Shown: one piece after another, positions 1 through 64,000 of the stretch
Numbering within the stretch: position 1 is the stretch's first letter
How the letters are laid out: each line of letters begins with the position of its first letter
Source: Escherichia phage fEgEco12
Length of the DNA: 64,000 nucleotides
Sequence record: PP777464.1
Strand: one strand, 5' to 3'
The notes under the pieces: generated by a model
Told to the model about the DNA's origin: nothing
What the model saw: the letters and a program-made list of their open reading frames with translations, nothing else
The model's database searches: none
Translations under genes and position numbers: made by a program

Positions 1-26
1 AAACTTGTTTATGATAAGGTTGAATA

Positions 27-242
27 ATGACTACCAATGAAATGATGCAGGTTATTTGGGATAAAGGTTGCGATCTTAAAATCACCAGTACTGATGTTCG
101 TGTATTCAAAACTGAATATATGGAGTACTTGGACCTTGATACTTATAATAATATTGTATCAATTGAACACAAAGGTGCAGTACTGGAAACAATTGACGTA
201 GTACTGAAGAAAGCTACCGACCTATTAGGAGCGGCAGTGTGA
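27..242 (+). CDS. hypothetical protein (71 aa)
   Basis: ATG ORF at head of + strand gene series. Confidence 0.45.
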   Translation: MTTNEMMQVIWDKGCDLKITSTDVRVFKTEYMEYLDLDTYNNIVSIEHKGAVLETIDVVLKKATDLLGAAV

Positions 243-395
243 ATAACAAAGAGTGGGAAGAGTACCGTAAGAAGTGCAGGGAGTTTGATAAAGAACTAAC
301 TGGTACAGTGAATGCAGTAATGTGGGTATCTGTAATTATTGCAGTTCTTGCGTTGGGTGCTATTATTATTAATAAATTATTCTAAGGCGAATATC

Positions 396-596
396 ATGTT
401 TACTTTATATCTCGCAGTAGTTCTCACCAATGGTGAAATCACTCGTACTATTGGTGAAGGTGTATATAAAACACCAGACCAGTGCTACTCTGCTACTCAT
501 TGGCCTCGCGATAGTGGGGATGAAACACGCACTGAATTCAAATGCATGAAAGTAAAAGGTGATTTTGTTAACCTTAAGGTTATCGAGGCGAAATAA
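396..596 (+). CDS. hypothetical small protein, hydrophobic N-terminus
   Basis: in-frame ATG at 396; the track ORF at 339 begins with TTG. Confidence 0.4.
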   Translation: MFTLYLAVVLTNGEITRTIGEGVYKTPDQCYSATHWPRDSGDETRTEFKCMKVKGDFVNLKVIEAK

Positions 597-1111
597 TGGA
601 TATTAATGAGTTGTTGATCTTATTGTTTAATCGTGGAAATGATGTAAGACGTTCTGAATATCAAGACAAAATTCACATTGAAACTGATAAATGTTATGGT
701 AAAACAACTCATGAGATTTTGAAGCCAAATGGCAAACGATATGCCGATGTATGTTTTCATGAACGAAGTGATGGTAGTGAAATAATCAGTACTGAAATTG
801 TGTTTTATGATAGATCCTCGGCAGGTTCGTATGAAATAGAACTTATATATTGTCCTGGTTCAGAAACACACAATAAACGTCAGATATTATATGATGTTTA
901 TTCACCTCCAGGTGTAGCTGAATATTTTGTTATTGATTACAGTACTGAAGAAAGTGTGTTTCAACAGAGCTTGATTCATAACTTCCAGTTGAATGATCCA
1001 AATGTACCAAAGTTGTTCAAACTACTCGATACTATCGATGTTGATTTTGAATTTGTTATGTGCATTAGAACTTCCTTGATCGATGAATTTATGGAACTAC
1101 TTAATATATGA
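596..1111 (+). CDS. hypothetical protein (171 aa)
   Basis: ATG overlaps upstream stop (TAATGG), translational coupling. Confidence 0.5.
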   Translation: MDINELLILLFNRGNDVRRSEYQDKIHIETDKCYGKTTHEILKPNGKRYADVCFHERSDGSEIISTEIVFYDRSSAGSYEIELIYCPGSETHNKRQILYDVYSPPGVAEYFVIDYSTEESVFQQSLIHNFQLNDPNVPKLFKLLDTIDVDFEFVMCIRTSLIDEFMELLNI

Positions 1112-1329
1112 ATCGTTACTACATTGTGTATGAGCATGTATCTGAGTTTAATAATGTACGTGGTTATAAGAAAGAAGTACAGAAGATTGATGTATTTGTT
1201 CGTGCATTAAGTCCAACACATGCACTATTTAAATTGTTTGATGAAGTAACTAAGTACAACACACCAAAAACACAACGCTATATTGAAACAGTACATAGTG
1301 TAATACTCACTGAATATGATGGAGAATGA
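1108..1329 (+). CDS. hypothetical protein (73 aa)
   Basis: ATGA stop/start overlap with upstream gene. Confidence 0.5.
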   Translation: MNRYYIVYEHVSEFNNVRGYKKEVQKIDVFVRALSPTHALFKLFDEVTKYNTPKTQRYIETVHSVILTEYDGE

Positions 1330-1332
1330 CAA

Positions 1333-1551
1333 ATGAATTTATATCTAGTTGAAGGGTCAGTACAAGTATCCAAGCAAGACGGAGAAGGGTATCGTTTTTC
1401 ACATGTAGAATATTTTAAGTACGTAGTAAAGGCCGATGGTCAGTACGACGCAGAAATTCAGGTTGAAGAATCATTCCGTAAGAAGAATGATATTGGTAAA
1501 TTTGAATACCAAGACTTACAATTCACTGTATGGCCTAGCATTAATGACTAA
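1333..1551 (+). CDS. hypothetical protein (72 aa)
   Basis: ATG 4 nt after upstream stop. Confidence 0.5.
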   Translation: MNLYLVEGSVQVSKQDGEGYRFSHVEYFKYVVKADGQYDAEIQVEESFRKKNDIGKFEYQDLQFTVWPSIND

Positions 1552-1552
1552 G

Positions 1553-1759
1553 ATGTGGTGGTGTCATGGTGTCTACAATGTCTATGAATATGGTAGATTC
1601 AAAATGAGCAGTACCTATGCCAGACGTGTTAATGCGAAAACCCAAGTTGATGCTGCTTGTGAGATTGTAGAGTGGTATGCAGAGTTCAATGCAATTGAAT
1701 ATATGTACGAAATAGTTACAATAAATGTTGTACAAATTGACACGTCTTTGATACAATAA
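1553..1759 (+). CDS. hypothetical protein (68 aa)
   Basis: in-frame ATG just after upstream stop; longer track ORF 1436 overlaps the previous gene. Confidence 0.4.
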   Translation: MWWCHGVYNVYEYGRFKMSSTYARRVNAKTQVDAACEIVEWYAEFNAIEYMYEIVTINVVQIDTSLIQ

Positions 1760-1792
1760 CTACATCAAAAAACAACTGCAACTGAGGATACT

Positions 1793-2455
1793 ATGTTAGT
1801 AAATCTTAATTTCATCACTTCTCCTGATTGGGCATTGCGTGGTGTTTCTTTGAACTTTAAAGAAACTAATTTCGACTACATTGGTGATTGTACTTTAGTT
1901 AATGCTACATTTGATCCTCATCATCCTTTTTGGGCTGAAATTCATGATCCTAATGTAAACAATAGTACATCTGTTATGACTATTGTACAGACGAAACATA
2001 CAGGTATCCTCGCAGGTTACAGACCAGGACATGCGATTGAACACTTCACTGATTATGATGTAGTAGATGAGTATCCAATGATCCATGAAGATGGAAGTTT
2101 ATACACGTCAGAAGACTTCCGTGCTATCTTTAATAGTACTGATGACATTCTACCAAGTGGTCGTCCACGCCCTGAGTCTTATCTTATGCACCCGTCTTAT
2201 GGTGTAGCAGATACGCTTGAACAGATTTTGACGAAGTACAAGAACCTTATTGAAGGTCCAGAAGAAATTGTCTTGTGCTATCATCCAGTACTGAAGTCTG
2301 ACCAACCAGAGAGTGGTGGGTGGCGTTGGCATAAGAATGGTGAGTACATCGGTACTAAGCGTAGTAAAGAACGCTTTGAGTACTTGTATGATGAGCCAGA
2401 TGTTGAGGTTGTTTTATGTTATAATTTTCTTAAGGTGAAAAAGAAATGTATCTAG
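1793..2455 (+). CDS. hypothetical protein (220 aa)
   Basis: ATG with GAGGA RBS upstream. Confidence 0.55.
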   Translation: MLVNLNFITSPDWALRGVSLNFKETNFDYIGDCTLVNATFDPHHPFWAEIHDPNVNNSTSVMTIVQTKHTGILAGYRPGHAIEHFTDYDVVDEYPMIHEDGSLYTSEDFRAIFNSTDDILPSGRPRPESYLMHPSYGVADTLEQILTKYKNLIEGPEEIVLCYHPVLKSDQPESGGWRWHKNGEYIGTKRSKERFEYLYDEPDVEVVLCYNFLKVKKKCI

Positions 2456-2688
2456 TATTGAGTTTTGTAGTTGCATTATTGTTTATGTTCTACCCTACAC
2501 TAGTAGCAGTAGCCACTAAACGAAAGCTGGTGGATATCACTACTGTATTCTTGCTAAACGTGGCACTCGTTCTAGTGTCTATTATCATTCCCGTGAGCTT
2601 TACGGTTATTGATATGGCATCTGTATTACTATTCGTCTTCAGTTATCTTATGCTTATTGAAGAAAAACCTGTTGACAAACGTTTGTAG
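2446..2688 (+). CDS. small hydrophobic membrane protein
   Basis: ORF; two predicted hydrophobic helices. Confidence 0.5.
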   Translation: MYLVLSFVVALLFMFYPTLVAVATKRKLVDITTVFLLNVALVLVSIIIPVSFTVIDMASVLLFVFSYLMLIEEKPVDKRL

Positions 2689-2746
2689 TACTGTATAATG
2701 GTTCTTGTAGTCTGAAACTTAACACTTAAACTTGAGGATATAAAAC

Positions 2747-3073
2747 ATGTTATCAGTTCTAATTTCAATTCCTGCTCTAATTCTTTTATGGGTTATGGTT
2801 TTCGAATTCTTCATTAAAGACGAAACCGAGCGTGATGAGTTTCGTGAGTTGTTTATGTTAGACTCACCCATTGCACGAATCTTCTTCGTTGTAGTACTTA
2901 TTTCAGTACTGTCATGGTTAGTAAGTTTTGTATTACCAATTGGACCATTTGTTTCAATTATGAATTTAGTTGAGAACATTGTTGGTATTGTGTGGTTTAC
3001 TAATGCATTGTTTGCTGGTAAAGTTTCCATTTGGTTTGATATCTTGAAAGATAAACTAACTAGTAAGAAGTAA
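2747..3073 (+). CDS. small membrane protein
   Basis: ATG with GAGGA RBS; hydrophobic segments. Confidence 0.5.
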   Translation: MLSVLISIPALILLWVMVFEFFIKDETERDEFRELFMLDSPIARIFFVVVLISVLSWLVSFVLPIGPFVSIMNLVENIVGIVWFTNALFAGKVSIWFDILKDKLTSKK

Positions 3074-3099
3074 CGTTCAAAAAGTCTCTAATAGTATTA

Positions 3100-3134
3100 A
3101 ATACTTCTGTACAAATAATATGTGCAGAAGTATT
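3100..3134 (+). other. intergenic hairpin (10-bp perfect inverted repeat AATACTTCTG/CAGAAGTATT)
   Basis: inverted repeat between stop 3073 and ATG 3152; no T-run. Confidence 0.5.
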
Positions 3135-3151
3135 ACTCGTTAGAGGTTATA

Positions 3152-3517
3152 ATGAAAAAATATATAAGAATGATAATGGTGTTTGTAGTATTCATGCTTT
3201 ATTCAAGGTTCAGTACAGCCGTACCTGCTTACCTTGATTGTATGGGAAACGATGGAACATGGCATGTACTTTCTAATGACCCACAAAATGGAAACAATAT
3301 TGTCGTAGATAATGAGGTTTACCGTTTCAGGGCCGAGAGTTTGATTGGGAATAAAAAGGTATCGACATATAAATCAGATGCTGGTATAATAGCAAATGTA
3401 ATATTGATAGTGGACCCCAAGACAAAGGATGGGGATATTTACATAGTCATTTATCAAGATTCGTCGAACAAACGCGATCAGGATATTGATAAATTGAATA
3501 TTCATTGTGAACTTTAA
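3152..3517 (+). CDS. putative secreted protein (signal-peptide-like N-terminus)
   Basis: ATG with GAGG RBS; N-term MKKYIRMIMVFVVFML. Confidence 0.5.
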   Translation: MKKYIRMIMVFVVFMLYSRFSTAVPAYLDCMGNDGTWHVLSNDPQNGNNIVVDNEVYRFRAESLIGNKKVSTYKSDAGIIANVILIVDPKTKDGDIYIVIYQDSSNKRDQDIDKLNIHCEL

Positions 3518-3527
3518 GGTATAACAA

Positions 3528-3911
3528 ATGATAAACGATGTAATGCTTTATGTATTAATTACTCCGATTCTTATTAACTCAGTAATAACTATTTCAATGG
3601 CATTATTTGGTATAGTAGCAATTGTTTATGCTGTTAGTACTGGGAAGTATACTTTAATTAGTAAGGTTGATTCATGGTTCGCATCTGATAGTGTACCATA
3701 TTCAGCTAGTATGATTACGATTGGTATTCTAATCGTTGCATTTACACTGCACTGTATTGGTTTTATTAATACAAGTATTTTTTCAGTTTTTATTGGTCTA
3801 TCATTATATCCATCACTTTGGTACTTGATTTATGTAATCGATGTTTGGTATAATAACTACAAGCAGTACAAAGTGAAGAAATCCATTTTATCCAAAGGAA
3901 ACAAATCATGA
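3528..3911 (+). CDS. membrane protein (about 4 hydrophobic helices)
   Basis: ORF; strongly hydrophobic. Confidence 0.5.
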   Translation: MINDVMLYVLITPILINSVITISMALFGIVAIVYAVSTGKYTLISKVDSWFASDSVPYSASMITIGILIVAFTLHCIGFINTSIFSVFIGLSLYPSLWYLIYVIDVWYNNYKQYKVKKSILSKGNKS

Positions 3912-4258
3912 AAGTAATTTTGTTTTTTGTTTGTATGATTATATGTGGTATGTCTTATGCAGAACCATTACCTGGACTAGTCTGTACTGAAGGTGATATT
4001 AAACACATTTACCAAGGTGATAGCGATGACCATACTATCGTTTATATCGATGGTGAAGTGTATAATTTTGTTAAAGAACATACTGTAGGTGACATTAGTT
4101 TTACGCAGTACTCGAATGATACTGATCCCAATATGCTTGCATTTCTTCAAGTTGATGTATATGAAGAAAGTAATGGCGAACAGTATGTTAAACTTGTGAT
4201 GATGCGTAAGGCAGCAAAACAGGCAACATTCGGTGGCTTGTGTAAATATGAGGACTAA
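3908..4258 (+). CDS. putative secreted protein
   Basis: ATGA overlap with upstream gene; signal-like N-terminus. Confidence 0.5.
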   Translation: MKVILFFVCMIICGMSYAEPLPGLVCTEGDIKHIYQGDSDDHTIVYIDGEVYNFVKEHTVGDISFTQYSNDTDPNMLAFLQVDVYEESNGEQYVKLVMMRKAAKQATFGGLCKYED

Positions 4259-4454
4259 ACATATGTTGATTTATCAATGTGGTAACATTCGTGTTATGCA
4301 GCATCCCTACTTACAAATCTTTGATGTGCAGCAGTATATGGAAGGTGATGATCCAAGAACCTATGGTCGTAAGTATGATTACTTCACTGTAAAGCAGTGT
4401 CATAACATCAAAGAAGTACGACAATTAGTTCAAGAACTTCAAAATAAAGGTTGA
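4233..4454 (+). CDS. hypothetical protein
   Basis: ORF; start uncertain (alternative ATGs at 4248 and 4263). Confidence 0.4.
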   Translation: MACVNMRTKHMLIYQCGNIRVMQHPYLQIFDVQQYMEGDDPRTYGRKYDYFTVKQCHNIKEVRQLVQELQNKG

Positions 4455-4481
4455 CTTCGGTCAACCTTTTTTGTTATAATT
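4449..4481 (+). terminator. composite terminator-promoter: hairpin AGGTTGACTTCGGTCAACCT + T-run, TTGACT inside stem, TATAAT downstream
   Basis: 8-bp stem hairpin, T6 run, -10 TATAAT 4475-4480. Confidence 0.7.
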
Positions 4482-4509
4482 ATTTCATCAACTACTGGGG
4501 ATTTTAATT

Positions 4510-4950
4510 ATGTACGTATATCGTTTTGAACTTAAATTCAGTTATATTGAACCTAACTTAGATCCAGCAAAAACAGTAGGGCCGTTCGCACGGTACTCTT
4601 CACGATACAGTACTAAAAATGGATTTGACCGTTTGTGCATGACCACGCCTTCGCAATTCCAACCAGAACCAACTGAAGATGGAATCTATTCAATCAAACG
4701 TGGCTGGGCATTTGGCTGTCAGAGTTTGAATGATTTGTTTAAGTTCTTTACTATGGACTTGGGTAAATTACATCGTGCAGGGTTTGCTGTATCAGTATAT
4801 GAAGTTCCTGATAATCATGTTGACATTGGTCGTAGTCAAGTTCAGTACTATTGTGGTAGTGCCAATCTGGTTCGTATCATGTCAGTGAGAGAAGCAAAGG
4901 ATGAGTACCGCCAAAGTAAAAGAGTAATACATGAGGCTGTATATGGATAA
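4510..4950 (+). CDS. hypothetical protein (146 aa)
   Basis: ATG after conserved leader CATCAACTACTGGGG. Confidence 0.55.
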   Translation: MYVYRFELKFSYIEPNLDPAKTVGPFARYSSRYSTKNGFDRLCMTTPSQFQPEPTEDGIYSIKRGWAFGCQSLNDLFKFFTMDLGKLHRAGFAVSVYEVPDNHVDIGRSQVQYYCGSANLVRIMSVREAKDEYRQSKRVIHEAVYG

Positions 4951-5287
4951 GACACAAATAGAATTAAAAAAATTTGTATCGTTTTATCTACCCAATGACC
5001 CACGTTGTACACAATATGATGTTGCATATTACAATGCATTGACTACACAGTTAATGAAGAAATTCAAACAGTGTTTGACTGTATTCAATGATGATGGTAG
5101 ACGTAGATATAGAATCATTCCAATGAATGATGAAAACGATAACTACTTTGACTTTGATGTTGTTTTTCGAGCATACAATGATGATAGAATAAAATTAAAT
5201 TATGAGCAAATAATGCTTGACCTGAGTGTTATCTGTGTTATAATTACTCACATAGCCGAACTTGATGGTTTAAAAGAATGGTATTAA
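4931..5287 (+). CDS. hypothetical protein
   Basis: ORF; alternative ATG at 4943. Confidence 0.45.
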   Translation: MRLYMDKTQIELKKFVSFYLPNDPRCTQYDVAYYNALTTQLMKKFKQCLTVFNDDGRRRYRIIPMNDENDNYFDFDVVFRAYNDDRIKLNYEQIMLDLSVICVIITHIAELDGLKEWY

Positions 5288-5301
5288 CTTAGAGGATAAT
5301 C

Positions 5302-5568
5302 ATGAAGCTTAAATTACAATACAATGGTTTTACTTTGCGTAACGACACTGAGTTTGTCAATCGTTCACCAGGTGCTGAGTTGTTTTTGCGAGAGATGAAC
5401 ATTCCTTTCGTCATCACTACTGTTGGTGACCGTGAAGTGCTACAATACGCAGAGCATCCAGTTATTGATGTTCCGTGGTATTCTGAGCATATGTATATGG
5501 ATATGGCCCGTCGCTACGACTGTAAGTTCGTAGTTGAAGGTGATAAAATTACAGTCCAATTCAAATAA
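5302..5568 (+). CDS. hypothetical protein (88 aa)
   Basis: ATG with GAGGA RBS. Confidence 0.5.
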   Translation: MKLKLQYNGFTLRNDTEFVNRSPGAELFLREMNIPFVITTVGDREVLQYAEHPVIDVPWYSEHMYMDMARRYDCKFVVEGDKITVQFK

Positions 5569-5579
5569 GGTAACTTAAA

Positions 5580-5873
5580 ATGATCAGTACTTCAGTAAAT
5601 GCAAGCATCGTGGCAGACGTAGAAATGGTTAAAGAATGTACAGACGAAACCCTTCGCAACATGTACATCAATGATTTGATTTCAGAGTACGGAAGTCGTG
5701 GTGTTCATGAGTTTGTTCGCCTAAGCGGTGAATTGATGAAGAATCGCATTCGTATGAAGCTTAATGTGCATCCAAAAGCATGGGCGTTTACAATGAAGTA
5801 CGCTGAAGATATTGTTGAGTTGCGTCGCAATGATGTGTATAATCGTTTACACAATGGTACATTAAAGGACTAA
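5580..5873 (+). CDS. hypothetical protein (97 aa)
   Basis: ATG ORF. Confidence 0.5.
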   Translation: MISTSVNASIVADVEMVKECTDETLRNMYINDLISEYGSRGVHEFVRLSGELMKNRIRMKLNVHPKAWAFTMKYAEDIVELRRNDVYNRLHNGTLKD

Positions 5874-5879
5874 ATTATA

Positions 5880-5911
5880 GGAATCCGTAAAAGGATTCCT
5901 GTTCTTGTTTG
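5880..5911 (+). terminator. intrinsic terminator-like hairpin GGAATCC(GTAAAA)GGATTCC + T-rich tail
   Basis: 7-bp stem, followed by TGTTCTTGTTT. Confidence 0.55.
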
Positions 5912-5923
5912 TAAGGTAATAAA

Positions 5924-6148
5924 ATGAAATATCTAGTACTAGTACTGCTATTCTTGAGTACTGTTGTATGTGCTAAACCAAAGTATCATGTAGTGTGTAT
6001 CAACGAGATGGAAGGATATACTGAAACATATAAGAACCATATTGTTGAAGTTGCAGCCCAAGGTTCCTATGGGACCATCATCTTCCTTAAGAACAATGTG
6101 ATTGTTCAGTACAAAAAAGATTCAAATTGTAAAGTGACTAAAAATTGA
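5924..6148 (+). CDS. putative secreted small protein
   Basis: signal-like N-term MKYLVLVLLFLSTVVCA. Confidence 0.5.
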   Translation: MKYLVLVLLFLSTVVCAKPKYHVVCINEMEGYTETYKNHIVEVAAQGSYGTIIFLKNNVIVQYKKDSNCKVTKN

Positions 6149-6163
6149 TCTAGATCATTTTTT
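6146..6163 (+). terminator. palindrome TGATCTAGATCA + T6
   Basis: 12-bp perfect palindrome followed by TTTTTT. Confidence 0.35.
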
Positions 6164-6218
6164 CAGATATTCTCTGTAAATAATAGCAGTACAGAACATT
6201 ATTTTACGGAGGTGTAAT

Positions 6219-6455
6219 ATGGAAACTATAATCATCATATGTGCGTTGTTTGCATTTTTGGTAATGTGGTCACCAACATTCATTGCATATAAAATGAAAA
6301 ATAAAAATGCAGAAGCAATTATGTACGTAAACTTATGTTGCATACTAACTTATGGAATACTTTTATTCTTTACTGAATTTACATTAATCCCAGTAGTAGT
6401 TTGTTCATCAATGTTTATTTGGTTGTTTCTGCTTTATGAATCTATTAAAAAATAA
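6219..6455 (+). CDS. small membrane protein
   Basis: ATG with GGAGG RBS; hydrophobic. Confidence 0.5.
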   Translation: METIIIICALFAFLVMWSPTFIAYKMKNKNAEAIMYVNLCCILTYGILLFFTEFTLIPVVVCSSMFIWLFLLYESIKK

Positions 6456-6463
6456 AAGATATA

Positions 6464-6490
6464 GGGTTGGTAATATGCCATCCCTTTTAC
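6464..6490 (+). terminator. hairpin GGGTTGG..CCATCCC + T-run
   Basis: imperfect 7-bp stem then TTTTAC. Confidence 0.4.
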
Positions 6491-6509
6491 TTTATGTGGG
6501 GTTTAATTA

Positions 6510-7082
6510 ATGAATAGAAAAGGTAAGTTCAAAGTATCAAAGAAGAACAAAAGTTCTAGATTTAGACCTATAACTTTAACTTTTAAGGCTAAAGAAGAAT
6601 TAACTGCACTTAGTAAAAAGATAATTTCATCTAAGATTAAAGTATCATACGTAAATTCGTTAAAATTTCAGAAGGTTAAACCACAAGACAAACTCATTTC
6701 ACTTATATTTGAACGTAATGATTTTGAGATATTAGTAGATGATTATAGAGCCTATAATGCTGGATTCATCCATGTCACTTGTAATACCGAACTAACTGAG
6801 TTGGAACATTTGACATGTATCATAAGTGTAGATAACGGTGTGGTGAAGTACAAATTTTTACATTTTACCAATATCAATAATGGAATGGGTGTACAATCCA
6901 GAACTATAGTACCTACATGTGATGTGACTAATTTAGCAAAGCTCAATGAAGAAGAATATTTTCAAGAAAGCATTGTAACTGAGCATTTAGATGCTATAAT
7001 AGCAACTTACAAAGAATGCATATGGGTTTTGAATGCGATAAAGCCCAAATTGTGTTTAATGAATGTCGTTCGTGATTTATAA
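6510..7082 (+). CDS. hypothetical protein (190 aa), basic N-terminus
   Basis: ATG ORF. Confidence 0.5.
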   Translation: MNRKGKFKVSKKNKSSRFRPITLTFKAKEELTALSKKIISSKIKVSYVNSLKFQKVKPQDKLISLIFERNDFEILVDDYRAYNAGFIHVTCNTELTELEHLTCIISVDNGVVKYKFLHFTNINNGMGVQSRTIVPTCDVTNLAKLNEEEYFQESIVTEHLDAIIATYKECIWVLNAIKPKLCLMNVVRDL

Positions 7083-7095
7083 CTGGAGATGTAGT

Positions 7096-7539
7096 ATGGG
7101 TTGGATTAACGTTAATAGCATTGAGCTAAATGAGCAAGACATATTTGCCTTTGTTAATTTGGTAGAGAACATTGCTATTAAAGGTCGTCTGTTTAGTTCA
7201 TCGGACGGTAAAAAATGGATCTCTCTTATGAACGACAATGGCGAGATTTATGACGTTATGCAACTACCTCATTGGGCTTATAAGAATACATCTGATGATG
7301 TGATGGCTGCTGTTATGCGTGAGTTTGAGAAGCTGCCAGGTGGTGATATTAAGAACATCGTATTCAATGCAGAACGCATGAACTACACACCAGAGCAGCT
7401 TCAACAGTTGGCAATTGCTGCCTATCAAGCTGCCATTAAGAAACCTGAATGTGTGATATTAAAGTACACACCGGACTTGAAGTTAACACTAGAAGATATG
7501 GATTCCTTTATCTTCAGTTCAGAACTTAAACAGTACTGA
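7096..7539 (+). CDS. hypothetical protein (147 aa)
   Basis: ATG with GGAG RBS; track start 7063 overlaps the upstream gene. Confidence 0.5.
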   Translation: MGWINVNSIELNEQDIFAFVNLVENIAIKGRLFSSSDGKKWISLMNDNGEIYDVMQLPHWAYKNTSDDVMAAVMREFEKLPGGDIKNIVFNAERMNYTPEQLQQLAIAAYQAAIKKPECVILKYTPDLKLTLEDMDSFIFSSELKQY

Positions 7540-7577
7540 TTTGACTTTGGGACAACCATTTCTTACGTGATATAATC
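7540..7577 (+). promoter_or_regulatory. candidate promoter with TGATATAAT -10 region
   Basis: TG immediately upstream of ATATAAT at 7568-7576. Confidence 0.3.
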
Positions 7578-7650
7578 TTAAGTGTCTGTAGAAATAAACA
7601 GCACATGAAGTATAAATATTAAAGTAATTTATCTCTTTAAGGAGTATGAA

Positions 7651-8034
7651 ATGGTTGATAAATGGAATAAGAAAGATCCATCGCATGATGTGGATATTTC
7701 TGGAATTGATAATGCACATAAGCATAAGTATCTTGATTCACTAGGTCTACTAAAGCCTGACCAAAGTCTTGCACATGATCGTCCTTCACGTGAAAAAGCT
7801 TTCAGTCTAGAATCACTAGGTCATGAATTGAATCGTGTATTTGAAGATCATCCAATTTATGTACGTGATATCATTGAGAAACTTAAAGTGACTCCTAAAG
7901 AGCACTTCAAGGCAACAGTACACGCAGCATTCCGTGCACTACATGAAGCACTAAAGAAAACTCATAACCTTCGTAAGATTCATGATGATATCGTGAACTC
8001 TATTGAAGGTGAAAAACATAAGTTTAAAAAATAA
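7651..8034 (+). CDS. hypothetical protein with SLGLL motif
   Basis: ATG with AAGGAG RBS. Confidence 0.55.
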   Translation: MVDKWNKKDPSHDVDISGIDNAHKHKYLDSLGLLKPDQSLAHDRPSREKAFSLESLGHELNRVFEDHPIYVRDIIEKLKVTPKEHFKATVHAAFRALHEALKKTHNLRKIHDDIVNSIEGEKHKFKK

Positions 8035-8040
8035 TTAAAA

Positions 8041-8074
8041 GGGGTTGACTTCAGTCAGCCCTTTGTCGTATAAT
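8041..8074 (+). terminator. composite terminator-promoter (GGGGTTGACTTCAGTCAGCCC hairpin, TATAAT 8069-8074)
   Basis: member of repeated hairpin family. Confidence 0.65.
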
Positions 8075-8121
8075 ATTTTCATCAAGTGATACAAAATACA
8101 AACAACGTGAGGTATTAAATT

Positions 8122-8235
8122 ATGCAAGGTACTAAATTCATCATCGCTGCCCTAATCGCTGCTGTTGTAGTGGGTACAGTATGTTATTCAATTGACACCT
8201 ATATCAATACACCTAGTGTTGAACAAACCAAATAA
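8122..8235 (+). CDS. very small membrane protein (37 aa)
   Basis: ATG with GTGAGG RBS; below the track length cutoff. Confidence 0.35.
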   Translation: MQGTKFIIAALIAAVVVGTVCYSIDTYINTPSVEQTK

Positions 8236-8243
8236 GGGATATC

Positions 8244-8507
8244 ATGGCTGAAACATTATCACTATATGCGTTAGTACTGTTATTTGTCGGATTTCTTCCC
8301 GCACTCATTACAGCCATTCGTGTTGTTAAACATGAAGCTGCATTGATTGTATGTAGTATTGGGTCGAACATTCTATTGTATTTCTTTTTGACAAATACTA
8401 TTGTACTGTTTGCTTTCTTTATCATGATTCTGTGGGTACTTGTAATTCTCGGATTCTTCATTTGGTCATTGGTTGATCCTAAGAAAAAAACAGGAGAAGT
8501 GAAATGA
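8244..8507 (+). CDS. small membrane protein
   Basis: ORF; hydrophobic. Confidence 0.5.
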   Translation: MAETLSLYALVLLFVGFLPALITAIRVVKHEAALIVCSIGSNILLYFFLTNTIVLFAFFIMILWVLVILGFFIWSLVDPKKKTGEVK

Positions 8508-8800
8508 AATTAATTATTGTAATGATGATGTGTTTGGCTTTCCCAGTACTGGCTACTCCTAATCTGGACTGCACACTGTTGCGTTCAGATGGTGACACAC
8601 TTGAAATCAACACATATGAACTCTTTGGTCCAAGTGTAGTGGAGAATGAAACCACCTACAATTTCAAAGCTATTGACTTTGAAGGTAATGTTCCAGTACT
8701 AACTACAATGACTATTGACAAAACTACTTTGCTCGGACGAATCACCACACAACGCGGAGAAAGTAAAACATTCACAGCGAAAGCTGACTGTAACTACTAA
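8504..8800 (+). CDS. putative secreted protein
   Basis: ATGA overlap; RBS GGAGAAG; signal-like N-terminus. Confidence 0.55.
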   Translation: MKLIIVMMMCLAFPVLATPNLDCTLLRSDGDTLEINTYELFGPSVVENETTYNFKAIDFEGNVPVLTTMTIDKTTLLGRITTQRGESKTFTAKADCNY

Positions 8801-8821
8801 TGGTATAGTACAGTGAAAATA

Positions 8822-8852
8822 GGGTTGACTTCGGTCAACCTTTTCTTTATAC
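8822..8852 (+). terminator. composite terminator-promoter (GGGTTGACTTCGGTCAACC hairpin)
   Basis: hairpin + T-run, TATACT downstream. Confidence 0.65.
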
Positions 8853-8881
8853 TATAAATATAGTCATAGAGAATAAACAAT

Positions 8882-10393
8882 ATGAAATCTATGGAGAGAA
8901 ATCAAATGCCAGGTCAATTTACTGATAAAAATGGCGGGAACATGGCAGGTCACTCTGATAAATGGAGTGAACGCAATCGTCGTCAAAATAGCTACCAAGC
9001 AGGACAGGGGTCACGTGGTTCACGTAATCAAGGGACAGGTTTAGCTGGTAAGGCAAACGCAGAAGCAGGTGAAGTTAAGAGTACTGAGAACATGACTGAG
9101 CTAGAAAAGCTACGTTATGTTAACTCATTAGGTCTTCTTAACGCAACACAGAAACAACGCCTTGCTGATATGGAACGTGCTGAGAAAGAACAAGCAGTTC
9201 CTAAAGAAGAACCAAAACCAGAAGCTCCTAAAGCAGCTAACCCTGTTAAAGAGTTATCTGATAACTTAGGTAAGATCTTTGCTAACAAACCACAGTTGAT
9301 TCAGGGTATTGTCAAAGCACTACAGGCAGTTCCTAAAGAAGAACTCAAAGGTAAAGCACAAGCTGTACTTGATGCAATGAAAGGTAATAAGAGCACTGAA
9401 CCTACTGAAGTATTCAGTACTATCATGCGTGCACTTGAAGGTACACACAAAGAAGATTCGAAAGAACCTGAACAGGGTGAAGCAAGTCTTGATGGTATTC
9501 TTAAAACTTTTGATAGTATTGGTAAAGCAGACCGTGCTAATGCCCAGCAAGTCAAGAATGTACTGGCTAAACTTGAAAACCGTTTAGAAGGTAAAGACGA
9601 TAAGGTTAAGCTCGTATCAGATGCAGTTAACAGTGCACTTAAATCTTATGTACAAGGTGAGAAAAGTCGCTTCGTAACAGCTATGGATGCTGCATTCAAC
9701 ACTATGAAAAAGTATGAAGCAGAACATGGTGAGAAAGTGACACCTGATGGATATCTACTACGTAAAGATGAAGAAGGTGCAGTTGAACAGAAAGATGTTG
9801 AGCCTGAGCAAGAAGATCTACCTGATACCGTTGATATGGATGGATACATTCATCGTCCTGAGATGGAAGAGTTTGGGTCAGATAAAGAAGGTTTTGAACA
9901 TGCAATGGCAGTATATAAAGCATTAGTTAAAAATCCAGATTATGCTAACCGTTTTGTTGACGAGTTTGATAGTGCATGGAATAACTATAAAGACAAAGGT
10001 TATGACTTCCCTGCTGAAGCTGCATTCTTTGAACTTGGTAAACTATTAGCTAAACATGGAATTGACGTTGGTTCATCTGATTCTGATGGTATGGAAGAAG
10101 AACATCTTGAAATGACTGATAAATCAATTCATGAACTTCAAAAGTTAATGATGTGGATATCCGAGATTGGTAAAAAAGCAGGTGCTGATAGTAAAAGTAT
10201 CAACAAAAATATTAGTTGGATTAAAGATAATGTTGGTAACAATGCTCGTAAACTTCAAAAGGCTTGGGCTGATTTAGTAAATGGTGCAGATGATGTTGAC
10301 ATTGAATCACCAGAAGCATATGAGTATGCACTAACTACACTTGATAACTCATTCAAAGAGTACGACCGTGGTGTTGGAAAGGATAAAAAATAA
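8882..10393 (+). CDS. large acidic/lysine-rich low-complexity protein with SLGLL motif
   Basis: longest ORF; better RBS (GGAGAG) favours ATG 8906. Confidence 0.6.
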   Translation: MKSMERNQMPGQFTDKNGGNMAGHSDKWSERNRRQNSYQAGQGSRGSRNQGTGLAGKANAEAGEVKSTENMTELEKLRYVNSLGLLNATQKQRLADMERAEKEQAVPKEEPKPEAPKAANPVKELSDNLGKIFANKPQLIQGIVKALQAVPKEELKGKAQAVLDAMKGNKSTEPTEVFSTIMRALEGTHKEDSKEPEQGEASLDGILKTFDSIGKADRANAQQVKNVLAKLENRLEGKDDKVKLVSDAVNSALKSYVQGEKSRFVTAMDAAFNTMKKYEAEHGEKVTPDGYLLRKDEEGAVEQKDVEPEQEDLPDTVDMDGYIHRPEMEEFGSDKEGFEHAMAVYKALVKNPDYANRFVDEFDSAWNNYKDKGYDFPAEAAFFELGKLLAKHGIDVGSSDSDGMEEEHLEMTDKSIHELQKLMMWISEIGKKAGADSKSINKNISWIKDNVGNNARKLQKAWADLVNGADDVDIESPEAYEYALTTLDNSFKEYDRGVGKDKK

Positions 10394-10402
10394 ACATTTA
10401 AA

Positions 10403-10428
10403 AGGTTGACTTCGGTCAACCTTTTTTT
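10403..10428 (+). terminator. terminator hairpin AGGTTGACTTCGGTCAACCT + T7
   Basis: same hairpin family. Confidence 0.7.
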
Positions 10429-10464
10429 GTAAATATTGTAGAGGGTTTTATAAGAGGTAATGCA

Positions 10465-10716
10465 ATGTTTAAATATGTTTTATTTTCACTTGTATTGTTT
10501 ACTGATATAGTTTATAGTACTGAATACCAGTGCTCCATTGCTAGACAGGAGTTTAGAAACGGTGAGTTCTATACCAAGTCTTACACTAGAGGATTGGTAC
10601 ATGACAATAATAAAACTATAGGGTTCAATGCATTTGATAACAAAGATCGATATACGTCTGGAATACTATCTGAACGTAAGTCGGATGTAATAGGTATCGA
10701 GCATGAATTCCGGTGA
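10465..10716 (+). CDS. putative secreted small protein
   Basis: signal-like N-terminus. Confidence 0.5.
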   Translation: MFKYVLFSLVLFTDIVYSTEYQCSIARQEFRNGEFYTKSYTRGLVHDNNKTIGFNAFDNKDRYTSGILSERKSDVIGIEHEFR

Positions 10717-11077
10717 CACAGTTGCAATGTGTAATGATATTGAGAGTACTAAGAAAGTATATACTAATGGTGAAACTACCTTTAGATTCCACAATCTTAC
10801 TACTAATGAAAGTTTATACTTCTACAACTGTAAAGAGTTCATTAAACCTGTGGATAACTCATGTGATATGCCGGAGCCAAAAGCTGCTGTATGTGAGGAA
10901 CCACAATCCAAAGCTGACAAAGATTCAAAAGATAAGAAAGACAAAGCTGACAAATCGGATAAAAAAGAAAACAAAAAGAAAGCTAAAGATGATAAAGATA
11001 AAAAGTCCCCTAAGCCAAATCCATTTGAAAAGCCAAAGAATGAAAAGCCAAAACCAGACATGACATGTAAAATATAA
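10703..11077 (+). CDS. hypothetical protein with lysine/aspartate-rich C-terminal tail
   Basis: ORF; KDKKDKADKSDKK low-complexity tail. Confidence 0.5.
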   Translation: MNSGDTVAMCNDIESTKKVYTNGETTFRFHNLTTNESLYFYNCKEFIKPVDNSCDMPEPKAAVCEEPQSKADKDSKDKKDKADKSDKKENKKKAKDDKDKKSPKPNPFEKPKNEKPKPDMTCKI

Positions 11078-11084
11078 AAGAAAA

Positions 11085-11117
11085 GGGTTGACTTCGGTCG
11101 GCCCTTTTTGCTATAAT
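11085..11117 (+). terminator. composite terminator-promoter (GGGTTGACTTCGGTCGGCCC, TATAAT 11112-11117)
   Basis: hairpin family; conserved leader CATTTCATCAACTACTGGAGG follows. Confidence 0.7.
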
Positions 11118-11143
11118 CATTTCATCAACTACTGGAGGCAAAC

Positions 11144-11557
11144 ATGTTAAAAGTTATTTTCCGTTCTATCAGTTCATTACTTCTTATGATTAGTTCAGTT
11201 TGTTATGCAAATGAAGTATCTGATTTATTTGAGAAGAATTACCCAACTGCACAAGAGATGGGTGTTTTAAAATGCAAGCTAACTTCGTACAACATCATCG
11301 GCAGTAAACTTGTACTGGAACATGAACGTAGTACACCAATCCCTCTAGTGGAAGAAGGTAGTACCTTTAGCTTCAAGTACGGGGTGAATGTAACATCTGG
11401 TGTAATGAACAATGTTGATGCAGAGACTGGTTCAACATGGAGTACTAGCGGTAAAGATGTGTTTCATCGTATGCGTGAAAATGGTAAACTGAAGTACGTA
11501 TATGAAAGTTCATTCATGAAACGTGTATTCATTATAAAAAATTGTGTACCAGCATAA
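11144..11557 (+). CDS. putative secreted protein
   Basis: signal-like N-terminus; RBS GGAGG. Confidence 0.55.
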   Translation: MLKVIFRSISSLLLMISSVCYANEVSDLFEKNYPTAQEMGVLKCKLTSYNIIGSKLVLEHERSTPIPLVEEGSTFSFKYGVNVTSGVMNNVDAETGSTWSTSGKDVFHRMRENGKLKYVYESSFMKRVFIIKNCVPA

Positions 11558-11568
11558 GGAACAACATC

Positions 11569-11844
11569 ATGCGTTCATTTGAAAACTTAATCGGTAAACT
11601 TCGCTTACAAGAAATTGAAGCTGATGTGAAGGAATTATCTGAAACTAAGAGTTACATTCATTTAGATGAACTGTTTATTAAGTACGGTGAGATTGGTTTT
11701 AAGTCATTATTTGTGTTTGTCATGAAGGTGCATAGTTTAAAGTACTTTGATTTGAGTTCAAAAGACGGACAACCAAATCTGTATTACATGTATTATCTTA
11801 AGAACATAGACGAAGCTAATACATTATTCTTAGAATATATGTAG
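11569..11844 (+). CDS. hypothetical protein (91 aa)
   Basis: ATG with AAGGAAC RBS; track start 11542 is TTG. Confidence 0.5.
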   Translation: MRSFENLIGKLRLQEIEADVKELSETKSYIHLDELFIKYGEIGFKSLFVFVMKVHSLKYFDLSSKDGQPNLYYMYYLKNIDEANTLFLEYM

Positions 11845-11853
11845 GGGTAAAAA

Positions 11854-12192
11854 ATGGAACAACATTTTGAATTAATTAATAAGGTATCATTTTATGTAGT
11901 ATCGTTAATTTGGGTGTATTACATGTTTTGTTACATTATTGCATTCTTCCGATACACGACCTTGTATCAACGCATATACTACGATGCACCAATTTCATTT
12001 TTGATGTTCAGTGCATGTACGTGGGGGATAATTGAAGCACTGGCATGTGGATATAGTACGGACGAATTAAATCTCGTATCGGTGTTGACATTACTAACAA
12101 TTGCTACTATGATAGCTACAGTTCCGATATTTTTGCTCTTTAAACTGCTTCATCGCATCGATGAGTGGCGTAATAAAATCCCTGAAAAGTAA
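11854..12192 (+). CDS. small 3-helix membrane protein, paralog family
   Basis: hydrophobic; C-terminal R..KIPE-type tail. Confidence 0.55.
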   Translation: MEQHFELINKVSFYVVSLIWVYYMFCYIIAFFRYTTLYQRIYYDAPISFLMFSACTWGIIEALACGYSTDELNLVSVLTLLTIATMIATVPIFLLFKLLHRIDEWRNKIPEK

Positions 12193-12201
12193 GGATTGAT
12201 A

Positions 12202-12543
12202 ATGATTTTTTACACTAATGCGTTTGCTTATGCCGTTGCATCAATCTACATTGTGTACTTCTTATTTGGTGGAGTACTGTACTTCTTTAAGTACAAAACA
12301 TTGTTTAACCGAATGTATCCAAATCATCCAATTGTAGTAGTACTTTTGATTATTTCTGTTGCTCACATCATTGTAGAAACAATAATGGGTATTAGTGCAG
12401 TACATTACAGTCTAGGTACTATTGTGATTATTACTATGATCATCGCATACATTTTAGTAATGGGTTCTGGTTTATTTGGGAATGTAGCAATGAAATTGTA
12501 TAATCGAATTAAAACCTTACGTGATAATCTACCGGAGCGTTGA
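12202..12543 (+). CDS. small 3-helix membrane protein, paralog family
   Basis: ATG with AAGGA RBS; track start 12196 is TTG. Confidence 0.55.
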   Translation: MIFYTNAFAYAVASIYIVYFLFGGVLYFFKYKTLFNRMYPNHPIVVVLLIISVAHIIVETIMGISAVHYSLGTIVIITMIIAYILVMGSGLFGNVAMKLYNRIKTLRDNLPER

Positions 12544-12544
12544 G

Positions 12545-12889
12545 ATGTATAATTTAAATTTAATCTCATATATCATAACAACACTGTTTACTTTCTATAC
12601 CTTTGTTGGTATACTCCTACTGTACTTTAAATTTTATAAACTCTTTGACCGTTTATATCCATCATTGGAACATGAATTCTTATTGGTGATGTACATCTGT
12701 TTAACGTGTATGTCTACATTTTTCACTGTATTTGATGGTATCATCGGTATTAAAGCTGAAGATCCAAATGGTAGTACACTTGTTGCCTTTATCCTGGTAG
12801 GATTCTTCGGTACTTATATCACTTTCATTTCAACATGGTCTGTGGTTGATTATCTCATTAGATTACGAGATAAAATGCCAAATCGATAG
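12545..12889 (+). CDS. small 3-helix membrane protein, paralog family
   Basis: ATG with GGAG RBS; track start 12521 is GTG. Confidence 0.55.
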   Translation: MYNLNLISYIITTLFTFYTFVGILLLYFKFYKLFDRLYPSLEHEFLLVMYICLTCMSTFFTVFDGIIGIKAEDPNGSTLVAFILVGFFGTYITFISTWSVVDYLIRLRDKMPNR

Positions 12890-12898
12890 GGGGTTGCT

Positions 12899-13156
12899 AT
12901 GTTTGCATTGCGTAATAAAAATACAAAAGAGATTCTATGTATCTCAACAGTATGGGATTGTGCAGGAAGTGAAATGATTCTCGAAGAAGGTTCAGGTGAT
13001 TGTGTTTATGTTGTTCAGGATCGTCGCGAACTGGAATCATTACTTGACGAATTTAATGCTGGTGGAAATCCTAAAAGTACTCAATTCCCTGAGATCAGGA
13101 ATCCAGCACCACCAGGCTCTTATGAAATTCTACAACTGTGGGAGATGGATAAGTAA
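12899..13156 (+). CDS. hypothetical protein (85 aa)
   Basis: ATG ORF. Confidence 0.5.
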   Translation: MFALRNKNTKEILCISTVWDCAGSEMILEEGSGDCVYVVQDRRELESLLDEFNAGGNPKSTQFPEIRNPAPPGSYEILQLWEMDK

Positions 13157-13536
13157 TGCGTCAAATGCACAAAGTAACCGAGCTAAACAAGCGTCTGATT
13201 AAACAATCAATGTTTGAGGATAAAGAGTCTTACTATAACTTCAAACGTGCTGTAGAGGCTGCTATCCACATTCAGAAGCTTAAAGATAGTGGATGTATTA
13301 TTCTCGAAAATGGTTCTGACGTTGTTACTGATGACTTCAGTGTAGCGTTTGATGTTTCACCTGATGGTTCGCTATCAATGCCACGCTTAGGGACTGGTGA
13401 CATGACTGTGTGGGTAGGTTTCACTATGGGGAATGTACCAGGTACGGTGTATGTAGATGATGCTGAGTTGAAAGAAAGCTTCAAAAACTTATCGCATCTT
13501 GAACCACAATACGCACATGAAATGAATTTATTTTGA
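13156..13536 (+). CDS. hypothetical protein (126 aa)
   Basis: stop/start overlap. Confidence 0.5.
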   Translation: MRQMHKVTELNKRLIKQSMFEDKESYYNFKRAVEAAIHIQKLKDSGCIILENGSDVVTDDFSVAFDVSPDGSLSMPRLGTGDMTVWVGFTMGNVPGTVYVDDAELKESFKNLSHLEPQYAHEMNLF

Positions 13537-13537
13537 G

Positions 13538-13595
13538 TTGACAAACTCATTCAGTACTGTATAATGTTTATCAAGGGGATGAACTTCTCATCCCC
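13538..13595 (+). promoter_or_regulatory. sigma70-like promoter with leader hairpin
   Basis: TTGACA 13538-13543, TATAAT 13560-13565, hairpin GGGGATGAACTTCTCATCCCC. Confidence 0.6.
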
Positions 13596-13612
13596 ACAAT
13601 CGAGGAATTGTC

Positions 13613-14167
13613 ATGATTACTTTTAAGAAAACTGCTAACCACATCCATGAGATCTACATTAACGGTCACAAAGCTGGCCTTCTTCGTTTACTCGCCCATC
13701 ATCCGAATATTACCGTATCTGATAATGAACCTAAAGATTGGCGTGTATTTTTCTTTGGAAAGTACAGTGATTTTCAAGTATCAAACCTGAAGAACATTCG
13801 TTCAGTATGCACGTTAACTGAAATTAAAGAAAAGTTAACCAAAGCATTGAAAACTAATCCAGATAGTGTTCTTCCACCTGATAACTTTGTAGAGAAAGGA
13901 TATGCCTTAGCTCATTTCAAAGATGGTACTATTCAATCTATCAGTACTGAATATGAATATCAATGGACTGAGTACTTCACTTATGGATCGCGTAATACAT
14001 TGATGGCTTCACGTAGTAAATTGGAAGAAGTACTGACTCGTATGAATGAACGCGAGCGTCAATTTTATGACAAACCAGAAATGTGGAGTTCAACTTACAT
14101 TGACCGTATTGACTATGTTATTATGACTCCAATCTTTGACACTGCTTACTATGATTCTTTGAAATAA
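13613..14167 (+). CDS. hypothetical protein (184 aa)
   Basis: ATG with GAGGAA RBS. Confidence 0.55.
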   Translation: MITFKKTANHIHEIYINGHKAGLLRLLAHHPNITVSDNEPKDWRVFFFGKYSDFQVSNLKNIRSVCTLTEIKEKLTKALKTNPDSVLPPDNFVEKGYALAHFKDGTIQSISTEYEYQWTEYFTYGSRNTLMASRSKLEEVLTRMNERERQFYDKPEMWSSTYIDRIDYVIMTPIFDTAYYDSLK

Positions 14168-14178
14168 GGATAACTTAT

Positions 14179-14355
14179 ATGAAACTACGTACTCGTAATC
14201 GACTGATGGATGCACTGTACCATGAACAGCTTTCACTGAATGAAGTGAAGCGACAGTTAATGTACACATATCTGTTACCCGCTCGCATTGCAAAACAACG
14301 TGCTAAAGAATTGCTGAAAGAAGCAATCGAGTACTGGGAATCTGATTCGTACTAA
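14179..14355 (+). CDS. hypothetical small protein (58 aa)
   Basis: ATG with AAGGA RBS; below track cutoff. Confidence 0.4.
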   Translation: MKLRTRNRLMDALYHEQLSLNEVKRQLMYTYLLPARIAKQRAKELLKEAIEYWESDSY

Positions 14356-14383
14356 TTGTCACGTTAATTAAGTGAGGCGATAA

Positions 14384-14635
14384 ATGAAAATTTTATTAGT
14401 TCTAATACTACTAATTGTTTTACCATTTACGTTAGTATCCCCTGAACTTGCATGGAATGTGTTTGTGTACTTACTATGTACTATTGTAGTAAATGGTATC
14501 TTGTTCTTAGTTCTATTCATAAATGGAATAGGACACGGTGGAGGATGGACCAGTACTGCTGATATTGTACATAAAACCACTATGTCTTTATTTGTAGTGT
14601 GGAATTTATTCTGGACTTGGTTTGTGTTCTTCTAA
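14384..14635 (+). CDS. small membrane protein
   Basis: RBS GTGAGG; hydrophobic. Confidence 0.5.
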   Translation: MKILLVLILLIVLPFTLVSPELAWNVFVYLLCTIVVNGILFLVLFINGIGHGGGWTSTADIVHKTTMSLFVVWNLFWTWFVFF

Positions 14636-14644
14636 TTAAAAAAT

Positions 14645-15016
14645 ATGAATATAGATTTGAAAGGTGCAACACGAACTGTCATACTCATTGGGGAATATGC
14701 TATCAAGATTCCAACCTTTAAAAGTTGGAAGCTATTCTTAACAGGGATGATAGCTAACCTCAATGAACGTTCGTGGATGCAGTACTCCAAGCGTAGTAAT
14801 AGTGGTATCTGCCCTACGTTGTGGTCATCATGTACTGGACTAGTAACTGTACAGAAGCGTTGTAAGCCAGTGCAACATAGGGGTTTATTTTGGGTGGAGT
14901 TGTGTGCTTTAGCATTGGATTCAGAGTTAAGTACTGACTTCTTCTATTCAGATGCGAAGCCAGAAAACTTTGGGTATCTGTGTGGTAAGTTGGTTAAACT
15001 TGATTATGGAGATTAA
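14645..15016 (+). CDS. hypothetical protein (123 aa)
   Basis: ATG ORF. Confidence 0.5.
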   Translation: MNIDLKGATRTVILIGEYAIKIPTFKSWKLFLTGMIANLNERSWMQYSKRSNSGICPTLWSSCTGLVTVQKRCKPVQHRGLFWVELCALALDSELSTDFFYSDAKPENFGYLCGKLVKLDYGD

Positions 15017-15017
15017 T

Positions 15018-15287
15018 ATGTACGCATTGTATAATAAAGAAAAGAAACGATTTGCTAAGGTTGAAATTTCGATTGATACATTTGACATGTTGGAGTACTG
15101 TATTGTAACGGATTTATATGCTAACTTGTATTACGTTCTTGATGACGTATCAGTACTGCAACGATTGCTTGAGAATTCCAAAAGTCAATGCCAGGGCATC
15201 CATGATGGTTCATCTTATGAAACACCTGAGTGTTCCTACGGCTATCTGGACGGGTATGAGATTGTGAAGTTGGGGATTGTTGAATAA
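15018..15287 (+). CDS. hypothetical protein (89 aa)
   Basis: ATG with GGAG RBS; track start 14952 overlaps the upstream gene. Confidence 0.45.
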   Translation: MYALYNKEKKRFAKVEISIDTFDMLEYCIVTDLYANLYYVLDDVSVLQRLLENSKSQCQGIHDGSSYETPECSYGYLDGYEIVKLGIVE

Positions 15288-15299
15288 ATGGATTAAACA

Positions 15300-15713
15300 A
15301 TGAAGAAGTGTATCACGTGTAATATTGAAAAAGACATTAGTGAATTTGGTATAAGAAAAGATACTGGGAAACATAGAAATACATGCAAAGGTTGTAGTAA
15401 TATTACCAGTAAGAAAACCAGAAATAAAAAAACTGATGTCAAAAAACTTGAAGAAATCAAAAGAAAAAATAAAGATTTCATGACCAGAGTTAAATCATTT
15501 TATGGTTGTAGTATTTGCATGATGAAGTATCCAGAATGTTTAGACTTTCACCATCTTGATCCTAATACCAAAGAACATACACCAAGTTCTATGTTCAGTA
15601 AAAGTCGAGAATCTATCAAAGATGAAATTCGAAAGTGTATGATTCTTTGTTCTAATCACCATCGCATGGTACATTCTGGTAGACTATGTTTGATTGAAAG
15701 AAAAAAGGGTTGA
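15300..15713 (+). CDS. HNH-family endonuclease (putative homing endonuclease)
   Basis: paired CxxC motifs and DFHHLDP...N...CSNHHRMVH His-Asn-His signature. Confidence 0.65.
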   Translation: MKKCITCNIEKDISEFGIRKDTGKHRNTCKGCSNITSKKTRNKKTDVKKLEEIKRKNKDFMTRVKSFYGCSICMMKYPECLDFHHLDPNTKEHTPSSMFSKSRESIKDEIRKCMILCSNHHRMVHSGRLCLIERKKG

Positions 15714-15739
15714 CTTCGGTCAGCCCTTTTTGCTATAAT
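15707..15739 (+). terminator. composite terminator-promoter (GGGTTGACTTCGGTCAGCCC, TATAAT 15734-15739)
   Basis: hairpin overlaps the HNH stop codon. Confidence 0.7.
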
Positions 15740-15767
15740 CATTTCATCGAAACGAGAGGATGAATAC

Positions 15768-16283
15768 ATGACACGCATTAACTTAGTACACGTTAAAGAA
15801 CTTGCTGACCAACATCTGATGGCTGAATATCGTGAACTCCCACGTGTGTTTGGTGCTGTACAAAAACATGTTCAAGCACGTAAGCGAGTCCGTGATTTCA
15901 AAATTAACAGTACTTATCTGTTAGGTTCAGGTCATGTAACATTCTTCTACGACAAGTTATTGTACTTACAGAAGCGTCATATTGAAATTGTTAACGAATG
16001 TTTGCGTCGTGGGATGAAGATTCAAAACACTGAAGTAAACGACATTAGCGGCATCCCTGCTGAGTTTTGTAATGACTACGCACCATCGGAGTCAGAGATT
16101 AAAATGTCTCGTGAGCGTTTGATTGAGAAGCTCCAGATGAAGCCTACTTGGTATAAATTTACTGACGTTGAACGCCCAGAGTACGTTAAAGATATGCAGG
16201 ACGTAAGTAGTAATATAGAATCTAGTACTGATATGTTCGACGAAATTGAAGAACAAATCAAAGATGAAATGAATAATTATTAA
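15768..16283 (+). CDS. denV: pyrimidine dimer DNA glycosylase (T4 endonuclease V homolog) with C-terminal acidic extension
   Basis: N-terminal block [30 protein letters not shown]...KRVRDFKI.....[12 protein letters not shown] matches my recollection of T4 endo V. Confidence 0.85.
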
Positions 16284-16289
16284 AGGAAA

Positions 16290-16322
16290 GGGTTGACTTC
16301 GGTCAGCCCTTTTTGCTATAAT
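16290..16322 (+). terminator. composite terminator-promoter (GGGTTGACTTCGGTCAGCCC, TATAAT 16317-16322)
   Basis: hairpin family. Confidence 0.7.
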
Positions 16323-16350
16323 TATTTCATCAACTGATGAGGATAACGAA

Positions 16351-17121
16351 ATGACCAGAGAAGCACGTAGCATTCAAATCCAGAAAAACTTCAACTCCAT
16401 GATGGTTGCTCTTGAGTGTTTGCTCGACGATAGCAGTACTGTAAAAAGTATGGTTGTCAGCGGTGCACCTGGTGTTGGTAAGACTTACACCCTGTCACAA
16501 CGCCTCCAGAAAGCTCATGACGCAGCAGAATGGAACGTAGCCACTATCAGTGGTAAGATGACTACTCTTGCTCTGTATGAAGTTCTGTACAAGAATCGTC
16601 ACAGCACTAATGTATTAGTACTGGATGATATGGACAGCATCTTTGATTCAGAAGACGGTATGAACCTGCTCAAAGCAGTACTGGACAGTGGTAAACGTAC
16701 TGTGTCTTACATGACTAGCTCTAAGTACTTAACTACCAACGGTATCCCTAACAGCTTTGATTTTAACGGTCGTATCGTATTCATTACTAACAAAGATTTA
16801 GCACTGAATGCTAAAGCTAAAACCAAAATGTCTGCTCACTATGCTGCTCTTATGTCTCGCTCTGTGTATGTTGACTTACAGATCCAGACTAAAAGCGATA
16901 TCATGATTCACATTGAAAACGTAATGAACAAGACCAACATCCTGTCAACTAAAGGTGTTAATAGTAATGGTAGCAAAGCAATCCTGAATTGGATGCTGAA
17001 ACATGAAGATGCACTTCGTGCTCCTTCACTGCGTATGCCTCTGTTGATTTCAGCAGTATACAACAACAACCCGTATGATTGGGAAGAGCAGTGCGAAAAC
17101 TTGTTCCTTGAGAAAATTTAA
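16351..17121 (+). CDS. P-loop NTPase (Walker A GAPGVGKT, Walker B VLVLDD)
   Basis: Walker A and B motifs. Confidence 0.65.
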   Translation: MTREARSIQIQKNFNSMMVALECLLDDSSTVKSMVVSGAPGVGKTYTLSQRLQKAHDAAEWNVATISGKMTTLALYEVLYKNRHSTNVLVLDDMDSIFDSEDGMNLLKAVLDSGKRTVSYMTSSKYLTTNGIPNSFDFNGRIVFITNKDLALNAKAKTKMSAHYAALMSRSVYVDLQIQTKSDIMIHIENVMNKTNILSTKGVNSNGSKAILNWMLKHEDALRAPSLRMPLLISAVYNNNPYDWEEQCENLFLEKI

Positions 17122-17130
17122 TTACATGTA

Positions 17131-17160
17131 TTGACAGTACTACCATAGTGTAGTACTATA
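17131..17160 (+). promoter_or_regulatory. candidate promoter TTGACA-17-TACTAT
   Basis: TTGACA 17131-17136. Confidence 0.4.
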
Positions 17161-17188
17161 ACTTAATATTCACCACCGGAGATACGAT

Positions 17189-17527
17189 ATGCTTGAGTTT
17201 TTTAATTCAGATACAATGCTTAGTATTACTTTGATTTATCTATTTGGTTTTTTCTTTTATCATGCACTAGTTGTAGTACTATGGTATTTTAAAAAGAAAA
17301 TCGTTTTCAAACTGTATCCTGATGGAAACATTTCACTACTTCTTTTCACTATTATCCAAGGTATGTTTGCAATTGTTGGTCTTATCGCACACTTAATTTA
17401 TTGTGCTAATCCACAGTTGAACTCAATATCACAATATATTGTATTCCTTGGATTACTAATTTGGGTGCTGATATACTTGTTTAATCTCATTATTAATGGT
17501 AGAGCAAAAATTCGTGGGGACTTCTAA
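17189..17527 (+). CDS. small 3-helix membrane protein, paralog family
   Basis: RBS GGAG; hydrophobic; basic C-terminal tail. Confidence 0.55.
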   Translation: MLEFFNSDTMLSITLIYLFGFFFYHALVVVLWYFKKKIVFKLYPDGNISLLLFTIIQGMFAIVGLIAHLIYCANPQLNSISQYIVFLGLLIWVLIYLFNLIINGRAKIRGDF

Positions 17528-17874
17528 TGTTTGAATCTTATCTTGAGTTTTTAAAGAGTAGTTCTGTTGCACATTCAATTGCAGGGATTATTCTAACAGG
17601 TTATGTAACATTTTGGGTGGTTATGTTTCTAGGATGGTATTTTAAACGACAATTCTATAAGCGTAATGGTGAAGATTTTATGAATTCTGTTATTAATCAA
17701 TCGTTGTTTGCATCAACATTGATAGCATGTATTGTAGCAACACTCACAGGAAAGGTACTGCCAGCATTCTCCGCAGTTTACGGTACATTGGGTATGATAT
17801 GTGTAGTTTTTTACTTGACCATTAAACTTTGTTGTGTTATGATTGACCTTCGAAACAAGATACCGGAGGAATGA
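17527..17874 (+). CDS. small 3-helix membrane protein, paralog family
   Basis: stop/start overlap; tail DLRNKIPEE. Confidence 0.55.
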   Translation: MFESYLEFLKSSSVAHSIAGIILTGYVTFWVVMFLGWYFKRQFYKRNGEDFMNSVINQSLFASTLIACIVATLTGKVLPAFSAVYGTLGMICVVFYLTIKLCCVMIDLRNKIPEE

Positions 17875-18209
17875 TGGAATATTTTTTACACTTACTGCCG
17901 TGGTATATGAAAGTTAGTACTATGTACTATATTCTTAGTGCTGGATTCTACTTTCTGATGTGGTTCTTCAAACGACCAATTTCAGTATTCATCTCTGATA
18001 ACATGCTGCAATTAAAATTACACGCATGGTTTTTTATGGCGATGTTTATGCCTATTATTCACTACTCAATGATTAGTAGAGGTTTACGTTCTAATGGTGA
18101 ACCAATTATATTAGTATTCTATTGGGGTTCAACTATTGCATATGTAAGTTTGTTGTTGATCCCAGCCGTTCATAAATTACGTGCTAAAGTTCCTGATGCG
18201 AGGTACTAA
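17871..18209 (+). CDS. small 3-helix membrane protein, paralog family
   Basis: ATGA overlap. Confidence 0.55.
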   Translation: MMEYFLHLLPWYMKVSTMYYILSAGFYFLMWFFKRPISVFISDNMLQLKLHAWFFMAMFMPIIHYSMISRGLRSNGEPIILVFYWGSTIAYVSLLLIPAVHKLRAKVPDARY

Positions 18210-18523
18210 TGGATATCGTAACATTGATTTACACGCTTTATTCATTCTATTTTATTATGTGTTGGGTTGGATTTTTATTTGTATTGAAGATGTTTGATTA
18301 TGTTGAAAAACAGATAAAAGAATTTTGTATTCCTTTTATTGGGTCAACCATAATTAGTATTACTTGTTTGTATTATTTGGTATGTGATCCACCTGTTAAT
18401 ACAGCAATGATTGACTTCATGTTATTACCAACAACTGTTATTTTTTTATGTAGTCTGATGCCACCGATTAGTCGTGGGCTAACCGAATTTAGACGCAATC
18501 AAAAGCGTAAACGAGGGATGTGA
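18209..18523 (+). CDS. small membrane protein, paralog family
   Basis: stop/start overlap. Confidence 0.5.
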   Translation: MDIVTLIYTLYSFYFIMCWVGFLFVLKMFDYVEKQIKEFCIPFIGSTIISITCLYYLVCDPPVNTAMIDFMLLPTTVIFLCSLMPPISRGLTEFRRNQKRKRGM

Positions 18524-18891
18524 TGGAAATTGCACTTATTATATTAACTGCTATGTTGTTTATTAGTACAATTGTTATTATTGGCAAGTTCTTCTGTGTA
18601 TCCTTCTTGGAAACCGTATACGATGAAATTGCTGATGATTATGAATTACATGCGGGATTTTTTACTACGTATTGGATTAGTTTATTACTACTTATCACTG
18701 TATGGATTTTACATATATTCAAATGGGGTATGGTAGATGGTGATCCAGTACTGGCAATTATCTGTGTAGTGTTTGGTCTACTCGGTGGTGCTGTCCATAA
18801 TCTGATGGTAATTTGGCAAACCGTACAATATGTATTAGTTCCACATTTTCAGAGAATGCACCAAAGCATCAAATACCGCAAACGAGGATAA
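18523..18891 (+). CDS. small membrane protein, paralog family
   Basis: ATG with GAGGG RBS; track start 18520 is GTG. Confidence 0.5.
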   Translation: MEIALIILTAMLFISTIVIIGKFFCVSFLETVYDEIADDYELHAGFFTTYWISLLLLITVWILHIFKWGMVDGDPVLAIICVVFGLLGGAVHNLMVIWQTVQYVLVPHFQRMHQSIKYRKRG

Positions 18892-18892
18892 C

Positions 18893-19255
18893 ATGAATAA
18901 TATTGAATTATCTTTTATTGGTCAATTAATGGTAATGGCGTATACATTTATCTTCTCACTGAATGCATTCGTGTGCATTGGGAAGTACTTCCATAAGCGA
19001 CCATTATCAAATATATATGATGTAATACAAAGGAGATATAGTCCAGCATATACTGTGTTGAGTACAGCATTCAATTTTGGTTTTATTCTAATGCTGGTTG
19101 CATTATTAACATCGAGTTCGAATTTTATAACATTTGGTATTATGGTATGTTCACTAACACTGTGTGTGGTTATTCTCTGTGCATCCGTTGAGTTGCTGGC
19201 ATGGATGTATAATAAGATTTCCGAAATCCATGAGCGTTTAGGTAAGAGGAACTAA
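18893..19255 (+). CDS. small membrane protein, paralog family
   Basis: RBS GAGGA. Confidence 0.5.
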   Translation: MNNIELSFIGQLMVMAYTFIFSLNAFVCIGKYFHKRPLSNIYDVIQRRYSPAYTVLSTAFNFGFILMLVALLTSSSNFITFGIMVCSLTLCVVILCASVELLAWMYNKISEIHERLGKRN

Positions 19256-19256
19256 A

Positions 19257-19628
19257 ATGAGTTATCGTGAAATATTTTCGATCATTACTATTATTGTGTT
19301 TAGTTTAGGTTCTTTGATTTGGTTATTGTATTACTTCTGTGTAACCCCAGTATATAATATGCTAAATTCAGTTCGCTCTGATGTTGGTATTGTTTCTTTT
19401 ATTATCTTCATGACATATTATATGCTAAGTATCACAGGTTTGGTTTTGGTTGTTATCTTTGACCTTGGACCGAATCAAGATGGCATGGAGATGTGGGAAT
19501 TGATAACGATGTTTGCATGTATGATACCTGCATTTGGTGTATGTGCTGGTGTATTTTATGGGTTGTGTAAAGGTGTGAACTACTTAAAAAATATCCACAA
19601 TACTATTCGTAAAAAACGTATGTTATAA
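19257..19628 (+). CDS. small membrane protein, paralog family
   Basis: RBS AAGAGGA. Confidence 0.5.
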   Translation: MSYREIFSIITIIVFSLGSLIWLLYYFCVTPVYNMLNSVRSDVGIVSFIIFMTYYMLSITGLVLVVIFDLGPNQDGMEMWELITMFACMIPAFGVCAGVFYGLCKGVNYLKNIHNTIRKKRML

Positions 19629-19632
19629 TAAA

Positions 19633-19660
19633 AAATCCAGTACTATAATAGTACTGGATT
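19633..19660. terminator. bidirectional terminator hairpin (ATCCAGTACTATAATAGTACTGGAT) between convergent genes
   Basis: perfect inverted repeat flanked by A/T runs between + gene end 19628 and - gene end 19665. Confidence 0.7.
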
Positions 19661-19664
19661 AATT

Positions 19665-20789
19665 TTAATTATCTAAGCCACCAATTACACTGAACTGTGT
19701 GGTAACGTCTGAACTATTATCTATGTAAGTTCTTCTACCAACATAATATAGTTGTCCTTTTGCTTGAATAAAAGTTACGGTCCCTGTATTGAATGTTATA
19801 ATATCATTGTATGTAATGTCAGGTGGTAGTGCTGCTGATAACGCAGTAACTTTACTTAATGCAGCACTAGTACTACCATTTATACCAGCAGCAATACTAC
19901 CAGTACCATAGAACTTATTATCTTTACCAATGAATACGTTGGCTGATGCTTGTGTAGCTGATGTTATTGCCTTACCAATTTGGAATGCGGTTCCTATGGT
20001 GTATGGTGTGCTCCTGGCTGCGTCTATGCTTTGTGTATATCCATCCCCTAGCTGACCATTAACTTTGTCACCACATGAGTATAGAGTACCATTGAGGCTG
20101 TATATGATCCCACGGTTAGAGAAGCTAACAGCTTCTGCATTAGTCCATACTGGTGCGGTGTATGAGTTTACACGACTAGCGGTAGTTCCTAGACCTAGTA
20201 TACCATATGTGTTATCACCACATCCAAACCATTGTCCAGAACTGTTTTGATAGAACACTGAACGTTCTGTTGATTCCATGCGTACAGCATCCACAGCACC
20301 ACTTTTAACGAACGAAGTTGATGAGGATGTAGTACCAGTACCCAATGCACCATAAGTGTTTGTACCAATCGCATAGATTGATCCTAGTGGTGTCATAACA
20401 CGTATGCAGTTATATCCCAATTGAACTTTACATTCAAATAGGTTGTCCCATATTTCAGGAACAGCAGAAAATAAATTTGTAATTTCGAACCATGATGTTG
20501 TCGAATCAGTTAATCCAATACTGCTTTTGTTTCCTAAAATGAAAACAGTTTTGTCCTTCTTAATTATCCATGATGATAGGAAACCTATCTCACAGCTATG
20601 AACATTTGATTCTATTTGGGTAATATAATACTTAACTGTGTTATCACCCATGAATGCCGCAGCACCGGATGCAAAAAGGTTTCCAGTTTGTTTATTTAAA
20701 ATGTAGTTATTGTTTCCATATACACTAACATCATAAGAACTTTCTTGTTTTTCGTTCCCATAATCAAATAACAATACGAAAGGTAACAT
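19665..20789 (-). CDS. RCC1-like repeat protein, array member 1 (leader MLPFVLLFDYGN)
   Basis: repeated G.N..GQLGDG-type motifs; shared N-terminal leader. Confidence 0.75.
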   Translation of the reverse strand: MLPFVLLFDYGNEKQESSYDVSVYGNNNYILNKQTGNLFASGAAAFMGDNTVKYYITQIESNVHSCEIGFLSSWIIKKDKTVFILGNKSSIGLTDSTTSWFEITNLFSAVPEIWDNLFECKVQLGYNCIRVMTPLGSIYAIGTNTYGALGTGTTSSSTSFVKSGAVDAVRMESTERSVFYQNSSGQWFGCGDNTYGILGLGTTASRVNSYTAPVWTNAEAVSFSNRGIIYSLNGTLYSCGDKVNGQLGDGYTQSIDAARSTPYTIGTAFQIGKAITSATQASANVFIGKDNKFYGTGSIAAGINGSTSAALSKVTALSAALPPDITYNDIITFNTGTVTFIQAKGQLYYVGRRTYIDNSSDVTTQFSVIGGLDN

Positions 20790-20866
20790 GATAAAATCTC
20801 CTTGTGTTATACTTTATTTAATCATTTTATAATGTACAATTTTACAGCGATTTAATTGAGGTACTC
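20790..20866. promoter_or_regulatory. divergent promoter region (array member 1 and + gene 20867)
   Basis: AT-rich; TATAAT-like boxes on both strands. Confidence 0.4.
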
Positions 20867-21517
20867 ATGAATAAAAGAAGTAAGTTCTATCAAGAATATT
20901 TCACTAAACAGAAACGATTCACAAAAAAATACTTTACATCATCCCACCGACCAGTTGCAAGTTACAAACGTCCTAATACTAACTATCTTACTGGTGGCAA
21001 GTTTAGTGCAAAGTTCGAATTACTTATGCGTGAAAAGAATATCAAGATGCATTACGCAGAGACGAGAAAAAACTCATCAATTATTTGTTCTGATTTTCTT
21101 GAGTACGGTTGTTTAACTTATAAATTCAACGATGTATATTTGTATATTGATGTTGATTGTAACAGTACTCGTATGTTTGAGATTTCAATTCACCCAAATC
21201 ACAACCGTTATATAAACATTAACTTGGTTGATAAAGTACTGATTGGTATATCTAGTACTGATGGTGGTGGATTTGAATTTATTGCTTCAAAATATGATGA
21301 GGACTTTGTACTGTTCCCAGTACTTGATGATGTGAAAGATATTCTCAATTCATTAAAAGGAAGTCAATACAAATTATCTGAAGAACAGCTATTTCAGTAC
21401 TCACTTATTCATGATGATATCGAGATATACTTAGAGTGTGCGAGAATATTGGAGTATCTTTATAATGAACTAACAACAACTGGTAAAGTGACAGCATTCA
21501 CATTATATAATATGTAA
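20867..21517 (+). CDS. hypothetical protein (216 aa) embedded in the array on the opposite strand
   Basis: ATG with GAGG RBS. Confidence 0.55.
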   Translation: MNKRSKFYQEYFTKQKRFTKKYFTSSHRPVASYKRPNTNYLTGGKFSAKFELLMREKNIKMHYAETRKNSSIICSDFLEYGCLTYKFNDVYLYIDVDCNSTRMFEISIHPNHNRYININLVDKVLIGISSTDGGGFEFIASKYDEDFVLFPVLDDVKDILNSLKGSQYKLSEEQLFQYSLIHDDIEIYLECARILEYLYNELTTTGKVTAFTLYNM

Positions 21518-21549
21518 AAGAAAAGCCAGTACATAGTACTGGCATTATA
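21518..21549. terminator. bidirectional terminator hairpin GCCAGTACATAGTACTGGC
   Basis: inverted repeat between convergent genes. Confidence 0.6.
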
Positions 21550-22686
21550 TTAAACTGGTGGAGAATTATATGGCTCAAATTTATAAGTTGTCGTAGCAGT
21601 ACCAGCAATGGCGTTGTTAGCTAGTATGTACATAGTCCTGTAGTCGATTACCACTACAGTAATACTACCACCAAAAGCATAGTCTGTTATGTTATTAGTG
21701 TTGAATGGTAAATTAGATGAACTGGTCCATGTATTAGCTGTTGTGCTATTTGTACCATTGGAATAACCTACACTAGATGCACCAGTTGTCCATAAGTTTC
21801 CATCATTGAACAAGGAGACATGGTTAGTTGTATATGATTTATTAGGTATAGAACTATCAATTGGTGTATTCCAAACTTTAGTAACCCATGTTGTAACTGC
21901 TGTATTATTAGTAACGCCATTACCTAATGAACCATTTATTGGTATACCTCTTATATAAGAAGTGTTAGTACTAGGGTCAACATATCCAAATGTATATGTA
22001 TCAAATGCAAATTGAAAACAATCAGAACTCGGTAATGTGTACAGTAATGTATATGAAGACGTGTTTATTGATGAATTTGTACCGTTCACGCCTTGGTATA
22101 AAATACCACTAGCCAATATTTGATTATTATTTTTTGTTATAGTGTTCATTGATGGATATGTTTTCACATCACGCACATCATTAGTCACATATGTTTGTGT
22201 TGATAATGCAACGTTACTACCATTACCTATAACCCCTGTATTTGCACCACTCCCATAAAGTGAACCATCATTCAAAAGAACCATTGTAACATTACCATTT
22301 CCCGTAATTGTTTTAATATTACTAACATCCACCGCAGCAAATACAGTTGATGTTAAATCAGTGAAACGTGTATAATGTGATGTTGTGCCATTGATTGGTG
22401 TCGCAAAACCAGAATACAAAATTCTATTTTCTTTGGTAATAAGGAATGTGCCAGTAACACCATTTGAATGGATATCAACAATATTATCGCCCATTAATAC
22501 CCAATCACTTACGAATGTTGTTGTACCAGTACCCAACCCATATGTCGTATTGTATCCACGTCCATACACTCTACCATCACTGAGTAATGTTACCACACAT
22601 TGACCACCACCACCAAGGATAACTTTTTGGATAGTACTCTTTACTTTTATATTCCCGTACTTAACCATTCTTGCAAAAGGTAACAT
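21550..22686 (-). CDS. RCC1-like repeat protein, array member 2 (leader MLPFARMVKYGN)
   Basis: GYNTTYGLGTGTTT-type motifs; only RBS upstream, co-transcribed with member 3. Confidence 0.75.
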   Translation of the reverse strand: MLPFARMVKYGNIKVKSTIQKVILGGGGQCVVTLLSDGRVYGRGYNTTYGLGTGTTTFVSDWVLMGDNIVDIHSNGVTGTFLITKENRILYSGFATPINGTTSHYTRFTDLTSTVFAAVDVSNIKTITGNGNVTMVLLNDGSLYGSGANTGVIGNGSNVALSTQTYVTNDVRDVKTYPSMNTITKNNNQILASGILYQGVNGTNSSINTSSYTLLYTLPSSDCFQFAFDTYTFGYVDPSTNTSYIRGIPINGSLGNGVTNNTAVTTWVTKVWNTPIDSSIPNKSYTTNHVSLFNDGNLWTTGASSVGYSNGTNSTTANTWTSSSNLPFNTNNITDYAFGGSITVVVIDYRTMYILANNAIAGTATTTYKFEPYNSPPV

Positions 22687-22700
22687 TCTTTTTCTCCTTG

Positions 22701-23849
22701 TTATATTGATGGCATATCCAACACATATGAGTTGCTAGTGATTGATGAATATGTAGAATTTAAACCTGTACTATAAACATAATCACCTGCCCATAAGAAT
22801 GTTCTATCCAATGTTGTATGTATTTCAATATCATCATATGATGATAATGATATTTGTGCCAGTGTATATGTAGTAGCATCAATGTTTGAACCAATACCCA
22901 AAGTACCATTGTATTGTGATTGGGAGTTTTGACCAGTTGCATATATACCAGATTTGGTTATTAAATGCTGATTGTACATTGACGTACCTTTAAACAATTT
23001 AATTAAATTAGAGTTGGGTGTTGTTATTTGTGCAGGAGCAAGTATTGTTGTTGTAGTGCCACCATCACCCAATTGACCATATCGTTGGTAACCACCAGCG
23101 TATACCTGTTTAACTCCAGCAGTAGTTTCTATAATAAAGAATGAACCATAGCCAGTAGTATTAAAGTCTATTATTTTATTTGTACTCAAACCAACATTAT
23201 ATCTAGTAAATGTTGTTGCATTTGCTGAACCACCAGCATTCCCACCGACCATTTGACCACTATAATAAAATGCACCAGTACTGTCAGTATAAGCCATACA
23301 GTTTTCACTACCATATATTTTCACTGGTGTACTGGGGAAACTAGAGGTTATATTCACACATGTATTATATTTTGCAGTAGTTCCAGTAATTTCACCATTG
23401 TTGTTTTGACCAATGACCCAAACTGTGTCATCTGAACGTATAGCCATTGAGCTATAAAACGAGGATACAAATTGTTTAATAAAGGAACCAGGGAGAGAAG
23501 TAAGCATACTATTGATTTGTGCACTCACATTGGTCCATGTATTCACAACTGAATTGACACCTGCTGCTGCACCGGAACCAGAACTCCACCATGATTCATC
23601 ATTCTTTTTAATCAATGTACCGTTAGCAGAGCAATAAACATCAGCAACTGAACTATTAACTAATATCCATTCCCTCGCTGCTGTTGTATTACCAGTACCT
23701 AGCTGTCCTGCTGCATTACTACCCTTAGCATATAAATCGCCATTCTGCGTTAAAAGCATAGTATGTTGGTATCCAGTTGACAATTTCTTTATTTTTGGTA
23801 ATGCTGGTGCTTCATTTCCATAATCAAACATTCTAACAAAAGGTAACAT
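22701..23849 (-). CDS. RCC1-like repeat protein, array member 3 (leader MLPFVRMFDYGN)
   Basis: GSNAAGQLGTGNTT, YQRYGQLGDGGTTT motifs. Confidence 0.75.
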   Translation of the reverse strand: MLPFVRMFDYGNEAPALPKIKKLSTGYQHTMLLTQNGDLYAKGSNAAGQLGTGNTTAAREWILVNSSVADVYCSANGTLIKKNDESWWSSGSGAAAGVNSVVNTWTNVSAQINSMLTSLPGSFIKQFVSSFYSSMAIRSDDTVWVIGQNNNGEITGTTAKYNTCVNITSSFPSTPVKIYGSENCMAYTDSTGAFYYSGQMVGGNAGGSANATTFTRYNVGLSTNKIIDFNTTGYGSFFIIETTAGVKQVYAGGYQRYGQLGDGGTTTTILAPAQITTPNSNLIKLFKGTSMYNQHLITKSGIYATGQNSQSQYNGTLGIGSNIDATTYTLAQISLSSYDDIEIHTTLDRTFLWAGDYVYSTGLNSTYSSITSNSYVLDMPSI

Positions 23850-23926
23850 AATTCCCTCCTTTATTCATTATACTATATTTAATCAAAAAGAAAAGCCAGC
23901 ACTCTGTACTGGCATAGTATTAAGGT
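23850..23926 (-). promoter_or_regulatory. array cassette: terminator hairpin + TATAAT + AAGGAGG RBS
   Basis: conserved about 75-bp cassette. Confidence 0.6.
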
Positions 23927-25057
23927 TTAAATATTTTTATAATTAATTTCTACATAGTTACGTTGTGTTCCAGTATATCCTGGAACATTACCTATATTTC
24001 CATTACCTGCACCAAACAGACGTTCTCCGACTGCAAAATATGTCCCATAGAAACAACCATCAAACACAGGAACATCATTATAATTTGATATGTAATTATC
24101 CATAGAATCCATTCTAGTGTATACTGTCAGAGCTACATTCGTACCCATACCATATGCACCATACGGGTTAGTACCAGCAACATAATACCCAGTGGGTGTA
24201 CATATTACTGGTGAATTTGCCCCTGATCTCGTGTGGATAAATCTAAATGTACCTTCAGGTACTGGTGCTTCTTTACTGAATAATGTTGTAGCTACTACTG
24301 GGTAATCAATACCATAACTATTACCACTCAACCACGTTTTACCATCACTATCTTTGAATAATGAACAGGATTGTGTGCATCCGAACAGATTCAAATTGGT
24401 TACATTTGGAAATTTACTAATTTGTGTATATACCAGAACTGTGGTTGCGGCAGCACTACCAAGTTGTCCACGACCATTATCACCCGCACTGTACATGTAC
24501 CCATCGGTCTTTAATATTATACTAGCGTTTCCTAAAATATCAAAATCAACAACATCCGTTTGTGTTAATGTAGCTATAGGATAACGAAAATTCACTGCCT
24601 CACCAGTACCAAATTGACAATTGGTGTTTGCCCCACATCCATATAAGTTGCCGTTTTGCATTAATATAAACAAACCTGTTGTCATTTTAATTTTCTTAAT
24701 ATTAAGAATATCTATATCTTGGAATATGTGTGTTACATTTACAAATGTGGTTGAGTTAACAGCACTTGAACCATAATAAGAACCGTTCCCGCTGCCAAAG
24801 AATTCATCGCCTTTTCTGTACATTGCACATAGACTACCACCCCATACATCATCAACCCCAGTGTCAATTTGAATAACAGAAGTAACACTAGTTGTTGTAC
24901 CAGTGCCAAGTTCACCACCTGAATTGTATCCAAAACCATACAAATCCCCACTTTCTGTTAGCACCAAAACACTGTTATTGGTTGTGCATGAAATCTTTTT
25001 GATATTATTAGATGGTCTTTTATTTCCGTACTTAACCATTCTTGCAAAAGGTAACAT
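23927..25057 (-). CDS. RCC1-like repeat protein, array member 4 (MLPFARMVKYGN)
   Basis: GYNSGGELGTGTTT, GDNGRGQLG motifs. Confidence 0.75.
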   Translation of the reverse strand: MLPFARMVKYGNKRPSNNIKKISCTTNNSVLVLTESGDLYGFGYNSGGELGTGTTTSVTSVIQIDTGVDDVWGGSLCAMYRKGDEFFGSGNGSYYGSSAVNSTTFVNVTHIFQDIDILNIKKIKMTTGLFILMQNGNLYGCGANTNCQFGTGEAVNFRYPIATLTQTDVVDFDILGNASIILKTDGYMYSAGDNGRGQLGSAAATTVLVYTQISKFPNVTNLNLFGCTQSCSLFKDSDGKTWLSGNSYGIDYPVVATTLFSKEAPVPEGTFRFIHTRSGANSPVICTPTGYYVAGTNPYGAYGMGTNVALTVYTRMDSMDNYISNYNDVPVFDGCFYGTYFAVGERLFGAGNGNIGNVPGYTGTQRNYVEINYKNI

Positions 25058-25136
25058 ATTTCCCTCCTTTATTCATTATACTATATTTAATACAAAAAGA
25101 AATGCCAGTATCAAGTACTGGCATAGTTTTATAGTA
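25058..25136 (-). promoter_or_regulatory. array cassette: terminator hairpin GCCAGTA(CTTGA)TACTGGC + promoter + RBS
   Basis: conserved cassette. Confidence 0.6.
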
Positions 25137-26246
25137 TCATTTCGGCATTGTAATTGCAGACCATGAGTTCGTGGTAATAGGACCTGGCACATACAAAAAA
25201 GAACCACAAGCATAAATTTGATTATTACCATCAAATACTATACTAAAATGTGCACATGTGTATAATGCTGATTTTTCTGGGTTGTAATTATCTAAAGTTA
25301 GTGTATTGGTGAATCTACTCAAACCACCACCAGAACCATTTCTACCAAATTCACCAGTACTATATATCTTTCCTTCGGTTGTTGCGTACATATTAACATA
25401 TGAAGTTGCACTTGATTTTGATATTTTATGTATCTTACTATCAATAGTAGTGGAGTTAAATGCAAATGGATATACTTGTGTGTTCGTTGTAATACCGTTA
25501 CCAAGTTGACCAACATACTGCCAACCTGCGTTGTATATATTGCTGGCTGAATAAGCAAGAGTACCAGTACTGTTACCACCAAACAGTTTAACACTGGTTA
25601 ACCTGCTTACTAGTGTAGTATACTGTCCTGGACTTACGCCAAGTGAACCATACCCACTACTCCCACAACCGAGAAGTTCACCATTTGATGTTAATATTAA
25701 TGTGTTATTCTGTGTACCCAATATATCAAGGACTGTATTAGCTCCGGTATTAATAACTGAAACAAAAGTACTCTGAGCCGTGGAATACCCAGCACCGAGT
25801 GAATAGTTACCATTCATGCCTCTACCATAAACAATCGAACCACTAGCATCAACGTAGTGCATTGTATCTACACCAATTGATATCATTTTAATATTAGATA
25901 TATGTGGAAATGAAGAAGTAACATTCAAACCACCCAACTGAATCGTAGTATTTCCTGTGCCTAATTGTGTGGTAACTCCATGCATTATGAATTCTTCACC
26001 CTTGAGATAAAGAATATTGTACGCCCCAGCCCATGCATCAGTAACACCTTCTGAAATTAATATCCAAGTATTTCTTGTTGCTGTATTTTCAACGTTTAAC
26101 TGAAAATAAGTATTAACCCCACAACCATAAAGTGAGCCATCGCCATAGAGGACGTACAAATTATCAAGACCGCACAGTACTTTCTTTATCTTTGGATCTT
26201 CAGGTGCAATATTCCCGTAATCAAACATTCTAACAAAAGGTAACAT
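25137..26246 (-). CDS. RCC1-like repeat protein, array member 5 (MLPFVRMFDYGN)
   Basis: start set at the MLPF Met; track ORF extends through the cassette. Confidence 0.75.
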   Translation of the reverse strand: MLPFVRMFDYGNIAPEDPKIKKVLCGLDNLYVLYGDGSLYGCGVNTYFQLNVENTATRNTWILISEGVTDAWAGAYNILYLKGEEFIMHGVTTQLGTGNTTIQLGGLNVTSSFPHISNIKMISIGVDTMHYVDASGSIVYGRGMNGNYSLGAGYSTAQSTFVSVINTGANTVLDILGTQNNTLILTSNGELLGCGSSGYGSLGVSPGQYTTLVSRLTSVKLFGGNSTGTLAYSASNIYNAGWQYVGQLGNGITTNTQVYPFAFNSTTIDSKIHKISKSSATSYVNMYATTEGKIYSTGEFGRNGSGGGLSRFTNTLTLDNYNPEKSALYTCAHFSIVFDGNNQIYACGSFLYVPGPITTNSWSAITMPK

Positions 26247-26318
26247 ATTTCCTCCTTTATTCATTATACTATATTTAATACAAAAAGAAAAGCCAGTACT
26301 CAAGTACTGGCCTATATT
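26247..26318 (-). promoter_or_regulatory. array cassette (terminator hairpin + promoter + RBS)
   Basis: conserved cassette. Confidence 0.6.
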
Positions 26319-27056
26319 TTAGACTGAATTGTTAGGATAATATCTCCCACGTCCCCATATTATTCGCACAGCACCACCACCAGCAGCAGTATAAGAAGAA
26401 TTATCCCATATACTACCACCACCACCATACCTCTTACCAGCACCACCACTACCAGCACCACCATTATATGAACCACCGTAGCTACCACCAATACCATTAG
26501 CACCTTGAACAATGATACCAGTACCACCACCCGTACCAATGAACGAGGTACTATAGAATGTACCACCCCCACCGCCGCCGCCAGCACCATTTTCACCAGT
26601 GATTGCATCTCCGTTACCACCTTTACCAGTGTAGCCACCAGCACCACCACCAATGACTGCACCACCACTTACACCAGTGTTGCCACCATTACCACCACCA
26701 TCATTAATAGCGTTAGCAGCTTTTCCACCTAGTCCACCAACCGTATATGCACCAGTGAAGCTAACACATAGTTTTTCAGTTCCACGGTATAAACCGTTTT
26801 CAACTGCTGTAGTAGTGTTGGAATGTGTAAGAGAAACACTTAAGTACTCACCACCAGAAACTGGAATATTATTACGCCACGATAAGCCGCCACCAGCACC
26901 ACGTTGACCACCCGGTGAAATAACACATACTGATATTTCGGTAACGCCAGCAGGAACTGTAAATTGTGTTGTTCCTATTGCCGTGATTAATTGTTCACCA
27001 TGTGGCTTATATTCAATTTTATTCCCGTACTTAACCATTCTTGCAAAAGGTAACAT
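26319..27056 (-). CDS. glycine-rich protein carrying the array leader (MLPFARMVKYGN)
   Basis: same leader and cassette, body replaced by poly-Gly low-complexity sequence. Confidence 0.7.
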   Translation of the reverse strand: MLPFARMVKYGNKIEYKPHGEQLITAIGTTQFTVPAGVTEISVCVISPGGQRGAGGGLSWRNNIPVSGGEYLSVSLTHSNTTTAVENGLYRGTEKLCVSFTGAYTVGGLGGKAANAINDGGGNGGNTGVSGGAVIGGGAGGYTGKGGNGDAITGENGAGGGGGGGTFYSTSFIGTGGGTGIIVQGANGIGGSYGGSYNGGAGSGGAGKRYGGGGSIWDNSSYTAAGGGAVRIIWGRGRYYPNNSV

Positions 27057-27128
27057 AATTCCCTCCTTTATTCATTATACTATATTTAATACAAATAATA
27101 ATGCCAGTATCAAGTACTGGCATTATTA
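27057..27128 (-). promoter_or_regulatory. array cassette
   Basis: conserved cassette. Confidence 0.6.
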
Positions 27129-28319
27129 TTACAATTGTCTAGGTGTATCCAGAACATATCTATTTGTTTTAGGACCACCATCATCATAAGTTCCGGTTGA
27201 ATATATATTTTTCATATCAGCAGTCAGGAAAGTACGCAACGAACCGCGATATATTTTTATTTTATCATACATAGAATATGTTATTTCTGACGGCAATGGA
27301 CATGCAGTAAATTTACCAATGGTAGCATCATAACCAACACCCAATGTGCCAGCATAACTACTCGCATTTAAACCAGTTGCATATACACCTGTACTCGTAA
27401 CTAGTATACTAGATTGTGCTGGGTATCCAGTATGGATTGAATAATAAGTACCGGGTGGTAATGTAGCACTATTATTTCCTAAAACTCCATTAACAGTGCT
27501 AGATGTAGTTTTATTTCCCCATGCTCCATTATTAGCTAATCCACCAACTAGAAACTGACGTGCTCCTGTATTTGGATTCTCCACTAAAGCACTGACAGCA
27601 CCAAATGAACAAACAGTATATTGTAATGTTTTTGTATATGTGGTACTTGGCTTATACAAAGTATATTCATTAAATGGTGTCCATGTGGTACTAGTACTTA
27701 TGCCAGATGTACTACCACCAATATATAAATTATTTTGTGTATCATAAAACATTACACAGCTATTTGTTGACTGTATTCGTGCAATATCAACATTAGGCGT
27801 GACAGCTTTTACAAATGAACCATCTGATATTTGATAAGTAGTTCCTGTACCATCTGCGAATTGTCTAGCACTATTCCACCCTGTACTCCATATTGTATTA
27901 TTATCCATTAAGAAAGTAAACCACGTAGTACCTGCATACATCTGTTTAATTGAAGTACTTGAACTTTGTGTGTACAAATTTTCAATATATTGGTTATAAC
28001 TTAAAAATGATGTAGTACTAGTTTCTAAACCAATATGACTACCATATCCACAATAAAAATAATTTAAGTCCTTATCTTGAACTAACAAAGTTCCTTGTGT
28101 CATCCAGCAATCTTTGACATTTTCTCTAATTAATGTCCACGACCTTACTGCATTATTATTTCCTCTACCAAACTTCCCATAACTATTACTACCTCGTGCG
28201 TATAGTTGACCGTCGGTATAAAGTACAACAACCTCAGTATCAGTTGGTATTATTTTCTTAATTTGAAGAGGTTCAGGTGTGATATTCCCATAATCAAACA
28301 TTCTAACAAAAGGTAACAT
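27129..28319 (-). CDS. RCC1-like repeat protein, array member 7
   Basis: GSNSYGKFGRGNNNAVRSW motif; leader. Confidence 0.75.
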   Translation of the reverse strand: MLPFVRMFDYGNITPEPLQIKKIIPTDTEVVVLYTDGQLYARGSNSYGKFGRGNNNAVRSWTLIRENVKDCWMTQGTLLVQDKDLNYFYCGYGSHIGLETSTTSFLSYNQYIENLYTQSSSTSIKQMYAGTTWFTFLMDNNTIWSTGWNSARQFADGTGTTYQISDGSFVKAVTPNVDIARIQSTNSCVMFYDTQNNLYIGGSTSGISTSTTWTPFNEYTLYKPSTTYTKTLQYTVCSFGAVSALVENPNTGARQFLVGGLANNGAWGNKTTSSTVNGVLGNNSATLPPGTYYSIHTGYPAQSSILVTSTGVYATGLNASSYAGTLGVGYDATIGKFTACPLPSEITYSMYDKIKIYRGSLRTFLTADMKNIYSTGTYDDGGPKTNRYVLDTPRQL

Positions 28320-28390
28320 AATTCCCTCCTTTATTCATTATACTATATTTAATCAAAAAAGAAAAGCCAGTATCAAGTACTGGCGTAATG
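28320..28390 (-). promoter_or_regulatory. array cassette
   Basis: conserved cassette. Confidence 0.6.
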
Positions 28391-29533
28391 TCAATAAGTA
28401 TCCCAAGGTAATGGTGTCTTCCTAAATCCATACCTGGTTGTGCTCGCACCATCACCAGCAATGTATCTACCTATACCACATTGGTATAACTCTGTACTAC
28501 TACATATAGCACCACCAATAGTACCACTACTCCACTGAATTATATTAGAATATGTTATTGGTAAATCACTACATTTAGTATATATTCCAACAGTAGCACC
28601 ACCACTAATACCACCAAACATACTTCGGTTAGCACCAGTGTAATATATACCATCTGGACTCATAAATGCAGAGGTGTAAGTTGTACTGCAATCCACTGGA
28701 CTTCTTATTGTATTAAGATCGCCTGGGTATGTCCTGACACCAAAGGTGTATACATTACCATCAGTTGTAATACCATTACCTAACTGCCCACTGTTTTGTC
28801 CACCACATGTAAGCAACAATGCAGAACCAGAAACAATTGCAGTAGCATTATACGAAGTACCCATTGCAATAGAAGCACCAGACAATAGTTTTGGAGTAAC
28901 AATAGCTGTTGTATTACCCTGGCCTAATTCACCATTGATATTTCGTCCCCATGCGTATATAGAAGTCGTGTCCAATCGACATAGTACTGAACCATAACTA
29001 AACGTATATCGCATGTCAATTACCGCATTAGGCAAATTAACCTTAGTTGCAACACTAATAACACCACCAGTAACACCACTGTTTGCGTTCATGTTACGAC
29101 CATATGCATATAAAGAACCATCTGAAGTTTTAATATGCATCATACCATCTGTACAATATAATGCATCTATACTCTCCACCGCAACCGGACCCATACTGGT
29201 AGTTATATCGGTCCACCCAAGAGAGGTAGTACTAGAAATTAAGTTATTTCCGGCGTATAGTATTCTATTATTATTAGTAACTACAACTGTATATCTGGTA
29301 GTAACACCAATTAATCGAACATCAGTATATATCTTAGACCACGCACCTAATGAATTGGTGTTTGCATCCAAAAAGCCCAACTGCCCATCTGTATTGTATC
29401 CAATACCCCATACATCACCTGCACTGTCCAATAACACTTCATGTGAAAATCCAATCTTAAAATCTTTTATTGTAGGAACTACCGGAACTGGTGCAATATT
29501 CCCGTACTTAACCATTCTAGCAAAAGGTAACAT
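28391..29533 (-). CDS. RCC1-like repeat protein, array member 8
   Basis: GYNTDGQLG, GQNSGQLGNG, GRNINGELGQG motifs. Confidence 0.75.
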   Translation of the reverse strand: MLPFARMVKYGNIAPVPVVPTIKDFKIGFSHEVLLDSAGDVWGIGYNTDGQLGFLDANTNSLGAWSKIYTDVRLIGVTTRYTVVVTNNNRILYAGNNLISSTTSLGWTDITTSMGPVAVESIDALYCTDGMMHIKTSDGSLYAYGRNMNANSGVTGGVISVATKVNLPNAVIDMRYTFSYGSVLCRLDTTSIYAWGRNINGELGQGNTTAIVTPKLLSGASIAMGTSYNATAIVSGSALLLTCGGQNSGQLGNGITTDGNVYTFGVRTYPGDLNTIRSPVDCSTTYTSAFMSPDGIYYTGANRSMFGGISGGATVGIYTKCSDLPITYSNIIQWSSGTIGGAICSSTELYQCGIGRYIAGDGASTTRYGFRKTPLPWDTY

Positions 29534-29607
29534 AATTCCCTCCTTTATTCATTATACTATATTTAATACAAATAAGAATGCCAGTACTCTGTACTGGCAT
29601 TTTAATT
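29534..29607 (-). promoter_or_regulatory. array cassette
   Basis: conserved cassette. Confidence 0.6.
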
Positions 29608-30762
29608 TTAACTCGGTGTAACTATTTTTTTAAATAATCCTGTATTTCCGGCATTTTCTTCTTCATACGGAATTGTACCCATACCAGCAGTTCTACTACC
29701 ATTCCCTGAACCATATAATTCACCGTTTTTTAACATGAATGTTATCATATAACCATGTGTCATTTTATCATATGGAACTGGTTCAGTTATATTAGTACAT
29801 GCACGCCATGTTTTAATAACATTAGAGTTCGTTATTCCATCTCCAGAAGCGTTTCCACGCCCAGCGAAATACCATATACCACCTGCTCTAACGTGTGCTT
29901 CATAATTAGAACCACCTATGTAATCAATCGCAGTACTAGGAATACTAGAAGCTGGTATCTTTGTGATTGTTCTAAGACTGTTAATAGTGCCATCAGTGCC
30001 ATCACCCAACTGTCCATCTATTTGTGAACCGAATACATATAGCCCATCACTCTTTAATACGTAATTAGCACTATATGCATTTTCTGAATTTATCTGTAAT
30101 ACTCCAGTAGTAACAGTAGTCAATGTGGTAGTTGTACTAGTCGTACCAGTCGAACCAATACTAGATTTATTCCCACTGTACTTTAATGTCCCATCATTGT
30201 ATAATACAAATGAAGCATTATTCGCGGTTACACCAATATCTTTAACATCAACTTCAGGTGTCAATGTCAGTACTGATACTCTTTGTCCAACAGCCCCAGT
30301 AAAAACTTCACCGTTGTTATTGTCACCCATCTTATATAATTTATTATCTATTGTTAATAATAATGTAACGCCGTTTCCTATAACTATTTTACTATATGTG
30401 TCATTCACATTATTAAAAATACCAAGTATTTCTGTCCATACACGATAAGTAGTATTAACACCACGATAGATTTGAGTACCAGTACTCCACCATGTGCCAT
30501 CATTTTTACGTACTAATATTCCTTGTGTATCACCAGTAGTCCAAAATTCCTTTACATCAGTTAAACATAAAACCCACTCTTCAACTATAGTAGGAGAACT
30601 ACTACCAGTACCTAATTGATAGTAAAAATTATGCCCTCTGCCATATAATCTTCCGTCTTCTAATAAAATAAACACATTATTCTGTAAAACTTTTACCATC
30701 TTTATACCAACTGGCACAGGTGCTTCATTCCCATAATCAAACATTCTAACAAAAGGTAACAT
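29608..30762 (-). CDS. RCC1-like repeat protein, array member 9
   Basis: GHNFYYQLGTG, GSQIDGQLGDG motifs. Confidence 0.75.
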   Translation of the reverse strand: MLPFVRMFDYGNEAPVPVGIKMVKVLQNNVFILLEDGRLYGRGHNFYYQLGTGSSSPTIVEEWVLCLTDVKEFWTTGDTQGILVRKNDGTWWSTGTQIYRGVNTTYRVWTEILGIFNNVNDTYSKIVIGNGVTLLLTIDNKLYKMGDNNNGEVFTGAVGQRVSVLTLTPEVDVKDIGVTANNASFVLYNDGTLKYSGNKSSIGSTGTTSTTTTLTTVTTGVLQINSENAYSANYVLKSDGLYVFGSQIDGQLGDGTDGTINSLRTITKIPASSIPSTAIDYIGGSNYEAHVRAGGIWYFAGRGNASGDGITNSNVIKTWRACTNITEPVPYDKMTHGYMITFMLKNGELYGSGNGSRTAGMGTIPYEEENAGNTGLFKKIVTPS

Positions 30763-30832
30763 ATTTCCCTCCTTTATTCATTATACTATATTTAATCAAA
30801 AAGAATGCCAGTACTTGAGTACTGGCATTATG
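30763..30832 (-). promoter_or_regulatory. array cassette
   Basis: conserved cassette. Confidence 0.6.
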
Positions 30833-31942
30833 TTATTTTGGTAAATCAATTTTAGCAAAGACTGCAACATCTGCACTTGCACCTGGAATGGCGTAATACG
30901 ATCCAGTACTATATACATTCCCGTCTTTGGTTAATAATGATGTTAATCCGTCACTAAAAGCAACATCACTAATCTCACTAACTTCTACAGGTAATTGTAA
31001 ATTAGCAGCACTATAGATAGCACCCGTTTGAGAATTGTTTAATCCCAAACCACGGTTTCCCCCAATACCTTTCTGATATGCACTAGTTAATATAATTTGC
31101 GTAGCCGTGCTTGTTGCCTCTGAATTTGTCATAAACAAAGGTGAATTATTAGGTAAAGTACTTACAGGAACTGCTTTGAATGTAGTTGAATCTGAACTAA
31201 GAAAGTTTGGAGTTGTACCACATGTGAAATATGATGTACCATTATAGTAATTGAGTGTATGTCCACCAATAGCTGCATCTATTACACCAGAACTACGCAG
31301 TCCCCAAATGTTAACTTGTGTTCTGTTCCCTGTGCCATGTAATCCACGGTCATTCCACCCTGAACTATATAACTTATTATCTATGCTAATATACATACTA
31401 TCATTAGGAGTAGACATAACTTTACGCACATTAGAAGCACATAGTGTTAATGTATATATTGATGAAGAACCAATCCCCAATACACCACGGTATCCATTAG
31501 CCCCAGCACCATAGAGTACTGAACTTGAACTGAGTACAAATATTACACCACCATTGCATACAATATTAGCAATTTGATTCACAGGAATTGTATTTGTAAA
31601 CCACTCCGTTCTATCAACTAATGTAGTACTGTAAGAAGTTGTTGTTGATGATGTGAACCAATATGTTTCACCTGATGTCCATATCGTATTGTCATTTTTA
31701 ATAATAACAAGTGTTCGTCCTCCAGTGAAAAAATTAGAAACATCTGCACTTACTAATGTCCAAGAAGATACCGTGTTTTTATTACCATTTCCAGATTCAC
31801 CACCTTGATTTCTGCCTATGTAATATAATTCATGTGAATCAGTCAATACGAATTGACCTTGTGTAGAAGCACCAACTTTTATTATATTTTTAGGACCAGG
31901 TGTAATATTCCCATAATCAAATAGTCTTACAAAAGGTAACAT
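30833..31942 (-). CDS. RCC1-like repeat protein, array member 10
   Basis: start at MLPF Met; 8-nt gap with GGAGGAAT RBS, co-transcribed with member 11. Confidence 0.75.
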   Translation of the reverse strand: MLPFVRLFDYGNITPGPKNIIKVGASTQGQFVLTDSHELYYIGRNQGGESGNGNKNTVSSWTLVSADVSNFFTGGRTLVIIKNDNTIWTSGETYWFTSSTTTSYSTTLVDRTEWFTNTIPVNQIANIVCNGGVIFVLSSSSVLYGAGANGYRGVLGIGSSSIYTLTLCASNVRKVMSTPNDSMYISIDNKLYSSGWNDRGLHGTGNRTQVNIWGLRSSGVIDAAIGGHTLNYYNGTSYFTCGTTPNFLSSDSTTFKAVPVSTLPNNSPLFMTNSEATSTATQIILTSAYQKGIGGNRGLGLNNSQTGAIYSAANLQLPVEVSEISDVAFSDGLTSLLTKDGNVYSTGSYYAIPGASADVAVFAKIDLPK

Positions 31943-31950
31943 AATTCCTC

Positions 31951-33144
31951 CTATTGTTGCCATAACTGCGTTGGCATTAATGTTAATGTTTTAATTAAGT
32001 AAGTACCATCCGGTAATTTACTACCTGAACCGTTAAAGCCCCCACATGCATATAATTTATAATCTTTAGTTATAATTATTGTTCTGGACCAGTCTTTGGA
32101 TGCCATAAGAACATTGTCATATCCACCCTGTATCGCACTTAAAGAAAACGCCCCCCACGAAGTAATTATTGTTGTATTTCCCGTCCCTTCTTGACCATAT
32201 GTATTGATGCCTGCACTCCTGACATATGATGGGTATTGAGCCATAGGTGCACCAATTGTTGAGTTACCCATATTACTAGGACACAGGAAACCATCACTAA
32301 TATTCACTATAACCTGTGAATTCTGAACTGTAGTTAATTGGTTTGTAGTTGAAGTAGTACCATTCCCAGCTTGTCCAGAATTGTTTCTACCACTCCAGTA
32401 CACCCTACCGGCAGTAAACCACCAGGTAACATCATAAGTAGTACTTATATAATCGACGTTGGTTCGTATTAATTTATTAGTAAAAACGTATGAGCTAGTC
32501 CCACCACCACTTTCACCAAAGTTATCCTTACCACAAAACCATGCTTCTTTATTTGTTTTGAGATAGTGCGTACCCTGTAATGAACACGCCAATTGAGAAA
32601 CTTCACCCATACCAGTAACAACTGTTAGTACTGGAATGGGATTTTGGTTACCTGTTCCACATTCGGCATTTGCATTTTTACCACAAACAACGACTCTTCC
32701 ATCGTGTAGTAATATTCTAGTACTTTCACCTATATGTACACTCTTGATTAAATTAGCGTGTATATTTATTTTGTTAAATGCGGCAGTAACATCAGTCCAT
32801 GTTCTAAAATAACCATTAACTGGAGTTGCATCTCCATAATCGGGGAATGCTACTGTATTCCCTGTGAAATATATTCTATTATCCAAGTCAATCATCAATG
32901 ATCCATGAACGCCTAACCAAAAGGCTGCACAGTGCGTTGCCAGTACTGTAAAAGTTGAAACTGCCGATTGATTCCCTAGACCTAATTGGCTCAAGTTATT
33001 ACCACCATAACCGTATAGTGTATTCGTGGGCTTATGTAGATACATAGCATTAGTATAATGTTGCTGTAAAACATCAGTGAACTCAACTGGTTCAGGAATA
33101 GGCAGTTTATTCCCGTACTTAACCATTCTTGCAAAAGGTAACAT
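31951..33144 (-). CDS. RCC1-like repeat protein, array member 11
   Basis: GGNNLSQLGLG, GRNNSGQAGNG motifs; start at MLPF Met (alternative 33159). Confidence 0.7.
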   Translation of the reverse strand: MLPFARMVKYGNKLPIPEPVEFTDVLQQHYTNAMYLHKPTNTLYGYGGNNLSQLGLGNQSAVSTFTVLATHCAAFWLGVHGSLMIDLDNRIYFTGNTVAFPDYGDATPVNGYFRTWTDVTAAFNKINIHANLIKSVHIGESTRILLHDGRVVVCGKNANAECGTGNQNPIPVLTVVTGMGEVSQLACSLQGTHYLKTNKEAWFCGKDNFGESGGGTSSYVFTNKLIRTNVDYISTTYDVTWWFTAGRVYWSGRNNSGQAGNGTTSTTNQLTTVQNSQVIVNISDGFLCPSNMGNSTIGAPMAQYPSYVRSAGINTYGQEGTGNTTIITSWGAFSLSAIQGGYDNVLMASKDWSRTIIITKDYKLYACGGFNGSGSKLPDGTYLIKTLTLMPTQLWQQ

Positions 33145-33159
33145 AACTAAAATCTCCAT

Positions 33160-33219
33160 ATAATAATTATAATGTATTTACAAAAAAATACCAGTACGTA
33201 TTTCAGTACTGGTATAATG
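33160..33219 (-). promoter_or_regulatory. variant array cassette (hairpin ACCAGTAC..GTACTGGT, TATAAT, GGAG)
   Basis: diverged cassette. Confidence 0.5.
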
Positions 33220-34401
33220 TTATGGTAAAATAATAGCTTGTAACGAACTCATACCCAATGTTGGAACACTCGCCTGTGGTGCTGGTGCATTCACTTTTGG
33301 TGATGAAACCGCATATGTCATTCCTGAACCCAAATCTGGATCAAAAACTACAGCACAATAATTCCCACTATATATAAGTCCATTCTTGTATCCTTGTGCA
33401 CTTTGAATGCATTTCGTGAACGTCCCAATATCTGTAGTGGCATTTATTAAGTTCCTCCCACGATAACCGCAGGTGTATATGAAATTATCATCGCCTATGT
33501 ACATACTAGAATCCCCAGCAGAACTACATAGATACGACATATAAGCACGCATGTTTTTAGGAGCAACTGACAATGTACCAGCATAGAATTTATTATTCGA
33601 ACCCGAAATATCACCATCACCCAAAGCACCAAAACTCCCCCAACCAGTACCATAATATCTCTTATCACTCAAGAATATAATACAGTTGTTATTACACATC
33701 TTGACTTGATATATCAATGAAGGATCAACCCCAGGGAATGATTCAGTGTATGTTAGAACAGCCAGATCAGTACTAGCATTACATTGATGATATGTATTAG
33801 TACCAGAGGACAATATTGTACCATCAACTAATAGAATCCTCGAAGTGCCAGTACCAGCAGTACAAGCAACTGCACTTCCTGCACTTCCGGTGTATATTTG
33901 TCTGAAAGTAAAGAAACCAACAGTCTTACTCCCTTGTCCACTCCAACCAGTATTATCAACACCACACGCCCATACTGAACCATCTTCCATGATCATCATT
34001 ACACCATAACGTTCTATTGAAATATAAACAATCTTTTTAGTATCAACTGCACTAAATCTAGAAGTTATATCCGTCCAAACCTTTACACTTACCGCCGTCG
34101 CACTGGAAGTAGGATCTTCACCTGCTATCATTATCCTACCATTGTTAGTCAGATACATTGTCTGACTATAACCAGTACTACAAAACTTAACACTATCAGT
34201 CTCTGGAACTTTTAACCACTCGTTGTAACGTGTTACGTTAGTGTTATTACCTAACTGATAATAGTTATTCATCCCAGATACATATAACACACCATCCTTT
34301 ATTAAACTATAAGTCGCACTATAGTCACTACAGGTATAACGTGTACCCACAGGTGGCTCAACGACGTTCCCATAATCAAACATTCTAACAAAAGGTAACA
34401 T
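33220..34401 (-). CDS. RCC1-like repeat protein, array member 12
   Basis: GMNNYYQLGNNTN motif; leader. Confidence 0.75.
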   Translation of the reverse strand: MLPFVRMFDYGNVVEPPVGTRYTCSDYSATYSLIKDGVLYVSGMNNYYQLGNNTNVTRYNEWLKVPETDSVKFCSTGYSQTMYLTNNGRIMIAGEDPTSSATAVSVKVWTDITSRFSAVDTKKIVYISIERYGVMMIMEDGSVWACGVDNTGWSGQGSKTVGFFTFRQIYTGSAGSAVACTAGTGTSRILLVDGTILSSGTNTYHQCNASTDLAVLTYTESFPGVDPSLIYQVKMCNNNCIIFLSDKRYYGTGWGSFGALGDGDISGSNNKFYAGTLSVAPKNMRAYMSYLCSSAGDSSMYIGDDNFIYTCGYRGRNLINATTDIGTFTKCIQSAQGYKNGLIYSGNYCAVVFDPDLGSGMTYAVSSPKVNAPAPQASVPTLGMSSLQAIILP

Positions 34402-34474
34402 AATAAAATCTCCGTAATTAAATTATATAGTATTTACAAAAAATACCAGTACATATTTCAGTACTGACCTATTA
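34402..34474 (-). promoter_or_regulatory. variant array cassette
   Basis: hairpin + TATAAT + GGAG. Confidence 0.5.
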
Positions 34475-35596
34475 TTAAAAGGGCAACGGTAACTCAGTAA
34501 AAGTACTTACGTCCGGTAAACCATACATTGAATTAGCATCACCACAGTAATACCACTTCGTAGAATCATGTACCACCGATAAACGCTGTGCACATAACAC
34601 TTCCTGTATGTCATTAAACACCATCGGGACTAACTCATATGTATCCGCAAATGAAGATACACCACCACTCGCATGAAAAGTATTCGTCCCAGCATAAAAT
34701 AACTGATTAGTGTTCTTACCCACAGCAAATGTCATCAATATCCCATCATTCTCCCATAAAGAAGAAAACTTATCAACACTACCAGAAAGCTCTGTGTAAG
34801 TACTCGTAATGGCACTCGCAGCCGCCGCATTACCCATCTGTTTATTCAAGTTCTGTCCAGCAATAAAATATCTCGTTCGTGCACTAGAATCAGTATATAA
34901 TAACCCAGTGTTCGTAGTCATCATACCAATGTCCTTAATCGTCATACCAGTCTGTGAATAACTTAGATACGAAGTTAAATTAACATTATTACCCAACGAA
35001 CCGTTATCACTCATGCCACAACGATGTAATATACCACTTGTATCAACGTAGATTGTACTAACTAAACTCGTATACAACTCTTGTACATTATTCGCAATAA
35101 ACACAGCAGTCGCCTTATTACTAACCCCACCAAATGATAGGTTATTATCAAATCCCTTAGCGTATAATTGATTATTAGTAGTCAATAATCCAATCGTGAA
35201 ATAAGACATTTTCATATCCCTTACTGTACTCAAATCTACTGCCCCAAATTGGTGCGTAACATCTGTCCATGTGAAAATCTGTGCACTACCAACACCACCC
35301 GTTTCAAACCATTTGTCACCACAGTACAATATGCGATTACCCTTAGTAAAGATAACTGTTACCAATCCACTACCACACGCAAACTTTACATCACTTCTAA
35401 CCTTCGTCCAATCAAGTACATAGGTAGTGGTGTTATTACCTATACCTAACTTGCCATAACGGTTATAACCACGCACCCACAAATCACCACTCTTAGTAAT
35501 TAATAGTAATGCGTCTCCTGTACTTATTATTCGAAATCCCGAACTAGGATCAGGTACTTCATTTCCATAATCAAACATTCTAACAAAAGGTAACAT
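34475..35596 (-). CDS. RCC1-like repeat protein, array member 13
   Basis: GYNRYGKLGIGNNTT motif. Confidence 0.75.
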   Translation of the reverse strand: MLPFVRMFDYGNEVPDPSSGFRIISTGDALLLITKSGDLWVRGYNRYGKLGIGNNTTTYVLDWTKVRSDVKFACGSGLVTVIFTKGNRILYCGDKWFETGGVGSAQIFTWTDVTHQFGAVDLSTVRDMKMSYFTIGLLTTNNQLYAKGFDNNLSFGGVSNKATAVFIANNVQELYTSLVSTIYVDTSGILHRCGMSDNGSLGNNVNLTSYLSYSQTGMTIKDIGMMTTNTGLLYTDSSARTRYFIAGQNLNKQMGNAAAASAITSTYTELSGSVDKFSSLWENDGILMTFAVGKNTNQLFYAGTNTFHASGGVSSFADTYELVPMVFNDIQEVLCAQRLSVVHDSTKWYYCGDANSMYGLPDVSTFTELPLPF

Positions 35597-35668
35597 ATTT
35601 CCCTCCTTTATTCATTATAATATATTTAATACAAAAAAGAAAAGCCAGTACAGAGTACTGGCATAGTA
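35597..35668 (-). promoter_or_regulatory. array cassette
   Basis: conserved cassette. Confidence 0.6.
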
Positions 35669-36778
35669 TTACTTGGGTAATGGAATTGTAGTCCATCTAT
35701 TAGCGGCAACGCCCCCTGGTACATATGTAGGACTACCACTTACAGCAATAGTTTCATTACCATCATACACAACACTGAAGTTTGTGCACGTATACAACGA
35801 GGCGGTATCTGGATTGTAATTTATAAGTGTTAATGTATTGGTGAACAAATTCAATGCAGTAGTTGACCCGTTTTTACCAAACGAACCTGTCGTATATATC
35901 TTTCCTTCTGTTGTTGAGTACATGTTAACATATGACCCAGATGATGATTTGGCAATTTTATCTATCTTGCTATCTATCGTTTTAGAGTTAAATTGAAATG
36001 GATATACCTGTACGTTAGTATCTAAACCATTTCCTAGTTCCCCATTTAACTGCCACCCTGAGTGGTACATTCCCGAATTTGTATATGCAAGCGTACTATA
36101 CCCATTACCACCCATTATTTTAGTGCCAGATAATTTTAAACCAAACGATGTCCACTTACCAGTTTCATTTCCTATAGAACCATAAGCACTTGTCCCACAT
36201 GCTCGAAGCTCACCATTCGATGTTAGAAGCACTGTATTATTAACGTTACCAAATATATCAATAACCTGATTAGTTCCATTATTCAGTACTGAAGTGAAAG
36301 TACTCTGTGAGTAAGTACTACCTGAACCAACAGAACCATTTGTGTTCATACCTCTTCCATATACAGTTGTACCATCAGCACTAACATAGTGCATTGAATC
36401 AAAACCAATGGATATCATTTTAATATTAGAGATATCTGGGAATGAAGAAGTTACATCTACTCCACCTAATGGAATTGTAGTATTTCCTAAACCTAATGAG
36501 ACATTAGTTCCGTGCATTATAAATTTATCTTCTTTCAAATATAAAATATTGTATCCACCAGCCCATGCATTACTAACACCATTGGTAATTAGTACCCAAT
36601 TATTTTGTGTAGCAGTTCCATCAATATTTAACTGTTGATAGTTATTGATTCCACAACCATATAGCGAACCATCACCATATAGTACATATAAATTATCATA
36701 TCCTGCTATAACTTTCTTTATTTTTTTCGGTACTGGTGCAATATTCCCGTACTTAACCATTCTTACAAAAGGTAACAT
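35669..36778 (-). CDS. RCC1-like repeat protein, array member 14 (close paralog of member 5)
   Basis: start at MLPF Met. Confidence 0.75.
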   Translation of the reverse strand: MLPFVRMVKYGNIAPVPKKIKKVIAGYDNLYVLYGDGSLYGCGINNYQQLNIDGTATQNNWVLITNGVSNAWAGGYNILYLKEDKFIMHGTNVSLGLGNTTIPLGGVDVTSSFPDISNIKMISIGFDSMHYVSADGTTVYGRGMNTNGSVGSGSTYSQSTFTSVLNNGTNQVIDIFGNVNNTVLLTSNGELRACGTSAYGSIGNETGKWTSFGLKLSGTKIMGGNGYSTLAYTNSGMYHSGWQLNGELGNGLDTNVQVYPFQFNSKTIDSKIDKIAKSSSGSYVNMYSTTEGKIYTTGSFGKNGSTTALNLFTNTLTLINYNPDTASLYTCTNFSVVYDGNETIAVSGSPTYVPGGVAANRWTTIPLPK

Positions 36779-36850
36779 ATTTCCTCCTTTATTCATTATA
36801 CTATATTTAATACAAAAAGAAAAGCCAGTATCAAGTACTGGCATATTAAA
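36779..36850 (-). promoter_or_regulatory. array cassette
   Basis: conserved cassette. Confidence 0.6.
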
Positions 36851-37999
36851 TCACTGCCAAAATGACATATCAACTTCTGTGAAATTAAGCACGCTCTGCG
36901 TAGAAAGACCACCCATTGCTACCATCGCAATTCCACAATAATATAACTTCCCTTTGTCATTGAGTAACAATGTCCCAGATGGTGTTGTTACTAAATTGCA
37001 CGAAGTATTAAAAGAAGTATATGAAGGAGTATAGTAGTACTGATTAATGGTATTACCTACACCTAATTTTCCATACCCATTTTCTCCAGATGCGTAAAGT
37101 ACTTCATCACCTTTAGCAATATGTGATGCCATGTTACTAACACACGTGTATACAGCTCTAACTCCTGTACTCAATAATGTAGGAGTCTTGTATTGGATAT
37201 CAGTACTAGTAGATGTCCCACCTGTACCAAATTCATTACCGTATTGTGCACCGTATTGTTTACCACAAGCGTACAAATTATTATCCGATTTGATAAAAAA
37301 TGTACTCTGATAACTTACATTAAAATCTATAACATCCGAAGAAATCATCGTCACCCCAGTAATAGAAGTTTGATTACCCGTGCCCAACTGGTAGTAATAG
37401 TTAAAACCACAACCCCATAAAGTATTATCTTCTCGCAAATAAATGTTACCAACTGCCTTTTTAACCGAAGTTATAGTATCTACTCTTTTGAATGTGTTAA
37501 AAGAATTAATGTTTGTGCCATCACCAAATGATGATATGTTCGATATATTGTTAGTTCCACAACAATACAATGTACCATCGTTTGTTATCAAATTCACCTT
37601 CATATCATAAAAACTACTCATGTATTTTATATCAGAAACATTAATACCACTTGATGTTATCCACGTAGTACAGTCCGTCCACAAAGTTTTTCTATCAGTT
37701 ACACCAGTGAATGCCTTCGTGTTACCAGTGATAAAAACTTTTCCAGTACCTTTCTCTTCATACAATTGACAATCACTACTGTTATCTTCCAATAGAACTC
37801 GTTTAACATTCTCCGCACAAAGAATAAATTTACTCGATGCTACACCTGTACCAGTACCCCAATTCGTCGCAGAAGATGCATACAACTTGTCAGTATAAGT
37901 ATCATGAAGATACATAGAATCACTGGAATATATTTTATAACGACCAGAGTTGGTAGGAGCTTCATTCCCATAATCAAACATTCTAACAAAAGGTAACAT
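36851..37999 (-). CDS. RCC1-like repeat protein, array member 15
   Basis: GFNYYYQLGTGNQ, GENGYGKLGVGNT motifs; start at MLPF Met. Confidence 0.75.
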   Translation of the reverse strand: MLPFVRMFDYGNEAPTNSGRYKIYSSDSMYLHDTYTDKLYASSATNWGTGTGVASSKFILCAENVKRVLLEDNSSDCQLYEEKGTGKVFITGNTKAFTGVTDRKTLWTDCTTWITSSGINVSDIKYMSSFYDMKVNLITNDGTLYCCGTNNISNISSFGDGTNINSFNTFKRVDTITSVKKAVGNIYLREDNTLWGCGFNYYYQLGTGNQTSITGVTMISSDVIDFNVSYQSTFFIKSDNNLYACGKQYGAQYGNEFGTGGTSTSTDIQYKTPTLLSTGVRAVYTCVSNMASHIAKGDEVLYASGENGYGKLGVGNTINQYYYTPSYTSFNTSCNLVTTPSGTLLLNDKGKLYYCGIAMVAMGGLSTQSVLNFTEVDMSFWQ

Positions 38000-38047
38000 A
38001 TTTCCTCCTTTATTCATTATATCATATTTACCCCAAAAAGAAAACCC
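38000..38047 (-). promoter_or_regulatory. promoter/RBS cassette of array member 15
   Basis: same cassette sequence. Confidence 0.5.
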
Positions 38048-38094
38048 TTGACAACCTTTCAGTACTGGTGTACTATAGAAGGAATATAAGGAGA
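38048..38094 (+). promoter_or_regulatory. promoter of tiny-protein array (TTGACA-17-TACTAT, RBS AAGGAG)
   Basis: TTGACA 38048-38053, TACTAT 38071-38076. Confidence 0.6.
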
Positions 38095-38101
38095 ACTGTA
38101 C

Positions 38102-38329
38102 ATGACAACTACACTTAAGTACTACATTAATACTCTAACTGAACTAGAGTACGCGAAGTTTCTCGCGGATAGTTCGTGGCTAATTGAGCTAAAAACACAT
38201 AACAGTACTGGATGTAACCTTATGCTGAACAATGCACTTGATACCCTTGTAGTGAGTATTTTACACAGCAACATCTGCGGGAATAGCAATAAACAATTAT
38301 CAAAAATCTTAGTACTGGTAGCTCTATGA
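38102..38329 (+). CDS. tiny-protein family member (75 aa)
   Basis: first gene after promoter. Confidence 0.5.
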   Translation: MTTTLKYYINTLTELEYAKFLADSSWLIELKTHNSTGCNLMLNNALDTLVVSILHSNICGNSNKQLSKILVLVAL

Positions 38330-38538
38330 ACACTATGAACATTGAACAGTACTACATCGATGCACTACCAACAAAAGGTCTACGAGAAAGCCTACTGTAT
38401 ACACAAAATAATTATATAAACTTCAAACATTGTCCTAAACTCTTGAACTCGTACAGGAATAATAAAATAAGAAATGCTGTACAAGGGGTAGAAAGTATGC
38501 AATACTATTACATCCTAACCCTTTTAATCGAGCACTAA
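38326..38538 (+). CDS. tiny-protein family member (70 aa)
   Basis: ATGA overlap. Confidence 0.5.
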   Translation: MNTMNIEQYYIDALPTKGLRESLLYTQNNYINFKHCPKLLNSYRNNKIRNAVQGVESMQYYYILTLLIEH

Positions 38539-38539
38539 T

Positions 38540-38725
38540 ATGTATAAAGAATTCTACTGTAGTAAGCTGCACAAACAATACAGAGATTCATTTCCCAATG
38601 AACCTATGGATATGAATAGTCCCTTTTATAAATTTGACTTCAGACTGGAGACACGTTATGCAATAGAACATCAATTTCCTGAAACTAAGTACTTATCTAT
38701 CATGAACCTCATCTTTAAGTTCTAA
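38540..38725 (+). CDS. tiny-protein family member (61 aa, MYKEFY..)
   Basis: tandem paralog. Confidence 0.5.
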   Translation: MYKEFYCSKLHKQYRDSFPNEPMDMNSPFYKFDFRLETRYAIEHQFPETKYLSIMNLIFKF

Positions 38726-38736
38726 AAGAGTACTAT

Positions 38737-38949
38737 ATGAAAACTATGAACATACACCAGTACTACTTAGATATTCTCCCTAAAGATGTACAGTTCATCC
38801 TTAAACAAGAATACAGTACTTTAAAAAACCTTAAAAGAACCGCACCGAATGTATTAATCCTGCACCAAGAAAATGTAGTTGATAATATTCTACAAGGTGT
38901 ACCAGGGACCGAGTACTTTAACATAATAAGGCTAATTACATTACCATGA
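38737..38949 (+). CDS. tiny-protein family member (70 aa)
   Basis: tandem paralog. Confidence 0.5.
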   Translation: MKTMNIHQYYLDILPKDVQFILKQEYSTLKNLKRTAPNVLILHQENVVDNILQGVPGTEYFNIIRLITLP

Positions 38950-39131
38950 ATCATATATTATACTATTACCTAAATCTATCCGACAGGGACAAGTACACCC
39001 ACAACTCCAATGTATGGTACTACAAACGCGGTAGTATAAGAGACAAACAACATTACTTCTGTATTGCTATAAAAGAAGCACTAACAACTAAGTACACGTA
39101 CAGAGCAGTACTGAAACTTATTGATATGTAA
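38946..39131 (+). CDS. tiny-protein family member (61 aa, ..YRAVLKLIDM)
   Basis: tandem paralog. Confidence 0.5.
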   Translation: MNHILYYYLNLSDRDKYTHNSNVWYYKRGSIRDKQHYFCIAIKEALTTKYTYRAVLKLIDM

Positions 39132-39141
39132 AGAGAATACT

Positions 39142-39324
39142 ATGAGCATTGAATTGTACTTAAGTAAATTACAGCCTGGCGATAGATTCATCTACAATAA
39201 GTTCGAATTCAACTACAAGAACGGGAGCAACAAATATCGTCGAGGATACCTATATACAAGCACAAGAGATGCACAAAACGAAAAGTACACATACAGAGAA
39301 GTACTTAAACTAATCTCTATTTGA
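39142..39324 (+). CDS. tiny-protein family member (60 aa, ..YREVLKLISI)
   Basis: ATG start; track start 39121 is TTG. Confidence 0.5.
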   Translation: MSIELYLSKLQPGDRFIYNKFEFNYKNGSNKYRRGYLYTSTRDAQNEKYTYREVLKLISI

Positions 39325-39332
39325 GGTAATAT

Positions 39333-39518
39333 ATGAATACATTTGAGTACTATACAAATAAACTATCTATGCCTGAAAGATCTCATCTCTATGTGTGGAG
39401 AAATGCGTATAAAAGCGGCAATAAACTTATACAAAGAAATTCCCTTACAGTGTGTACAAATTTAATTAAAGCAGAGTACCGCACATATATTGAAGTACTC
39501 AAACTGATAGCAATATAA
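39333..39518 (+). CDS. tiny-protein family member (61 aa)
   Basis: tandem paralog. Confidence 0.5.
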   Translation: MNTFEYYTNKLSMPERSHLYVWRNAYKSGNKLIQRNSLTVCTNLIKAEYRTYIEVLKLIAI

Positions 39519-39526
39519 GGTACTCT

Positions 39527-39706
39527 ATGCAAGAATTCTATATCTATAACCTCCAGCACAAAGATAGATACAACTATAATAAATTCCAAAGGTACTACAC
39601 AGTCGGGAACAAAAGAGATAAAAAACGATACCTACTATCATGTACAGTAGAAGCACAAAACGAAAAGTACACGTACAGAGAAGTACTTAAACTAATCTTA
39701 ATCTAA
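39527..39706 (+). CDS. tiny-protein family member (59 aa, ..YREVLKLILI)
   Basis: below track cutoff; ATG ORF with family C-terminus. Confidence 0.45.
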   Translation: MQEFYIYNLQHKDRYNYNKFQRYYTVGNKRDKKRYLLSCTVEAQNEKYTYREVLKLILI

Positions 39707-39713
39707 GGTAGAC

Positions 39714-39902
39714 ATGAACACTTTTGAGTACTACTTCAATAAACTAAACCACATAGAACAAAGTATGCACAACTCATTTATTCAGCACCATCAATCATCT
39801 GCACATGGAATTAAAAATATATCGATTGAGATTATCACTACCCGTGTACTGTCATCTGAACGTTATATGTATATTGATGTACTGAAACTCATCTCTATGT
39901 AA
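39714..39902 (+). CDS. tiny-protein family member (62 aa)
   Basis: tandem paralog. Confidence 0.5.
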   Translation: MNTFEYYFNKLNHIEQSMHNSFIQHHQSSAHGIKNISIEIITTRVLSSERYMYIDVLKLISM

Positions 39903-39910
39903 GGAATAAT

Positions 39911-40090
39911 ATGCAAGAATACTATATAGAACACATAAGCATTAAAGACCGTTTCATGTACGACACCTTCGTGAAGTACTACAACCTGGCAACTAATAGT
40001 ACTAAAAATATTAATCTCAATAGCTGCATTCATCACGCACTAACAAAAGATAATCCCTTCAGGGAAATCCTCGCTCTCGCATCTGTATAA
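39911..40090 (+). CDS. tiny-protein family member (59 aa, MQEYYI..)
   Basis: below track cutoff. Confidence 0.4.
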   Translation: MQEYYIEHISIKDRFMYDTFVKYYNLATNSTKNINLNSCIHHALTKDNPFREILALASV

Positions 40091-40100
40091 AGGAAACCAA

Positions 40101-40760
40101 ATGAAACTTAATGCACACAGCAAACAATACCTTAAGCACTTTAAATACCTCAACAGTATTCAAGCAGAATCTTTTACACCAGCATATACTTACGACCCGT
40201 GTGTACTAAAGAAACGAAATAAAAAGAAAAAATCCAGAAATGTTCTCGTATCTAAGAACCTCAAATCGTACTTGAAGAAAAATAATATAGCTCTTGCTTT
40301 TATTAATATCTATAATACTGATTTAAAAGTATTGAGTACTAATACCAGCACAAAAGCACTAAAGAATGCATCTATCTATATACACATGGATAATATCCCG
40401 TGCACTATAATTCTATCTTTCGGGAATGTATACTTCTTCGGGAATTGTAATAGCACCCATGATATCAGTACTGCACAATTCCAAATCGGCGATATGTACT
40501 GCATGGGTTCAGAAAAAATACACGATAACATGCACTTCTTCCAAAAGCAACGTACTAACGAAACTGATACAGTACTGCAATTCCTCAAAGAACTAGAACA
40601 CAAAGAATTATCCGAGGAAGAAGAATTCATGTACAGTACTGTAATCGATAATCCAGGACTCTATAAAAACGCGTACAAACTAACAAAACATGTACAGGAA
40701 CTTATCAGTACTGATAAGAAATTTCATCACCTCATTACGTATATTTCAAACTATGTATAA
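40101..40760 (+). CDS. hypothetical protein (219 aa) inside the tiny-protein array
   Basis: ATG with AGGAAA RBS. Confidence 0.55.
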   Translation: MKLNAHSKQYLKHFKYLNSIQAESFTPAYTYDPCVLKKRNKKKKSRNVLVSKNLKSYLKKNNIALAFINIYNTDLKVLSTNTSTKALKNASIYIHMDNIPCTIILSFGNVYFFGNCNSTHDISTAQFQIGDMYCMGSEKIHDNMHFFQKQRTNETDTVLQFLKELEHKELSEEEEFMYSTVIDNPGLYKNAYKLTKHVQELISTDKKFHHLITYISNYV

Positions 40761-40926
40761 AGAATTCTACCTCTCGTACCTTAATTCCGATATAGTAACA
40801 TCCAATACATTCAGTACTAAAATTATCTATAATGAAGTAATGAAAGAATGTATTAAAGGTGCTATTAACCCTAAAGATACGTATGACTTGTACTATGCAG
40901 TACTAACCCTTGTTTTCACGAAATAA
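40753..40926 (+). CDS. tiny-protein family member (57 aa, MYKEFYLSYL..)
   Basis: in-frame ATG; track start 40690 overlaps upstream gene. Confidence 0.45.
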   Translation: MYKEFYLSYLNSDIVTSNTFSTKIIYNEVMKECIKGAINPKDTYDLYYAVLTLVFTK

Positions 40927-40934
40927 CACATAAT

Positions 40935-41126
40935 ATGAATAACCACAAAGAATACTACATAGAGAAACTCCCAATGTATCTCCAACACCTTCTACCAACA
41001 GAACCATTGGGTATAGAAAAAAACTACGAAAAAGACTACTTCATTCAGTGCACTAAATCCTCGATATATATTGAAGACTATAATCGAGTACTGTATCACA
41101 TCCTTTTACTAATATATAGGTACTAA
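40935..41126 (+). CDS. tiny-protein family member (63 aa, MNNHKEYY..LLIYRY)
   Basis: tandem paralog. Confidence 0.5.
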   Translation: MNNHKEYYIEKLPMYLQHLLPTEPLGIEKNYEKDYFIQCTKSSIYIEDYNRVLYHILLLIYRY

Positions 41127-41127
41127 T

Positions 41128-41310
41128 ATGCACAAAGAATACTACACACAATTTCTCCCCAGTATATTTGAACACTACGCCAGATATAAAGTCCCCCTGG
41201 ATAACGATTTGGCAGTACTGGGATTCAATAATTGCATAGAACGCAGTATAGAAAATAGTAGTAGCTATGACCAATTATATAACACTATCCTACTTATATT
41301 CAGGTACTAA
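41128..41310 (+). CDS. tiny-protein family member (60 aa)
   Basis: tandem paralog. Confidence 0.5.
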   Translation: MHKEYYTQFLPSIFEHYARYKVPLDNDLAVLGFNNCIERSIENSSSYDQLYNTILLIFRY

Positions 41311-41311
41311 T

Positions 41312-41500
41312 ATGCATAAAGAATACTACACAAAATATTTCCCAATGTACCTCAGTACTAATCTATTAGATAAACCTCGCGGTATCAATGCACAAAACGA
41401 TAAAGTGTACTTTACTATGTGCACTAAAGCATGTATACTAGATTTTGATAGCTATCATCGAGTACTGTATCATACCCTGTACCTAGCTTTCGTGTACTAA
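41312..41500 (+). CDS. tiny-protein family member (62 aa, MHKEYYTKYF..)
   Basis: in-frame ATG after upstream stop. Confidence 0.5.
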   Translation: MHKEYYTKYFPMYLSTNLLDKPRGINAQNDKVYFTMCTKACILDFDSYHRVLYHTLYLAFVY

Positions 41501-41510
41501 AGAGGCCAAT

Positions 41511-41717
41511 ATGAACGAACAGAAAGAATTTTACACCAAACACCTCAGTGCATCAGAACAAATGTTTCTAAGGAGTGTATCACCTTTACGTTTAGATACA
41601 CCACACGCCAGAGATTGCTTTAATAATTGTATACGTATTACTCTAGAAGCTTTAGAAAACAATAACAAAAATATTCAGTACTCAGGCGTAATGGGACTAA
41701 TATTTTTCTATGAATAA
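41511..41717 (+). CDS. tiny-protein family member (68 aa, MNEQKEFYTKHLS..)
   Basis: near-duplicate of 42094. Confidence 0.5.
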   Translation: MNEQKEFYTKHLSASEQMFLRSVSPLRLDTPHARDCFNNCIRITLEALENNNKNIQYSGVMGLIFFYE

Positions 41718-41901
41718 TTACAAAGAATTCTACTTAAGCCATCTCGATCTAAACTCCCAAATGCTTATACCACTAAACCCAATAGATATCAAGGATAAGA
41801 AAAATACCAAACAATTCCACTACCACACACTATGTGCTATCAACCCAGATTATAATACATATAAACTGTACTACATTCTCGCCCTAATATATAGGTACTG
41901 A
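41710..41901 (+). CDS. tiny-protein family member (63 aa)
   Basis: tandem paralog. Confidence 0.5.
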   Translation: MNNYKEFYLSHLDLNSQMLIPLNPIDIKDKKNTKQFHYHTLCAINPDYNTYKLYYILALIYRY

Positions 41902-41902
41902 T

Positions 41903-42088
41903 ATGCATAGAGAATACTATATACAATTTGTTAAAGGGAACTACAAACACGCCGTCCCCGTAAACCCCTTAAATTCTAATGACCCAAGTACTATATTCTT
42001 GTTCCATGACGCAATACGTACAGTACTCAATACTAAAGATGAACAGGTGCAGTACGTATTCTTACTATTACTTATATACAGACACTAA
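41903..42088 (+). CDS. tiny-protein family member (61 aa)
   Basis: tandem paralog. Confidence 0.5.
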   Translation: MHREYYIQFVKGNYKHAVPVNPLNSNDPSTIFLFHDAIRTVLNTKDEQVQYVFLLLLIYRH

Positions 42089-42093
42089 CTAAT

Positions 42094-42303
42094 ATGAATA
42101 AAGAACATAAAGAATTCTATTCCAAACACCTCAGCCCCACAGAACAAATGTTTCTAAGGACTACAGCACCTTTAAGTACTGATACTTATTTCGGCAGAGT
42201 ATGCTACAATAATTGTATTCAAATGACTTTAAACGCAAACGACAATAATAACAGTACTAATATGTACTCCGGCATCATAGGTATACTATTTCTATATGAA
42301 TAA
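42094..42303 (+). CDS. tiny-protein family member (69 aa)
   Basis: near-duplicate of 41511. Confidence 0.5.
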   Translation: MNKEHKEFYSKHLSPTEQMFLRTTAPLSTDTYFGRVCYNNCIQMTLNANDNNNSTNMYSGIIGILFLYE

Positions 42304-42487
42304 AGAACATAAAGAGTACTATATAAGTAAACTCAAAGAGAATGAACAAGCATGGGTTAACAATTTAATCCCCCTGGCAATGACTCAATACGAATTTAAT
42401 ATGTGTACAAAGATTGTTTTAACTACTAATGATATCTCTAATACGTACTACTTCCTATTAAGAGTACTATATGGTACTTTGAAATAA
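42296..42487 (+). CDS. tiny-protein family member (63 aa)
   Basis: tandem paralog. Confidence 0.5.
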   Translation: MNKEHKEYYISKLKENEQAWVNNLIPLAMTQYEFNMCTKIVLTTNDISNTYYFLLRVLYGTLK

Positions 42488-42498
42488 TAAGGTATACT

Positions 42499-42705
42499 AT
42501 GCAGAACATAAAAAACTATAAAGAGTACTATATAAGTAAACTACCACCGACTGACCAAGCATGGATTAGATCTATAATAGTACTGGCATTTAATAGATAT
42601 GCATTTAACAGATGTACCGAGATTGCTATAGACCCTTATAATATTAAAGAGAATGTACAGCATAATCAGTACTACTATATGTTAATGCTTATATATAGGA
42701 AGTAA
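42499..42705 (+). CDS. tiny-protein family member (68 aa)
   Basis: last array member. Confidence 0.5.
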   Translation: MQNIKNYKEYYISKLPPTDQAWIRSIIVLAFNRYAFNRCTEIAIDPYNIKENVQHNQYYYMLMLIYRK

Positions 42706-43372
42706 TTCAACATATAGACAGGGGAAGCTCCGCAGGGAAAGCATTGGACAGGCTTTAACAATTAGAAGAATTGTTAAAATTCAGCCTGGACAAATGCGAT
42801 CACTAGGATTCTCCCCAGGCTAAACCCCGTAATCATATGTAGTCATAAGTAATCATATATAAACATTTATATGAGCACCGTAGAATCACAGAATGATTAT
42901 ATATGATTCAGTACTGATTATTATAGACAAGATTACTCAAGAATGCTAGGGAAGGATTCAGTACTGCCCTAAAAGTATTCAGTACTGAAGGTGGCGATAT
43001 CCCACTAAGTAGGCAGAGGAAGTCTGCCGTACTTTGTAGTTTCCAAGCTCCTTTTCCATTTTGCAAATTACATCAAATGTAATCAAAAGTAATCACGCAA
43101 TGATTAGTACTGAATTATTACTTTCACCTTAATTACAATTACCCTTTTACCCTTCGGGGTAAAATTCCATTACCCCTTGAGGCTCCAGCAAAAAGTTGGT
43201 TAGTACTCCATCCTAAATCTCGATCCTAAAAATTTTGGAGTACCTATGAAATAAAAGTTGGATCTTCGAAAGTTGAAATTTACGTTGGGACGTTTATGAT
43301 TTGTGGGATATAATGATGTTTGTAATCGGGTAGTTCTCAAGAATATCAGTACTGAAAGATGAAAGAAAGTTA

Positions 43373-43400
43373 TTGACTTTATGATTCAGTACTGTATAAT
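43373..43400 (+). promoter_or_regulatory. orphan sigma70-like promoter (TTGACT-16-TATAAT) with no ORF downstream
   Basis: TTGACT 43373-43378, TATAAT 43395-43400. Confidence 0.45.
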
Positions 43401-43584
43401 GTTCTACATAGGGTGATGAGTTGCTGCGAACAATTCATTTACTCTACCTCCTGTCGTGAGACAGTACAGAAAAGATAGTTCCTCCTGTGGTGGTACATCT
43501 TTTTGAACCTCATATGAAAATCGTAATAACAGTACTGATATTAACAGAATGGTGTCAGTACTGATTTTAATCTAAAGCATTATG

Positions 43585-43604
43585 CCACCAGCTTGTGCTG
43601 GTGG
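43585..43604 (+). other. hairpin CCACCAGC(TTGT)GCTGGTGG containing a Chi octamer
   Basis: perfect 8-bp inverted repeat; GCTGGTGG at 43597-43604. Confidence 0.5.
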
Positions 43605-43740
43605 ATTCCCTCTAACAGTATTCAGTACTACATGATGGTCTTCATCCTCCTAGGGTAACATAGTGAGGGCTATGATGGCAGTACTGAATACTCCCTTTCA
43701 AAAGATAGATCTATGGTATAGTACTGACGGATTTTGGGTG

Positions 43741-43920
43741 TAGTTACCCTGGATGGATTTTGGGCGTAGATATGTCTAGCCCTCCAGAAGTCTGGAAGTA
43801 AAGATGGCTATCCATCTAGACGGCTAAACGGCTAGATTTCTGGATGGCTGGATGGCTGGATGGCTAGACGTTTGGACGGCTAAACGGCTAGATGGTTACA
43901 CGTCTGGAAGTATAGACGGC
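43741..43920. repeat. iteron-like repeat cluster (3x tandem TGGATGGC; 2x 19-bp GACGGCTAAACGGCTAGAT; 2x GTCTGGAAGTA) followed by AT-rich stretch
   Basis: direct repeats read from sequence; no ORF. Confidence 0.6.
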
Positions 43921-44551
43921 TAAATCAAAATTTTATTTTGTTTTTTCCAATAGTTCCCCTACCGCGTGGGGATAGTTTCCCCGCAGTATCTGGTGTTAGA
44001 TTTTTCTGAATCTGGAATCATTATCTTATAAACTGGGGGCAATGTCAACGGCCTGGACGGATATTTTTAAAAATTTTTTCAGTACTGAATTTTGGGCGTA
44101 ACTATGCACCCGGTGGGCTTGAGTCTTTCTCGACTTGATGGAACTATTATACAGTACTGAAAAAATAAAGCAATACCCTGGAAGCAAAAAAGTTTTAATT
44201 AATTTGCTTGCTATCCTGGGCCGGACTATGGTACTATATTTCAGTACTGAGAAAGTGCGTTTACCTGCTAGGGTGCGGGAGTGTATCCTTTTTTTATATC
44301 TTGAATTTTGGACGGATCTTCCCACCCCCTGGGGTATCCGCTTTCTCGCGTCTATGTAGTAATTATACGCTTTTTCAGGATCAAGTCAATACCTAAAAAC
44401 AAAATAATTGAAAATAATTTAACGCGTTTAAACGGCCTGTAAAGCCCTGGAATGATTGGAATGGTGCAAATGTATAGCTTATGTGTATTAATGCGTTAGA
44501 ATGCGTCTGAGGACGTTTTACGGGGTATAGGGATGATTTAGTGGATTGATT

Positions 44552-44638
44552 CAGTACTGAATAATAGTACTCCTATATAGAAAGATAGTTCCCCTGGATG
44601 ATTGCAGTACTGAATAATAGTACTCCTATATAGAAAGA
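44552..44638. repeat. 34-bp direct repeat CAGTACTGAATAATAGTACTCCTATATAGAAAGA x2 (period 53)
   Basis: copies at 44552-44585 and 44605-44638. Confidence 0.65.
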
Positions 44639-44666
44639 AAACTATTTTAAAAGTATTTGTAGAAAG

Positions 44667-44729
44667 TACTTGCACCGTACTGATAAAAGCGTATAATGTT
44701 TTACATCGAGAGCGGGAACACTTCCCGCT
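44667..44729 (+). promoter_or_regulatory. promoter + leader stem-loop module
   Basis: TTGCAC 44670-44675, TATAAT 44692-44697, hairpin AGCGGGAACACTTCCCGCT. Confidence 0.65.
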
Positions 44730-44752
44730 ACACATTAAGAGAGATTAAAACG

Positions 44753-45115
44753 ATGGCGACTCAAATCAATAAAATCATGCTTAACCTGGTAAACTTCCGC
44801 GATGAGATGAAAGGTCTTCCGGCTGAAACTGTAAAAATTCACATTGCAGCTTATCGGGAACTTATTGCAATGTTGCCGCTTAAGCGTGAACAATACGCCG
44901 CTACTTTGATGCTGGATTCAATGATCCATATAATGATCTCAAATGATTTGACGATGGTTTATCAGTATATGGGCGAAAATTTCGCGGTGTGTAGTAAGCC
45001 AGTACCAGGGATGGCAACAACTGAGGAATTGCACGGCTTAAACTTAAAACAAGATGCATGGGATAATATGCCTCGTTTCCTGGTATGGGCTGACAGTGGC
45101 AAAATTTACAAATAA
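44753..45115 (+). CDS. hypothetical protein (120 aa)
   Basis: ATG downstream of the module; track ORF N-terminus is promoter read-through. Confidence 0.55.
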   Translation: MATQINKIMLNLVNFRDEMKGLPAETVKIHIAAYRELIAMLPLKREQYAATLMLDSMIHIMISNDLTMVYQYMGENFAVCSKPVPGMATTEELHGLNLKQDAWDNMPRFLVWADSGKIYK

Positions 45116-45125
45116 GTTTAATAAA

Positions 45126-45188
45126 GTACTTGCAAACTATGTTTAATGGCGTATAATGTTTTACATCAGGTGGGGAATAGTTCCCCCC
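45126..45188 (+). promoter_or_regulatory. promoter + leader stem-loop module
   Basis: TTGCAA 45130-45135, TATAAT 45152-45157, hairpin GGGGAATAGTTCCCC. Confidence 0.65.
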
Positions 45189-45208
45189 TATATAAGAGGA
45201 TTAAAAAA

Positions 45209-45448
45209 ATGGCTAAATCAAAAATGTTCTTAGGTCACAAAAACAAAACTCATTGGAATGTAAGCCTGTGGATTAATAACGATGAGGGATTGTATCGGTT
45301 GGCCCTGGACTTTATTGCCGCCAATACTAATCGCAATGATGCGGCCCGTCATATGATGTTATTTTTAGAACAGACTGGACAAGATAAAACACCGGACGGA
45401 TTCAAATATAGCACTACTGCGATCCGTGCGGCGATGGTTGGAATGTAA
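45209..45448 (+). CDS. hypothetical protein (79 aa)
   Basis: ATG after leader hairpin and AGAGGA RBS. Confidence 0.5.
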   Translation: MAKSKMFLGHKNKTHWNVSLWINNDEGLYRLALDFIAANTNRNDAARHMMLFLEQTGQDKTPDGFKYSTTAIRAAMVGM

Positions 45449-45534
45449 TAGAATTTATTTAAAGTACTATCATTTTTTTGCGATAGTACTTTATAATAGT
45501 GTTTTATTCATACACCAACGATAAGGGCAACAGC

Positions 45535-45801
45535 ATGAATATTAAGTATTTTGCGACGCGTGAACAAGCTCGGATCGCCGCACGCCAGGACGGGGCAACG
45601 TTTAAAGATATGGGCGTACAATCGGAACGTGGTAAACGTTGGGCCATTGTAAAGCGTAGTACCGCCAGATCATTACAGTACTGGTTAGCGGCCTTAAAAA
45701 GTCCCGATAGTGTATCGCGTCGAGTGGTAGAAATAAAGCTCGACCGAAAGGGCAACCGCGTGACCGTGTACCGTACTAAAAAGATTGCAGTACTTGAATA
45801 A
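45535..45801 (+). CDS. hypothetical protein (88 aa), KYFATREQARIAAR family
   Basis: paralog of 57853-58248. Confidence 0.5.
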   Translation: MNIKYFATREQARIAARQDGATFKDMGVQSERGKRWAIVKRSTARSLQYWLAALKSPDSVSRRVVEIKLDRKGNRVTVYRTKKIAVLE

Positions 45802-45804
45802 AAA

Positions 45805-45868
45805 GTACTTGCAAACTATGTTTAAAGGCGTATAATGTTTTACATCGAGAGCGGGAACTCTTCCCGCC
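45805..45868 (+). promoter_or_regulatory. promoter + leader stem-loop module
   Basis: TTGCAA 45809-45814, TATAAT 45831-45836, hairpin GCGGGAACTCTTCCCGC. Confidence 0.65.
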
Positions 45869-45882
45869 TATAACCTGGAGTA

Positions 45883-46119
45883 ATGAAAATGACTAATATG
45901 TATATGACTGAAGTTAAAACCGTAAAAGATACTACCACGAATAAAACTACTTACTTACAGCGGATCTGTGGTGTATGGCAACGTATCAGCAAATCAAAGT
46001 ACTTTAAATTAACATCATATGCAAACCGTTCGGATTCATTCAGTACTGAAATAAAAGGTAATAAAGTACACCAATACGGCACTTATTATTATTATAGCCT
46101 GGACGCGATTGCAGTATAA
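45883..46119 (+). CDS. hypothetical protein (78 aa)
   Basis: ATG after GGAG RBS. Confidence 0.5.
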   Translation: MKMTNMYMTEVKTVKDTTTNKTTYLQRICGVWQRISKSKYFKLTSYANRSDSFSTEIKGNKVHQYGTYYYYSLDAIAV

Positions 46120-46149
46120 GCAGTTTACAAATCTTTACAATTGCCGGTA

Positions 46150-46178
46150 TTGACTTATTTTGTCAGTACTGGCATAAT
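46150..46178 (+). promoter_or_regulatory. orphan promoter TTGACT-17-CATAAT (rightward)
   Basis: TTGACT 46150-46155, CATAAT 46173-46178; no ORF downstream. Confidence 0.5.
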
Positions 46179-46293
46179 GTATTCATTGGCAGATAAGCCG
46201 TAGCCCATAGGGTGCGGGAGTGTATCTATAGAAAAAGTAGTTTATTACAGTTACAATTGTGCACCCGGTGGGTTAGCTGTTGTCATGGGGTAT
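46179..46293. ncRNA. candidate small RNA locus between convergent promoters
   Basis: contains TAGCCCATAGGGTGC (46201-46215) and its near reverse complement (46260-46276); no ORF. Confidence 0.3.
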
Positions 46294-46322
46294 ATTATGC
46301 CAGTACTTGATAATGCTGTCAA
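46294..46322 (-). promoter_or_regulatory. orphan promoter on minus strand (TTGACA-17-CATAAT), convergent with 46150
   Basis: reverse complement of 46294-46322 gives TTGACA and CATAAT boxes. Confidence 0.5.
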
Positions 46323-46364
46323 TACTTTTTTTTACTATTCAGTACTGAAAACTATTTTTAAAAA

Positions 46365-46396
46365 GTACTTGCAAACTATGTTTAAAGGCGTATAAT
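46365..46396 (+). promoter_or_regulatory. promoter (TTGCAA-16-TATAAT) upstream of a structured non-coding element
   Basis: TTGCAA 46369-46374, TATAAT 46391-46396. Confidence 0.6.
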
Positions 46397-46397
46397 G

Positions 46398-46486
46398 TTT
46401 TACATCAGGACGGGGAACGAAATAAGTAACTTCCCGTTAAGTAGCCCAGGAGTAAGGCACACGAAAAACTCCCCTGATAAAATAGT
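46398..46486 (+). ncRNA. candidate small RNA / structured leader (copy 1 of duplicated element)
   Basis: about 85 nt between two promoters, no ORF; near-identical copy at 56652-56738. Confidence 0.35.
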
Positions 46487-46514
46487 TTGACAAATGTTTT
46501 TAAAAGCGTATAAT
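46487..46514 (+). promoter_or_regulatory. promoter TTGACA-16-TATAAT for gene 46547
   Basis: TTGACA 46487-46492, TATAAT 46509-46514. Confidence 0.6.
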
Positions 46515-46546
46515 ACTTACATCAACTACTGAATGAGGGTTACAAA

Positions 46547-47158
46547 ATGAAAACTATCACTACTACTACTTTCGTTATGGATTTTTCTGAATTGAACGCA
46601 GAACAAAAAACGTCAGCTATCGAACTGGTTCGGGAACGTGAAAAAAACTCAAACGACAATTATTTTTCTGAAAGTGAAATTGAATACTATAAAGAAACAG
46701 TACTACCGGAATATGGCATTAATGACGCTGAAATACAATTCAGTGGCTTTTGGTCCCAGGGTGACGGTGCATCAATCAGTACTGACCACGTTGACGCAGT
46801 GAAGTTTTTACGCAAGGTAAGAGCATTAACTAAGTATCGCTCAATCCGTCACTTGCTGAATGAAGATGATTTGGCGATGAGTGTAAAGCGTTCGCACTCC
46901 CACTACTCGCATGAGAATACTGTAAGCGGGTACATTGAATCGGCTTACACTGATTTAACCGCAAAACAAGAAACGTTAGTTAATGAGCTTGAGGAACTAC
47001 TCACTGAAACTATTCGTGAATTATCCCGCAAGTTGTACCGTGATTTAGAGAATGCATATGAGGATCAATTCACTACTGAAAACATTACGGCACTGATTGA
47101 GGGTAACGAGTATCAATTCAATGTTATTGATGGCGTAGTGGAATCAATCGAATATTAA
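46547..47158 (+). CDS. hypothetical acidic protein (203 aa)
   Basis: ATG with GAGGG RBS. Confidence 0.6.
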   Translation: MKTITTTTFVMDFSELNAEQKTSAIELVREREKNSNDNYFSESEIEYYKETVLPEYGINDAEIQFSGFWSQGDGASISTDHVDAVKFLRKVRALTKYRSIRHLLNEDDLAMSVKRSHSHYSHENTVSGYIESAYTDLTAKQETLVNELEELLTETIRELSRKLYRDLENAYEDQFTTENITALIEGNEYQFNVIDGVVESIEY

Positions 47159-47166
47159 TTTAAAAA

Positions 47167-47230
47167 GTACTTGCAAACTAAGTTTAAAAGCGTATAATAC
47201 TTTATATCGAGAGCGGGAATAGTTCCCGCT
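47167..47230 (+). promoter_or_regulatory. promoter + leader stem-loop module
   Basis: TTGCAA 47171-47176, TATAAT 47193-47198, hairpin AGCGGGAATAGTTCCCGCT. Confidence 0.65.
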
Positions 47231-47250
47231 ACTAATGAGGAATACTACAA

Positions 47251-47415
47251 ATGAATACTTTTACCTTCGCTCAATTGAACGCCCTGGATGTATTGTCTGA
47301 TGCTTTGCGGGATGCAACTGAAAGCGGTTTATTTGACAATGTTGACATTCACCCTGATGTAATTAATAATTTTTGTGATGCTATCGCAGAAGTACTGGAA
47401 GATCTAAAAAAATAA
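47251..47415 (+). CDS. hypothetical small acidic protein (54 aa)
   Basis: ATG after module with GAGGAA RBS; below track cutoff. Confidence 0.45.
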   Translation: MNTFTFAQLNALDVLSDALRDATESGLFDNVDIHPDVINNFCDAIAEVLEDLKK

Positions 47416-47421
47416 TAGAAA

Positions 47422-47485
47422 GTACTTGCAATTAGTTTTCAGTACTGTATAATGGTTTACATCAAAGGGAGAAATGGTTCTCCCT
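47422..47485 (+). promoter_or_regulatory. promoter + leader stem-loop module
   Basis: TTGCAA 47426-47431, TATAAT 47448-47453, hairpin GGGAGAAATGGTTCTCCC. Confidence 0.65.
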
Positions 47486-47503
47486 GGTAATGAGGAAAAT
47501 ACA

Positions 47504-47725
47504 ATGGCTAATATCACTACTCTTTCCCAACTGGAAGCACTGGTTAAATCTATGCGGGAACATGCTGACAAAATCGGCGTACAAGATCCAGCCGTTTGCT
47601 TCTGCGACGAATTGAATGATGATACCCTGGTAATAGCAGAAGTCCAGGACGTTTCTAACTATTCCTCGCGTTACACTGGCGGCGTAGCAAATAAAGGTGA
47701 CTTCTGTTTATACCTTACAAAATAA
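47504..47725 (+). CDS. hypothetical protein (73 aa)
   Basis: ATG after GAGGAAA RBS. Confidence 0.5.
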   Translation: MANITTLSQLEALVKSMREHADKIGVQDPAVCFCDELNDDTLVIAEVQDVSNYSSRYTGGVANKGDFCLYLTK

Positions 47726-47728
47726 CAA

Positions 47729-47760
47729 CGCGGGGAGATAATAACTCCCCGTTACTTTTT
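47729..47760 (+). terminator. intrinsic terminator hairpin CGGGGAG..CTCCCCG + T-run
   Basis: 7-bp stem then TTACTTTTT. Confidence 0.6.
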
Positions 47761-47839
47761 CAGTACTGAATCATTTAATAGACGGATCTCGGCACCCGGT
47801 GGGTTAGTGACAGTTTCGTCTTGATGTAATAATTATGCC

Positions 47840-47876
47840 AGTACTGGATGCACTTGTCAACAACTATTTTTTCAAA
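47840..47876 (-). promoter_or_regulatory. orphan minus-strand promoter (TTGACA-17-CATAAT) reading into the 3' end of gene 47504
   Basis: reverse complement gives TTGACAAGTGCATCCAGTACTGGCATAAT; leader carries the TAACCCACCGGGTGC motif. Confidence 0.45.
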
Positions 47877-47890
47877 TACTTTTTATTAAA

Positions 47891-47950
47891 ATACTTGCAA
47901 TTAGTTTTTAAACGCGTATAATGTTTTGCATAGGGGGAGCGGTTCCCCTG
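47891..47950 (+). promoter_or_regulatory. promoter + leader stem-loop module
   Basis: TTGCAA 47895-47900, TATAAT 47917-47922, hairpin GGGGAGCGGTTCCCC. Confidence 0.65.
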
Positions 47951-47969
47951 GTAACTAAGGAATAAGAAA

Positions 47970-48206
47970 ATGCTTGAACAAATCAAATCAACGTCTGCGA
48001 ATGTAACGGGAACGGTAGTACACTTTACTAGTGATGAATCGCGGGGTGTACCCTATTGTGCTGTACATGTAAACACTGAGGGTAACTACTGGTTTACGGT
48101 TTACGGATCATATTCATTTGGACGGCCTGGGCATCAAAAAATTCTGGATAAAGTACAACCAACGGGTAAAAATATCACGGCTGAAATGTTTTATAAAAAA
48201 TCATAA
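47970..48206 (+). CDS. hypothetical protein (78 aa)
   Basis: ATG after AAGGAA RBS. Confidence 0.55.
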   Translation: MLEQIKSTSANVTGTVVHFTSDESRGVPYCAVHVNTEGNYWFTVYGSYSFGRPGHQKILDKVQPTGKNITAEMFYKKS

Positions 48207-48271
48207 AGTACTTGATAATAGTTTTTAGTACTGTATAATATTTTACATCGCAAGGGGGAGCGGTTCCCCCT
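48207..48271 (+). promoter_or_regulatory. promoter + leader stem-loop module
   Basis: CTTGAT -35, TATAAT 48234-48239, hairpin GGGGGAGCGGTTCCCCC. Confidence 0.6.
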
Positions 48272-48290
48272 GGTAACTAAGGATAATCAA

Positions 48291-48590
48291 ATGAAAATTG
48301 CAATCATCGCCCTGGCTTTATCTGTTTCCTCTTTCGCTGTTAATGCGTCATTAGATGTAAGTAGTGAAAAATTCATTCAGTGCACTGTTGCAATGACCGA
48401 TGAAAGAACTGGCGAGATTGTATTAAAGGATTTAGAGATCCAGCCGGAAGCATTTAAAAACGGCCCGTTCCATGAAGAAGACGAAAACGGTAGCACAACA
48501 ATTTATTATGATGCCAGTACTAAACGCGGTTCGGTCACTGTTATGGATACCGAGAAAGTAACTCATACCGGCGTTATTAATTGCCGTTGA
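48291..48590 (+). CDS. putative secreted protein (99 aa)
   Basis: signal-like N-term MKIAIIALALSVSSFAVNA. Confidence 0.55.
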   Translation: MKIAIIALALSVSSFAVNASLDVSSEKFIQCTVAMTDERTGEIVLKDLEIQPEAFKNGPFHEEDENGSTTIYYDASTKRGSVTVMDTEKVTHTGVINCR

Positions 48591-48611
48591 TAGATACTAC
48601 GGGGTAACATC

Positions 48612-48842
48612 ATGACTAAGCGAATTGTTTTACTTAACGAAAGCAGTACTACACAACTACTTAACGCCGTGCATTATGATATTGAAACGAGCGTTAATCT
48701 TATCAGTACTGTAGTTCTGTTGGACACTGGAAAGGTAGCCAATGATAAAGCGATTGCAGGTATACTAACGGATCTTGTGCCTGGTAGCAGTGCACCAATA
48801 ACGTTAAATGGTAAAGTGTTTAATATTTTACTCACTGATTAA
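48612..48842 (+). CDS. hypothetical protein (76 aa)
   Basis: ATG ORF. Confidence 0.5.
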   Translation: MTKRIVLLNESSTTQLLNAVHYDIETSVNLISTVVLLDTGKVANDKAIAGILTDLVPGSSAPITLNGKVFNILLTD

Positions 48843-48847
48843 GTACA

Positions 48848-48870
48848 TAGCCCACCTGGTGGGCTTTTTT
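48848..48870 (+). terminator. intrinsic terminator AGCCCACC/TGGTGGGCT + T6
   Basis: hairpin + TTTTTTG. Confidence 0.7.
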
Positions 48871-48924
48871 GTTTTTGTAGTATCGTAGTACTGAGATACT
48901 TTGAAAATAGTTTTAAAAAAGTAG

Positions 48925-48952
48925 TTGACATTACCACAGAAAAGCGTAGAAT
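48925..48952 (+). promoter_or_regulatory. promoter TTGACA-16-TAGAAT with long structured leader
   Basis: TTGACA 48925-48930; about 120-nt leader resembling the 46398 element. Confidence 0.5.
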
Positions 48953-49075
48953 GTATTACATCAAGACGGGGAGCACTAAGTAGACCGCCAGTAAGTCGAA
49001 CGAAAAACTGGACACGTCGAGAAAACTTTGATACACTAATAAACGTAAACTAAACTTTAATTGAGGATTTATAAA

Positions 49076-49558
49076 ATGGCTAATGTAAAATCATTCATCA
49101 AAGCACTGGTAGCAAATGAAACTAACGTCGCGGCTGAGATCCTGGCTGAACTGGATAACGATACCATGAAAGCGGTACGCAATAATTTTAACATCGCGTA
49201 CAGTACTGCGAAAGAACTACAAGCAAATAAAGCGGCAGAAATTGAAGCGGCAAAGGCGGCCCGTGAAGCAGAACTACAAGCAACAATCGAAAGTATTCAG
49301 GCGGCAGTAGTTGGATTGGATCTGGAAGTAGTTACAGAGATGGCACAAAAAGCCCTGGCGGTTAAGTATGGGGAAGACAAGCCAGAAGTAAAAGCCAAAA
49401 AATGGATTCAGGAACGCGTAGCGGTAGTACTGGACAACGGGGAAGAATATCTGATTCCGGTGCGTGGTAACTGTATTGCGGTAGTACTGGACGCGATTAA
49501 CTCCAGTGGTATGACTCGCGAGGAATGGATCGAAGCTCATCGCAAAGTTGAAGCATAA
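49076..49558 (+). CDS. hypothetical alanine-rich protein (160 aa)
   Basis: ATG after GAGGA RBS; track start 49061 is TTG. Confidence 0.55.
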   Translation: MANVKSFIKALVANETNVAAEILAELDNDTMKAVRNNFNIAYSTAKELQANKAAEIEAAKAAREAELQATIESIQAAVVGLDLEVVTEMAQKALAVKYGEDKPEVKAKKWIQERVAVVLDNGEEYLIPVRGNCIAVVLDAINSSGMTREEWIEAHRKVEA

Positions 49559-49578
49559 CAATTAAAGTACTGAATCAC

Positions 49579-49607
49579 TAGCCCACCTTAAACAGTGGGC
49601 TTTTTTG
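49579..49607 (+). terminator. intrinsic terminator GCCCAC..GTGGGC + T6
   Basis: hairpin + TTTTTTG. Confidence 0.7.
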
Positions 49608-49623
49608 TGTCTATAGTATTCCA

Positions 49624-49720
49624 GGCCACCAGCACCGCCTAGAAACGATTCTAACGCATTAAACTGATTATCTGATGCATCGCCCTAGCTGGTGGCGTTA
49701 AGGTCGTTAGAATGCGATTG
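49624..49720. repeat. interleaved inverted repeats (CCACCAGC/GCTGGTGG and TTCTAACGC/CGTTAGAATGCG)
   Basis: X-Y-X'-Y' arrangement; contains Chi octamer at 49688-49695. Confidence 0.4.
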
Positions 49721-49756
49721 AGAGCGTTTAAAGTATTTTGCAAAAAGTAATAAAAA

Positions 49757-49790
49757 GTACTTGCACGATTAAGAGATTAGCGTATAATTA
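49757..49790 (+). promoter_or_regulatory. promoter TTGCAC-16-TATAAT
   Basis: TTGCAC 49761-49766, TATAAT 49783-49788. Confidence 0.6.
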
Positions 49791-49833
49791 ATTACATCAA
49801 GGCGAGACACCTTAACTAACTGAGGATATAAAG

Positions 49834-49986
49834 ATGAATACTTATGAACTGGATTGTTTTACTTTACAAGTAATGTCAGTATGCAGTAAGAAAGATTGGT
49901 CATCAAAGGAATTTAAAGCAGTTATCGCGTGTGCAAAACACGGCAAGACTATCAATGAAACGGCATCAATCATTGATAAACTTTAA
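49834..49986 (+). CDS. hypothetical small protein (50 aa)
   Basis: ATG after GAGGA RBS; paralog of 53710-53853; below track cutoff. Confidence 0.45.
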   Translation: MNTYELDCFTLQVMSVCSKKDWSSKEFKAVIACAKHGKTINETASIIDKL

Positions 49987-49994
49987 AAAATAGT

Positions 49995-50023
49995 TTGACA
50001 ATAGTTTTAAGTACTGGCATAAT
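49995..50023 (+). promoter_or_regulatory. promoter TTGACA-17-CATAAT
   Basis: TTGACA 49995-50000, CATAAT 50018-50023. Confidence 0.6.
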
Positions 50024-50056
50024 ACATACATCAACTACTGAATAGGAATTAAAAAA

Positions 50057-50284
50057 ATGGCTATTATCATTACTCGCGTATCTGGTACTACTGGCAACGA
50101 ACAAGTAGTTGCAGTCATTACCAACAAGGAAGGTGCGGAATTGCAAAATGCAATGAATACCTGGGCCGTTAATGAGTTCGGTCAGTGGGCAAGTGTAGCA
50201 TACATTGAAACCTATCAAGTGCCGTCGATTAGTTTAACTGATTTGGGCGTTGAGCGTATCCTTTGCCTGGATGAATTAAATTAA
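50057..50284 (+). CDS. hypothetical protein (75 aa)
   Basis: ATG with AGGAA RBS. Confidence 0.55.
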   Translation: MAIIITRVSGTTGNEQVVAVITNKEGAELQNAMNTWAVNEFGQWASVAYIETYQVPSISLTDLGVERILCLDELN

Positions 50285-50288
50285 AAAA

Positions 50289-50352
50289 GTACTTGCAAAG
50301 TAAATCGAATAAAGTATAATACATTACATCAAGGGGAGAAATGATTCTCCCC
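50289..50352 (+). promoter_or_regulatory. promoter + leader stem-loop module
   Basis: TTGCAA 50293-50298, TATAAT 50315-50320, hairpin GGGGAGAAATGATTCTCCCC. Confidence 0.65.
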
Positions 50353-50369
50353 ACTACAAGGAAACTAAT

Positions 50370-50513
50370 ATGAAAACTTGTCAATGTGGTCAGAAATCTA
50401 TTACGGGTTTAAAGCGGGGCGTTGCTCTTTGCCAGTACCATTATAATTTACAAGTATGGGGTAAAGAATGGGCCGACCAGGTGGAAGCAGCAAAGAAAGC
50501 AAAAAGTAAGTAA
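50370..50513 (+). CDS. small cysteine-containing protein (47 aa; CxC..C..H)
   Basis: ATG after AAGGAAA RBS; below track cutoff. Confidence 0.45.
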   Translation: MKTCQCGQKSITGLKRGVALCQYHYNLQVWGKEWADQVEAAKKAKSK

Positions 50514-50525
50514 AAATATTATCAC

Positions 50526-50561
50526 AGTACTATTGACATAGTTTGATAGTACTGGCATAAT
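50526..50561 (+). promoter_or_regulatory. palindrome-embedded promoter (AGTACTAT-N12-ATAGTACT spanning -35 TTGACA; -10 CATAAT)
   Basis: TTGACA 50533-50538, CATAAT 50556-50561. Confidence 0.6.
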
Positions 50562-50602
50562 AGATTTTATCAAGACAACATATTAATTTAAGGAATACAA
50601 AA

Positions 50603-50926
50603 ATGGCTAAAACTATCATTAACACCGTTTCCCTGGCTGCAATCCGTGCAATCAATGTTGACGGTAAACGTTGGACTGATTCATATGGCAATACTTATCA
50701 TTCTTGTCATGTAAGCGTCGAACTGGATAACGGTTTGAATGATCTGGCGGTTGAATCATTTACTTATGGCTATGAAGATGCATATCAACAAACGGCGTTA
50801 GATCTATTAAAGGAATCAGTAGACGGGCTTAATACTGATGAAACCTCCCTTACTCGTTTGTGCAATGATCTTAATATCCCGTTGCATTGTACTGTACAGA
50901 ATGTTAAACGCAAAAAAGATCTTTAA
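50603..50926 (+). CDS. hypothetical protein (107 aa), RWTDSYGNTYHSC family
   Basis: paralog of 57434-57757. Confidence 0.55.
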   Translation: MAKTIINTVSLAAIRAINVDGKRWTDSYGNTYHSCHVSVELDNGLNDLAVESFTYGYEDAYQQTALDLLKESVDGLNTDETSLTRLCNDLNIPLHCTVQNVKRKKDL

Positions 50927-50940
50927 TTAGCTTTACTTTA

Positions 50941-50972
50941 TGCAGATACTTTGATATAGTGTCTGCATAGGG
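50941..50972 (+). other. intergenic hairpin TATGCAGATACT..AGTGTCTGCATA
   Basis: 11-bp inverted repeat with one mismatch. Confidence 0.45.
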
Positions 50973-51006
50973 GAAAGAAATTAAATTAACTTAAGAGGAA
51001 CGTATA

Positions 51007-51276
51007 ATGAAAAATATCAGTACTTTAATCGACGCAGGTACACATGTTCGGCGGTCTATGGTTGCAACCAGTACTACAAAACAAGTAGCGAGCGGTTATC
51101 TTGTATTTGTGCACGATGGTAAACTACTGGAACGTTCAATCAATTTTGATGTTAAAAACAATTGCCGTTTTATTATCTTTAAGCGTGAGCAATATAAAAT
51201 TGATTTACCAGCAAAGCCCATTAGTGGGGCGTACAACGTGCAATCATTGTTTGAACGTCAACCATACACCTATTAA
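51007..51276 (+). CDS. hypothetical protein (89 aa)
   Basis: ATG with GAGGAA RBS. Confidence 0.55.
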   Translation: MKNISTLIDAGTHVRRSMVATSTTKQVASGYLVFVHDGKLLERSINFDVKNNCRFIIFKREQYKIDLPAKPISGAYNVQSLFERQPYTY

Positions 51277-51327
51277 TCAAAACATCGTTAGCGGTCGATT
51301 CAGGCCGCTTATATTGGGGATTATACC

Positions 51328-51600
51328 ATGAACGTTAATCAAGTACTGAATGAAGTTGAAAGCATCATTAAACCAATGAAACGCATTGATGCTATGTTAA
51401 CACCGGAAGAATGCCGCCTATATGAGCGTTATAGCGTCGAACAAGTCCAGGCGATGGCTATGGCTACCCCAGCCGTTAAACCGCCTGAGAATGCGTTACA
51501 GGACGTTACAGGGGATTATATCATTAATCCAGTACTAGGGAAGATGGCTGCAATCACCGAAGATCAACAAGACTACTTAAGCCAGTACTTAAAAGGTTAA
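51328..51600 (+). CDS. hypothetical protein (90 aa)
   Basis: ATG ORF. Confidence 0.5.
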   Translation: MNVNQVLNEVESIIKPMKRIDAMLTPEECRLYERYSVEQVQAMAMATPAVKPPENALQDVTGDYIINPVLGKMAAITEDQQDYLSQYLKG

Positions 51601-51605
51601 TTAAT

Positions 51606-51815
51606 ATGCTTACTGTACAGGATAAGATCGACATCTTAAAGGTTAATATGTATGTGATTGATGCAGTACCTGGTAAAGTATTTGCATACGATGACACCAC
51701 TGTAAGCGATTTCTACTATAGCCAGGACGTGGGGGATCTTTCTGTACAGTCGGTTATTGAAAACGTAGTTAATGTAGCGTATGAGCATTTACTTTCAAAT
51801 AGTACTTGCAATTAG
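51606..51815 (+). CDS. hypothetical protein (69 aa)
   Basis: ATG 5 nt after upstream stop. Confidence 0.45.
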   Translation: MLTVQDKIDILKVNMYVIDAVPGKVFAYDDTTVSDFYYSQDVGDLSVQSVIENVVNVAYEHLLSNSTCN

Positions 51816-51866
51816 TTTTTAAACGCGTATAATGTTTTACATGAAGGGGAGAAATGATTCTCCCCA
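51802..51866 (+). promoter_or_regulatory. promoter + leader stem-loop module
   Basis: TTGCAA 51806-51811, TATAAT 51828-51833, hairpin GGGGAGAAATGATTCTCCCC. Confidence 0.65.
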
Positions 51867-51884
51867 CTAATTAAGGAATATGAA

Positions 51885-52031
51885 ATGAAAGCATCAAAAA
51901 AGAGTAATACTAAGAAAGCACGTTCACCTTTCGCTGGGGTATTCCCTTTACGTTTCGTTGATGAAGTAGTTTCCTACCCGCCGGGCCTTACTCCTGAGAT
52001 GGTAGAAAGTTTGCGTAAATCTAAAAAATAG
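51885..52031 (+). CDS. hypothetical small basic protein (48 aa)
   Basis: ATG after AAGGAA RBS; below track cutoff. Confidence 0.45.
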   Translation: MKASKKSNTKKARSPFAGVFPLRFVDEVVSYPPGLTPEMVESLRKSKK

Positions 52032-52094
52032 TACTTGCAATTAGTTTTTAGTACTGTATAATGTTTTACATGAAGGGGAGAAATGATTCTCCCC
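52031..52094 (+). promoter_or_regulatory. promoter + leader stem-loop module
   Basis: TTGCAA 52035-52040, TATAAT 52057-52062, hairpin GGGGAGAAATGATTCTCCCC. Confidence 0.65.
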
Positions 52095-52112
52095 AATAAC
52101 AGGAGAATCAAA

Positions 52113-52265
52113 ATGAAACAATACAACGCTCGGTTTGATGTTACTATCGGTAACGGCAAAGGTCAATTCTCTTTCAGTACTCGCAAAAGTTATACAGAAA
52201 ACTTCCTGCGTAATTGTGCACTGACCGCCGCACAAATTAAACATTACTTTCAGGCTAAAAAATGA
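52113..52265 (+). CDS. hypothetical small protein (50 aa)
   Basis: ATG after AGGAGAA RBS. Confidence 0.5.
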   Translation: MKQYNARFDVTIGNGKGQFSFSTRKSYTENFLRNCALTAAQIKHYFQAKK

Positions 52266-52351
52266 AATCATTAGCTTATTACAGTTCGGCCCTGGTCGGT
52301 GCATTGATCGCGGCGTTGTTAGTAACCTATCTATTCTTTATGGTGATTTAA
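52262..52351 (+). CDS. tiny hydrophobic peptide (29 aa)
   Basis: ATGA overlap; single predicted TM helix; speculative. Confidence 0.25.
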   Translation: MKSLAYYSSALVGALIAALLVTYLFFMVI

Positions 52352-52495
52352 ATGAATCCAACAGGTTTAAACTATAAAAGTTGTTCGGCGTTTACGAAAG
52401 CAAATAAAGCGAATGCACGTAAAGCGAAAGTACAGGAATACATCAAGCAAGGCATGACGCGAAAGGCGGCGATTCTAAAAGCTAAAAATAAATGA
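52352..52495 (+). CDS. small basic protein (47 aa)
   Basis: TAAATG overlap; speculative. Confidence 0.3.
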   Translation: MNPTGLNYKSCSAFTKANKANARKAKVQEYIKQGMTRKAAILKAKNK

Positions 52496-52501
52496 AAAAA
52501 G

Positions 52502-52533
52502 TGGTTGACTCCGGTCAGCCATTTTGCTATTAT
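52502..52533 (+). terminator. composite terminator-promoter (TGGTTGACTCCGGTCAGCCA; -10 TATTAT)
   Basis: right-arm variant of the left-arm hairpin family. Confidence 0.6.
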
Positions 52534-52622
52534 ATATTCATTGAGAGATAGCTCACTAGCCCACAGGGTGCATAAGTGTATCTATTATATAAGTATTGAG
52601 TACTGAAAACTATTTTTAAAAA
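52534..52622 (+). ncRNA. candidate short transcript carrying TAGCCCACAGGGTGCATAAGTGTATC motif
   Basis: between composite element and next promoter; no ORF. Confidence 0.3.
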
Positions 52623-52687
52623 GTACTTGCAAACTATCTCAATAAGCGTATAATGTTTTACATCGAAAGGGGAAACGGTTTCCCCTG
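52623..52687 (+). promoter_or_regulatory. promoter + leader stem-loop module
   Basis: TTGCAA 52627-52632, TATAAT 52649-52654, hairpin GGGGAAACGGTTTCCCC. Confidence 0.65.
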
Positions 52688-52705
52688 GTAATAAGGAAAC
52701 AAATC

Positions 52706-53047
52706 ATGACTATCTCAATTGCTCAATCTAACTTTGAAAATGAAATCATCGCCCAGGCACTGCGTTTAAATGATGGTCGGGCCGAAATTAATTACGGTTT
52801 CAATTCAGGCGGTTGTGAAAAATATCAGTACTTTGTAACGGCTGATGGCGGTGTCCTGGGTATCAATACAGTTATTGTAAACATACAGAAAATTAATTTC
52901 AATGATCCAGACGATAGCCAGTTTTACATCACTGGCGTAGACGTGAACTATGAGGATGACTCACTAACTGATGATCACACTGGCGAGCGGTTAGAAAGTG
53001 CATACGGTGAAGATGATTATCAGTCCGGTCCAGAAGATTTCGAATAA
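52706..53047 (+). CDS. hypothetical acidic protein (113 aa)
   Basis: ATG after AAGGAAA RBS. Confidence 0.55.
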   Translation: MTISIAQSNFENEIIAQALRLNDGRAEINYGFNSGGCEKYQYFVTADGGVLGINTVIVNIQKINFNDPDDSQFYITGVDVNYEDDSLTDDHTGERLESAYGEDDYQSGPEDFE

Positions 53048-53057
53048 TATAAAAAAA

Positions 53058-53121
53058 TAGTTTGACAATAGATTATAGTACTGTATAATAGTTTACATCA
53101 AGGGGAGAAAAACTTCTCCCC
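53058..53121 (+). promoter_or_regulatory. promoter + leader stem-loop module
   Basis: TTGACA 53062-53067, TATAAT 53084-53089, hairpin GGGGAGAAAAACTTCTCCCC. Confidence 0.65.
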
Positions 53122-53143
53122 ACTAACAGAGAGAAAAAACAAA

Positions 53144-53356
53144 ATGGCTAATATCTGCACTGTACTGAAAAATGCAAAACAAGTTTTATTTTCTGATCAC
53201 GATCATTTAAACAAGGATATTACTGGCGTTCGGAATATCAAAGATGTAAAAAGTGTTATGGGTATCTATTGCAATATGAAACGTGTTGGAACGTTCGGCG
53301 ACAAAGTACTATACCAGGCAGGGGATTACAATTTTACACTGACTATCATTAACTAA
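53144..53356 (+). CDS. hypothetical protein (70 aa)
   Basis: ATG after GAGAGA RBS. Confidence 0.5.
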   Translation: MANICTVLKNAKQVLFSDHDHLNKDITGVRNIKDVKSVMGIYCNMKRVGTFGDKVLYQAGDYNFTLTIIN

Positions 53357-53368
53357 AAATATTATCAC

Positions 53369-53404
53369 AGTACTATTGACATAGTTTGATAGTACTGACA
53401 TAAT
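53369..53404 (+). promoter_or_regulatory. palindrome-embedded promoter (near-duplicate of 50526-50561)
   Basis: TTGACA 53376-53381, CATAAT 53399-53404. Confidence 0.6.
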
Positions 53405-53439
53405 AACTTTTATCAACTACACTACTAAGGAATTAAAAA

Positions 53440-53619
53440 ATGGCTATCATCGCAAAAACTGAAATCGTTGGTCTGGATTCTATCATCATGACGTTTGAAG
53501 ATCAAAAAGGTATGTATGTAGTTTCATATGGTGATTATGTTCGGGAGTATGAAACGGTAGACGAAGCCTTTGAAAGTTATATTCGCCAGGTGAATAAAGC
53601 ATACGACGACTACCGCTAA
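53440..53619 (+). CDS. hypothetical small acidic protein (59 aa)
   Basis: ATG after AAGGAA RBS; below track cutoff. Confidence 0.45.
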   Translation: MAIIAKTEIVGLDSIIMTFEDQKGMYVVSYGDYVREYETVDEAFESYIRQVNKAYDDYR

Positions 53620-53630
53620 AATATATTACC

Positions 53631-53665
53631 AGTACTATTGACATAGATTGATAGTACTGTATAAT
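53631..53665 (+). promoter_or_regulatory. palindrome-embedded promoter variant
   Basis: TTGACA 53638-53643, TATAAT 53660-53665. Confidence 0.6.
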
Positions 53666-53709
53666 AAGTTTTATAAACAGTAGTTAACTTAACCTAAGAG
53701 AGAAATAAA

Positions 53710-53853
53710 ATGATCGCACTGGATTCATTCATCGACGCAGTACTGGCAAAAACTGGCGAGGATCTGACCGCAGAACAATACGCGATGATCGAGCAATGTC
53801 AGCAAAACGGTAAATCGGTGAAAGATACTGTTAAGATTATCCGCAAGATGTAA
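53710..53853 (+). CDS. hypothetical small protein (47 aa)
   Basis: ATG after AGAGAGAAA RBS; paralog of 49834-49986. Confidence 0.45.
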   Translation: MIALDSFIDAVLAKTGEDLTAEQYAMIEQCQQNGKSVKDTVKIIRKM

Positions 53854-53859
53854 TATTAT

Positions 53860-53890
53860 AGCCCACTGGTTAACGCTGGTGGGCTTTAAT
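53860..53890 (+). terminator. hairpin GCCCAC..GTGGGC containing a Chi octamer
   Basis: inverted repeat after stop; weak T-run; GCTGGTGG 53875-53882. Confidence 0.45.
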
Positions 53891-53958
53891 CATTTACCCT
53901 ATACAATGCCAGTACTAAACCGTTTATCTCGTTAGAATGCGTTACAGGACGTTTGACA

Positions 53959-54156
53959 ATGATTAGCATGAAATCAGTACAAAAACAAATAGAAACATTA
54001 TCAAAAATTAAACGTAAACAGTACTCGTTAGAATATACAATCAATGGTAACTATCATCTAATGAAAGAGAATAATTTCATTGTCATTGATGAATCATTGC
54101 AAGTTATTAGTATAGTACTGAAAGCATTAATCAATGACAGAAAAAAATTAAAATAA
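53959..54156 (+). CDS. hypothetical protein (65 aa), uncertain
   Basis: AT-rich ORF without a clear RBS; track start is TTG. Confidence 0.3.
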   Translation: MISMKSVQKQIETLSKIKRKQYSLEYTINGNYHLMKENNFIVIDESLQVISIVLKALINDRKKLK

Positions 54157-54160
54157 TCTA

Positions 54161-54189
54161 TTGACAATATCCTCCAGTACTGGCATAAT
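54161..54189 (+). promoter_or_regulatory. orphan promoter TTGACA-17-CATAAT
   Basis: TTGACA 54161-54166, CATAAT 54184-54189; leader carries AACCCATAGGGTGCAC. Confidence 0.5.
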
Positions 54190-54250
54190 ACTTACATCAA
54201 GACGAGAACGTCACTAACCCATAGGGTGCACAAATGTAACTATATAATAT
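54190..54250 (+). ncRNA. candidate short transcript with ACCCATAGGGTGC motif
   Basis: no ORF downstream. Confidence 0.3.
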
Positions 54251-54251
54251 C

Positions 54252-54324
54252 GATCAATAAATGATCAAAAAAGTACTGGATCAATTTAGCATAAGGCGTA
54301 TAATTCTGATCAATTCTTGATCAA
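54252..54324 (+). promoter_or_regulatory. cluster of five GATCAA repeats around a promoter (TATAAT 54299-54304)
   Basis: GATCAA at 54252, 54263, 54279, 54308, 54319; two pairs spaced 11 bp. Confidence 0.5.
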
Positions 54325-54485
54325 AGGCAATATACGCAGTTGAATTTATATAGACAGTACAAAGGCGTTACTATTCGTGGTAATGCTGGTGGATATGTAG
54401 TATCATATGGTTTGAATAAGATAAACACTAGTAGTATTATTGTAGCATTACAGTACTATAGTATTTTTATAATGAGGTTAAAATA

Positions 54486-54743
54486 ATGGCAGTAGGATAC
54501 GCGAAAGACGGGGCCGAACAAGACGAGATTCATGCAGTGATTCAGGCCGCCGTTAACCACGCTAGAAAGCAAATTAACGCACAAAGAGAATCACTTGTAC
54601 ATTGCCTCGACTGCGGCGATAAAATCCCTGAGAATCGACGCCAGGCCGTTATAGGGTGCATGTATTGTATTACTTGCCAGGAGGATCATGATAGTACTTT
54701 TAAAAGAGATCCGCGTAATTGTTGGCATAGATCTATGAGATAA
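54486..54743 (+). CDS. TraR/DksA-family C4 zinc-finger protein
   Basis: CLDCGDKIPENRR...CMYCITCQ C-x2-C-x17-C-x2-C motif. Confidence 0.7.
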   Translation: MAVGYAKDGAEQDEIHAVIQAAVNHARKQINAQRESLVHCLDCGDKIPENRRQAVIGCMYCITCQEDHDSTFKRDPRNCWHRSMR

Positions 54744-54748
54744 AAAGT

Positions 54749-54776
54749 ATTGACAGTACTGAAAGATAGTGTATAA
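54749..54776 (+). promoter_or_regulatory. promoter TTGACA-16-TATAAT
   Basis: TTGACA 54749-54754, TATAAT 54771-54776. Confidence 0.6.
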
Positions 54777-54806
54777 TGTTTTATATCTTAACTGAGGATA
54801 GTAATC

Positions 54807-55163
54807 ATGGGAATACAACATATCACGCGTACTACTGACAATGGCGAGATCACTGGCTATCAAGTACAGGGCAAAGTAGCACAATTGCAGTACTGGTTTG
54901 TTAAACGTGGAATCATTGCACCGGATCTTGATTATGACCGTGTAGCGTTTATTGATTCTCTTTATGTTGATCCTGATAGTCGGGGCAATGGTGAAGGTAA
55001 CGAATTAATGAATGCCTTTATTGATGCCGCCGATGATTCAGATTGTATCATCTTAGAATGCGATACGGGAGAAGATAACGCCTTTAATCTTAAAGAATGG
55101 TACGAAGGTTTCGGATTCGAGGTATTGATAGATAGTGAATATCCTATCATGATTTTATCATAG
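54807..55163 (+). CDS. GNAT-like N-acetyltransferase (small)
   Basis: VDPDSRGNGEGNELMNAF resembles GNAT motif A; C-terminal Y..GF. Confidence 0.5.
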   Translation: MGIQHITRTTDNGEITGYQVQGKVAQLQYWFVKRGIIAPDLDYDRVAFIDSLYVDPDSRGNGEGNELMNAFIDAADDSDCIILECDTGEDNAFNLKEWYEGFGFEVLIDSEYPIMILS

Positions 55164-55166
55164 TAC

Positions 55167-55223
55167 TTGCATTTAGTTTTCAGTACTGTTATAGTACTTG
55201 CATCAAGGGGAAACATCTTCCCC
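55167..55223 (+). promoter_or_regulatory. promoter + leader stem-loop module
   Basis: TTGCAT, TATAGT, hairpin GGGGAAACATCTTCCCC. Confidence 0.6.
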
Positions 55224-55241
55224 TACTAAGAGGAAATAAAA

Positions 55242-55430
55242 ATGGAAAACTTATCAAGTATTTTAGTACAAGATGATTTCGGTAATCCTGGAAGTGCTAT
55301 CATTGTTCGGGGCAATAAAGCAACGTTTGTTATTGCTGGTGGACCCGTACAGCGTAGCATTAAAAATAATGCTGTTACCATTAATAATGTACGCTATCGC
55401 TTAGATAAAGAATTAATTCATAAACTGTAA
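55242..55430 (+). CDS. hypothetical protein (62 aa)
   Basis: ATG after AGAGGAAA RBS. Confidence 0.5.
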   Translation: MENLSSILVQDDFGNPGSAIIVRGNKATFVIAGGPVQRSIKNNAVTINNVRYRLDKELIHKL

Positions 55431-55457
55431 TATTAATTTAATAGAGGATAACAATAA

Positions 55458-55781
55458 ATGTACATTCATACTACTGTCACAAAGGAAGTCCGTTGCCAGT
55501 TCGAAAGTATTCCGGGCGTATGTTTCATCACTGGTACGTTTTCCCCTGGTGATCGTGATAATCCAGTACTGTTACAGTTACGCCATCCATTATGGGATAA
55601 AGCATTTGATCTGCCGTTGAATGAATTCGCAACCACTGCTGATAAGTACATTAAAAATATTCGCGAGAATGATTGCCTATTCATTAATGCTTTTAGTGAT
55701 GCCGCGTTAAGTGAGATCCATGCTGTATTGGTTGCAATCATGGAATCAATGGAGAAAACTATATTCAAACAAGGTGAATAA
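55458..55781 (+). CDS. hypothetical protein (107 aa)
   Basis: ATG after GAGGA RBS. Confidence 0.55.
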   Translation: MYIHTTVTKEVRCQFESIPGVCFITGTFSPGDRDNPVLLQLRHPLWDKAFDLPLNEFATTADKYIKNIRENDCLFINAFSDAALSEIHAVLVAIMESMEKTIFKQGE

Positions 55782-55786
55782 AAACT

Positions 55787-55846
55787 ATTGACAATGCAAT
55801 CCAGTACTGTATAATAGTTTACATGAAGGGGAGAAATGATTCTCCC
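55787..55846 (+). promoter_or_regulatory. promoter + leader stem-loop module
   Basis: TTGACA 55787-55792, TATAAT 55808-55813, hairpin GGGGAGAAATGATTCTCCCC. Confidence 0.65.
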
Positions 55847-55864
55847 CACTAAGAGGAAAGAAAA

Positions 55865-56077
55865 ATGCAAGGTCAACTAATCGTTCGTAAATGGTCTGAT
55901 ACTAACGAAAAACCGTGGGATGTACAATACATCGCCCCAAATGGTGAATCCAGATATCAACCAGGTGTAACGCATAGTACTGAGCAATTCGCCGCCGCTC
56001 ATCGCGAACGTCTGTTACAATCAATGCAGCAAGGTTCCGGTGAAAAATTCATTCAGGATCATTGGCTGAAAGATTAA
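55865..56077 (+). CDS. hypothetical protein (70 aa)
   Basis: ATG after AGAGGAAAG RBS. Confidence 0.55.
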   Translation: MQGQLIVRKWSDTNEKPWDVQYIAPNGESRYQPGVTHSTEQFAAAHRERLLQSMQQGSGEKFIQDHWLKD

Positions 56078-56085
56078 AAAAGTAC

Positions 56086-56143
56086 TTGCACAGTACTGAA
56101 TAAAGTGTATAATGTTTTATATCGGAAGGGGAATAGTTCCCCT
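56086..56143 (+). promoter_or_regulatory. promoter + leader stem-loop module
   Basis: TTGCAC 56086-56091, TATAAT 56108-56113, hairpin AGGGGAATAGTTCCCCT. Confidence 0.65.
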
Positions 56144-56164
56144 CCTAACAAAGAGGAAAGTATA

Positions 56165-56338
56165 ATGGTCCAGGTAGAATTAACAGTACTGAAAGATCTG
56201 TTTTATCGGATTGGTACTACTGGCGAATATCCGAAGGGTGATAATGCAAAACTTTACGTATCACTCGACTTATGGCAACGCGAACAATTAGCAACGGCCT
56301 GGCGTAAAGGCAAAGCAGATCGAGAGGTGAAAGCATGA
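56165..56338 (+). CDS. hypothetical small protein (57 aa)
   Basis: ATG after AGAGGAAAG RBS. Confidence 0.5.
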   Translation: MVQVELTVLKDLFYRIGTTGEYPKGDNAKLYVSLDLWQREQLATAWRKGKADREVKA

Positions 56339-56484
56339 AAGAATTCTTATTTGAAGTAGTGTTTCAAGGTGTCGGTAATAACCAACTGATTCGATCAAGT
56401 GGTTATAATGTTAACCAGGCATGGAATAACATTAAACAAATGTACCCGAACGCTATCACATATCGCAACCCGAAAGAAGTTTAA
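56335..56484 (+). CDS. hypothetical small protein (49 aa)
   Basis: ATGA overlap; below track cutoff. Confidence 0.4.
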   Translation: MKEFLFEVVFQGVGNNQLIRSSGYNVNQAWNNIKQMYPNAITYRNPKEV

Positions 56485-56498
56485 AAATATTTGAAAAA

Positions 56499-56532
56499 GG
56501 GATTGACTCCGGTCAGTCCCTTTGCTATTATA
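56499..56532 (+). terminator. composite terminator-promoter (GGGATTGACTCCGGTCAGTCCC; -10 TATTAT)
   Basis: hairpin + TTTGC; TTGACT inside stem. Confidence 0.65.
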
Positions 56533-56622
56533 TACGCATAGAAACAAATTAGCCCACAGGGTGCATAAATGTATCTATTGTTTGCTGGTGGCTAGTACTG
56601 AAAACTATTTTTAAAAAAGTAC
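56533..56622 (+). ncRNA. candidate short transcript with TAGCCCACAGGGTGCATAAATGTATC motif and Chi octamer
   Basis: no ORF; GCTGGTGG 56584-56591. Confidence 0.3.
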
Positions 56623-56650
56623 TTGCATTGTACTTAGAATCAAGTATAAT
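56623..56650 (+). promoter_or_regulatory. promoter TTGCAT-16-TATAAT
   Basis: TTGCAT 56623-56628, TATAAT 56645-56650. Confidence 0.6.
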
Positions 56651-56651
56651 G

Positions 56652-56738
56652 TTTTACATCAGGACGGGGAACGAAATAAGTAACCCCGTTAAGTAGTCCA
56701 GGAGTAAGACATACGAAAAACTCCCCTGATAAAATAGT
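56652..56738 (+). ncRNA. candidate small RNA / structured leader (copy 2 of duplicated element)
   Basis: near-identical to 46398-46486; no ORF. Confidence 0.35.
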
Positions 56739-56766
56739 TTGACAATAGAAAGTAAACGAGTATAAT
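56739..56766 (+). promoter_or_regulatory. promoter TTGACA-16-TATAAT
   Basis: TTGACA 56739-56744, TATAAT 56761-56766. Confidence 0.6.
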
Positions 56767-56799
56767 ACTTACATCAACCACTGATAAGGAAACATTAAA

Positions 56800-57075
56800 A
56801 TGCGGACTTTACTTACAGCTAACGAAATCGAGCAAGTACTGACTACTAATCTGGAACAATGGAAACGTGAAGCAGATATCCAGGCGGTTCAATGCCTTAA
56901 CGATAAGTTAACGCCAGATGACTTAAGCACGATTGTTGATCCACAATTTTATGAAGATATTCACGACACGTCTTTAAGCGTCGAGGATGTACTTGATAAG
57001 CACTACATTGATACTGATTTACATGTTTACGGTCGTAAAAACTTTATCACTATTCACGACATTTACAATACTTAA
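56800..57075 (+). CDS. hypothetical protein (91 aa)
   Basis: ATG after AAGGAAA RBS. Confidence 0.55.
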   Translation: MRTLLTANEIEQVLTTNLEQWKREADIQAVQCLNDKLTPDDLSTIVDPQFYEDIHDTSLSVEDVLDKHYIDTDLHVYGRKNFITIHDIYNT

Positions 57076-57078
57076 GTA

Positions 57079-57140
57079 TTGACAAAGTATCTTAGTACTG
57101 TATAATAGTTTACATCAAGTGAGGGGAAACGGTTCCCCTC
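57079..57140 (+). promoter_or_regulatory. promoter + leader stem-loop module
   Basis: TTGACA 57079-57084, TATAAT 57101-57106, hairpin GAGGGGAAACGGTTCCCCTC. Confidence 0.65.
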
Positions 57141-57163
57141 CTAACAAAGAGAGAGAAATAAAA

Positions 57164-57346
57164 ATGGCTAAGTGCACTATCTGTAATAAAGAAATAGTAT
57201 TAGTTCCAAGTGCCCGTGAACGTGCCGCTCGGTTCGGTGGCAAAGCGTCAGACTATACAAAAATGTTTACTGCCCATACAGCTTGCCAGGTAGCAAAACG
57301 TTCACAAGAAAGCGTAGAATTAATGCGTAAACTTTCCAAAAAATAA
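57164..57346 (+). CDS. small protein with CxxC (60 aa)
   Basis: ATG after AGAGAGAGAAA RBS. Confidence 0.5.
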   Translation: MAKCTICNKEIVLVPSARERAARFGGKASDYTKMFTAHTACQVAKRSQESVELMRKLSKK

Positions 57347-57349
57347 GTA

Positions 57350-57411
57350 TTGACAAAGTATCTTAGTACTGTATAATAGTTTACATCAAGCGAGGGGAAT
57401 AGTTCCCCTCC
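57350..57411 (+). promoter_or_regulatory. promoter + leader stem-loop module (duplicate of 57079-57140)
   Basis: TTGACA 57350-57355, TATAAT 57372-57377, hairpin GAGGGGAATAGTTCCCCTC. Confidence 0.65.
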
Positions 57412-57433
57412 TAACAAAGAGAGAGAAATAAAA

Positions 57434-57757
57434 ATGGCTATGATCCTTGCCCAGAAAGTAGAATTGAAAATTGTAACCTCCTTTGACATTAACGTTAATC
57501 GGTGGACTGATTCACACGGCAATACTTACCACTCTTGCTACGTGTCTGCGTTAATTGGCGACCGCTGGGAAGACCTGGGACACGAAACCTTTACATACGG
57601 TTACGGTACACAAGGCGAATACACGGGCTTGGAGATCATTAAAGAAACCGTTATAGGTTTCAACCCGAAAGAAAAAGTTATTCATCGCATCGAGGAAGAG
57701 ATCAACAAAGAAATAACAGTTCGCTACCACGATGTAAAACGTAAGAAAGACATGTAA
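57434..57757 (+). CDS. hypothetical protein (107 aa), paralog of 50603-50926
   Basis: shared NRWTDSHGNTYHSC block. Confidence 0.55.
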   Translation: MAMILAQKVELKIVTSFDINVNRWTDSHGNTYHSCYVSALIGDRWEDLGHETFTYGYGTQGEYTGLEIIKETVIGFNPKEKVIHRIEEEINKEITVRYHDVKRKKDM

Positions 57758-57788
57758 TAGAATCCATTTAAAGTACTATTTGACATTG

Positions 57789-57817
57789 CCCAGATAGTAC
57801 TTTATAATAGACTCTAA
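57789..57817 (+). promoter_or_regulatory. promoter TTGACA-17-TATAAT
   Basis: TTGACA 57789-57794, TATAAT 57812-57817. Confidence 0.6.
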
Positions 57818-57852
57818 CTTGTAGTACTAACTCAACTAATAGGATGTATACC

Positions 57853-58248
57853 ATGATTACTAAATTCTACGCTACCCGTGAAGCTGCCCGTATTGTTGCA
57901 CGCGAGGAAGGAGCAGCATTTAAAGACATGGGCAAAGATGCAACGAAAGGACAACGCTGGGCCGTACAGTTCAAAGAAATCTCTGATATTGTGAATTCAC
58001 CTGAGCCAGTACTGACAGCAGCAGAACTAAAACGAGCGGATATGCTGGCGGCAATACTTGACGCACAAGATGAGTTTATCGCTGATTCTGATATCAAAGT
58101 ACAGGTAAACCACACCGCATGGACTCACGCGGATCACCTGGCAAACCTTAAGCGTCCAAGTGAACTGATTCGCAACCAGAAAGAGATCCGACATGATCGT
58201 AAGGGTAATCGTGTAACAGTATACAGTAAACGCCGCCAGGTTATCTAA
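57853..58248 (+). CDS. hypothetical protein (131 aa), paralog of 45535-45801
   Basis: shared KFYATREAARI...RKGNRVTVY blocks. Confidence 0.55.
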   Translation: MITKFYATREAARIVAREEGAAFKDMGKDATKGQRWAVQFKEISDIVNSPEPVLTAAELKRADMLAAILDAQDEFIADSDIKVQVNHTAWTHADHLANLKRPSELIRNQKEIRHDRKGNRVTVYSKRRQVI

Positions 58249-58270
58249 TAACTTGCAGTACTAACAACAC

Positions 58271-58295
58271 GGCGGGATCAGTTCCCGCCTTTTTT
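58271..58295 (+). terminator. intrinsic terminator GGCGGGATCAGTTCCCGCC + T6
   Basis: hairpin + TTTTTT. Confidence 0.7.
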
Positions 58296-58309
58296 ATAGG
58301 ACAAACAAA

Positions 58310-58564
58310 ATGATTAAGGTTCAACTATATAAAGATAACATCTTACGGGTACACTATAAAGCACCTCAGAGAATCATCACAAAGGCCGTACAGCTTGCTA
58401 ATGAGTTTATTAATGGTAACCTATTACCTAGGAAGTTAAGCAACGGGAAACTGCGTGTAATCGACGTGGACACTAACAACAGGATAGTAATCGAGAACAC
58501 AGGAAAGATAAACCTTTATGAGCATCAACAATACAATAAGAAAATAAAACTAATATCACGTTGA
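58310..58564 (+). CDS. hypothetical protein (84 aa)
   Basis: ATG ORF. Confidence 0.5.
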   Translation: MIKVQLYKDNILRVHYKAPQRIITKAVQLANEFINGNLLPRKLSNGKLRVIDVDTNNRIVIENTGKINLYEHQQYNKKIKLISR

Positions 58565-58589
58565 CAGTACTCAATTGTTTTAGTACTAT
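58561..58589 (+). promoter_or_regulatory. promoter TTGACA-17-TACTAT
   Basis: TTGACA 58561-58566; duplicated at 58837. Confidence 0.55.
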
Positions 58590-58617
58590 GTACACATACC
58601 AACACGGGAGAAACAAA

Positions 58618-58836
58618 ATGAAATTATCTAAAATCGAAAAGAAAACTATTGATGAAGCAGTTAAGCACGGTTATACCTTTCGTAATGATTCACATTTTAC
58701 CAATTTTCAACAAGGGTATCGTACTATTAAAAAACTAATTGACAAAGGTTTATTAGTTGAAGTCAATAACGGTAACGGTATCGAGTATCAACCAACACAG
58801 GACGCATTTTATTTTAAGAAATATAATATTATCTAA
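58618..58836 (+). CDS. hypothetical protein (72 aa)
   Basis: ATG after GGGAGAAA RBS; track ORF begins at TTG within the promoter. Confidence 0.5.
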   Translation: MKLSKIEKKTIDEAVKHGYTFRNDSHFTNFQQGYRTIKKLIDKGLLVEVNNGNGIEYQPTQDAFYFKKYNII

Positions 58837-58865
58837 TTGACAGTACTCAAATGTTTTAGTACTAT
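58837..58865 (+). promoter_or_regulatory. promoter TTGACA-17-TACTAT (duplicate of 58561)
   Basis: TTGACA 58837-58842. Confidence 0.55.
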
Positions 58866-58893
58866 ATGTACATACCAACACGGGGGAAACAAA

Positions 58894-59136
58894 ATGATTA
58901 CTTTAGAAAAACGTATCAAAGAAACTACATCGCTGGTGGAACTGTTAACAGTACTCAAATGTAAAACAACACCATTCAGCACGCCGGACTTTATTAATAT
59001 GGTTGATGTTAATGGTCGCTATCGTATCACGGTCGAACAAGGAGCGGCGAAAGTATTCAGTACTAAAAACACGAAGGAAGTGATCCACGCCGTTAATGTT
59101 AAAAAAGTAGTTGCCATTGATAGTAAAGTACTGTAA
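58894..59136 (+). CDS. hypothetical protein (80 aa)
   Basis: ATG after GGGGGAAA RBS. Confidence 0.5.
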   Translation: MITLEKRIKETTSLVELLTVLKCKTTPFSTPDFINMVDVNGRYRITVEQGAAKVFSTKNTKEVIHAVNVKKVVAIDSKVL

Positions 59137-59167
59137 TATAGTTTCATTAACTCAAGGAGAACATGCA

Positions 59168-59752
59168 ATGCGTAATTATACTAAATTCATCCGTACACTG
59201 TCAGAAATGGAAACCAACAAAGAGATCCTTTCAGCTTGTCGGTTAGCTGGCCTGGAGATCATCGGTGCTGGTTCTTCCCGTATAGTTTTCGCTTTAAATG
59301 ATCGGTTAGTGATTAAGGTCGCGAATTGTGATGCGGGTGTAGAACAAAATGAAACTGAATGTAAGGTATGGAATTTTTTAGACTATGACCGCCCTCAATT
59401 GAAACAGTACTTTGCAAAGGTGCATATGCATTTATGCGATCCTGATAATATGTTTATCGTTATGGATCGGTTGAGTACTGCAAGCAAAGGCAGTGTGAAG
59501 CACGTAAACGCGTGCAATGAATTAAAGTACAATATTAAACGTAATGCAATCGAACGCCAGCACCGCTTTGCTGATGCACTACAACACGTTGATGATACAT
59601 TATCAACACTAACGATAAGAGATATCAGAAAACAGAATATCGGCCAGGATCGTAATGGACTTATTAAAGTACTTGATTACGGTTTAACCAGCAATATCTG
59701 GAATCAGTACTATAAAAAGCGTGATGTGGCAGCAAGTAAGGTAACACGATAA
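59168..59752 (+). CDS. protein-kinase-like protein (ePK-fold motifs)
   Basis: GAGSSRIV glycine loop, VIKV lysine, IRDIRKQN catalytic-loop-like, DYG (DFG-like). Confidence 0.55.
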   Translation: MRNYTKFIRTLSEMETNKEILSACRLAGLEIIGAGSSRIVFALNDRLVIKVANCDAGVEQNETECKVWNFLDYDRPQLKQYFAKVHMHLCDPDNMFIVMDRLSTASKGSVKHVNACNELKYNIKRNAIERQHRFADALQHVDDTLSTLTIRDIRKQNIGQDRNGLIKVLDYGLTSNIWNQYYKKRDVAASKVTR

Positions 59753-59767
59753 AAAAAGATTAAAAAA

Positions 59768-59800
59768 GGGATTGACTCCGGTCAGTCCCTTTGCTATTAT
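59768..59800 (+). terminator. composite terminator-promoter (GGGATTGACTCCGGTCAGTCCC; -10 TATTAT)
   Basis: same element as 56499 and 62520. Confidence 0.65.
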
Positions 59801-59893
59801 ATATCCATTGAGAGATAACTCACTGACCCATAGGGTGCGGAAGTGTATCTATTATATAAGTATTCAGTACTGAAAACTATTTTTAAAAAAGTA
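59801..59893 (+). ncRNA. candidate short transcript with ACCCATAGGGTGCGGAAGTGTATC motif
   Basis: no ORF before next promoter. Confidence 0.3.
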
Positions 59894-59954
59894 CTTGCAT
59901 TGTACTTAGAATCAAGTATAATGTTTTATATCGAGAGGGGGAATGGTTCTCCCT
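59894..59954 (+). promoter_or_regulatory. promoter + leader stem-loop module
   Basis: TTGCAT 59894-59899, TATAAT 59917-59922, hairpin GGGGGAATGGTTCTCCC. Confidence 0.65.
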
Positions 59955-59973
59955 GGCAATAAGGAATAAAATC

Positions 59974-60195
59974 ATGACTACAATGACTTGCATTTACGCT
60001 TCTAATCTTCTGAATGATGCGGCCTTTAATGTTGATTCAGAATATCAATGTTATCGGGATGAAAATAAAAAAGTTTTTGTAGTTGATAATAATGGTTTCC
60101 ATATTGAATTACAATCCGGCTTCACTGGTGTTGATGGTAAATCAGTATGGGGCGTACAGGATGATAAAGGCACATATCATTTTAAACGTAATTAA
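59974..60195 (+). CDS. hypothetical protein (73 aa)
   Basis: ATG after AAGGAATAAA RBS. Confidence 0.55.
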   Translation: MTTMTCIYASNLLNDAAFNVDSEYQCYRDENKKVFVVDNNGFHIELQSGFTGVDGKSVWGVQDDKGTYHFKRN

Positions 60196-60198
60196 GTA

Positions 60199-60257
60199 TT
60201 GACAAAGTATATCAGTACTGTATAATAGTTTACATCAAGGGGAGAATAGTTCTCCCC
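60199..60257 (+). promoter_or_regulatory. promoter + leader stem-loop module
   Basis: TTGACA 60199-60204, TATAAT 60221-60226, hairpin GGGGAGAATAGTTCTCCCC. Confidence 0.65.
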
Positions 60258-60278
60258 GATACTAAAAGGAATAAAATC

Positions 60279-60683
60279 ATGACTACTACTAATCAAGCTC
60301 GGTCCATCGCCAACGATAAAAATCATGCTGCAATGGTCGCTGGTTACATTGAAGCTATGCAATTCAGTACTGTACACAATGAGAACGGCGATTACCTGGA
60401 AGATTATGAGTTATCTGATGAAGCACGTCAAGCGGCGGTGATTGCATGTTCTCGCTTCATTGAGAAACACGGTAATGATCTGGAAGTAGTTCGCGGTATG
60501 TTTATTGATTACGGTTATGAGCAAGCTGGTCATGATCTGTTCCTTACCCGCGAAGGTCACGGAACTGGTTTTTGGGATCGTGGTTTAGGTCACTATGGCG
60601 ATGTATTCACGAAGTACTGCGAAGAAATCAACGTTTGCGATCCCTATGTAGGCGATGATAATCTAATCTATATGGGCGAATAA
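60279..60683 (+). CDS. hypothetical protein (134 aa)
   Basis: ATG after AAAGGAA RBS. Confidence 0.55.
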   Translation: MTTTNQARSIANDKNHAAMVAGYIEAMQFSTVHNENGDYLEDYELSDEARQAAVIACSRFIEKHGNDLEVVRGMFIDYGYEQAGHDLFLTREGHGTGFWDRGLGHYGDVFTKYCEEINVCDPYVGDDNLIYMGE

Positions 60684-60689
60684 AAGTAT

Positions 60690-60748
60690 TTGACAAAGTA
60701 TATCAGTACTGTATAATAGTTTACATCAAGGGGAGAACTATTCTCCCC
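60690..60748 (+). promoter_or_regulatory. promoter + leader stem-loop module
   Basis: TTGACA 60690-60695, TATAAT 60712-60717, hairpin GGGGAGAACTATTCTCCCC. Confidence 0.65.
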
Positions 60749-60772
60749 ACACCAATAAAAGGAAACAAAATT

Positions 60773-61045
60773 ATGTCCAGCTACTCCGCTACTATGATCA
60801 TTAAAGATATGAACGGTAATCCTACTTCTGCTGGTGGATCATTTGGAAATATTAACTTAGATGGGCGGTTATCCATGCAATCAGCCATCGATACAGCGAA
60901 AGAAGTTTTTAAGAATGAATGTACTGTTAGTAAGCTGGATTATATGGGATTCGCTATCGAGAAAACTACTCGTTTTGTGAACTACAAAAATCCACTGATG
61001 ATTGATACTAACCTGAAAGCTAACGAAGTGGGGTACTTATTATGA
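60773..61045 (+). CDS. hypothetical protein (90 aa)
   Basis: ATG after AAAGGAAA RBS. Confidence 0.55.
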   Translation: MSSYSATMIIKDMNGNPTSAGGSFGNINLDGRLSMQSAIDTAKEVFKNECTVSKLDYMGFAIEKTTRFVNYKNPLMIDTNLKANEVGYLL

Positions 61046-61233
61046 CAGTAGAAGAAGTTAAAAAAGTACTGGCAGTACTACGATATCATAATCATTGCAA
61101 GGTGAAGAATGATCCTGATTATCTTGATTCATCCCTGGAGGAAGACACCTTGAACGCTATAAGCCATATGCAGACATTAGCAAAGCGTATGACTGAAAAG
61201 AACATGCCGGACTATATCGGAAATAAAATTTAA
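61042..61233 (+). CDS. hypothetical protein (63 aa)
   Basis: ATGA overlap. Confidence 0.5.
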   Translation: MTVEEVKKVLAVLRYHNHCKVKNDPDYLDSSLEEDTLNAISHMQTLAKRMTEKNMPDYIGNKI

Positions 61234-61239
61234 AAAGTA

Positions 61240-61302
61240 CTTGCATTGTAGTTAGATTAACGTATAATGTTTTATATCGAGAGGGGGAAATGGTTTCCCC
61301 TC
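61240..61302 (+). promoter_or_regulatory. promoter + leader stem-loop module
   Basis: TTGCAT 61240-61245, TATAAT 61263-61268, hairpin GAGGGGGAAATGGTTTCCCCTC. Confidence 0.65.
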
Positions 61303-61320
61303 AAGTCCAGGAGATACACC

Positions 61321-61584
61321 ATGAACACTATCGAAATCACTATCAATGCACACGTATACGACAACGTAGTACTGCAAACTACTATGACCGCCAATGATAC
61401 CAGTACTTTGCGGAATACTGTTATTAGTGCCGTATGTGCCGCTATCGGTGATGTCGCCCTGGAAAATGCAAAACACGTAAACGATGGTTTCACTATGTGC
61501 AAACGTGATAACGCAAAACATATCATCGTGGAAGGTTACGGCGGTGTAGAATTTAATGTTTATATGAAAAAAGTACTTGCATAA
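61321..61584 (+). CDS. hypothetical protein (87 aa)
   Basis: ATG after CAGGAGA RBS. Confidence 0.55.
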   Translation: MNTIEITINAHVYDNVVLQTTMTANDTSTLRNTVISAVCAAIGDVALENAKHVNDGFTMCKRDNAKHIIVEGYGGVEFNVYMKKVLA

Positions 61585-61632
61585 TAACTAAAACAAAGTA
61601 TAATGTTTTGCATAGGGGGAGATATCCTCCCC
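61577..61632 (+). promoter_or_regulatory. promoter + leader stem-loop module
   Basis: TTGCAT 61577-61582, TATAAT 61599-61604, hairpin GGGGGAGATATCCTCCCCC. Confidence 0.65.
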
Positions 61633-61651
61633 CACTAAAAGGAGTAATAAA

Positions 61652-61876
61652 ATGGCTAACTTTGATGAACTGATGCGGGAAGTAGCTAACCTGGCAGAAG
61701 AGAAGAAATCATTCGATTCTATCTATAACACCGCTCACCGTGATTCAGTACTGGCATGTAACCAGGATCAAAAAGATGAACTAATCGCCACCTATCATGA
61801 AGCATGGAAGTACTACCGACAATGGGAGAAAGAAGAAAGTGAGTCTACCATTGACGGCCTCAATAATCTAATCTAA
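61652..61876 (+). CDS. hypothetical protein (74 aa)
   Basis: ATG after AAGGAG RBS. Confidence 0.55.
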   Translation: MANFDELMREVANLAEEKKSFDSIYNTAHRDSVLACNQDQKDELIATYHEAWKYYRQWEKEESESTIDGLNNLI

Positions 61877-61888
61877 AAGTTTTATTTC

Positions 61889-61924
61889 AGTACTATTGAC
61901 ATAGCTTGATAGTACTGATGTAAT
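61889..61924 (+). promoter_or_regulatory. palindrome-embedded promoter (AGTACTATTGACATAGCTTGATAGTACT)
   Basis: TTGACA 61896-61901; weak -10. Confidence 0.5.
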
Positions 61925-61952
61925 AACTTTACTAACTACAAGGGGAAACATA

Positions 61953-62210
61953 ATGGATCAGTTCACACAATATCGGGTAAATCCACAAGCTATGGCCTAC
62001 GTAGAAGACCATAAAACGTTACCAGTACTGCAACCAGTTAAAGGCCATATCTATCGTGCAATGTCGTGGTGTACGGCCCAGGATGGCTATAAAACCGTAG
62101 CCGTGGGTATGTATTGCGGTGATGGTGAATGGTTTGATCCAAATAATCCGGTAGCCATTGACAGTACTGAAAAAATGAAATGGGCCGACTACATCGAAGA
62201 TATTTCATAA
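61953..62210 (+). CDS. hypothetical protein (85 aa)
   Basis: ATG after AAGGGGAAA RBS. Confidence 0.55.
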   Translation: MDQFTQYRVNPQAMAYVEDHKTLPVLQPVKGHIYRAMSWCTAQDGYKTVAVGMYCGDGEWFDPNNPVAIDSTEKMKWADYIEDIS

Positions 62211-62217
62211 AAACTAT

Positions 62218-62279
62218 TTGACAGTACTAACCAATAATGTATAATGTTTTACATAGAGCGGGGGAATAGTTCTCCCGCC
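62218..62279 (+). promoter_or_regulatory. promoter + leader stem-loop module
   Basis: TTGACA 62218-62223, TATAAT 62240-62245, hairpin GCGGGGGAATAGTTCTCCCGC. Confidence 0.65.
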
Positions 62280-62300
62280 AATAGTTTGGAGTAAAACATT

Positions 62301-62501
62301 ATGTCTATCGCTATCGCCCTGGTTGAAGTACTGAAAGAAGCTAAAGCCAACCAGATCGACGTAAAGATCCAGGAACTACAAAACGGCTTAATCGGCTGTA
62401 CTTGTACCGCTGGTGGAGCGGCAGACTATCGAGAACACGAATCACTCGAATCACTGGTTCGGTATCTTACCATGATCGTTGATGATTGGAGAATCATCTA
62501 A
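62301..62501 (+). CDS. hypothetical protein (66 aa)
   Basis: ATG after TGGAG RBS. Confidence 0.55.
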   Translation: MSIAIALVEVLKEAKANQIDVKIQELQNGLIGCTCTAGGAADYREHESLESLVRYLTMIVDDWRII

Positions 62502-62519
62502 CAAAAAAGAATAAAAAAA

Positions 62520-62552
62520 GGGATTGACTCCGGTCAGTCCCTTTGCTATTAT
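62520..62552 (+). terminator. composite terminator-promoter (GGGATTGACTCCGGTCAGTCCC; -10 TATTAT)
   Basis: third identical right-arm copy. Confidence 0.65.
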
Positions 62553-62660
62553 ATACGCATAGACAAAAACTAGCCCACAGGGTGCATAGGTGTATCCAAA
62601 ATATATAGTTAATAACGGTGAGTAACTATCTGCTGGTGGAACTAAAACTATTAATAAAAA
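62553..62660 (+). ncRNA. candidate short transcript with CTAGCCCACAGGGTGCATAGGTGTATC motif and Chi octamer
   Basis: no ORF; GCTGGTGG 62632-62639. Confidence 0.3.
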
Positions 62661-62664
62661 AGTA

Positions 62665-62692
62665 TTGACAAAGTATATCAGTACTGCAATAA
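62665..62692 (+). promoter_or_regulatory. promoter TTGACA with weak -10 (CAATAAT)
   Basis: TTGACA 62665-62670. Confidence 0.45.
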
Positions 62693-62746
62693 TGTATCTC
62701 GTAGGGCGGCAATGGTGCGACGGCCCACAAAGTTAGGAGATTCACC

Positions 62747-63079
62747 ATGAGTACTTCAATCGCTATCGTTAAAGCTTTCATCCGTACTAATGTTTCCTCT
62801 GTATTCATCGACGGCCTCGACCGTAACGTAGAATACTCAATCATTATCGCACAAACGGCAAACGGTTCTCGGTACATCCTGAATGATAGTGAAGCAAATC
62901 ACTACTACTTCACTAAAGCCACTGGCTTTAAACGCATCGATGCTGATGTAGTATACGCTAAGATGAATAAGCTGGTAGATAAGATTAACGCTAAAGGTAC
63001 TATAGATTTACAGTACTGGACCGAAACCGATCCAGAGTATGGATCTCACCGCTACCTGAATCCAGGTATCAAAATGTAA
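62747..63079 (+). CDS. hypothetical protein (110 aa)
   Basis: ATG after TAGGAGA RBS. Confidence 0.55.
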   Translation: MSTSIAIVKAFIRTNVSSVFIDGLDRNVEYSIIIAQTANGSRYILNDSEANHYYFTKATGFKRIDADVVYAKMNKLVDKINAKGTIDLQYWTETDPEYGSHRYLNPGIKM

Positions 63080-63086
63080 AAAGTAC

Positions 63087-63148
63087 TTGCATAGTACTTA
63101 GATTCATGTATAATGTTTTACATAGAGAGGGGGAAATGGTTCTCCCTC
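63087..63148 (+). promoter_or_regulatory. promoter + leader stem-loop module
   Basis: TTGCAT 63087-63092, TATAAT 63109-63114, hairpin GAGGGGGAAATGGTTCTCCCTC. Confidence 0.65.
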
Positions 63149-63168
63149 CTAAATTAAGGAGTTTTATC

Positions 63169-63570
63169 ATGACCTTCTCAATCACTTCCTTCGCTGACGT
63201 TTTAGTACTGGCCCGGACTTTTGGTAAAGATGCACTGGAGTACGCTGTAAGTAATGGCACTATCCAACCGGAACAGTGCCGCATCATTGGAAACTGCAAA
63301 CGTTGGGCGGTTTCCAATACTATTGCACTGGAAAACTTCCACGATGGCAACAATGAATATTCTGTTGATGTAGTATTCGAAGCCGTTGATCTCGGCGGTA
63401 TCTATAATACTAACCTGAATGATGTGCGTATCGTTCGCACTGGGTTCGGTGCTTATGATGTATCTATTCGTGAAGCTATGAACACCGGATACATTAGCAA
63501 GGACTTACTTGCTCACATCATGCAGCTGTGTACGGAACGTAACGAAGCACGCACTATCTTAGGACTGTAA
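63169..63570 (+). CDS. hypothetical protein (133 aa)
   Basis: ATG after TAAGGAG RBS; track N-terminus is promoter read-through. Confidence 0.55.
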   Translation: MTFSITSFADVLVLARTFGKDALEYAVSNGTIQPEQCRIIGNCKRWAVSNTIALENFHDGNNEYSVDVVFEAVDLGGIYNTNLNDVRIVRTGFGAYDVSIREAMNTGYISKDLLAHIMQLCTERNEARTILGL

Positions 63571-63584
63571 GCGTTACACATCAC

Positions 63585-63604
63585 CAAACATCATAGGCCG
63601 CCTT
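63585..63604 (+). other. hairpin AGGCCGC(CTTGTA)GCGGCCT
   Basis: 7-bp inverted repeat; no T-run. Confidence 0.35.
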
Positions 63605-63638
63605 GTAGCGGCCTTAACTATATCAGGAGTACATACAC

Positions 63639-63848
63639 ATGATCTATACAGTATACAACGTTCTAGGCACTATTGCAGGCGTACATGATAACGTCGATGG
63701 TGCTATGCGTACAGTACTGCAACAGGTTCCACTAAAGCCTAAGACCATTAAGCAGATGACAGCACGACTAACCAGGGCGACGGCTGGCGTGGAAGTATGG
63801 CAGGACTATGGGGATACACAGATAATCGTAAGCGTAACGAAGGATTAA
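63639..63848 (+). CDS. hypothetical protein (69 aa)
   Basis: ATG after CAGGAG RBS. Confidence 0.55.
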   Translation: MIYTVYNVLGTIAGVHDNVDGAMRTVLQQVPLKPKTIKQMTARLTRATAGVEVWQDYGDTQIIVSVTKD

Positions 63849-64000
63849 TGCGTAAAAGGATTTAGTACTGAATCATAAAAAAGTCAAGGCATTTTTAAAC
63901 TTCAGCGTTAAAAAAATGCATAGGTAATCCCTTGACTTTTATGAATAAAAAGGGATTGGACTATGGCAAAATGCGTAGGGGGCTAAAGGGCGGGTAACCT

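Follow-up and report, generated by a model that had tools for sequence, protein, structure and literature searches.

In Escherichia phage fEgEco12, the region at window positions 38,102–42,705 encodes a family of 19 divergent small paralogous proteins, which, as judged from sequence comparison, is arranged as a single tightly packed unit behind one conserved promoter. The 64,000-nucleotide stretch of DNA that we analyzed, termed the window, derives from an Asteriusvirus jumbo coliphage and is 99% identical to WPEC5. Our tentative best guess, held with somewhat less than even confidence, is that this genus-specific family comprises small soluble proteins, made early from a polycistronic message, that may have diversified as binders or inhibitors of variable host targets, in anti-defence or host take-over, or of competing phages. 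The array genes were already called in GenBank and labelled hypothetical.

The array comprises 20 back-to-back small ORFs of 57–78 aa and one 219-aa ORF on the + strand, arranged head-to-tail such that neighbouring stops and starts overlap or lie a short gap apart (Table 1), in agreement with the roughly 20 tiny ORFs plus one 219-aa gene of the original prediction. The starts of s06, s11 and s14 were set to the internal ATGs 39142, 40753 and 41312, thereby restoring the family N-terminus, and the WPEC5 annotation agrees with all three; for s06 this ATG is the likely start over the mechanical ORF start TTG 39121. With these starts moved, the small proteins measure 57–75 aa and the intergenic gaps range from −8 to +11 nt, matching the spacing of 1–12 nt or overlap noted before. 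An AGG-type ribosome-binding site precedes most of the genes and often lies within the conserved C-terminal codons of the upstream gene (...AGG TAC TAA T ATG).

Table 1 Features of the small-protein array and its flanks (window positions; s01–s20, small ORFs in operon order; E, leave-one-out HMM search).
Feature	Position	Strand	Description	E
Promoter-like site	38048..38076	+	TTGACA-N17-TACTAT, CAGTACTG in spacer; 10/12 consensus matches	
s01	38102..38329	+	75 aa, operon's first gene	8.8
s02	38326..38538	+	70 aa (67 aa from ATG 38335), divergent, pairs with s04	2.7e-4
s03	38540..38725	+	61 aa, subfamily B	1.5e-8
s04	38737..38949	+	70 aa (67 aa from ATG 38746), divergent, pairs with s02	4.3e-4
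s05	38946..39131	+	61 aa, subfamily A, basic, pI 9.4	3.8e-7
s06	39142..39324	+	60 aa, subfamily A	1.8e-9
s07	39333..39518	+	61 aa, subfamily A	1.1e-10
s08	39527..39706	+	59 aa, subfamily A	8e-12
s09	39714..39902	+	62 aa, subfamily A	7e-8
s10	39911..40090	+	59 aa, subfamily A	5.5e-7
219-aa protein	40101..40760	+	inside operon, unrelated to small family	
s11	40753..40926	+	57 aa, subfamily B, start overlaps 219-aa gene by 8 nt	2.6e-7
s12	40935..41126	+	63 aa, subfamily B, modelled by AlphaFold	1e-15
s13	41128..41310	+	60 aa, subfamily B	2.8e-8
s14	41312..41500	+	62 aa, subfamily B; mechanical ORF start 41267	9e-7
s15	41511..41717	+	68 aa, subfamily B, closest paralogue s18	3.6e-15
s16	41710..41901	+	63 aa, subfamily B	3.6e-9
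s17	41903..42088	+	61 aa, subfamily B	4.5e-12
s18	42094..42303	+	69 aa, subfamily B	3.9e-14
s19	42296..42487	+	63 aa, subfamily B	5.3e-14
s20	42499..42705	+	68 aa, subfamily B, operon's last gene	5.2e-12
Structured element	42710..42840	+	directly after last stop codon; conserved	

Family membership was assessed by a leave-one-out approach, in which the remaining window members served to build an HMM that was then run against the full set of 996 ORFs in this AT-rich window. Each of s02–s20 (19 of the 20 small ORFs) was recovered above all other ORFs with E values of 4e-4 to 1e-15, the best non-family ORF reaching 0.005–0.19, and Y8 is invariant across 94 unique family members. By these profile comparisons s02–s20 form a true paralogous family, whose shared sequence pattern goes beyond the noise of AT-rich codon bias. 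The original prediction put the paralogues at about 20; s01 is not a demonstrable member, as it failed the leave-one-out search and gave an hhalign probability of 3% confined to the N-terminal 15 aa; its orthologues in the protein database are 83–99% identical, with 77% identity to 121Q and 64% to A4. The same holds for the 219-aa protein compared with the small family (full-length HMM E 14; C-terminal 70 aa 6.8 bits; hhalign probability 0.1%). This protein matches phrog_29152, a PHROG family without assigned function; its homologues are confined to Asteriusvirus and none carries a Pfam domain, its AlphaFold model was unusable (pLDDT 37), and the 3′ half of its gene contains four CAGTACTG copies.

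Within the family, whose median pairwise identity is 24%, subfamily A (s05–s10) ends in VLKLISI and subfamily B (s03, s11–s20) in LIYRY, with s02 and s04 as a separate pair beside them; phmmer ties s02 to s04 and to s20. The sole link between subfamilies A and B came from the profile–profile search, which joined them at an hhalign E of 2e-4. Subfamily A is basic, four of its six members having a pI of 9.4–9.6 and a net charge of +4.5 to +5.6, whereas the members of subfamily B are acidic or close to neutral. The genes at 41511 and 42094 (s15 and s18), previously described as near-duplicates, turned out to share 58% protein and 72% DNA identity.

The promoter-like site upstream of s01 is followed by an AAGGAG ribosome-binding site and is nearly invariant in WPEC5, 121Q, A4 and JNE01, in line with the single promoter proposed at this position; no intrinsic terminator was predicted within the array. 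It is one of ten TTGAC-N6-10-CAGTACTG sites in the window, where 0.02 would be expected, and of the other nine, eight lie on the + strand, the sites heading small-gene units mostly downstream. RpoD-like promoters of the related phage CBB are concentrated ahead of short hypothetical genes, which the authors of that study suspect of early host take-over roles (PMC5259590). This likeness, together with the sigma-70-type character of the site, an AGTACT density shared with the downstream region and the failure to detect the annotated small proteins in phAPEC6 virions (see below), makes early-type control of the array our best guess. At the other end, the element at 42710–42840 has a predicted RNA fold of −41.7 kcal/mol (z −4.06), equalled by none of 200 shuffles, and long stretches of it are invariant in four phages. 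It possibly represents a transcript 3′ boundary or stabiliser, and since it is devoid of a U-run it does not qualify as a canonical intrinsic terminator.

When 1.84 billion proteins were searched exhaustively with the family profile, hits came from Asteriusvirus only, with 33 matching clusters among the representatives, every one of 59–69 aa. All 34 phage records containing the family are E. coli or Salmonella jumbo phages. The PHROG family phrog_11711, without assigned function, matches 11 of the 20 window ORFs (best E 6.9e-28), and the family members outside its model were joined via the window-derived HMM. Pfam, NCBIfam and PADLOC searches yielded no consistent match to an anti-defence or host take-over protein, and, with fold searches included, no homology to a known inhibitor of a host system was found.

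The AlphaFold model of s12 shows four helices with a pLDDT of 91 and a pTM of 0.75, and searches with it against solved structures returned no analogue. The proteins are rich in tyrosine (10.4%), cysteine-poor and without transmembrane character, consistent with a soluble family. In the alignment, low-entropy columns (7, 8, 12, 36, 39/40, 43/44, 53, 56/57, 59/60) map to one face of each helix of the model, and entropy exceeds 3 bits at positions 14–15, 18–35, 45–52, 55, 58 and 62. Projected onto the predicted fold, the hydrophobic core is thus conserved and the loop and helix surfaces are hypervariable.

The array displays a multigene-family trait, namely tandem paralogues with variation in copy number (14–19 per phage) and in gene content between phages. 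At 62% identity, 114 members from seven phages fall into 43 orthogroups, and none of the seven phages carries two copies of one orthogroup. A recent 'accordion' amplification was ruled out by the low identity between paralogues and the single copy of each orthogroup per phage, which indicate that the paralogues are old.

Pooled dN/dS values were 0.49 against 121Q, 0.39 against A4 and 0.37 against JNE01. Some single genes reached 1.1–1.6 and several were near 0, including s13, whose protein is 100% identical to its 121Q orthologue (dN 0) although dS is 0.28; as the overall dN/dS is below 1, these values do not demonstrate positive selection. The relatively high pooled values, the individual ones above 1 and the mosaic presence and absence of genes among phages would also suit an array of largely dispensable ORFan material within a hyperplastic part of the genome, whose genes persist under weak constraint without individually specific functions or which is retained chiefly for a role at the DNA level. 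The DNA of the array is also subject to unusual pressure: it holds 38 AGTACT sites in 4.6 kb, in all three codon phases, together with a TAC codon bias, so that part of the sequence pattern may have a DNA-level role. Compared with A4, 17 of 27 AGTACT sites are kept, against a background of 35% for other 6-mers. We nevertheless hold a largely dispensable array to be distinctly unlikely, as the pooled dN/dS is clearly below 1, JNE01 members at 25–57% protein identity retain ORF lengths, starts and hydrophobic core, and promoter and ribosome-binding signals are conserved.

As side observations, AGTACT shows a 13-fold over-representation and GCGC does not occur at all. Within the window, AGTACT reaches its highest density in the array and the region that follows, and this density groups the two together, apart from the block of RCC1-like (propeller) genes. 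The promoter and a 2-kb non-coding stretch flanking the array are conserved far above the array genes. The AGTACT excess, the absence of GCGC and this non-coding block point to DNA-level biology in the clade, of which our literature search found no description.

The original prediction had further suggested, as speculation, a functional link to the adjacent propeller array, with the small proteins as partner, chaperone or immunity-like proteins. In this reading they would serve the RCC1-like proteins as assembly chaperones, adaptors or immunity-like factors, about one per propeller variant. The two arrays do adjoin divergently in all Asteriusvirus examined, and the counts of RCC1-like and small-family genes rise together in six phages (15/19, ~13/19, ~12/15, 11/17, 9/14 and ~9/14). 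This co-variation is loose, departs from 1:1 and comes from related phages that are not phylogenetically independent. The Yersinia phage fHe-Yen9-04 (Eneladusvirus) carries an RCC1-like array of at least five genes without an adjoining small-gene array, GAP32 and others have single RCC1-like genes without the small-protein family, and the family was found in no phage outside Asteriusvirus. Mass spectrometry of phAPEC6 virions detected eight RCC1-like or adjacent 40-kDa proteins but none of gp540c–gp548c, which comprise the 219-aa homologue and the small genes annotated there; the same virions yielded a 4.7-kDa protein, so size alone does not explain their absence. The upstream signals also differ: in contrast to the TTGACA-17-TACTAT site of the small array, the RCC1-like genes are individually equipped with a hairpin (terminator) and ATTAAATATAGTATAAT promoter cassette, devoid of a TTGACA-like −35 hexamer. 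The genes of known phage fibre chaperones usually lie directly 3′ of the client within the same late unit. The small array lies on the opposite strand from the RCC1-like genes. Thus, the earlier interpretation is supported for a paralogous family packed as one unit and is not supported for the link to the propellers, a partnership that we regard as quite improbable.

Very improbable is an action of the small proteins on nucleic acid or the transcription machinery (nucleoid-like or regulatory, possibly tied to AGTACT/CAGTACTG), for which the basic subfamily A, the AGTACT density of the array and following region and the CAGTACTG within the operon's own promoter could be cited, but against which stand the near-neutral or acidic subfamily B, fold searches that recovered neither a helix-turn-helix nor another recognisable DNA-binding fold for the family or the s12 model, the poor fit of 19 highly divergent paralogues to one invariant motif, and the AGTACT signature of a genus that lacks the family.

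We return to diversified binders or inhibitors as the preferred reading. Host sigma-70 RNA polymerase would read the promoter early, and one polycistronic message would carry the 19 paralogues of a ~60-residue four-helix protein. Each paralogue may bind a different partner via its variable surface, and conflict with the host would keep the repertoire diverse. The stricter version, a library on a single, hitherto unseen small helical scaffold in which every paralogue (~19 in each phage, with at least 43 orthogroups in the genus) disables a defence system or host factor of its own in E. coli or Salmonella, we consider unlikely. If one target per paralogue were true, no anti-defence or take-over repertoire of a single family yet described in a phage would be larger, and the changes in family membership across the genus would follow the defence content of the hosts.

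Most jumbo-phage genes have no known role, and tandem arrays of small, rapidly changing proteins are among the most promising places in the search for novel factors that inhibit bacterial immunity or core host machinery. This family supplies dozens of natural variants of a compact scaffold that is modelled with confidence, and each variant is directly testable, as this phage group grows on laboratory E. coli. Variants binding different targets would map the host systems important to a 350-kb phage and could yield new protein inhibitors, while a dispensable array would show the amount of ORFan material that a giant phage can carry.

The closest known entries are phrog_11711 and the 'hypothetical protein' records of Asteriusvirus (121Q gp250–265, WPEC5 CDS0073–0092), which are the same proteins; the PHROG entry holds no function, family description, subfamilies or comparative analysis and leaves nine window ORFs outside its model. 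Phage anti-defence loci, such as anti-CRISPR operons, Ocr/Ard and Tad/Gad-type inhibitors, resemble the array in their clustered, small, fast-evolving early-type proteins of narrow distribution, but normally hold unrelated proteins instead of 19 paralogues. Comparison with PADLOC, Pfam and solved anti-defence structures yielded no match for the array, and the operon showed no Aca-type HTH or similar associated regulator. The African swine fever virus families MGF100/110/360/505 and the poxvirus host-range families, which have immune-evasion roles, likewise consist of tandem divergent paralogues that are gained and lost between strains and display variable surfaces on a conserved scaffold; they share neither sequence nor fold kinship with the array and belong to another host domain, so that the immune-evasion likeness is an analogy only. 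T4-like phages carry many short early ORFs behind host sigma-70-type promoters. Bacillus phage G encodes ~35 zinc-ribbon copies as a lineage-specific expansion (Iyer et al. 2021, PMC7824862), similarly a large expansion of small-domain paralogues with an obscure role in a single jumbo-phage lineage, whereas the array family is all-helical and cysteine-poor, without zinc-ribbon motif, homologue or fold analogue, and has all its copies in one operon. The early take-over regions of T4-like phages and the Rak2-like CBB (PMC5259590) share with the array short hypothetical genes, a sigma-70-like −35/−10 promoter and a plastic part of the genome; their genes are mostly unrelated and often have their own promoters, whereas here 19 paralogues are placed behind one.

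In the ORF list, 20 consecutive + strand ORFs of 57–78 amino acids (s01–s20) and one of 219 amino acids make up the small array, in line with the original prediction of about 20 tiny genes plus a 219-aa gene, and the remaining five frames hold short overlapping ORFs only. Three ORFs begin too early as mechanically called; later ATGs restore the common N-terminus and agree with the annotation of phage WPEC5. With these corrected starts, the predicted tight packing stood as overlaps and short gaps, with exact values of −8, −4, +1 and +5 to +11 nt in place of the 1–12 nt first given. Five array genes overlap the preceding stop codon, and an AGG-containing motif lies 5–13 nt upstream of about 13 of the 21 genes when the upstream sequences are read by eye. 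Within subfamily B (see below), a gene's conserved C-terminal codons often contain the ribosome-binding site for the gene that follows (...AGG TAC TAA T ATG).

Coordinates of the small array, its neighbours and further features of the window
Feature	Position	Strand	Remark
TATAAATA copies	7611–7618; 8853–8860		each just upstream of a + strand gene (7651, 8882)
Three adjacent paralogous ORFs	11851–12886	+	
RCC1-like array, 15 ORFs	19665–38017	−	
Examples of RCC1-like gene cassettes	23850–23926; 28320–28390		
Array promoter	38048–38076		TTGACA, 17-nt spacer containing CAGTACTG, TACTAT, then AAGGAG
Small array	38102–42705	+	
Corrected starts	39142; 40753; 41312	+	
CAGTACTG cluster, 3' half of 219-aa gene	40466–40713		four copies in 250 bp, spacings 104, 64, 72 bp
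s15; s18	41511; 42094	+	
Block without credible ORFs	42706–44695		2 kb, 13 CAGTACTG copies
Structured element	42710–42840		−41.7 kcal/mol, z −4.06
Promoter within block	43373–43400		TTGACT-N9-CAGTACTG-TATAAT
Tandem repeats within block	43816–43922		~13 8-bp units (CTGGATGG/CTAAACGG), then A/T run and several GC hairpins
Rejected ORF	44396–44572	−	
Repeated promoter units	46150–62700		(AAAGTACTTGCA / TTGACAAAGTATAT)-CAGTACTG-TATAATxGTTTACATCAAGGGGAGAA
Six similar 'ORFs'	47407–60410	−	
Two dispersed paralogue triplets	56078–63567; 50564–57754	+	

The shared sequence pattern claimed for these proteins proved real beyond composition. A leave-one-out analysis, in which an HMM trained on the remaining members in the window was run against the full set of 996 ORFs from this AT-rich DNA, recovered all of s02–s20 with E values from 4e-4 to 1e-15, the best unrelated window ORF reaching 0.005–0.19. 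All-against-all phmmer resolved two blocks, subfamily A (s05–s10, C-terminal VLKLISI) and subfamily B (s03 and s11–s20, C-terminal LIYRY), and connected the pair s02/s04 to s20. Profile–profile comparison of A with B gave an E value of 2e-4 and a probability of 45%, moderate taken alone. The first ORF, s01, fell outside the family (leave-one-out E 8.8; hhalign probability 3%), and the 219-aa protein likewise failed profile and hhalign tests, which also rejected it as a member with an insertion. A family profile search of the 64 kb revealed no additional member; one − strand ORF in the non-coding gap scored about 11 bits, which we took as chance, since the match covers the EYY..L start only and the ORF lacks a start codon. 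The 'near-duplicates' s15 and s18 turned out to share only 58% protein and 72% DNA identity. With a median pairwise identity of 24% across the family, s02–s20 are old paralogues rather than recent copies.

That the ORFs encode real proteins is indicated, besides the dN/dS values given below, by an AlphaFold2 model of s12 calculated from a family alignment of 35 sequences (pLDDT 91, pTM 0.75), which predicts helices at residues 4–9, 14–17, 30–45 and 49–62. When 94 unique members from seven phages were aligned, Y8 was invariant, and the low-entropy columns (E6, Y/F7, Y8, L12, F36, C39, T/I40, A43, L/I44, Y/L53, I/V56, L57, L59, I60) make up hydrophobic faces of the two long helices, spaced i, i+3/4, i+7. 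Entropy above 3 bits was found at positions 14–15, 18–35, 45–52, 55, 58 and 62, giving the picture of a conserved core with a hypervariable loop and surfaces. Foldseek comparison of the s12 model with the PDB returned only matches with E above 7, the BFVD returned the family itself as its only match, and the family sequence profile had no PDB match under E 0.8; on this model, the family appears to have a fold of its own. By composition the array proteins are soluble (negative GRAVY, s01 excepted) and contain 10.4% tyrosine, subfamily A being basic and subfamily B near neutral.

Megablast of 38000–42800 against phage records matched WPEC5 over the full length at 99.1% identity and covered 64–100% in 35 E. 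coli and Salmonella jumbo phages, including PBECO4, 121Q, phAPEC6, slurp01 and Sharanji, which the record taxonomy lines place in the genus Asteriusvirus; all genes under the match are annotated 'hypothetical protein'. By tblastn, 34 phage records contain the family, and every one is an E. coli or Salmonella jumbo phage. A word-indexed family-profile search yielded 42 clusters and an exhaustive hmmsearch of 1.84 billion representatives 33 clusters, all of 59–69 aa; the architecture of the small array recurs on a metagenome contig that encodes a distant member. The profile phrog_11711, of unknown function, matches 11 of the 20 small ORFs, and for the 20 proteins Pfam, NCBIfam and PADLOC searches yielded no more than isolated single matches above E 0.002, none of them consistent. 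The 219-aa protein gave no functional handle: it is restricted to the genus and has no Pfam domain, and its AlphaFold model (pLDDT 37) is unusable.

Every Asteriusvirus examined shares one layout: the RCC1-like array on one strand, a divergent region of about 100 nt, then the s01 orthologue, A-type genes, a protein of about 220 aa, B-type genes and about 2 kb free of ORFs. Family copies number 19 each in the window, WPEC5 and slurp01, 17 in phAPEC6, 16 in A4, 15 in 121Q, and 14 each in Salmonella SD-15 and JNE01. At 62% identity, the 114 members from seven phages fell into 43 orthogroups, none of them present in all seven and none with two copies within a phage; JNE01 shares no orthogroup with the other phages at this identity. 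The flanks are much better conserved than the array genes, with a nearly invariant promoter region.

The promoter-like site proposed just upstream of the array is present. Internal promoter-like matches are no commoner than in shuffles, and no intrinsic terminators were predicted inside the array. The window has 10 instances of the arrangement TTGAC-N6-10-CAGTACTG versus 0.02 expected, nine of them on the + strand, and the majority read TTGACA-N8-CAGTACTG-TATAAT before small + strand genes at 43–63 kb. There, longer promoter units recur before many small + strand genes, and six similar − strand 'ORFs' are probably spurious, produced by these intergenic repeats. Directly 3' of the last stop of the array lies a conserved, strongly structured element with a long hairpin (CAGGCTTTAACAATT...AATTGTTAAAATTCAGCCTG) without a U-run; Rfam searches over 37–46 kb gave no credible match. 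In the related phage CBB, RpoD-like promoters cluster before short hypothetical genes suspected by the authors to be early take-over genes, and a T4-like ATAAATA motif marks its late genes (PMC5259590). The T4-type late-promoter octamer TATAAATA is found twice in the window versus 13.6 expected, neither copy near the array and both just upstream of + strand genes, a pattern that fits a motif avoided except where functional. Early timing of the small array is therefore inferred rather than observed.

The window shows a further compositional signature. The palindrome AGTACT occurs 290 times where base composition predicts 21.6, its extension CAGTACTG 73 times versus about 1, and GCGC not once versus 70 expected; loci of 121Q, JNE01, slurp01, Salmonella SD-15 and the Yersinia phage fHe-Yen9-04 (genus Eneladusvirus) share this signature. 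AGTACT density is about 3 per kb in 1–38000 and 5–10 per kb in 38001–64000, with the step precisely where the small array starts. The 38 copies in the array are spread over the three codon phases (12/12/13 for the 37 located within genes), and its Tyr codons have a TAC:TAT ratio of 82:50 versus 48:143 in the RCC1-like genes. Compared with A4, 17 of 27 AGTACT sites are retained versus a 35% background for other 6-mers. The block following the array has a mean column identity of 84% across four phages including JNE01 and contains a promoter of the same class as that of the array; it could be a replication origin or a non-coding RNA locus. The AGTACT excess, the GCGC absence and this block merit separate follow-up. 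Additional small + strand paralogue groups (table) are present, and gene duplication is common in the window as a whole.

Pooled dN/dS of orthologue pairs was 0.49 (121Q), 0.39 (A4) and 0.37 (JNE01), single genes ranging from 0 to above 1; s13 shows no amino-acid change at a dS of 0.28. Several features, among them this moderate dN/dS, suggest that the small array may encode a conflict-related set of small binding proteins made early, which would act in host take-over, anti-defence or inter-phage competition. The others are the single conserved promoter of sigma-70 type, the tight packing for translation, variable surfaces around a conserved core, restriction to one genus, a gene content that is mosaic, and absence from virions. 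As we infer this function, we propose it tentatively. It is improbable, in our judgement, that the array is ORFan material which the phage could largely do without, or a region retained for a role at the DNA level.

The suggested functional link to the adjacent propeller array, with the small proteins as partners of RCC1-like virion proteins, fared poorly. The 15 neighbouring ORFs are RCC1-like by annotation of their orthologues, and 14 cluster as one family in the window. Because a single phmmer query undercounts divergent copies, we took RCC1-like array sizes from ORF lists and annotation. The two array sizes rise together in six Asteriusvirus genomes, although not 1:1 and among related phages. 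However, about 10 of the 15 RCC1-like genes are preceded by their own repeated cassette, in which a hairpin resembling a terminator (GCCAGTAC-N4-TACTGGC, with a T-run) is followed by ATTAAATATAGTATAATGAATAAAGGAGG and a conserved ATGTTACCTTTT start, a signal unlike the promoter of the small array; the hairpin is built from GTAC half-sites, as in AGTACT. Moreover, mass spectrometry of phAPEC6 virions detected eight proteins that are RCC1-like or adjacent and of 40 kDa (gp003, 005, 006, 007, 009, 010, 549 and 551), and none of gp540c–548c, incomplete evidence since just 9 of the 17 family members are annotated in that genome. RCC1-like genes also occur without a small array: fHe-Yen9-04 has at least five copies, with non-coding DNA and then spaced genes on the divergent side, and GAP32 and others carry single ones. 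Weighed against the loose co-variation in size, these observations make a partnership quite unlikely. Least credible is a role in acting on nucleic acid or transcription, perhaps in connection with AGTACT, which we regard as very doubtful. The remaining probability goes to functions that we cannot name.

The genes already stand in databases as hypothetical proteins and as phrog_11711; literature searches on Asteriusvirus, 121Q/PBECO4, AGTACT and CAGTACTG found neither the family nor the motif described. The family is a new, uncharacterised case of lineage-specific expansion. It resembles the zinc ribbons of phage G (PMC7824862), likewise a lineage-specific expansion in a jumbo phage. The small array is similar in kind to the early plastic regions of T4-type phages, and, by analogy only, to the multigene families of large eukaryotic DNA viruses.

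Follow-up and report, generated by a model that had tools for sequence, protein, structure and literature searches.

AGTACT, best written as CAGTACTG, is a genomic word that is maintained by selection in enterobacterial RaK2-like jumbo phages. The analysed stretch of DNA (the window) comprises 64,000 nucleotides of Escherichia phage fEgEco12 (PP777464.1), an Asteriusvirus jumbo phage, in which an initial annotation had described the palindrome as recurring in intergenic DNA from 42.9 kb onward. That observation was confirmed as real but had been too narrowly described, and "intergenic promoter feature" is too narrow a label for the AGTACT excess.

Distribution of AGTACT in the window and in related phages

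The counts refer to the following features.

1..64000, no strand: AGTACT site population, 290 sites, 73 of them as CAGTACTG, counted against expectation
43008..64000, + strand: right direct terminal repeat, 20,993 bp, with immediate-early genes, located by alignment to the annotated repeat (1-21525) of vB_Ec-M-J
42909..44670, no strand: non-coding cluster at the repeat boundary, 20 AGTACT, 13 of them as CAGTACTG, in otherwise diverged sequence
38000..42700, + strand: small paralogous gene array in which 39 AGTACT sites were counted
26292..26311, - strand: example of an intrinsic terminator whose stem consists of two AGTACT copies, GCCAGTACTTGAGTACTGGC followed by a T-run

Over the whole window, 23.0 ± 4.3 AGTACT and 1.1 CAGTACTG were expected, the observed numbers were reached in none of 100 dinucleotide shuffles, and the AGTACT excess persisted under a maximal-order Markov model (z = 11). 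Comparison with Markov expectation, the check proposed in the initial annotation, thus placed AGTACT far above background. Within 42900-63880, AGTACT occurred 141 times (6.1 expected), CAGTACTG 43 times (0.24 expected), TCAGTACTGA 12 times (0.02 expected), and TTCAGTACTGAA 7 times (about 0 expected), and all 20 of the individual positions first listed lay no more than 11 nt from a true AGTACT, mostly within (T)TCAGTACTGA(A). The recurrence was not limited to this region, however, because positions 1-43007 held 152 AGTACT versus 17 expected (3.5/kb). Likewise, the intergenic excess held up (142 versus 7.6 expected in the non-coding DNA of the window) but was not exclusive, since coding DNA contained 146 AGTACT, in all three reading frames, versus 15 expected.

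The interval initially singled out is the right terminal repeat. The final base of the window is also the final base of the annotated vB_Ec-M-J repeat, and the length of the repeat is the same as that published for fEgEco12 (PMC13070987). AGTACT density peaked here (138 versus 6.0 expected; 6.6/kb; 23-fold). Outside the repeat, the density was equal in coding and non-coding DNA, with an even spread along genes, and the 12-mer TTCAGTACTGAA was characteristic of non-coding repeat DNA alone. The boundary cluster also holds GGATGGCT/GGACGGCT-type repeats. Counts in the array at 38000..42700 are inflated by paralogy, because conserved (E/Q)-Y-Y and V-L-K-L codon motifs supply part of them. The presence of AGTACT in terminator stems, as first proposed, was borne out by GCCAGTACT..AGTACTGGC hairpins 3' of RCC1-like paralogues; hairpins similar to the one listed above follow most of these paralogues between 21.5 and 38 kb (e.g., 30807-30826).

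The enrichment extends well beyond the window. In the 350-kb genome of the relative vB_Ec-M-J, AGTACT was found 939 times versus 107 expected and ranked first of 4,016 hexamers; all 10-kb bins were enriched (3.5- to 24-fold), and density was highest at the genome ends. It was also enriched in three further genera besides that of the window phage, including Klebsiella phage RaK2 (125 versus 11 expected) and Cronobacter phage GAP32 (105 versus 15 expected), and by at least 11-fold in about 20 IMG/VR loci on contigs of 345 to 378 kb. Late structural genes were enriched 6- to 8-fold, again with sites spread evenly along the genes. No excess was present in Escherichia coli (3 versus 4.8 expected), T4 (4 versus 5.8), or Pseudomonas phage PA5oct (1 versus 11.4). 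Genome-wide, AGTACT is approximately 9- to 10-fold over-represented, at about 1 per 370 bp or about 1,000 sites per phage genome, a density approximately 45-fold higher than in E. coli DNA (about 1 per 16 kb). We found no published description of this enrichment. Two local arrangements were also observed. One related contig carries AGTACT sites phased at 10 bp (AGTACTcttcAGTACTcttcAGTACT), and one 8.6-kb block of vB_Ec-M-J contains no AGTACT but has 49 sense-strand AGTACA in all three frames; the latter is unexplained by a symmetric duplex reader and hints at a strand-specific process.

Selection on the word and sharpness of its recognition

In coding DNA, AGTACT was far above the codon-plus-dipeptide expectation in each frame: 71 versus 23.5 expected as Ser-Thr (AGT-ACT), 46 versus 7.3 as nnA-GTA-CTn, and 28 versus 4.2 as nAG-TAC-Tnn. 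Since the excess is present in all three reading frames, selection acts at the DNA level. Divergence inside AGTACT sites (16/1374; 1.2%) was 3.4-fold lower than that of the flanks (167/4241; 3.9%; P = 4e-8), and 21 of 63 sites (33%) were positionally conserved in orthologues of GAP32, a relative at about 65% nucleotide identity, versus 14.2% for all hexamers (P = 1e-4). The sites were also more evenly spaced than chance, with a coefficient of variation of the gaps of 0.80 to 0.85 versus 0.99 ± 0.05-0.08 for random placement, and with a maximal gap of 1,965 bp versus 3,048 ± 578. Moreover, AGTACT was the only enriched six-base palindrome (12.7-fold); 26 of the 64 six-base palindromes were absent, and GCGC was wholly absent from the same genomes. 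The premise that phages usually avoid palindromes therefore applies to the rest of this genome to an extreme degree. Together, the reading frames, the slow evolution, the kept positions, the occurrence in three other genera, and the avoidance of other palindromes strongly support the initial suggestion that the enrichment reflects selection.

Information beyond the hexamer was limited genome-wide to the single base beside it (0.31 bit), with C at 46% and G at 8% at position -1 and the mirror image at +1. This preference was identical in coding and non-coding DNA, and left and right flanks varied independently. Among the nine distinct one-mismatch neighbours in the 350-kb relative, eight occurred at 1.1- to 2.4-fold of expectation and AGGACT at 0.5-fold; such slight enrichment of the neighbours indicates sharp recognition. 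With little flank information and a dominance of perfect sites, the pattern looks closer to recognition by a restriction/modification enzyme than to binding by a typical transcription factor. Because selection keeps the word and most early promoters contain it, some factor probably reads AGTACT.

AGTACT in the early promoters of the terminal repeat

Each early gene of the repeat is preceded by a repeated module that consists of a sigma70 promoter, a G+C-rich hairpin, and a ribosome-binding site. Among 46 predicted sigma70-type early promoters, 36 (approximately 78%) carried AGTACT at fixed offsets, abutting the -10 box and/or at the upstream edge of the -35 box. Examples are as follows.

60199..60226, + strand: class A promoter, TTGACA-N9-AGTACT-G-TATAAT, site abutting the -10 box
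45125..45157, + strand: class B promoter, AAAAGTACTTGCAA-N16-TATAAT, site overlapping the upstream edge of the -35 box
47421..47453, + strand: double-site promoter, sites 20 bp apart, AGTACTTGCAATTAGTTTTCAGTACTGTATAAT
53369..53404, + strand: double-site variant, sites 22 bp apart, AGTACT-A-TTGACA-N9-AGTACT-GA-CATAAT
58561..58589, + strand: promoter TTGACAGTACT-N10-AGTACTAT, two sites overlapping the -35 and -10 (TACTAT) boxes, upstream of a 72-aa winged-helix ORF, which it drives
58837-58865 and 17131-17159: further copies of the TTGACAGTACT-N10-AGTACTAT promoter

Class A promoters, with AGTACT 1 to 2 nt upstream of the -10 box, accounted for 19 of the 46, so the reported position in promoter spacers just upstream of the -10 box was correct for these. 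Class B comprised 22 promoters (AAAAGTACTTGC occurs 12 times in the window), and seven promoters had both sites, often 20 to 23 bp apart and on one helix face. Divergence within promoters was 1/244 for AGTACT, 2/258 for the -10 box, 6/252 for the -35 box, and 42/782 for other positions, which makes AGTACT as conserved as the -10 box. Because the promoters recur as cassettes, their sites are not fully independent. The same arrangement is seen in RaK2 promoters.

Candidate readers and alternative explanations

Our leading but tentative explanation, to which we give somewhat less than an even chance, is that a highly specific reader of two-fold symmetry, probably phage-encoded, serves to mark the phage DNA and also works at early promoters. 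Such a protein would read AGTACT on duplex DNA and would preferentially occupy phage DNA. The terminal repeat, with its immediate-early genes, is the first DNA into the cell, and AGTACT sits there at two fixed points where RNA polymerase has to touch the promoter, one directly beside the -10 box and the other on the upstream margin of the -35 box. Occupancy of these points would therefore modulate early transcription, with shut-off as the simplest outcome. The approximately 800 intragenic sites would have a distributed, number-dependent role, for instance in labelling, covering, or arranging phage DNA. These evenly spaced sites are more than a repressor needs and count against this reading; regulation at promoters alone leaves most of the approximately 1,000 sites per genome unaccounted for. 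The two-fold symmetry, the fixed offsets in promoters, and the 10-bp phasing of arrays agree with the dimeric phage regulator, nucleoid protein, or packaging protein proposed earlier, but no reader protein emerged from the analysis, and the one DNA-binding candidate in the window did not co-occur with the enrichment. No Pfam DNA-binding domain was detected among the 106 ORFs of the window. The local candidate was the following.

58618..58836, + strand: 72-aa early protein, predicted to fold as a DNA-binding winged helix (AlphaFold2 pLDDT 90)

Foldseek matched this protein to AspA, MarR, and MecI (TMq 0.72 to 0.84). It was rejected as the general reader because the occurrence of its homologues was not tied to the enrichment; a Mydovirus with a homologue had no AGTACT excess.

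Paralogous gene arrays and repeated cassettes do inflate local counts, and very-short-patch repair shifts oligonucleotide frequencies in E. coli. Nevertheless, a non-adaptive origin, through biased mutation, repair, or gene conversion, through codon or dipeptide usage, or through the spread of repeats and paralogues, is largely contradicted, and we consider it very unlikely: sites evolve 3.4-fold slower than flanks and keep their positions across genera, near-cognate hexamers are generally undepleted (eight of nine at 1.1- to 2.4-fold, AGGACT alone at 0.5-fold), each frame is far above codon and dipeptide expectation, and non-repetitive late genes are enriched too. It is comparably improbable that AGTACT is a promoter element only (extended -10 or -35-proximal), read by RNA polymerase or a phage sigma factor, with the excess arising from cassette copies. 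The fixed offsets in 36 of 46 promoters, the -10-like conservation, the clear repetition of the cassettes, and a sigma factor encoded by the relative that comprises regions 2 and 3 alone all agree with such an element; as a full explanation it is contradicted by the half of the sites that are coding, in every frame, and by the 6- to 8-fold enrichment of late structural genes with sites even along them. In addition, TG lies at -14/-13 rather than at the -15/-14 of an extended -10, a sigma factor would have no reason to read a palindrome, and AGTACT also builds terminator stems. An extremely unlikely reader is a host protein, chiefly the nucleoid occlusion factor SlmA (site GTGAGTACTCAC), which the phage genome would titrate or activate to block host division. 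Positions 4-9 of the SlmA binding site are the AGTACT core (PMC3020112), and the word is enriched in phages whose enterobacterial hosts possess SlmA but not in the Pseudomonas relative. However, G1, T2, and a purine in third place are essential for SlmA, whereas the phage has no G/T preference at the first two and has C at 46% and G at 8% at the third; in 350 kb, GTRAGYRCTYAC was absent, GTnAGTACTnAC was found twice, and GAGTACTC was found 5 times, with no copy of the last in the window. SlmA was therefore rejected.

Two further explanations are each rather unlikely. AGTACT may be the putative target of a phage orphan methyltransferase, its methylation state tuning those early promoters that have the site beside -10 or -35 and marking phage DNA genome-wide, with fully methylated virion DNA distinguished from newly replicated DNA, as for GATC with Dam, SeqA, and MutH in E. 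coli. GATC in E. coli has a density similar to the 1 per 370 bp of AGTACT, and recognition here is sharp (6 to 8 bp, little flank information) and type II enzyme-like. Two methyltransferases whose specificities are not readable from sequence are encoded by the relative, a 174-aa N6-adenine enzyme of the Dam family (PF05869) and a C5-cytosine enzyme, and RaK2 DNA is reported to be methylated (PMC3622015). On the other side, the RaK2 C5 enzyme reportedly targets a CpG site, which AGTACT does not contain, the family of the Dam-type enzyme occurs in more than 2,000 phage records with no tie to the enrichment, and no ScaI-type N4-cytosine methyltransferase appears in the annotation of the relative. 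We know of no methylation motif with a 9-fold genome-wide enrichment. It is also possible, although similarly doubtful, that AGTACT signals to a machine that tracks DNA or reads one strand, either as a Chi-like word at which a processive nuclease is turned off on phage DNA and not host DNA or as a preferred start site for the phage DnaG-type primase; being a palindrome, it would present the signal to both strands with the least constraint on coding. The density is uniform and independent of genes, with peaks at the genome ends, sites are spaced more evenly than a Poisson process would give, the largest gaps fall short of those in random placement, and left and right flanks vary independently; because the density is approximately 45-fold above that of host DNA, AGTACT can tell self from host. 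Furthermore, the AGTACA block shows the palindrome to be replaceable by a strand-specific half-word, the AGTACT flank yields CTG, the trinucleotide recognised by E. coli DnaG, on both strands, and true Chi is likewise concentrated in the terminal repeat. A tracking machine leaves the fixed early-promoter positions, their -10-level conservation, and the 10-bp phased arrays unexplained; known primases recognise trinucleotides, known Chi is asymmetric, and no candidate nuclease was identified.

Several known systems share part of this pattern. Chi (GCTGGTGG)/RecBCD, KOPS/FtsK, and DUS/USS are, like AGTACT, short exact words that are over-represented genome-wide in all coding frames, selected, and able to mark own versus foreign DNA, and DUS/USS also form inverted pairs in terminator stems; these words, however, are asymmetric and orientation sensitive and have known readers, whereas AGTACT is a viral palindrome approximately 10 times denser than Chi. 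GATC with Dam/SeqA/MutH resembles AGTACT as a short palindrome that occurs every few hundred bp, is concentrated in regulatory regions, and can make promoters there methylation sensitive, but GATC is not strongly over-represented genome-wide. ScaI and Eco255I recognise the identical hexamer with similarly sharp six-base specificity; restriction targets are normally avoided by phages, as 26 others are here, yet AGTACT is enriched 9- to 13-fold. SlmA sites share the palindrome and the identical core, and SlmA itself is a dimeric reader of many chromosomal sites, with location-dependent function; there are about 50 sites in E. coli versus about 1,000 AGTACT per phage genome, and the G1, T2, and purine-3 requirements are absent or counter-selected in the phage, with no full SlmA-type site in 350 kb. 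The PeSL cassettes of T4-type phages combine an early promoter and a stem-loop, like the module before the early genes here, but to our knowledge have never been described as carriers of a genome-wide palindromic word. Finally, phi29 p6 and SPO1 TF1 bind along the whole genome and turn down early promoters. The logic proposed for the phage-encoded reader, a phage protein on its own genome repressing early promoters from the -35 or -10 box, would be like that of p6, TF1, and Cro-type operators, although p6 and TF1 read DNA shape or modified bases rather than a strict hexamer, and Cro-type operators number a handful, with none inside genes, compared to about 1,000 sites here, many of them intragenic.

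Occurrence of AGTACT in the window and in related phages

The window was found to cover 64 kb at the right-hand end of the genome of an Asteriusvirus (121Q/PBECO4/phAPEC6-like) jumbo coliphage, with 92 to 99% identity to vB_Ec-M-J, EC.P1, Ecwhy_1, and others in most aligned blocks and 83% identity in one short block. In vB_Ec-M-J a direct terminal repeat is annotated, whose first position aligns with position 43008 and whose final base is the final base of the window; the window thus ends at the genome terminus (...GGGCGGGTAACCT). Because both ends of the repeat align to positions 43008 and 64000, the right direct terminal repeat (referred to here as the repeat) was placed at 43008-64000. Its length of 20,993 bp exactly matches the published experimental value for fEgEco12 (PMC13070987). 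The interval 42900-63880, in which the initial annotation had placed an over-represented palindrome, therefore approximates the repeat.

The hexamer AGTACT occurs 290 times in the window versus 23.0 +/- 4.3 times in dinucleotide-preserving shuffles, and the longer form CAGTACTG occurs 73 times versus 1.1 by the same standard. The excess claimed for 42900-63880 was borne out, with 141 copies of AGTACT versus 6.1 expected, 43 copies of CAGTACTG versus 0.24, and 7 copies of the 12-mer TTCAGTACTGAA, a feature of the noncoding DNA of the repeat, versus about 0. A true AGTACT was located within 11 nt of each of the 20 coordinates that had been listed, and the word also exceeded the k-mer background proposed as a check (z = 11 under a maximal-order Markov model). 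The excess had been described as intergenic, and noncoding DNA does carry one (142 versus 7.6), but it is not restricted to such DNA, as coding DNA holds 146 copies versus 15 expected when the two are divided according to our own gene calls. Nor does it set in at 42.9 kb, since 152 sites versus 17 expected were found upstream of the repeat.

Codon or dipeptide usage was rejected as the cause, because the excess in each reading frame is 3 to 7 times above codon expectation: AGT-ACT was observed 71 times versus 23.5 from codon and dipeptide usage, nnA-GTA-CTn 46 times versus 7.3, and nAG-TAC-Tnn 28 times versus 4.2. An excess in all three frames, beyond codon and dipeptide usage, indicates pressure on the DNA sequence and not on protein. 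In 350 kb of vB_Ec-M-J, AGTACT occurs 939 times versus 107 expected and ranks first among 4,016 hexamers; every 10-kb bin is enriched (3.5- to 24-fold), the structural-gene region included, and the maximum falls in the terminal repeat. Outside the repeat, the density of sites is the same in coding and noncoding DNA, and the sites lie evenly along genes. The sole informative flank genome-wide is the adjoining base (position -1: C, 46%; T, 22%; A, 24%; G, 8%), and the two flanks are independent.

Phage genomes are normally purged of short palindromes. Indeed, 26 of the 64 six-base palindromes, each with G+C in it, do not occur in the window, nor does GCGC, and the only enriched one is AGTACT (12.7-fold), the opposite of the depletion seen at an avoided restriction target. 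GCGC is also missing from vB_Ec-M-J (0 in 350 kb versus 212 expected), from the samples of RaK2 (a Klebsiella phage) and GAP32 (a Cronobacter phage), and from every AGTACT-rich locus in IMG/VR, and it is present at normal levels in phage T4, Escherichia coli, and the Pseudomonas relative PA5oct. The full loss of GCGC could be due to host restriction or to a phage-encoded GCGC-specific nuclease.

Enrichment of AGTACT with the same flank was found in RaK2 (125 versus 11 expected in 50 kb) and in GAP32 (105 versus 15 expected). When IMG/VR was scanned for CAGTACTGTATAAT, 120 loci were obtained. Some 20 of these were enriched 11-fold or more, all 20 without GCGC; the remainder were near 1- to 2-fold. 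Where full-length, the source contigs of the AGTACT-rich loci were 345 to 378 kb long. The genera with enrichment are Asteriusvirus, Alcyoneusvirus, Mimasvirus, and probably Eneladusvirus. No enrichment was found in E. coli K-12 (3 versus 4.8 in 50 kb) or T4 (4 versus 5.8 in 30 kb), and in the 100- to 140-kb region of PA5oct the word was depleted (1 versus 11.4 expected) and GCGC was normal. The density of AGTACT in the phage DNA is about 45-fold that of the host, which has one copy per ~16 kb. As a separate observation, the most enriched palindrome in the same PA5oct region is CTGCAG (15 versus 3.7), often as TCTGCAGA; the effect is modest and may represent an analogous word of different sequence. 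In addition, an unrelated-looking IMG/VR contig (24.7 kb, 45% G+C, normal GCGC) carries 10 copies of AGTACT in 7.5 kb versus 1.4 expected, all within the first 2.8 kb and seemingly coding, judged by their sequence contexts. These may reflect a preference for AGTACT in another phage group, or chance.

Selection on the sites and their spacing

Between the window and vB_Ec-M-J, divergence was 16/1374 positions (1.2%) inside AGTACT versus 167/4241 (3.9%) at positions 3 to 12 nt away (Fisher P = 4e-8), and 215 of 229 aligned copies were intact, versus 87.7% for all hexamers. In codon-aligned late-gene orthologues of vB_Ec-M-J and GAP32, for which nucleotide identity is about 65%, AGTACT was retained at the same position in 21 of 63 cases versus 14.2% for all hexamers (P = 1e-4). 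Since the totals in these two phages are nearly equal, density is maintained as individual sites turn over. The sites are also more even than a Poisson process in three of four genome sectors, with a coefficient of variation of the gaps of 0.80 to 0.85 versus 0.99 +/- 0.05-0.08 for random placement; the maximal gap in the 100- to 270-kb sector was 1,965 bp versus 3,048 +/- 578 bp at random. Biased conversion from near-cognate sequences was discounted as a source of the word because its one-mismatch neighbors are generally not depleted (1.1- to 2.4-fold; the exception is AGGACT, at 0.5-fold).

AGTACT in early promoters and terminators

The repeat is a block of small genes on the plus strand, and a separate sigma70-type promoter serves each of them. 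Recognizable early proteins of the window include the following.

54486-54743, early protein with a DksA/TraR zinc finger
54807-55163, early protein, GNAT acetyltransferase
58310-58564, early protein with a ParE-like toxin domain
58618-58836, early protein, 72-aa winged-helix protein (predicted)
8906-10393, 495-aa ORF with STAND/AAA NTPase matches, assigned via the annotation of a relative and our own gene calls; the annotation of its vB_Ec-M-J homologue reads virion structural protein

A scan of the repeat for TTGACA-like and TATAAT-like hexamers 16 to 18 bp apart yielded 46 promoters, of which 36 contain AGTACT. The initial annotation had placed the word in promoter spacers just upstream of the -10 box, and 19 of the 46 promoters do have it there, 1 to 2 nt away (TTGACA-N9-AGTACT-G-TATAAT). 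In 22 promoters, it lies at the upstream edge of the -35 hexamer, as AAAAGTACTTGCAA or AGTACT-A-TTGACA; 7 promoters have both sites, 20 to 22 bp apart, and 4 have the word elsewhere in the spacer, 2 of which also hold the -35-edge site. The offset between the first base of AGTACT and that of the -10 hexamer is 7 to 8 nt for the -10 site and 27 to 30 nt for the -35-edge site, and an additional TTCAGTACTGAA is often found about 23 bp upstream. Three promoters have two sites that overlap both the -35 and the -10 hexamers (TTGACAGTACT-N10-AGTACTAT), and in a related contig three sites are phased 10 bp apart. The same layout was seen in RaK2 promoters, for example, upstream of tRNA genes.

Within these promoters, divergence was 1/244 in AGTACT, 2/258 in the -10 hexamer, 6/252 in the -35 hexamer, and 42/782 at the remaining positions; between the -35 hexamer and the word the sequence varies freely, and the word is fixed. 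The sites thus share with the operator of a promoter-bound dimeric repressor a palindrome at a fixed position over the region contacted by RNA polymerase, conserved above its surroundings. The arrangement differs from an extended -10 element (TG at -15/-14, as in TGnTATAAT), because the TG of AGTACTG-TATAAT abuts the hexamer at -14/-13; the AGTACTGG-CATAAT form, with T at -15, was likewise judged not to be an extended -10 element.

AGTACT also forms the stems of terminators, as had been noted from the sequence, in GCCAGTACT..AGTACTGGC hairpins that follow RCC1-like paralogues, where the word is raw material. The paralogues, about 15 RCC1-repeat (beta-propeller) genes with products of about 375 aa, are arrayed on the minus strand at 21550-38000. 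Every one of them is equipped with a separate AGTACT-stem terminator and with a TATAGTATAAT-type promoter, behind which lies a strong ribosome-binding site.

Several other features of the repeat were recorded. All of its early promoters are directed inward from the left end, as would be expected if the genome is pulled into the cell partly by transcription. Upstream of the early genes at 44700-64000 lie repeated cassettes that combine a sigma70 promoter, a G+C-rich 5'-leader hairpin (e.g., GAGAGCGGGAACACTTCCCGCTAC), and a ribosome-binding site, a layout similar to that of the cassettes of T4-type phages, in which an early promoter is joined to a stem-loop. Noncoding DNA just inside the repeat boundary (43800-43920) contains short tandem-like repeats, GGATGGCT / GGACGGCTAAACGGCTAGA, that may have a role in end formation or packaging. 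A conserved ORF-less unit is present in four copies (about 52500-52600, 56500-56600, 59770-59870, and 62520-62620), in each of which a dedicated promoter (TTGACTCCGGTCAG..TATTAT) precedes TAGCCCACAGGGTGCATA..GTATC; the unit could represent a small RNA, and a search of Rfam returned no RNA family for it. True Chi (GCTGGTGG) is clustered in the repeat, with 10 top-strand and 2 bottom-strand copies in 21 kb, versus 14 and 9 copies in the remaining 328 kb of vB_Ec-M-J; the top-strand orientation is the one that would act against RecBCD entering at the right genome end.

Candidate readers and possible functions

The symmetry of the word, its sharp specificity, its fixed sites on promoter parts contacted by RNA polymerase, and the phasing of sites at one and two helical turns point to recognition by a two-fold symmetric protein on duplex DNA. 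Searches of the 106 ORFs of the window against Pfam and PHROGs found no DNA-binding family. The predicted winged-helix protein of 72 aa (58618-58836; pLDDT, 90; fold matches to AspA, MarR, and MecI) is encoded behind one of the promoters in which AGTACT overlaps both the -35 and the -10 hexamers. It was rejected as the general reader because no homologue was found in RaK2 or GAP32 at E <= 0.01 and because a Mydovirus of Klebsiella, whose homologue is 55% identical, shows no excess of AGTACT (1 versus 3.6 expected); it may still be a local regulator.

Known regulators were also compared. The LexA box (CTGT-N8-ACAG) does not fit, as CAGTACTG has the half-site pentamers swapped and overlapping and AGTACTGTATAATAGTTTAC lacks the distal ACAG; the half-site likenesses to LexA and TrpR motifs fail on spacing or orientation. 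The SlmA site has A-G-Y at positions 4 to 6 of each half-site, which corresponds to the central AGTACT; G at position 1 and T at position 2 are strongly required, and position 3 must be a purine (PMC3020112). The outer bases (GT....AC) are near background in the phage (-3 G, 17%; -2 T, 36%), with GTnAGTACTnAC found 2 times in 350 kb, and the adjoining base is most often C and least often G, with GTRAGYRCTYAC found 0 times in 350 kb. SlmA was therefore rejected as the reader: the core is shared, but the required flank bases are absent or counterselected, and full SlmA-type sites number 0 in 350 kb.

We tentatively favor, at less than even odds, an account in which a phage-encoded reader would preferentially occupy the DNA of the phage over that of the host. 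On early promoters in the repeat, it would either compete with RNA polymerase or modulate it, the simplest outcome being shutoff of the 36 word-bearing promoters, and the intragenic sites would serve a distributed, number-dependent function. Our confidence goes no higher because recognition of the word is enzyme-like, because its distribution is Chi-like, and because of a strand-specific block of AGTACA known from vB_Ec-M-J, outside the window. In that block (28765-37331; 8.6 kb, just inside the left repeat), AGTACT occurs 0 times, whereas AGTACA occurs 49 times on the sense strand (12-fold) and 0 times on the other, in all three frames, and T follows GTAC in 0 of 86 cases. A symmetric duplex reader does not explain this strand-specific half-word. 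A second AGTACT-free stretch just inside the left repeat lies at vB_Ec-M-J 21389-26696.

The enzyme-like aspect, in which all six bases are exact and a single flanking base adds weak information, as for a restriction/modification enzyme, would suit a methylation mark at AGTACT, an explanation that we consider improbable. The methyltransferases of vB_Ec-M-J belong to the Dam family (PF05869, E = 1e-32) and the C5-cytosine family (PF00145, E = 9e-35). The latter was set aside as the modifier because RaK2 methylation is reported at a CpG site (PMC3622015), and the former is uninformative as a clade marker because its family is spread over 2,196 phage records. It is similarly unlikely that AGTACT is a signal for tracking or priming, although its even, gene-independent distribution resembles that of the words of DNA-tracking machines such as Chi. 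As with words of the Chi, KOPS, and DUS type, there is a coding excess irrespective of frame and purifying selection on the copies; the asymmetry and orientation of such words are lacking, since AGTACT is palindromic and most bins show no imbalance between its nonpalindromic variants, AGTACV and BGTACT. Imbalance is limited to the 20- to 60-kb stretch holding the AGTACA block and to one tail-fiber bin, where it is attributed to protein repeats. A related reading, which we hold to be doubtful, is that AGTACT is a self word of a phage with unmodified DNA, read from either direction by a phage-encoded scanning machine. The machine would handle phage DNA, with a copy every few hundred bp, differently from host DNA, with a copy every ~16 kb. 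Candidates for the machine are a nuclease switched off by the word, on the model of Chi and RecBCD, or a loader that serves replication, recombination, or late transcription. If true, the self-word reading would explain how host DNA is handled without a modified base, why density peaks at the DNA ends, within the terminal repeats, and spacing is more even than chance, and why AGTACT is tolerated in a genome purged of almost every other palindrome.

No published description of AGTACT enrichment was found, including in the literature on this phage group: matches to CAGTACTG were primer sequences only, the CBB paper predicts RpoD-like promoters with AGTACT unmentioned, and the consulted parts of the RaK2 and fEgEco12 papers contain no mention of the word. 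There is a real chance that the reader and function are new. About 1,000 copies per genome are kept across at least three genera with different enterobacterial hosts, and one palindrome conserved at such numbers across genera points to a strong, unrecognized DNA-level function. For a group of 350-kb phages in which, by one published count for phAPEC6, 83% of gene products lack a known function, AGTACT offers a concrete handle and can be used as bait for its reader. Since the word is present in 36 early promoters and missing from 10, two classes of early promoter regulation are predicted, and the ~45-fold density gap provides a testable answer to how a phage with unmodified DNA discriminates self from host. 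Unless it is modified, the DNA of these phages, which are therapeutic candidates, would be reduced to very small fragments by ScaI-type enzymes. The nearest known phenomena are Chi, KOPS, DUS/USS, and GATC, as over-represented genomic words with dedicated readers, and the nearest multisite palindromes are the SlmA and Noc sites; unlike all of these, AGTACT is at once a palindrome, viral, and very dense, amid near-total avoidance of other palindromes.
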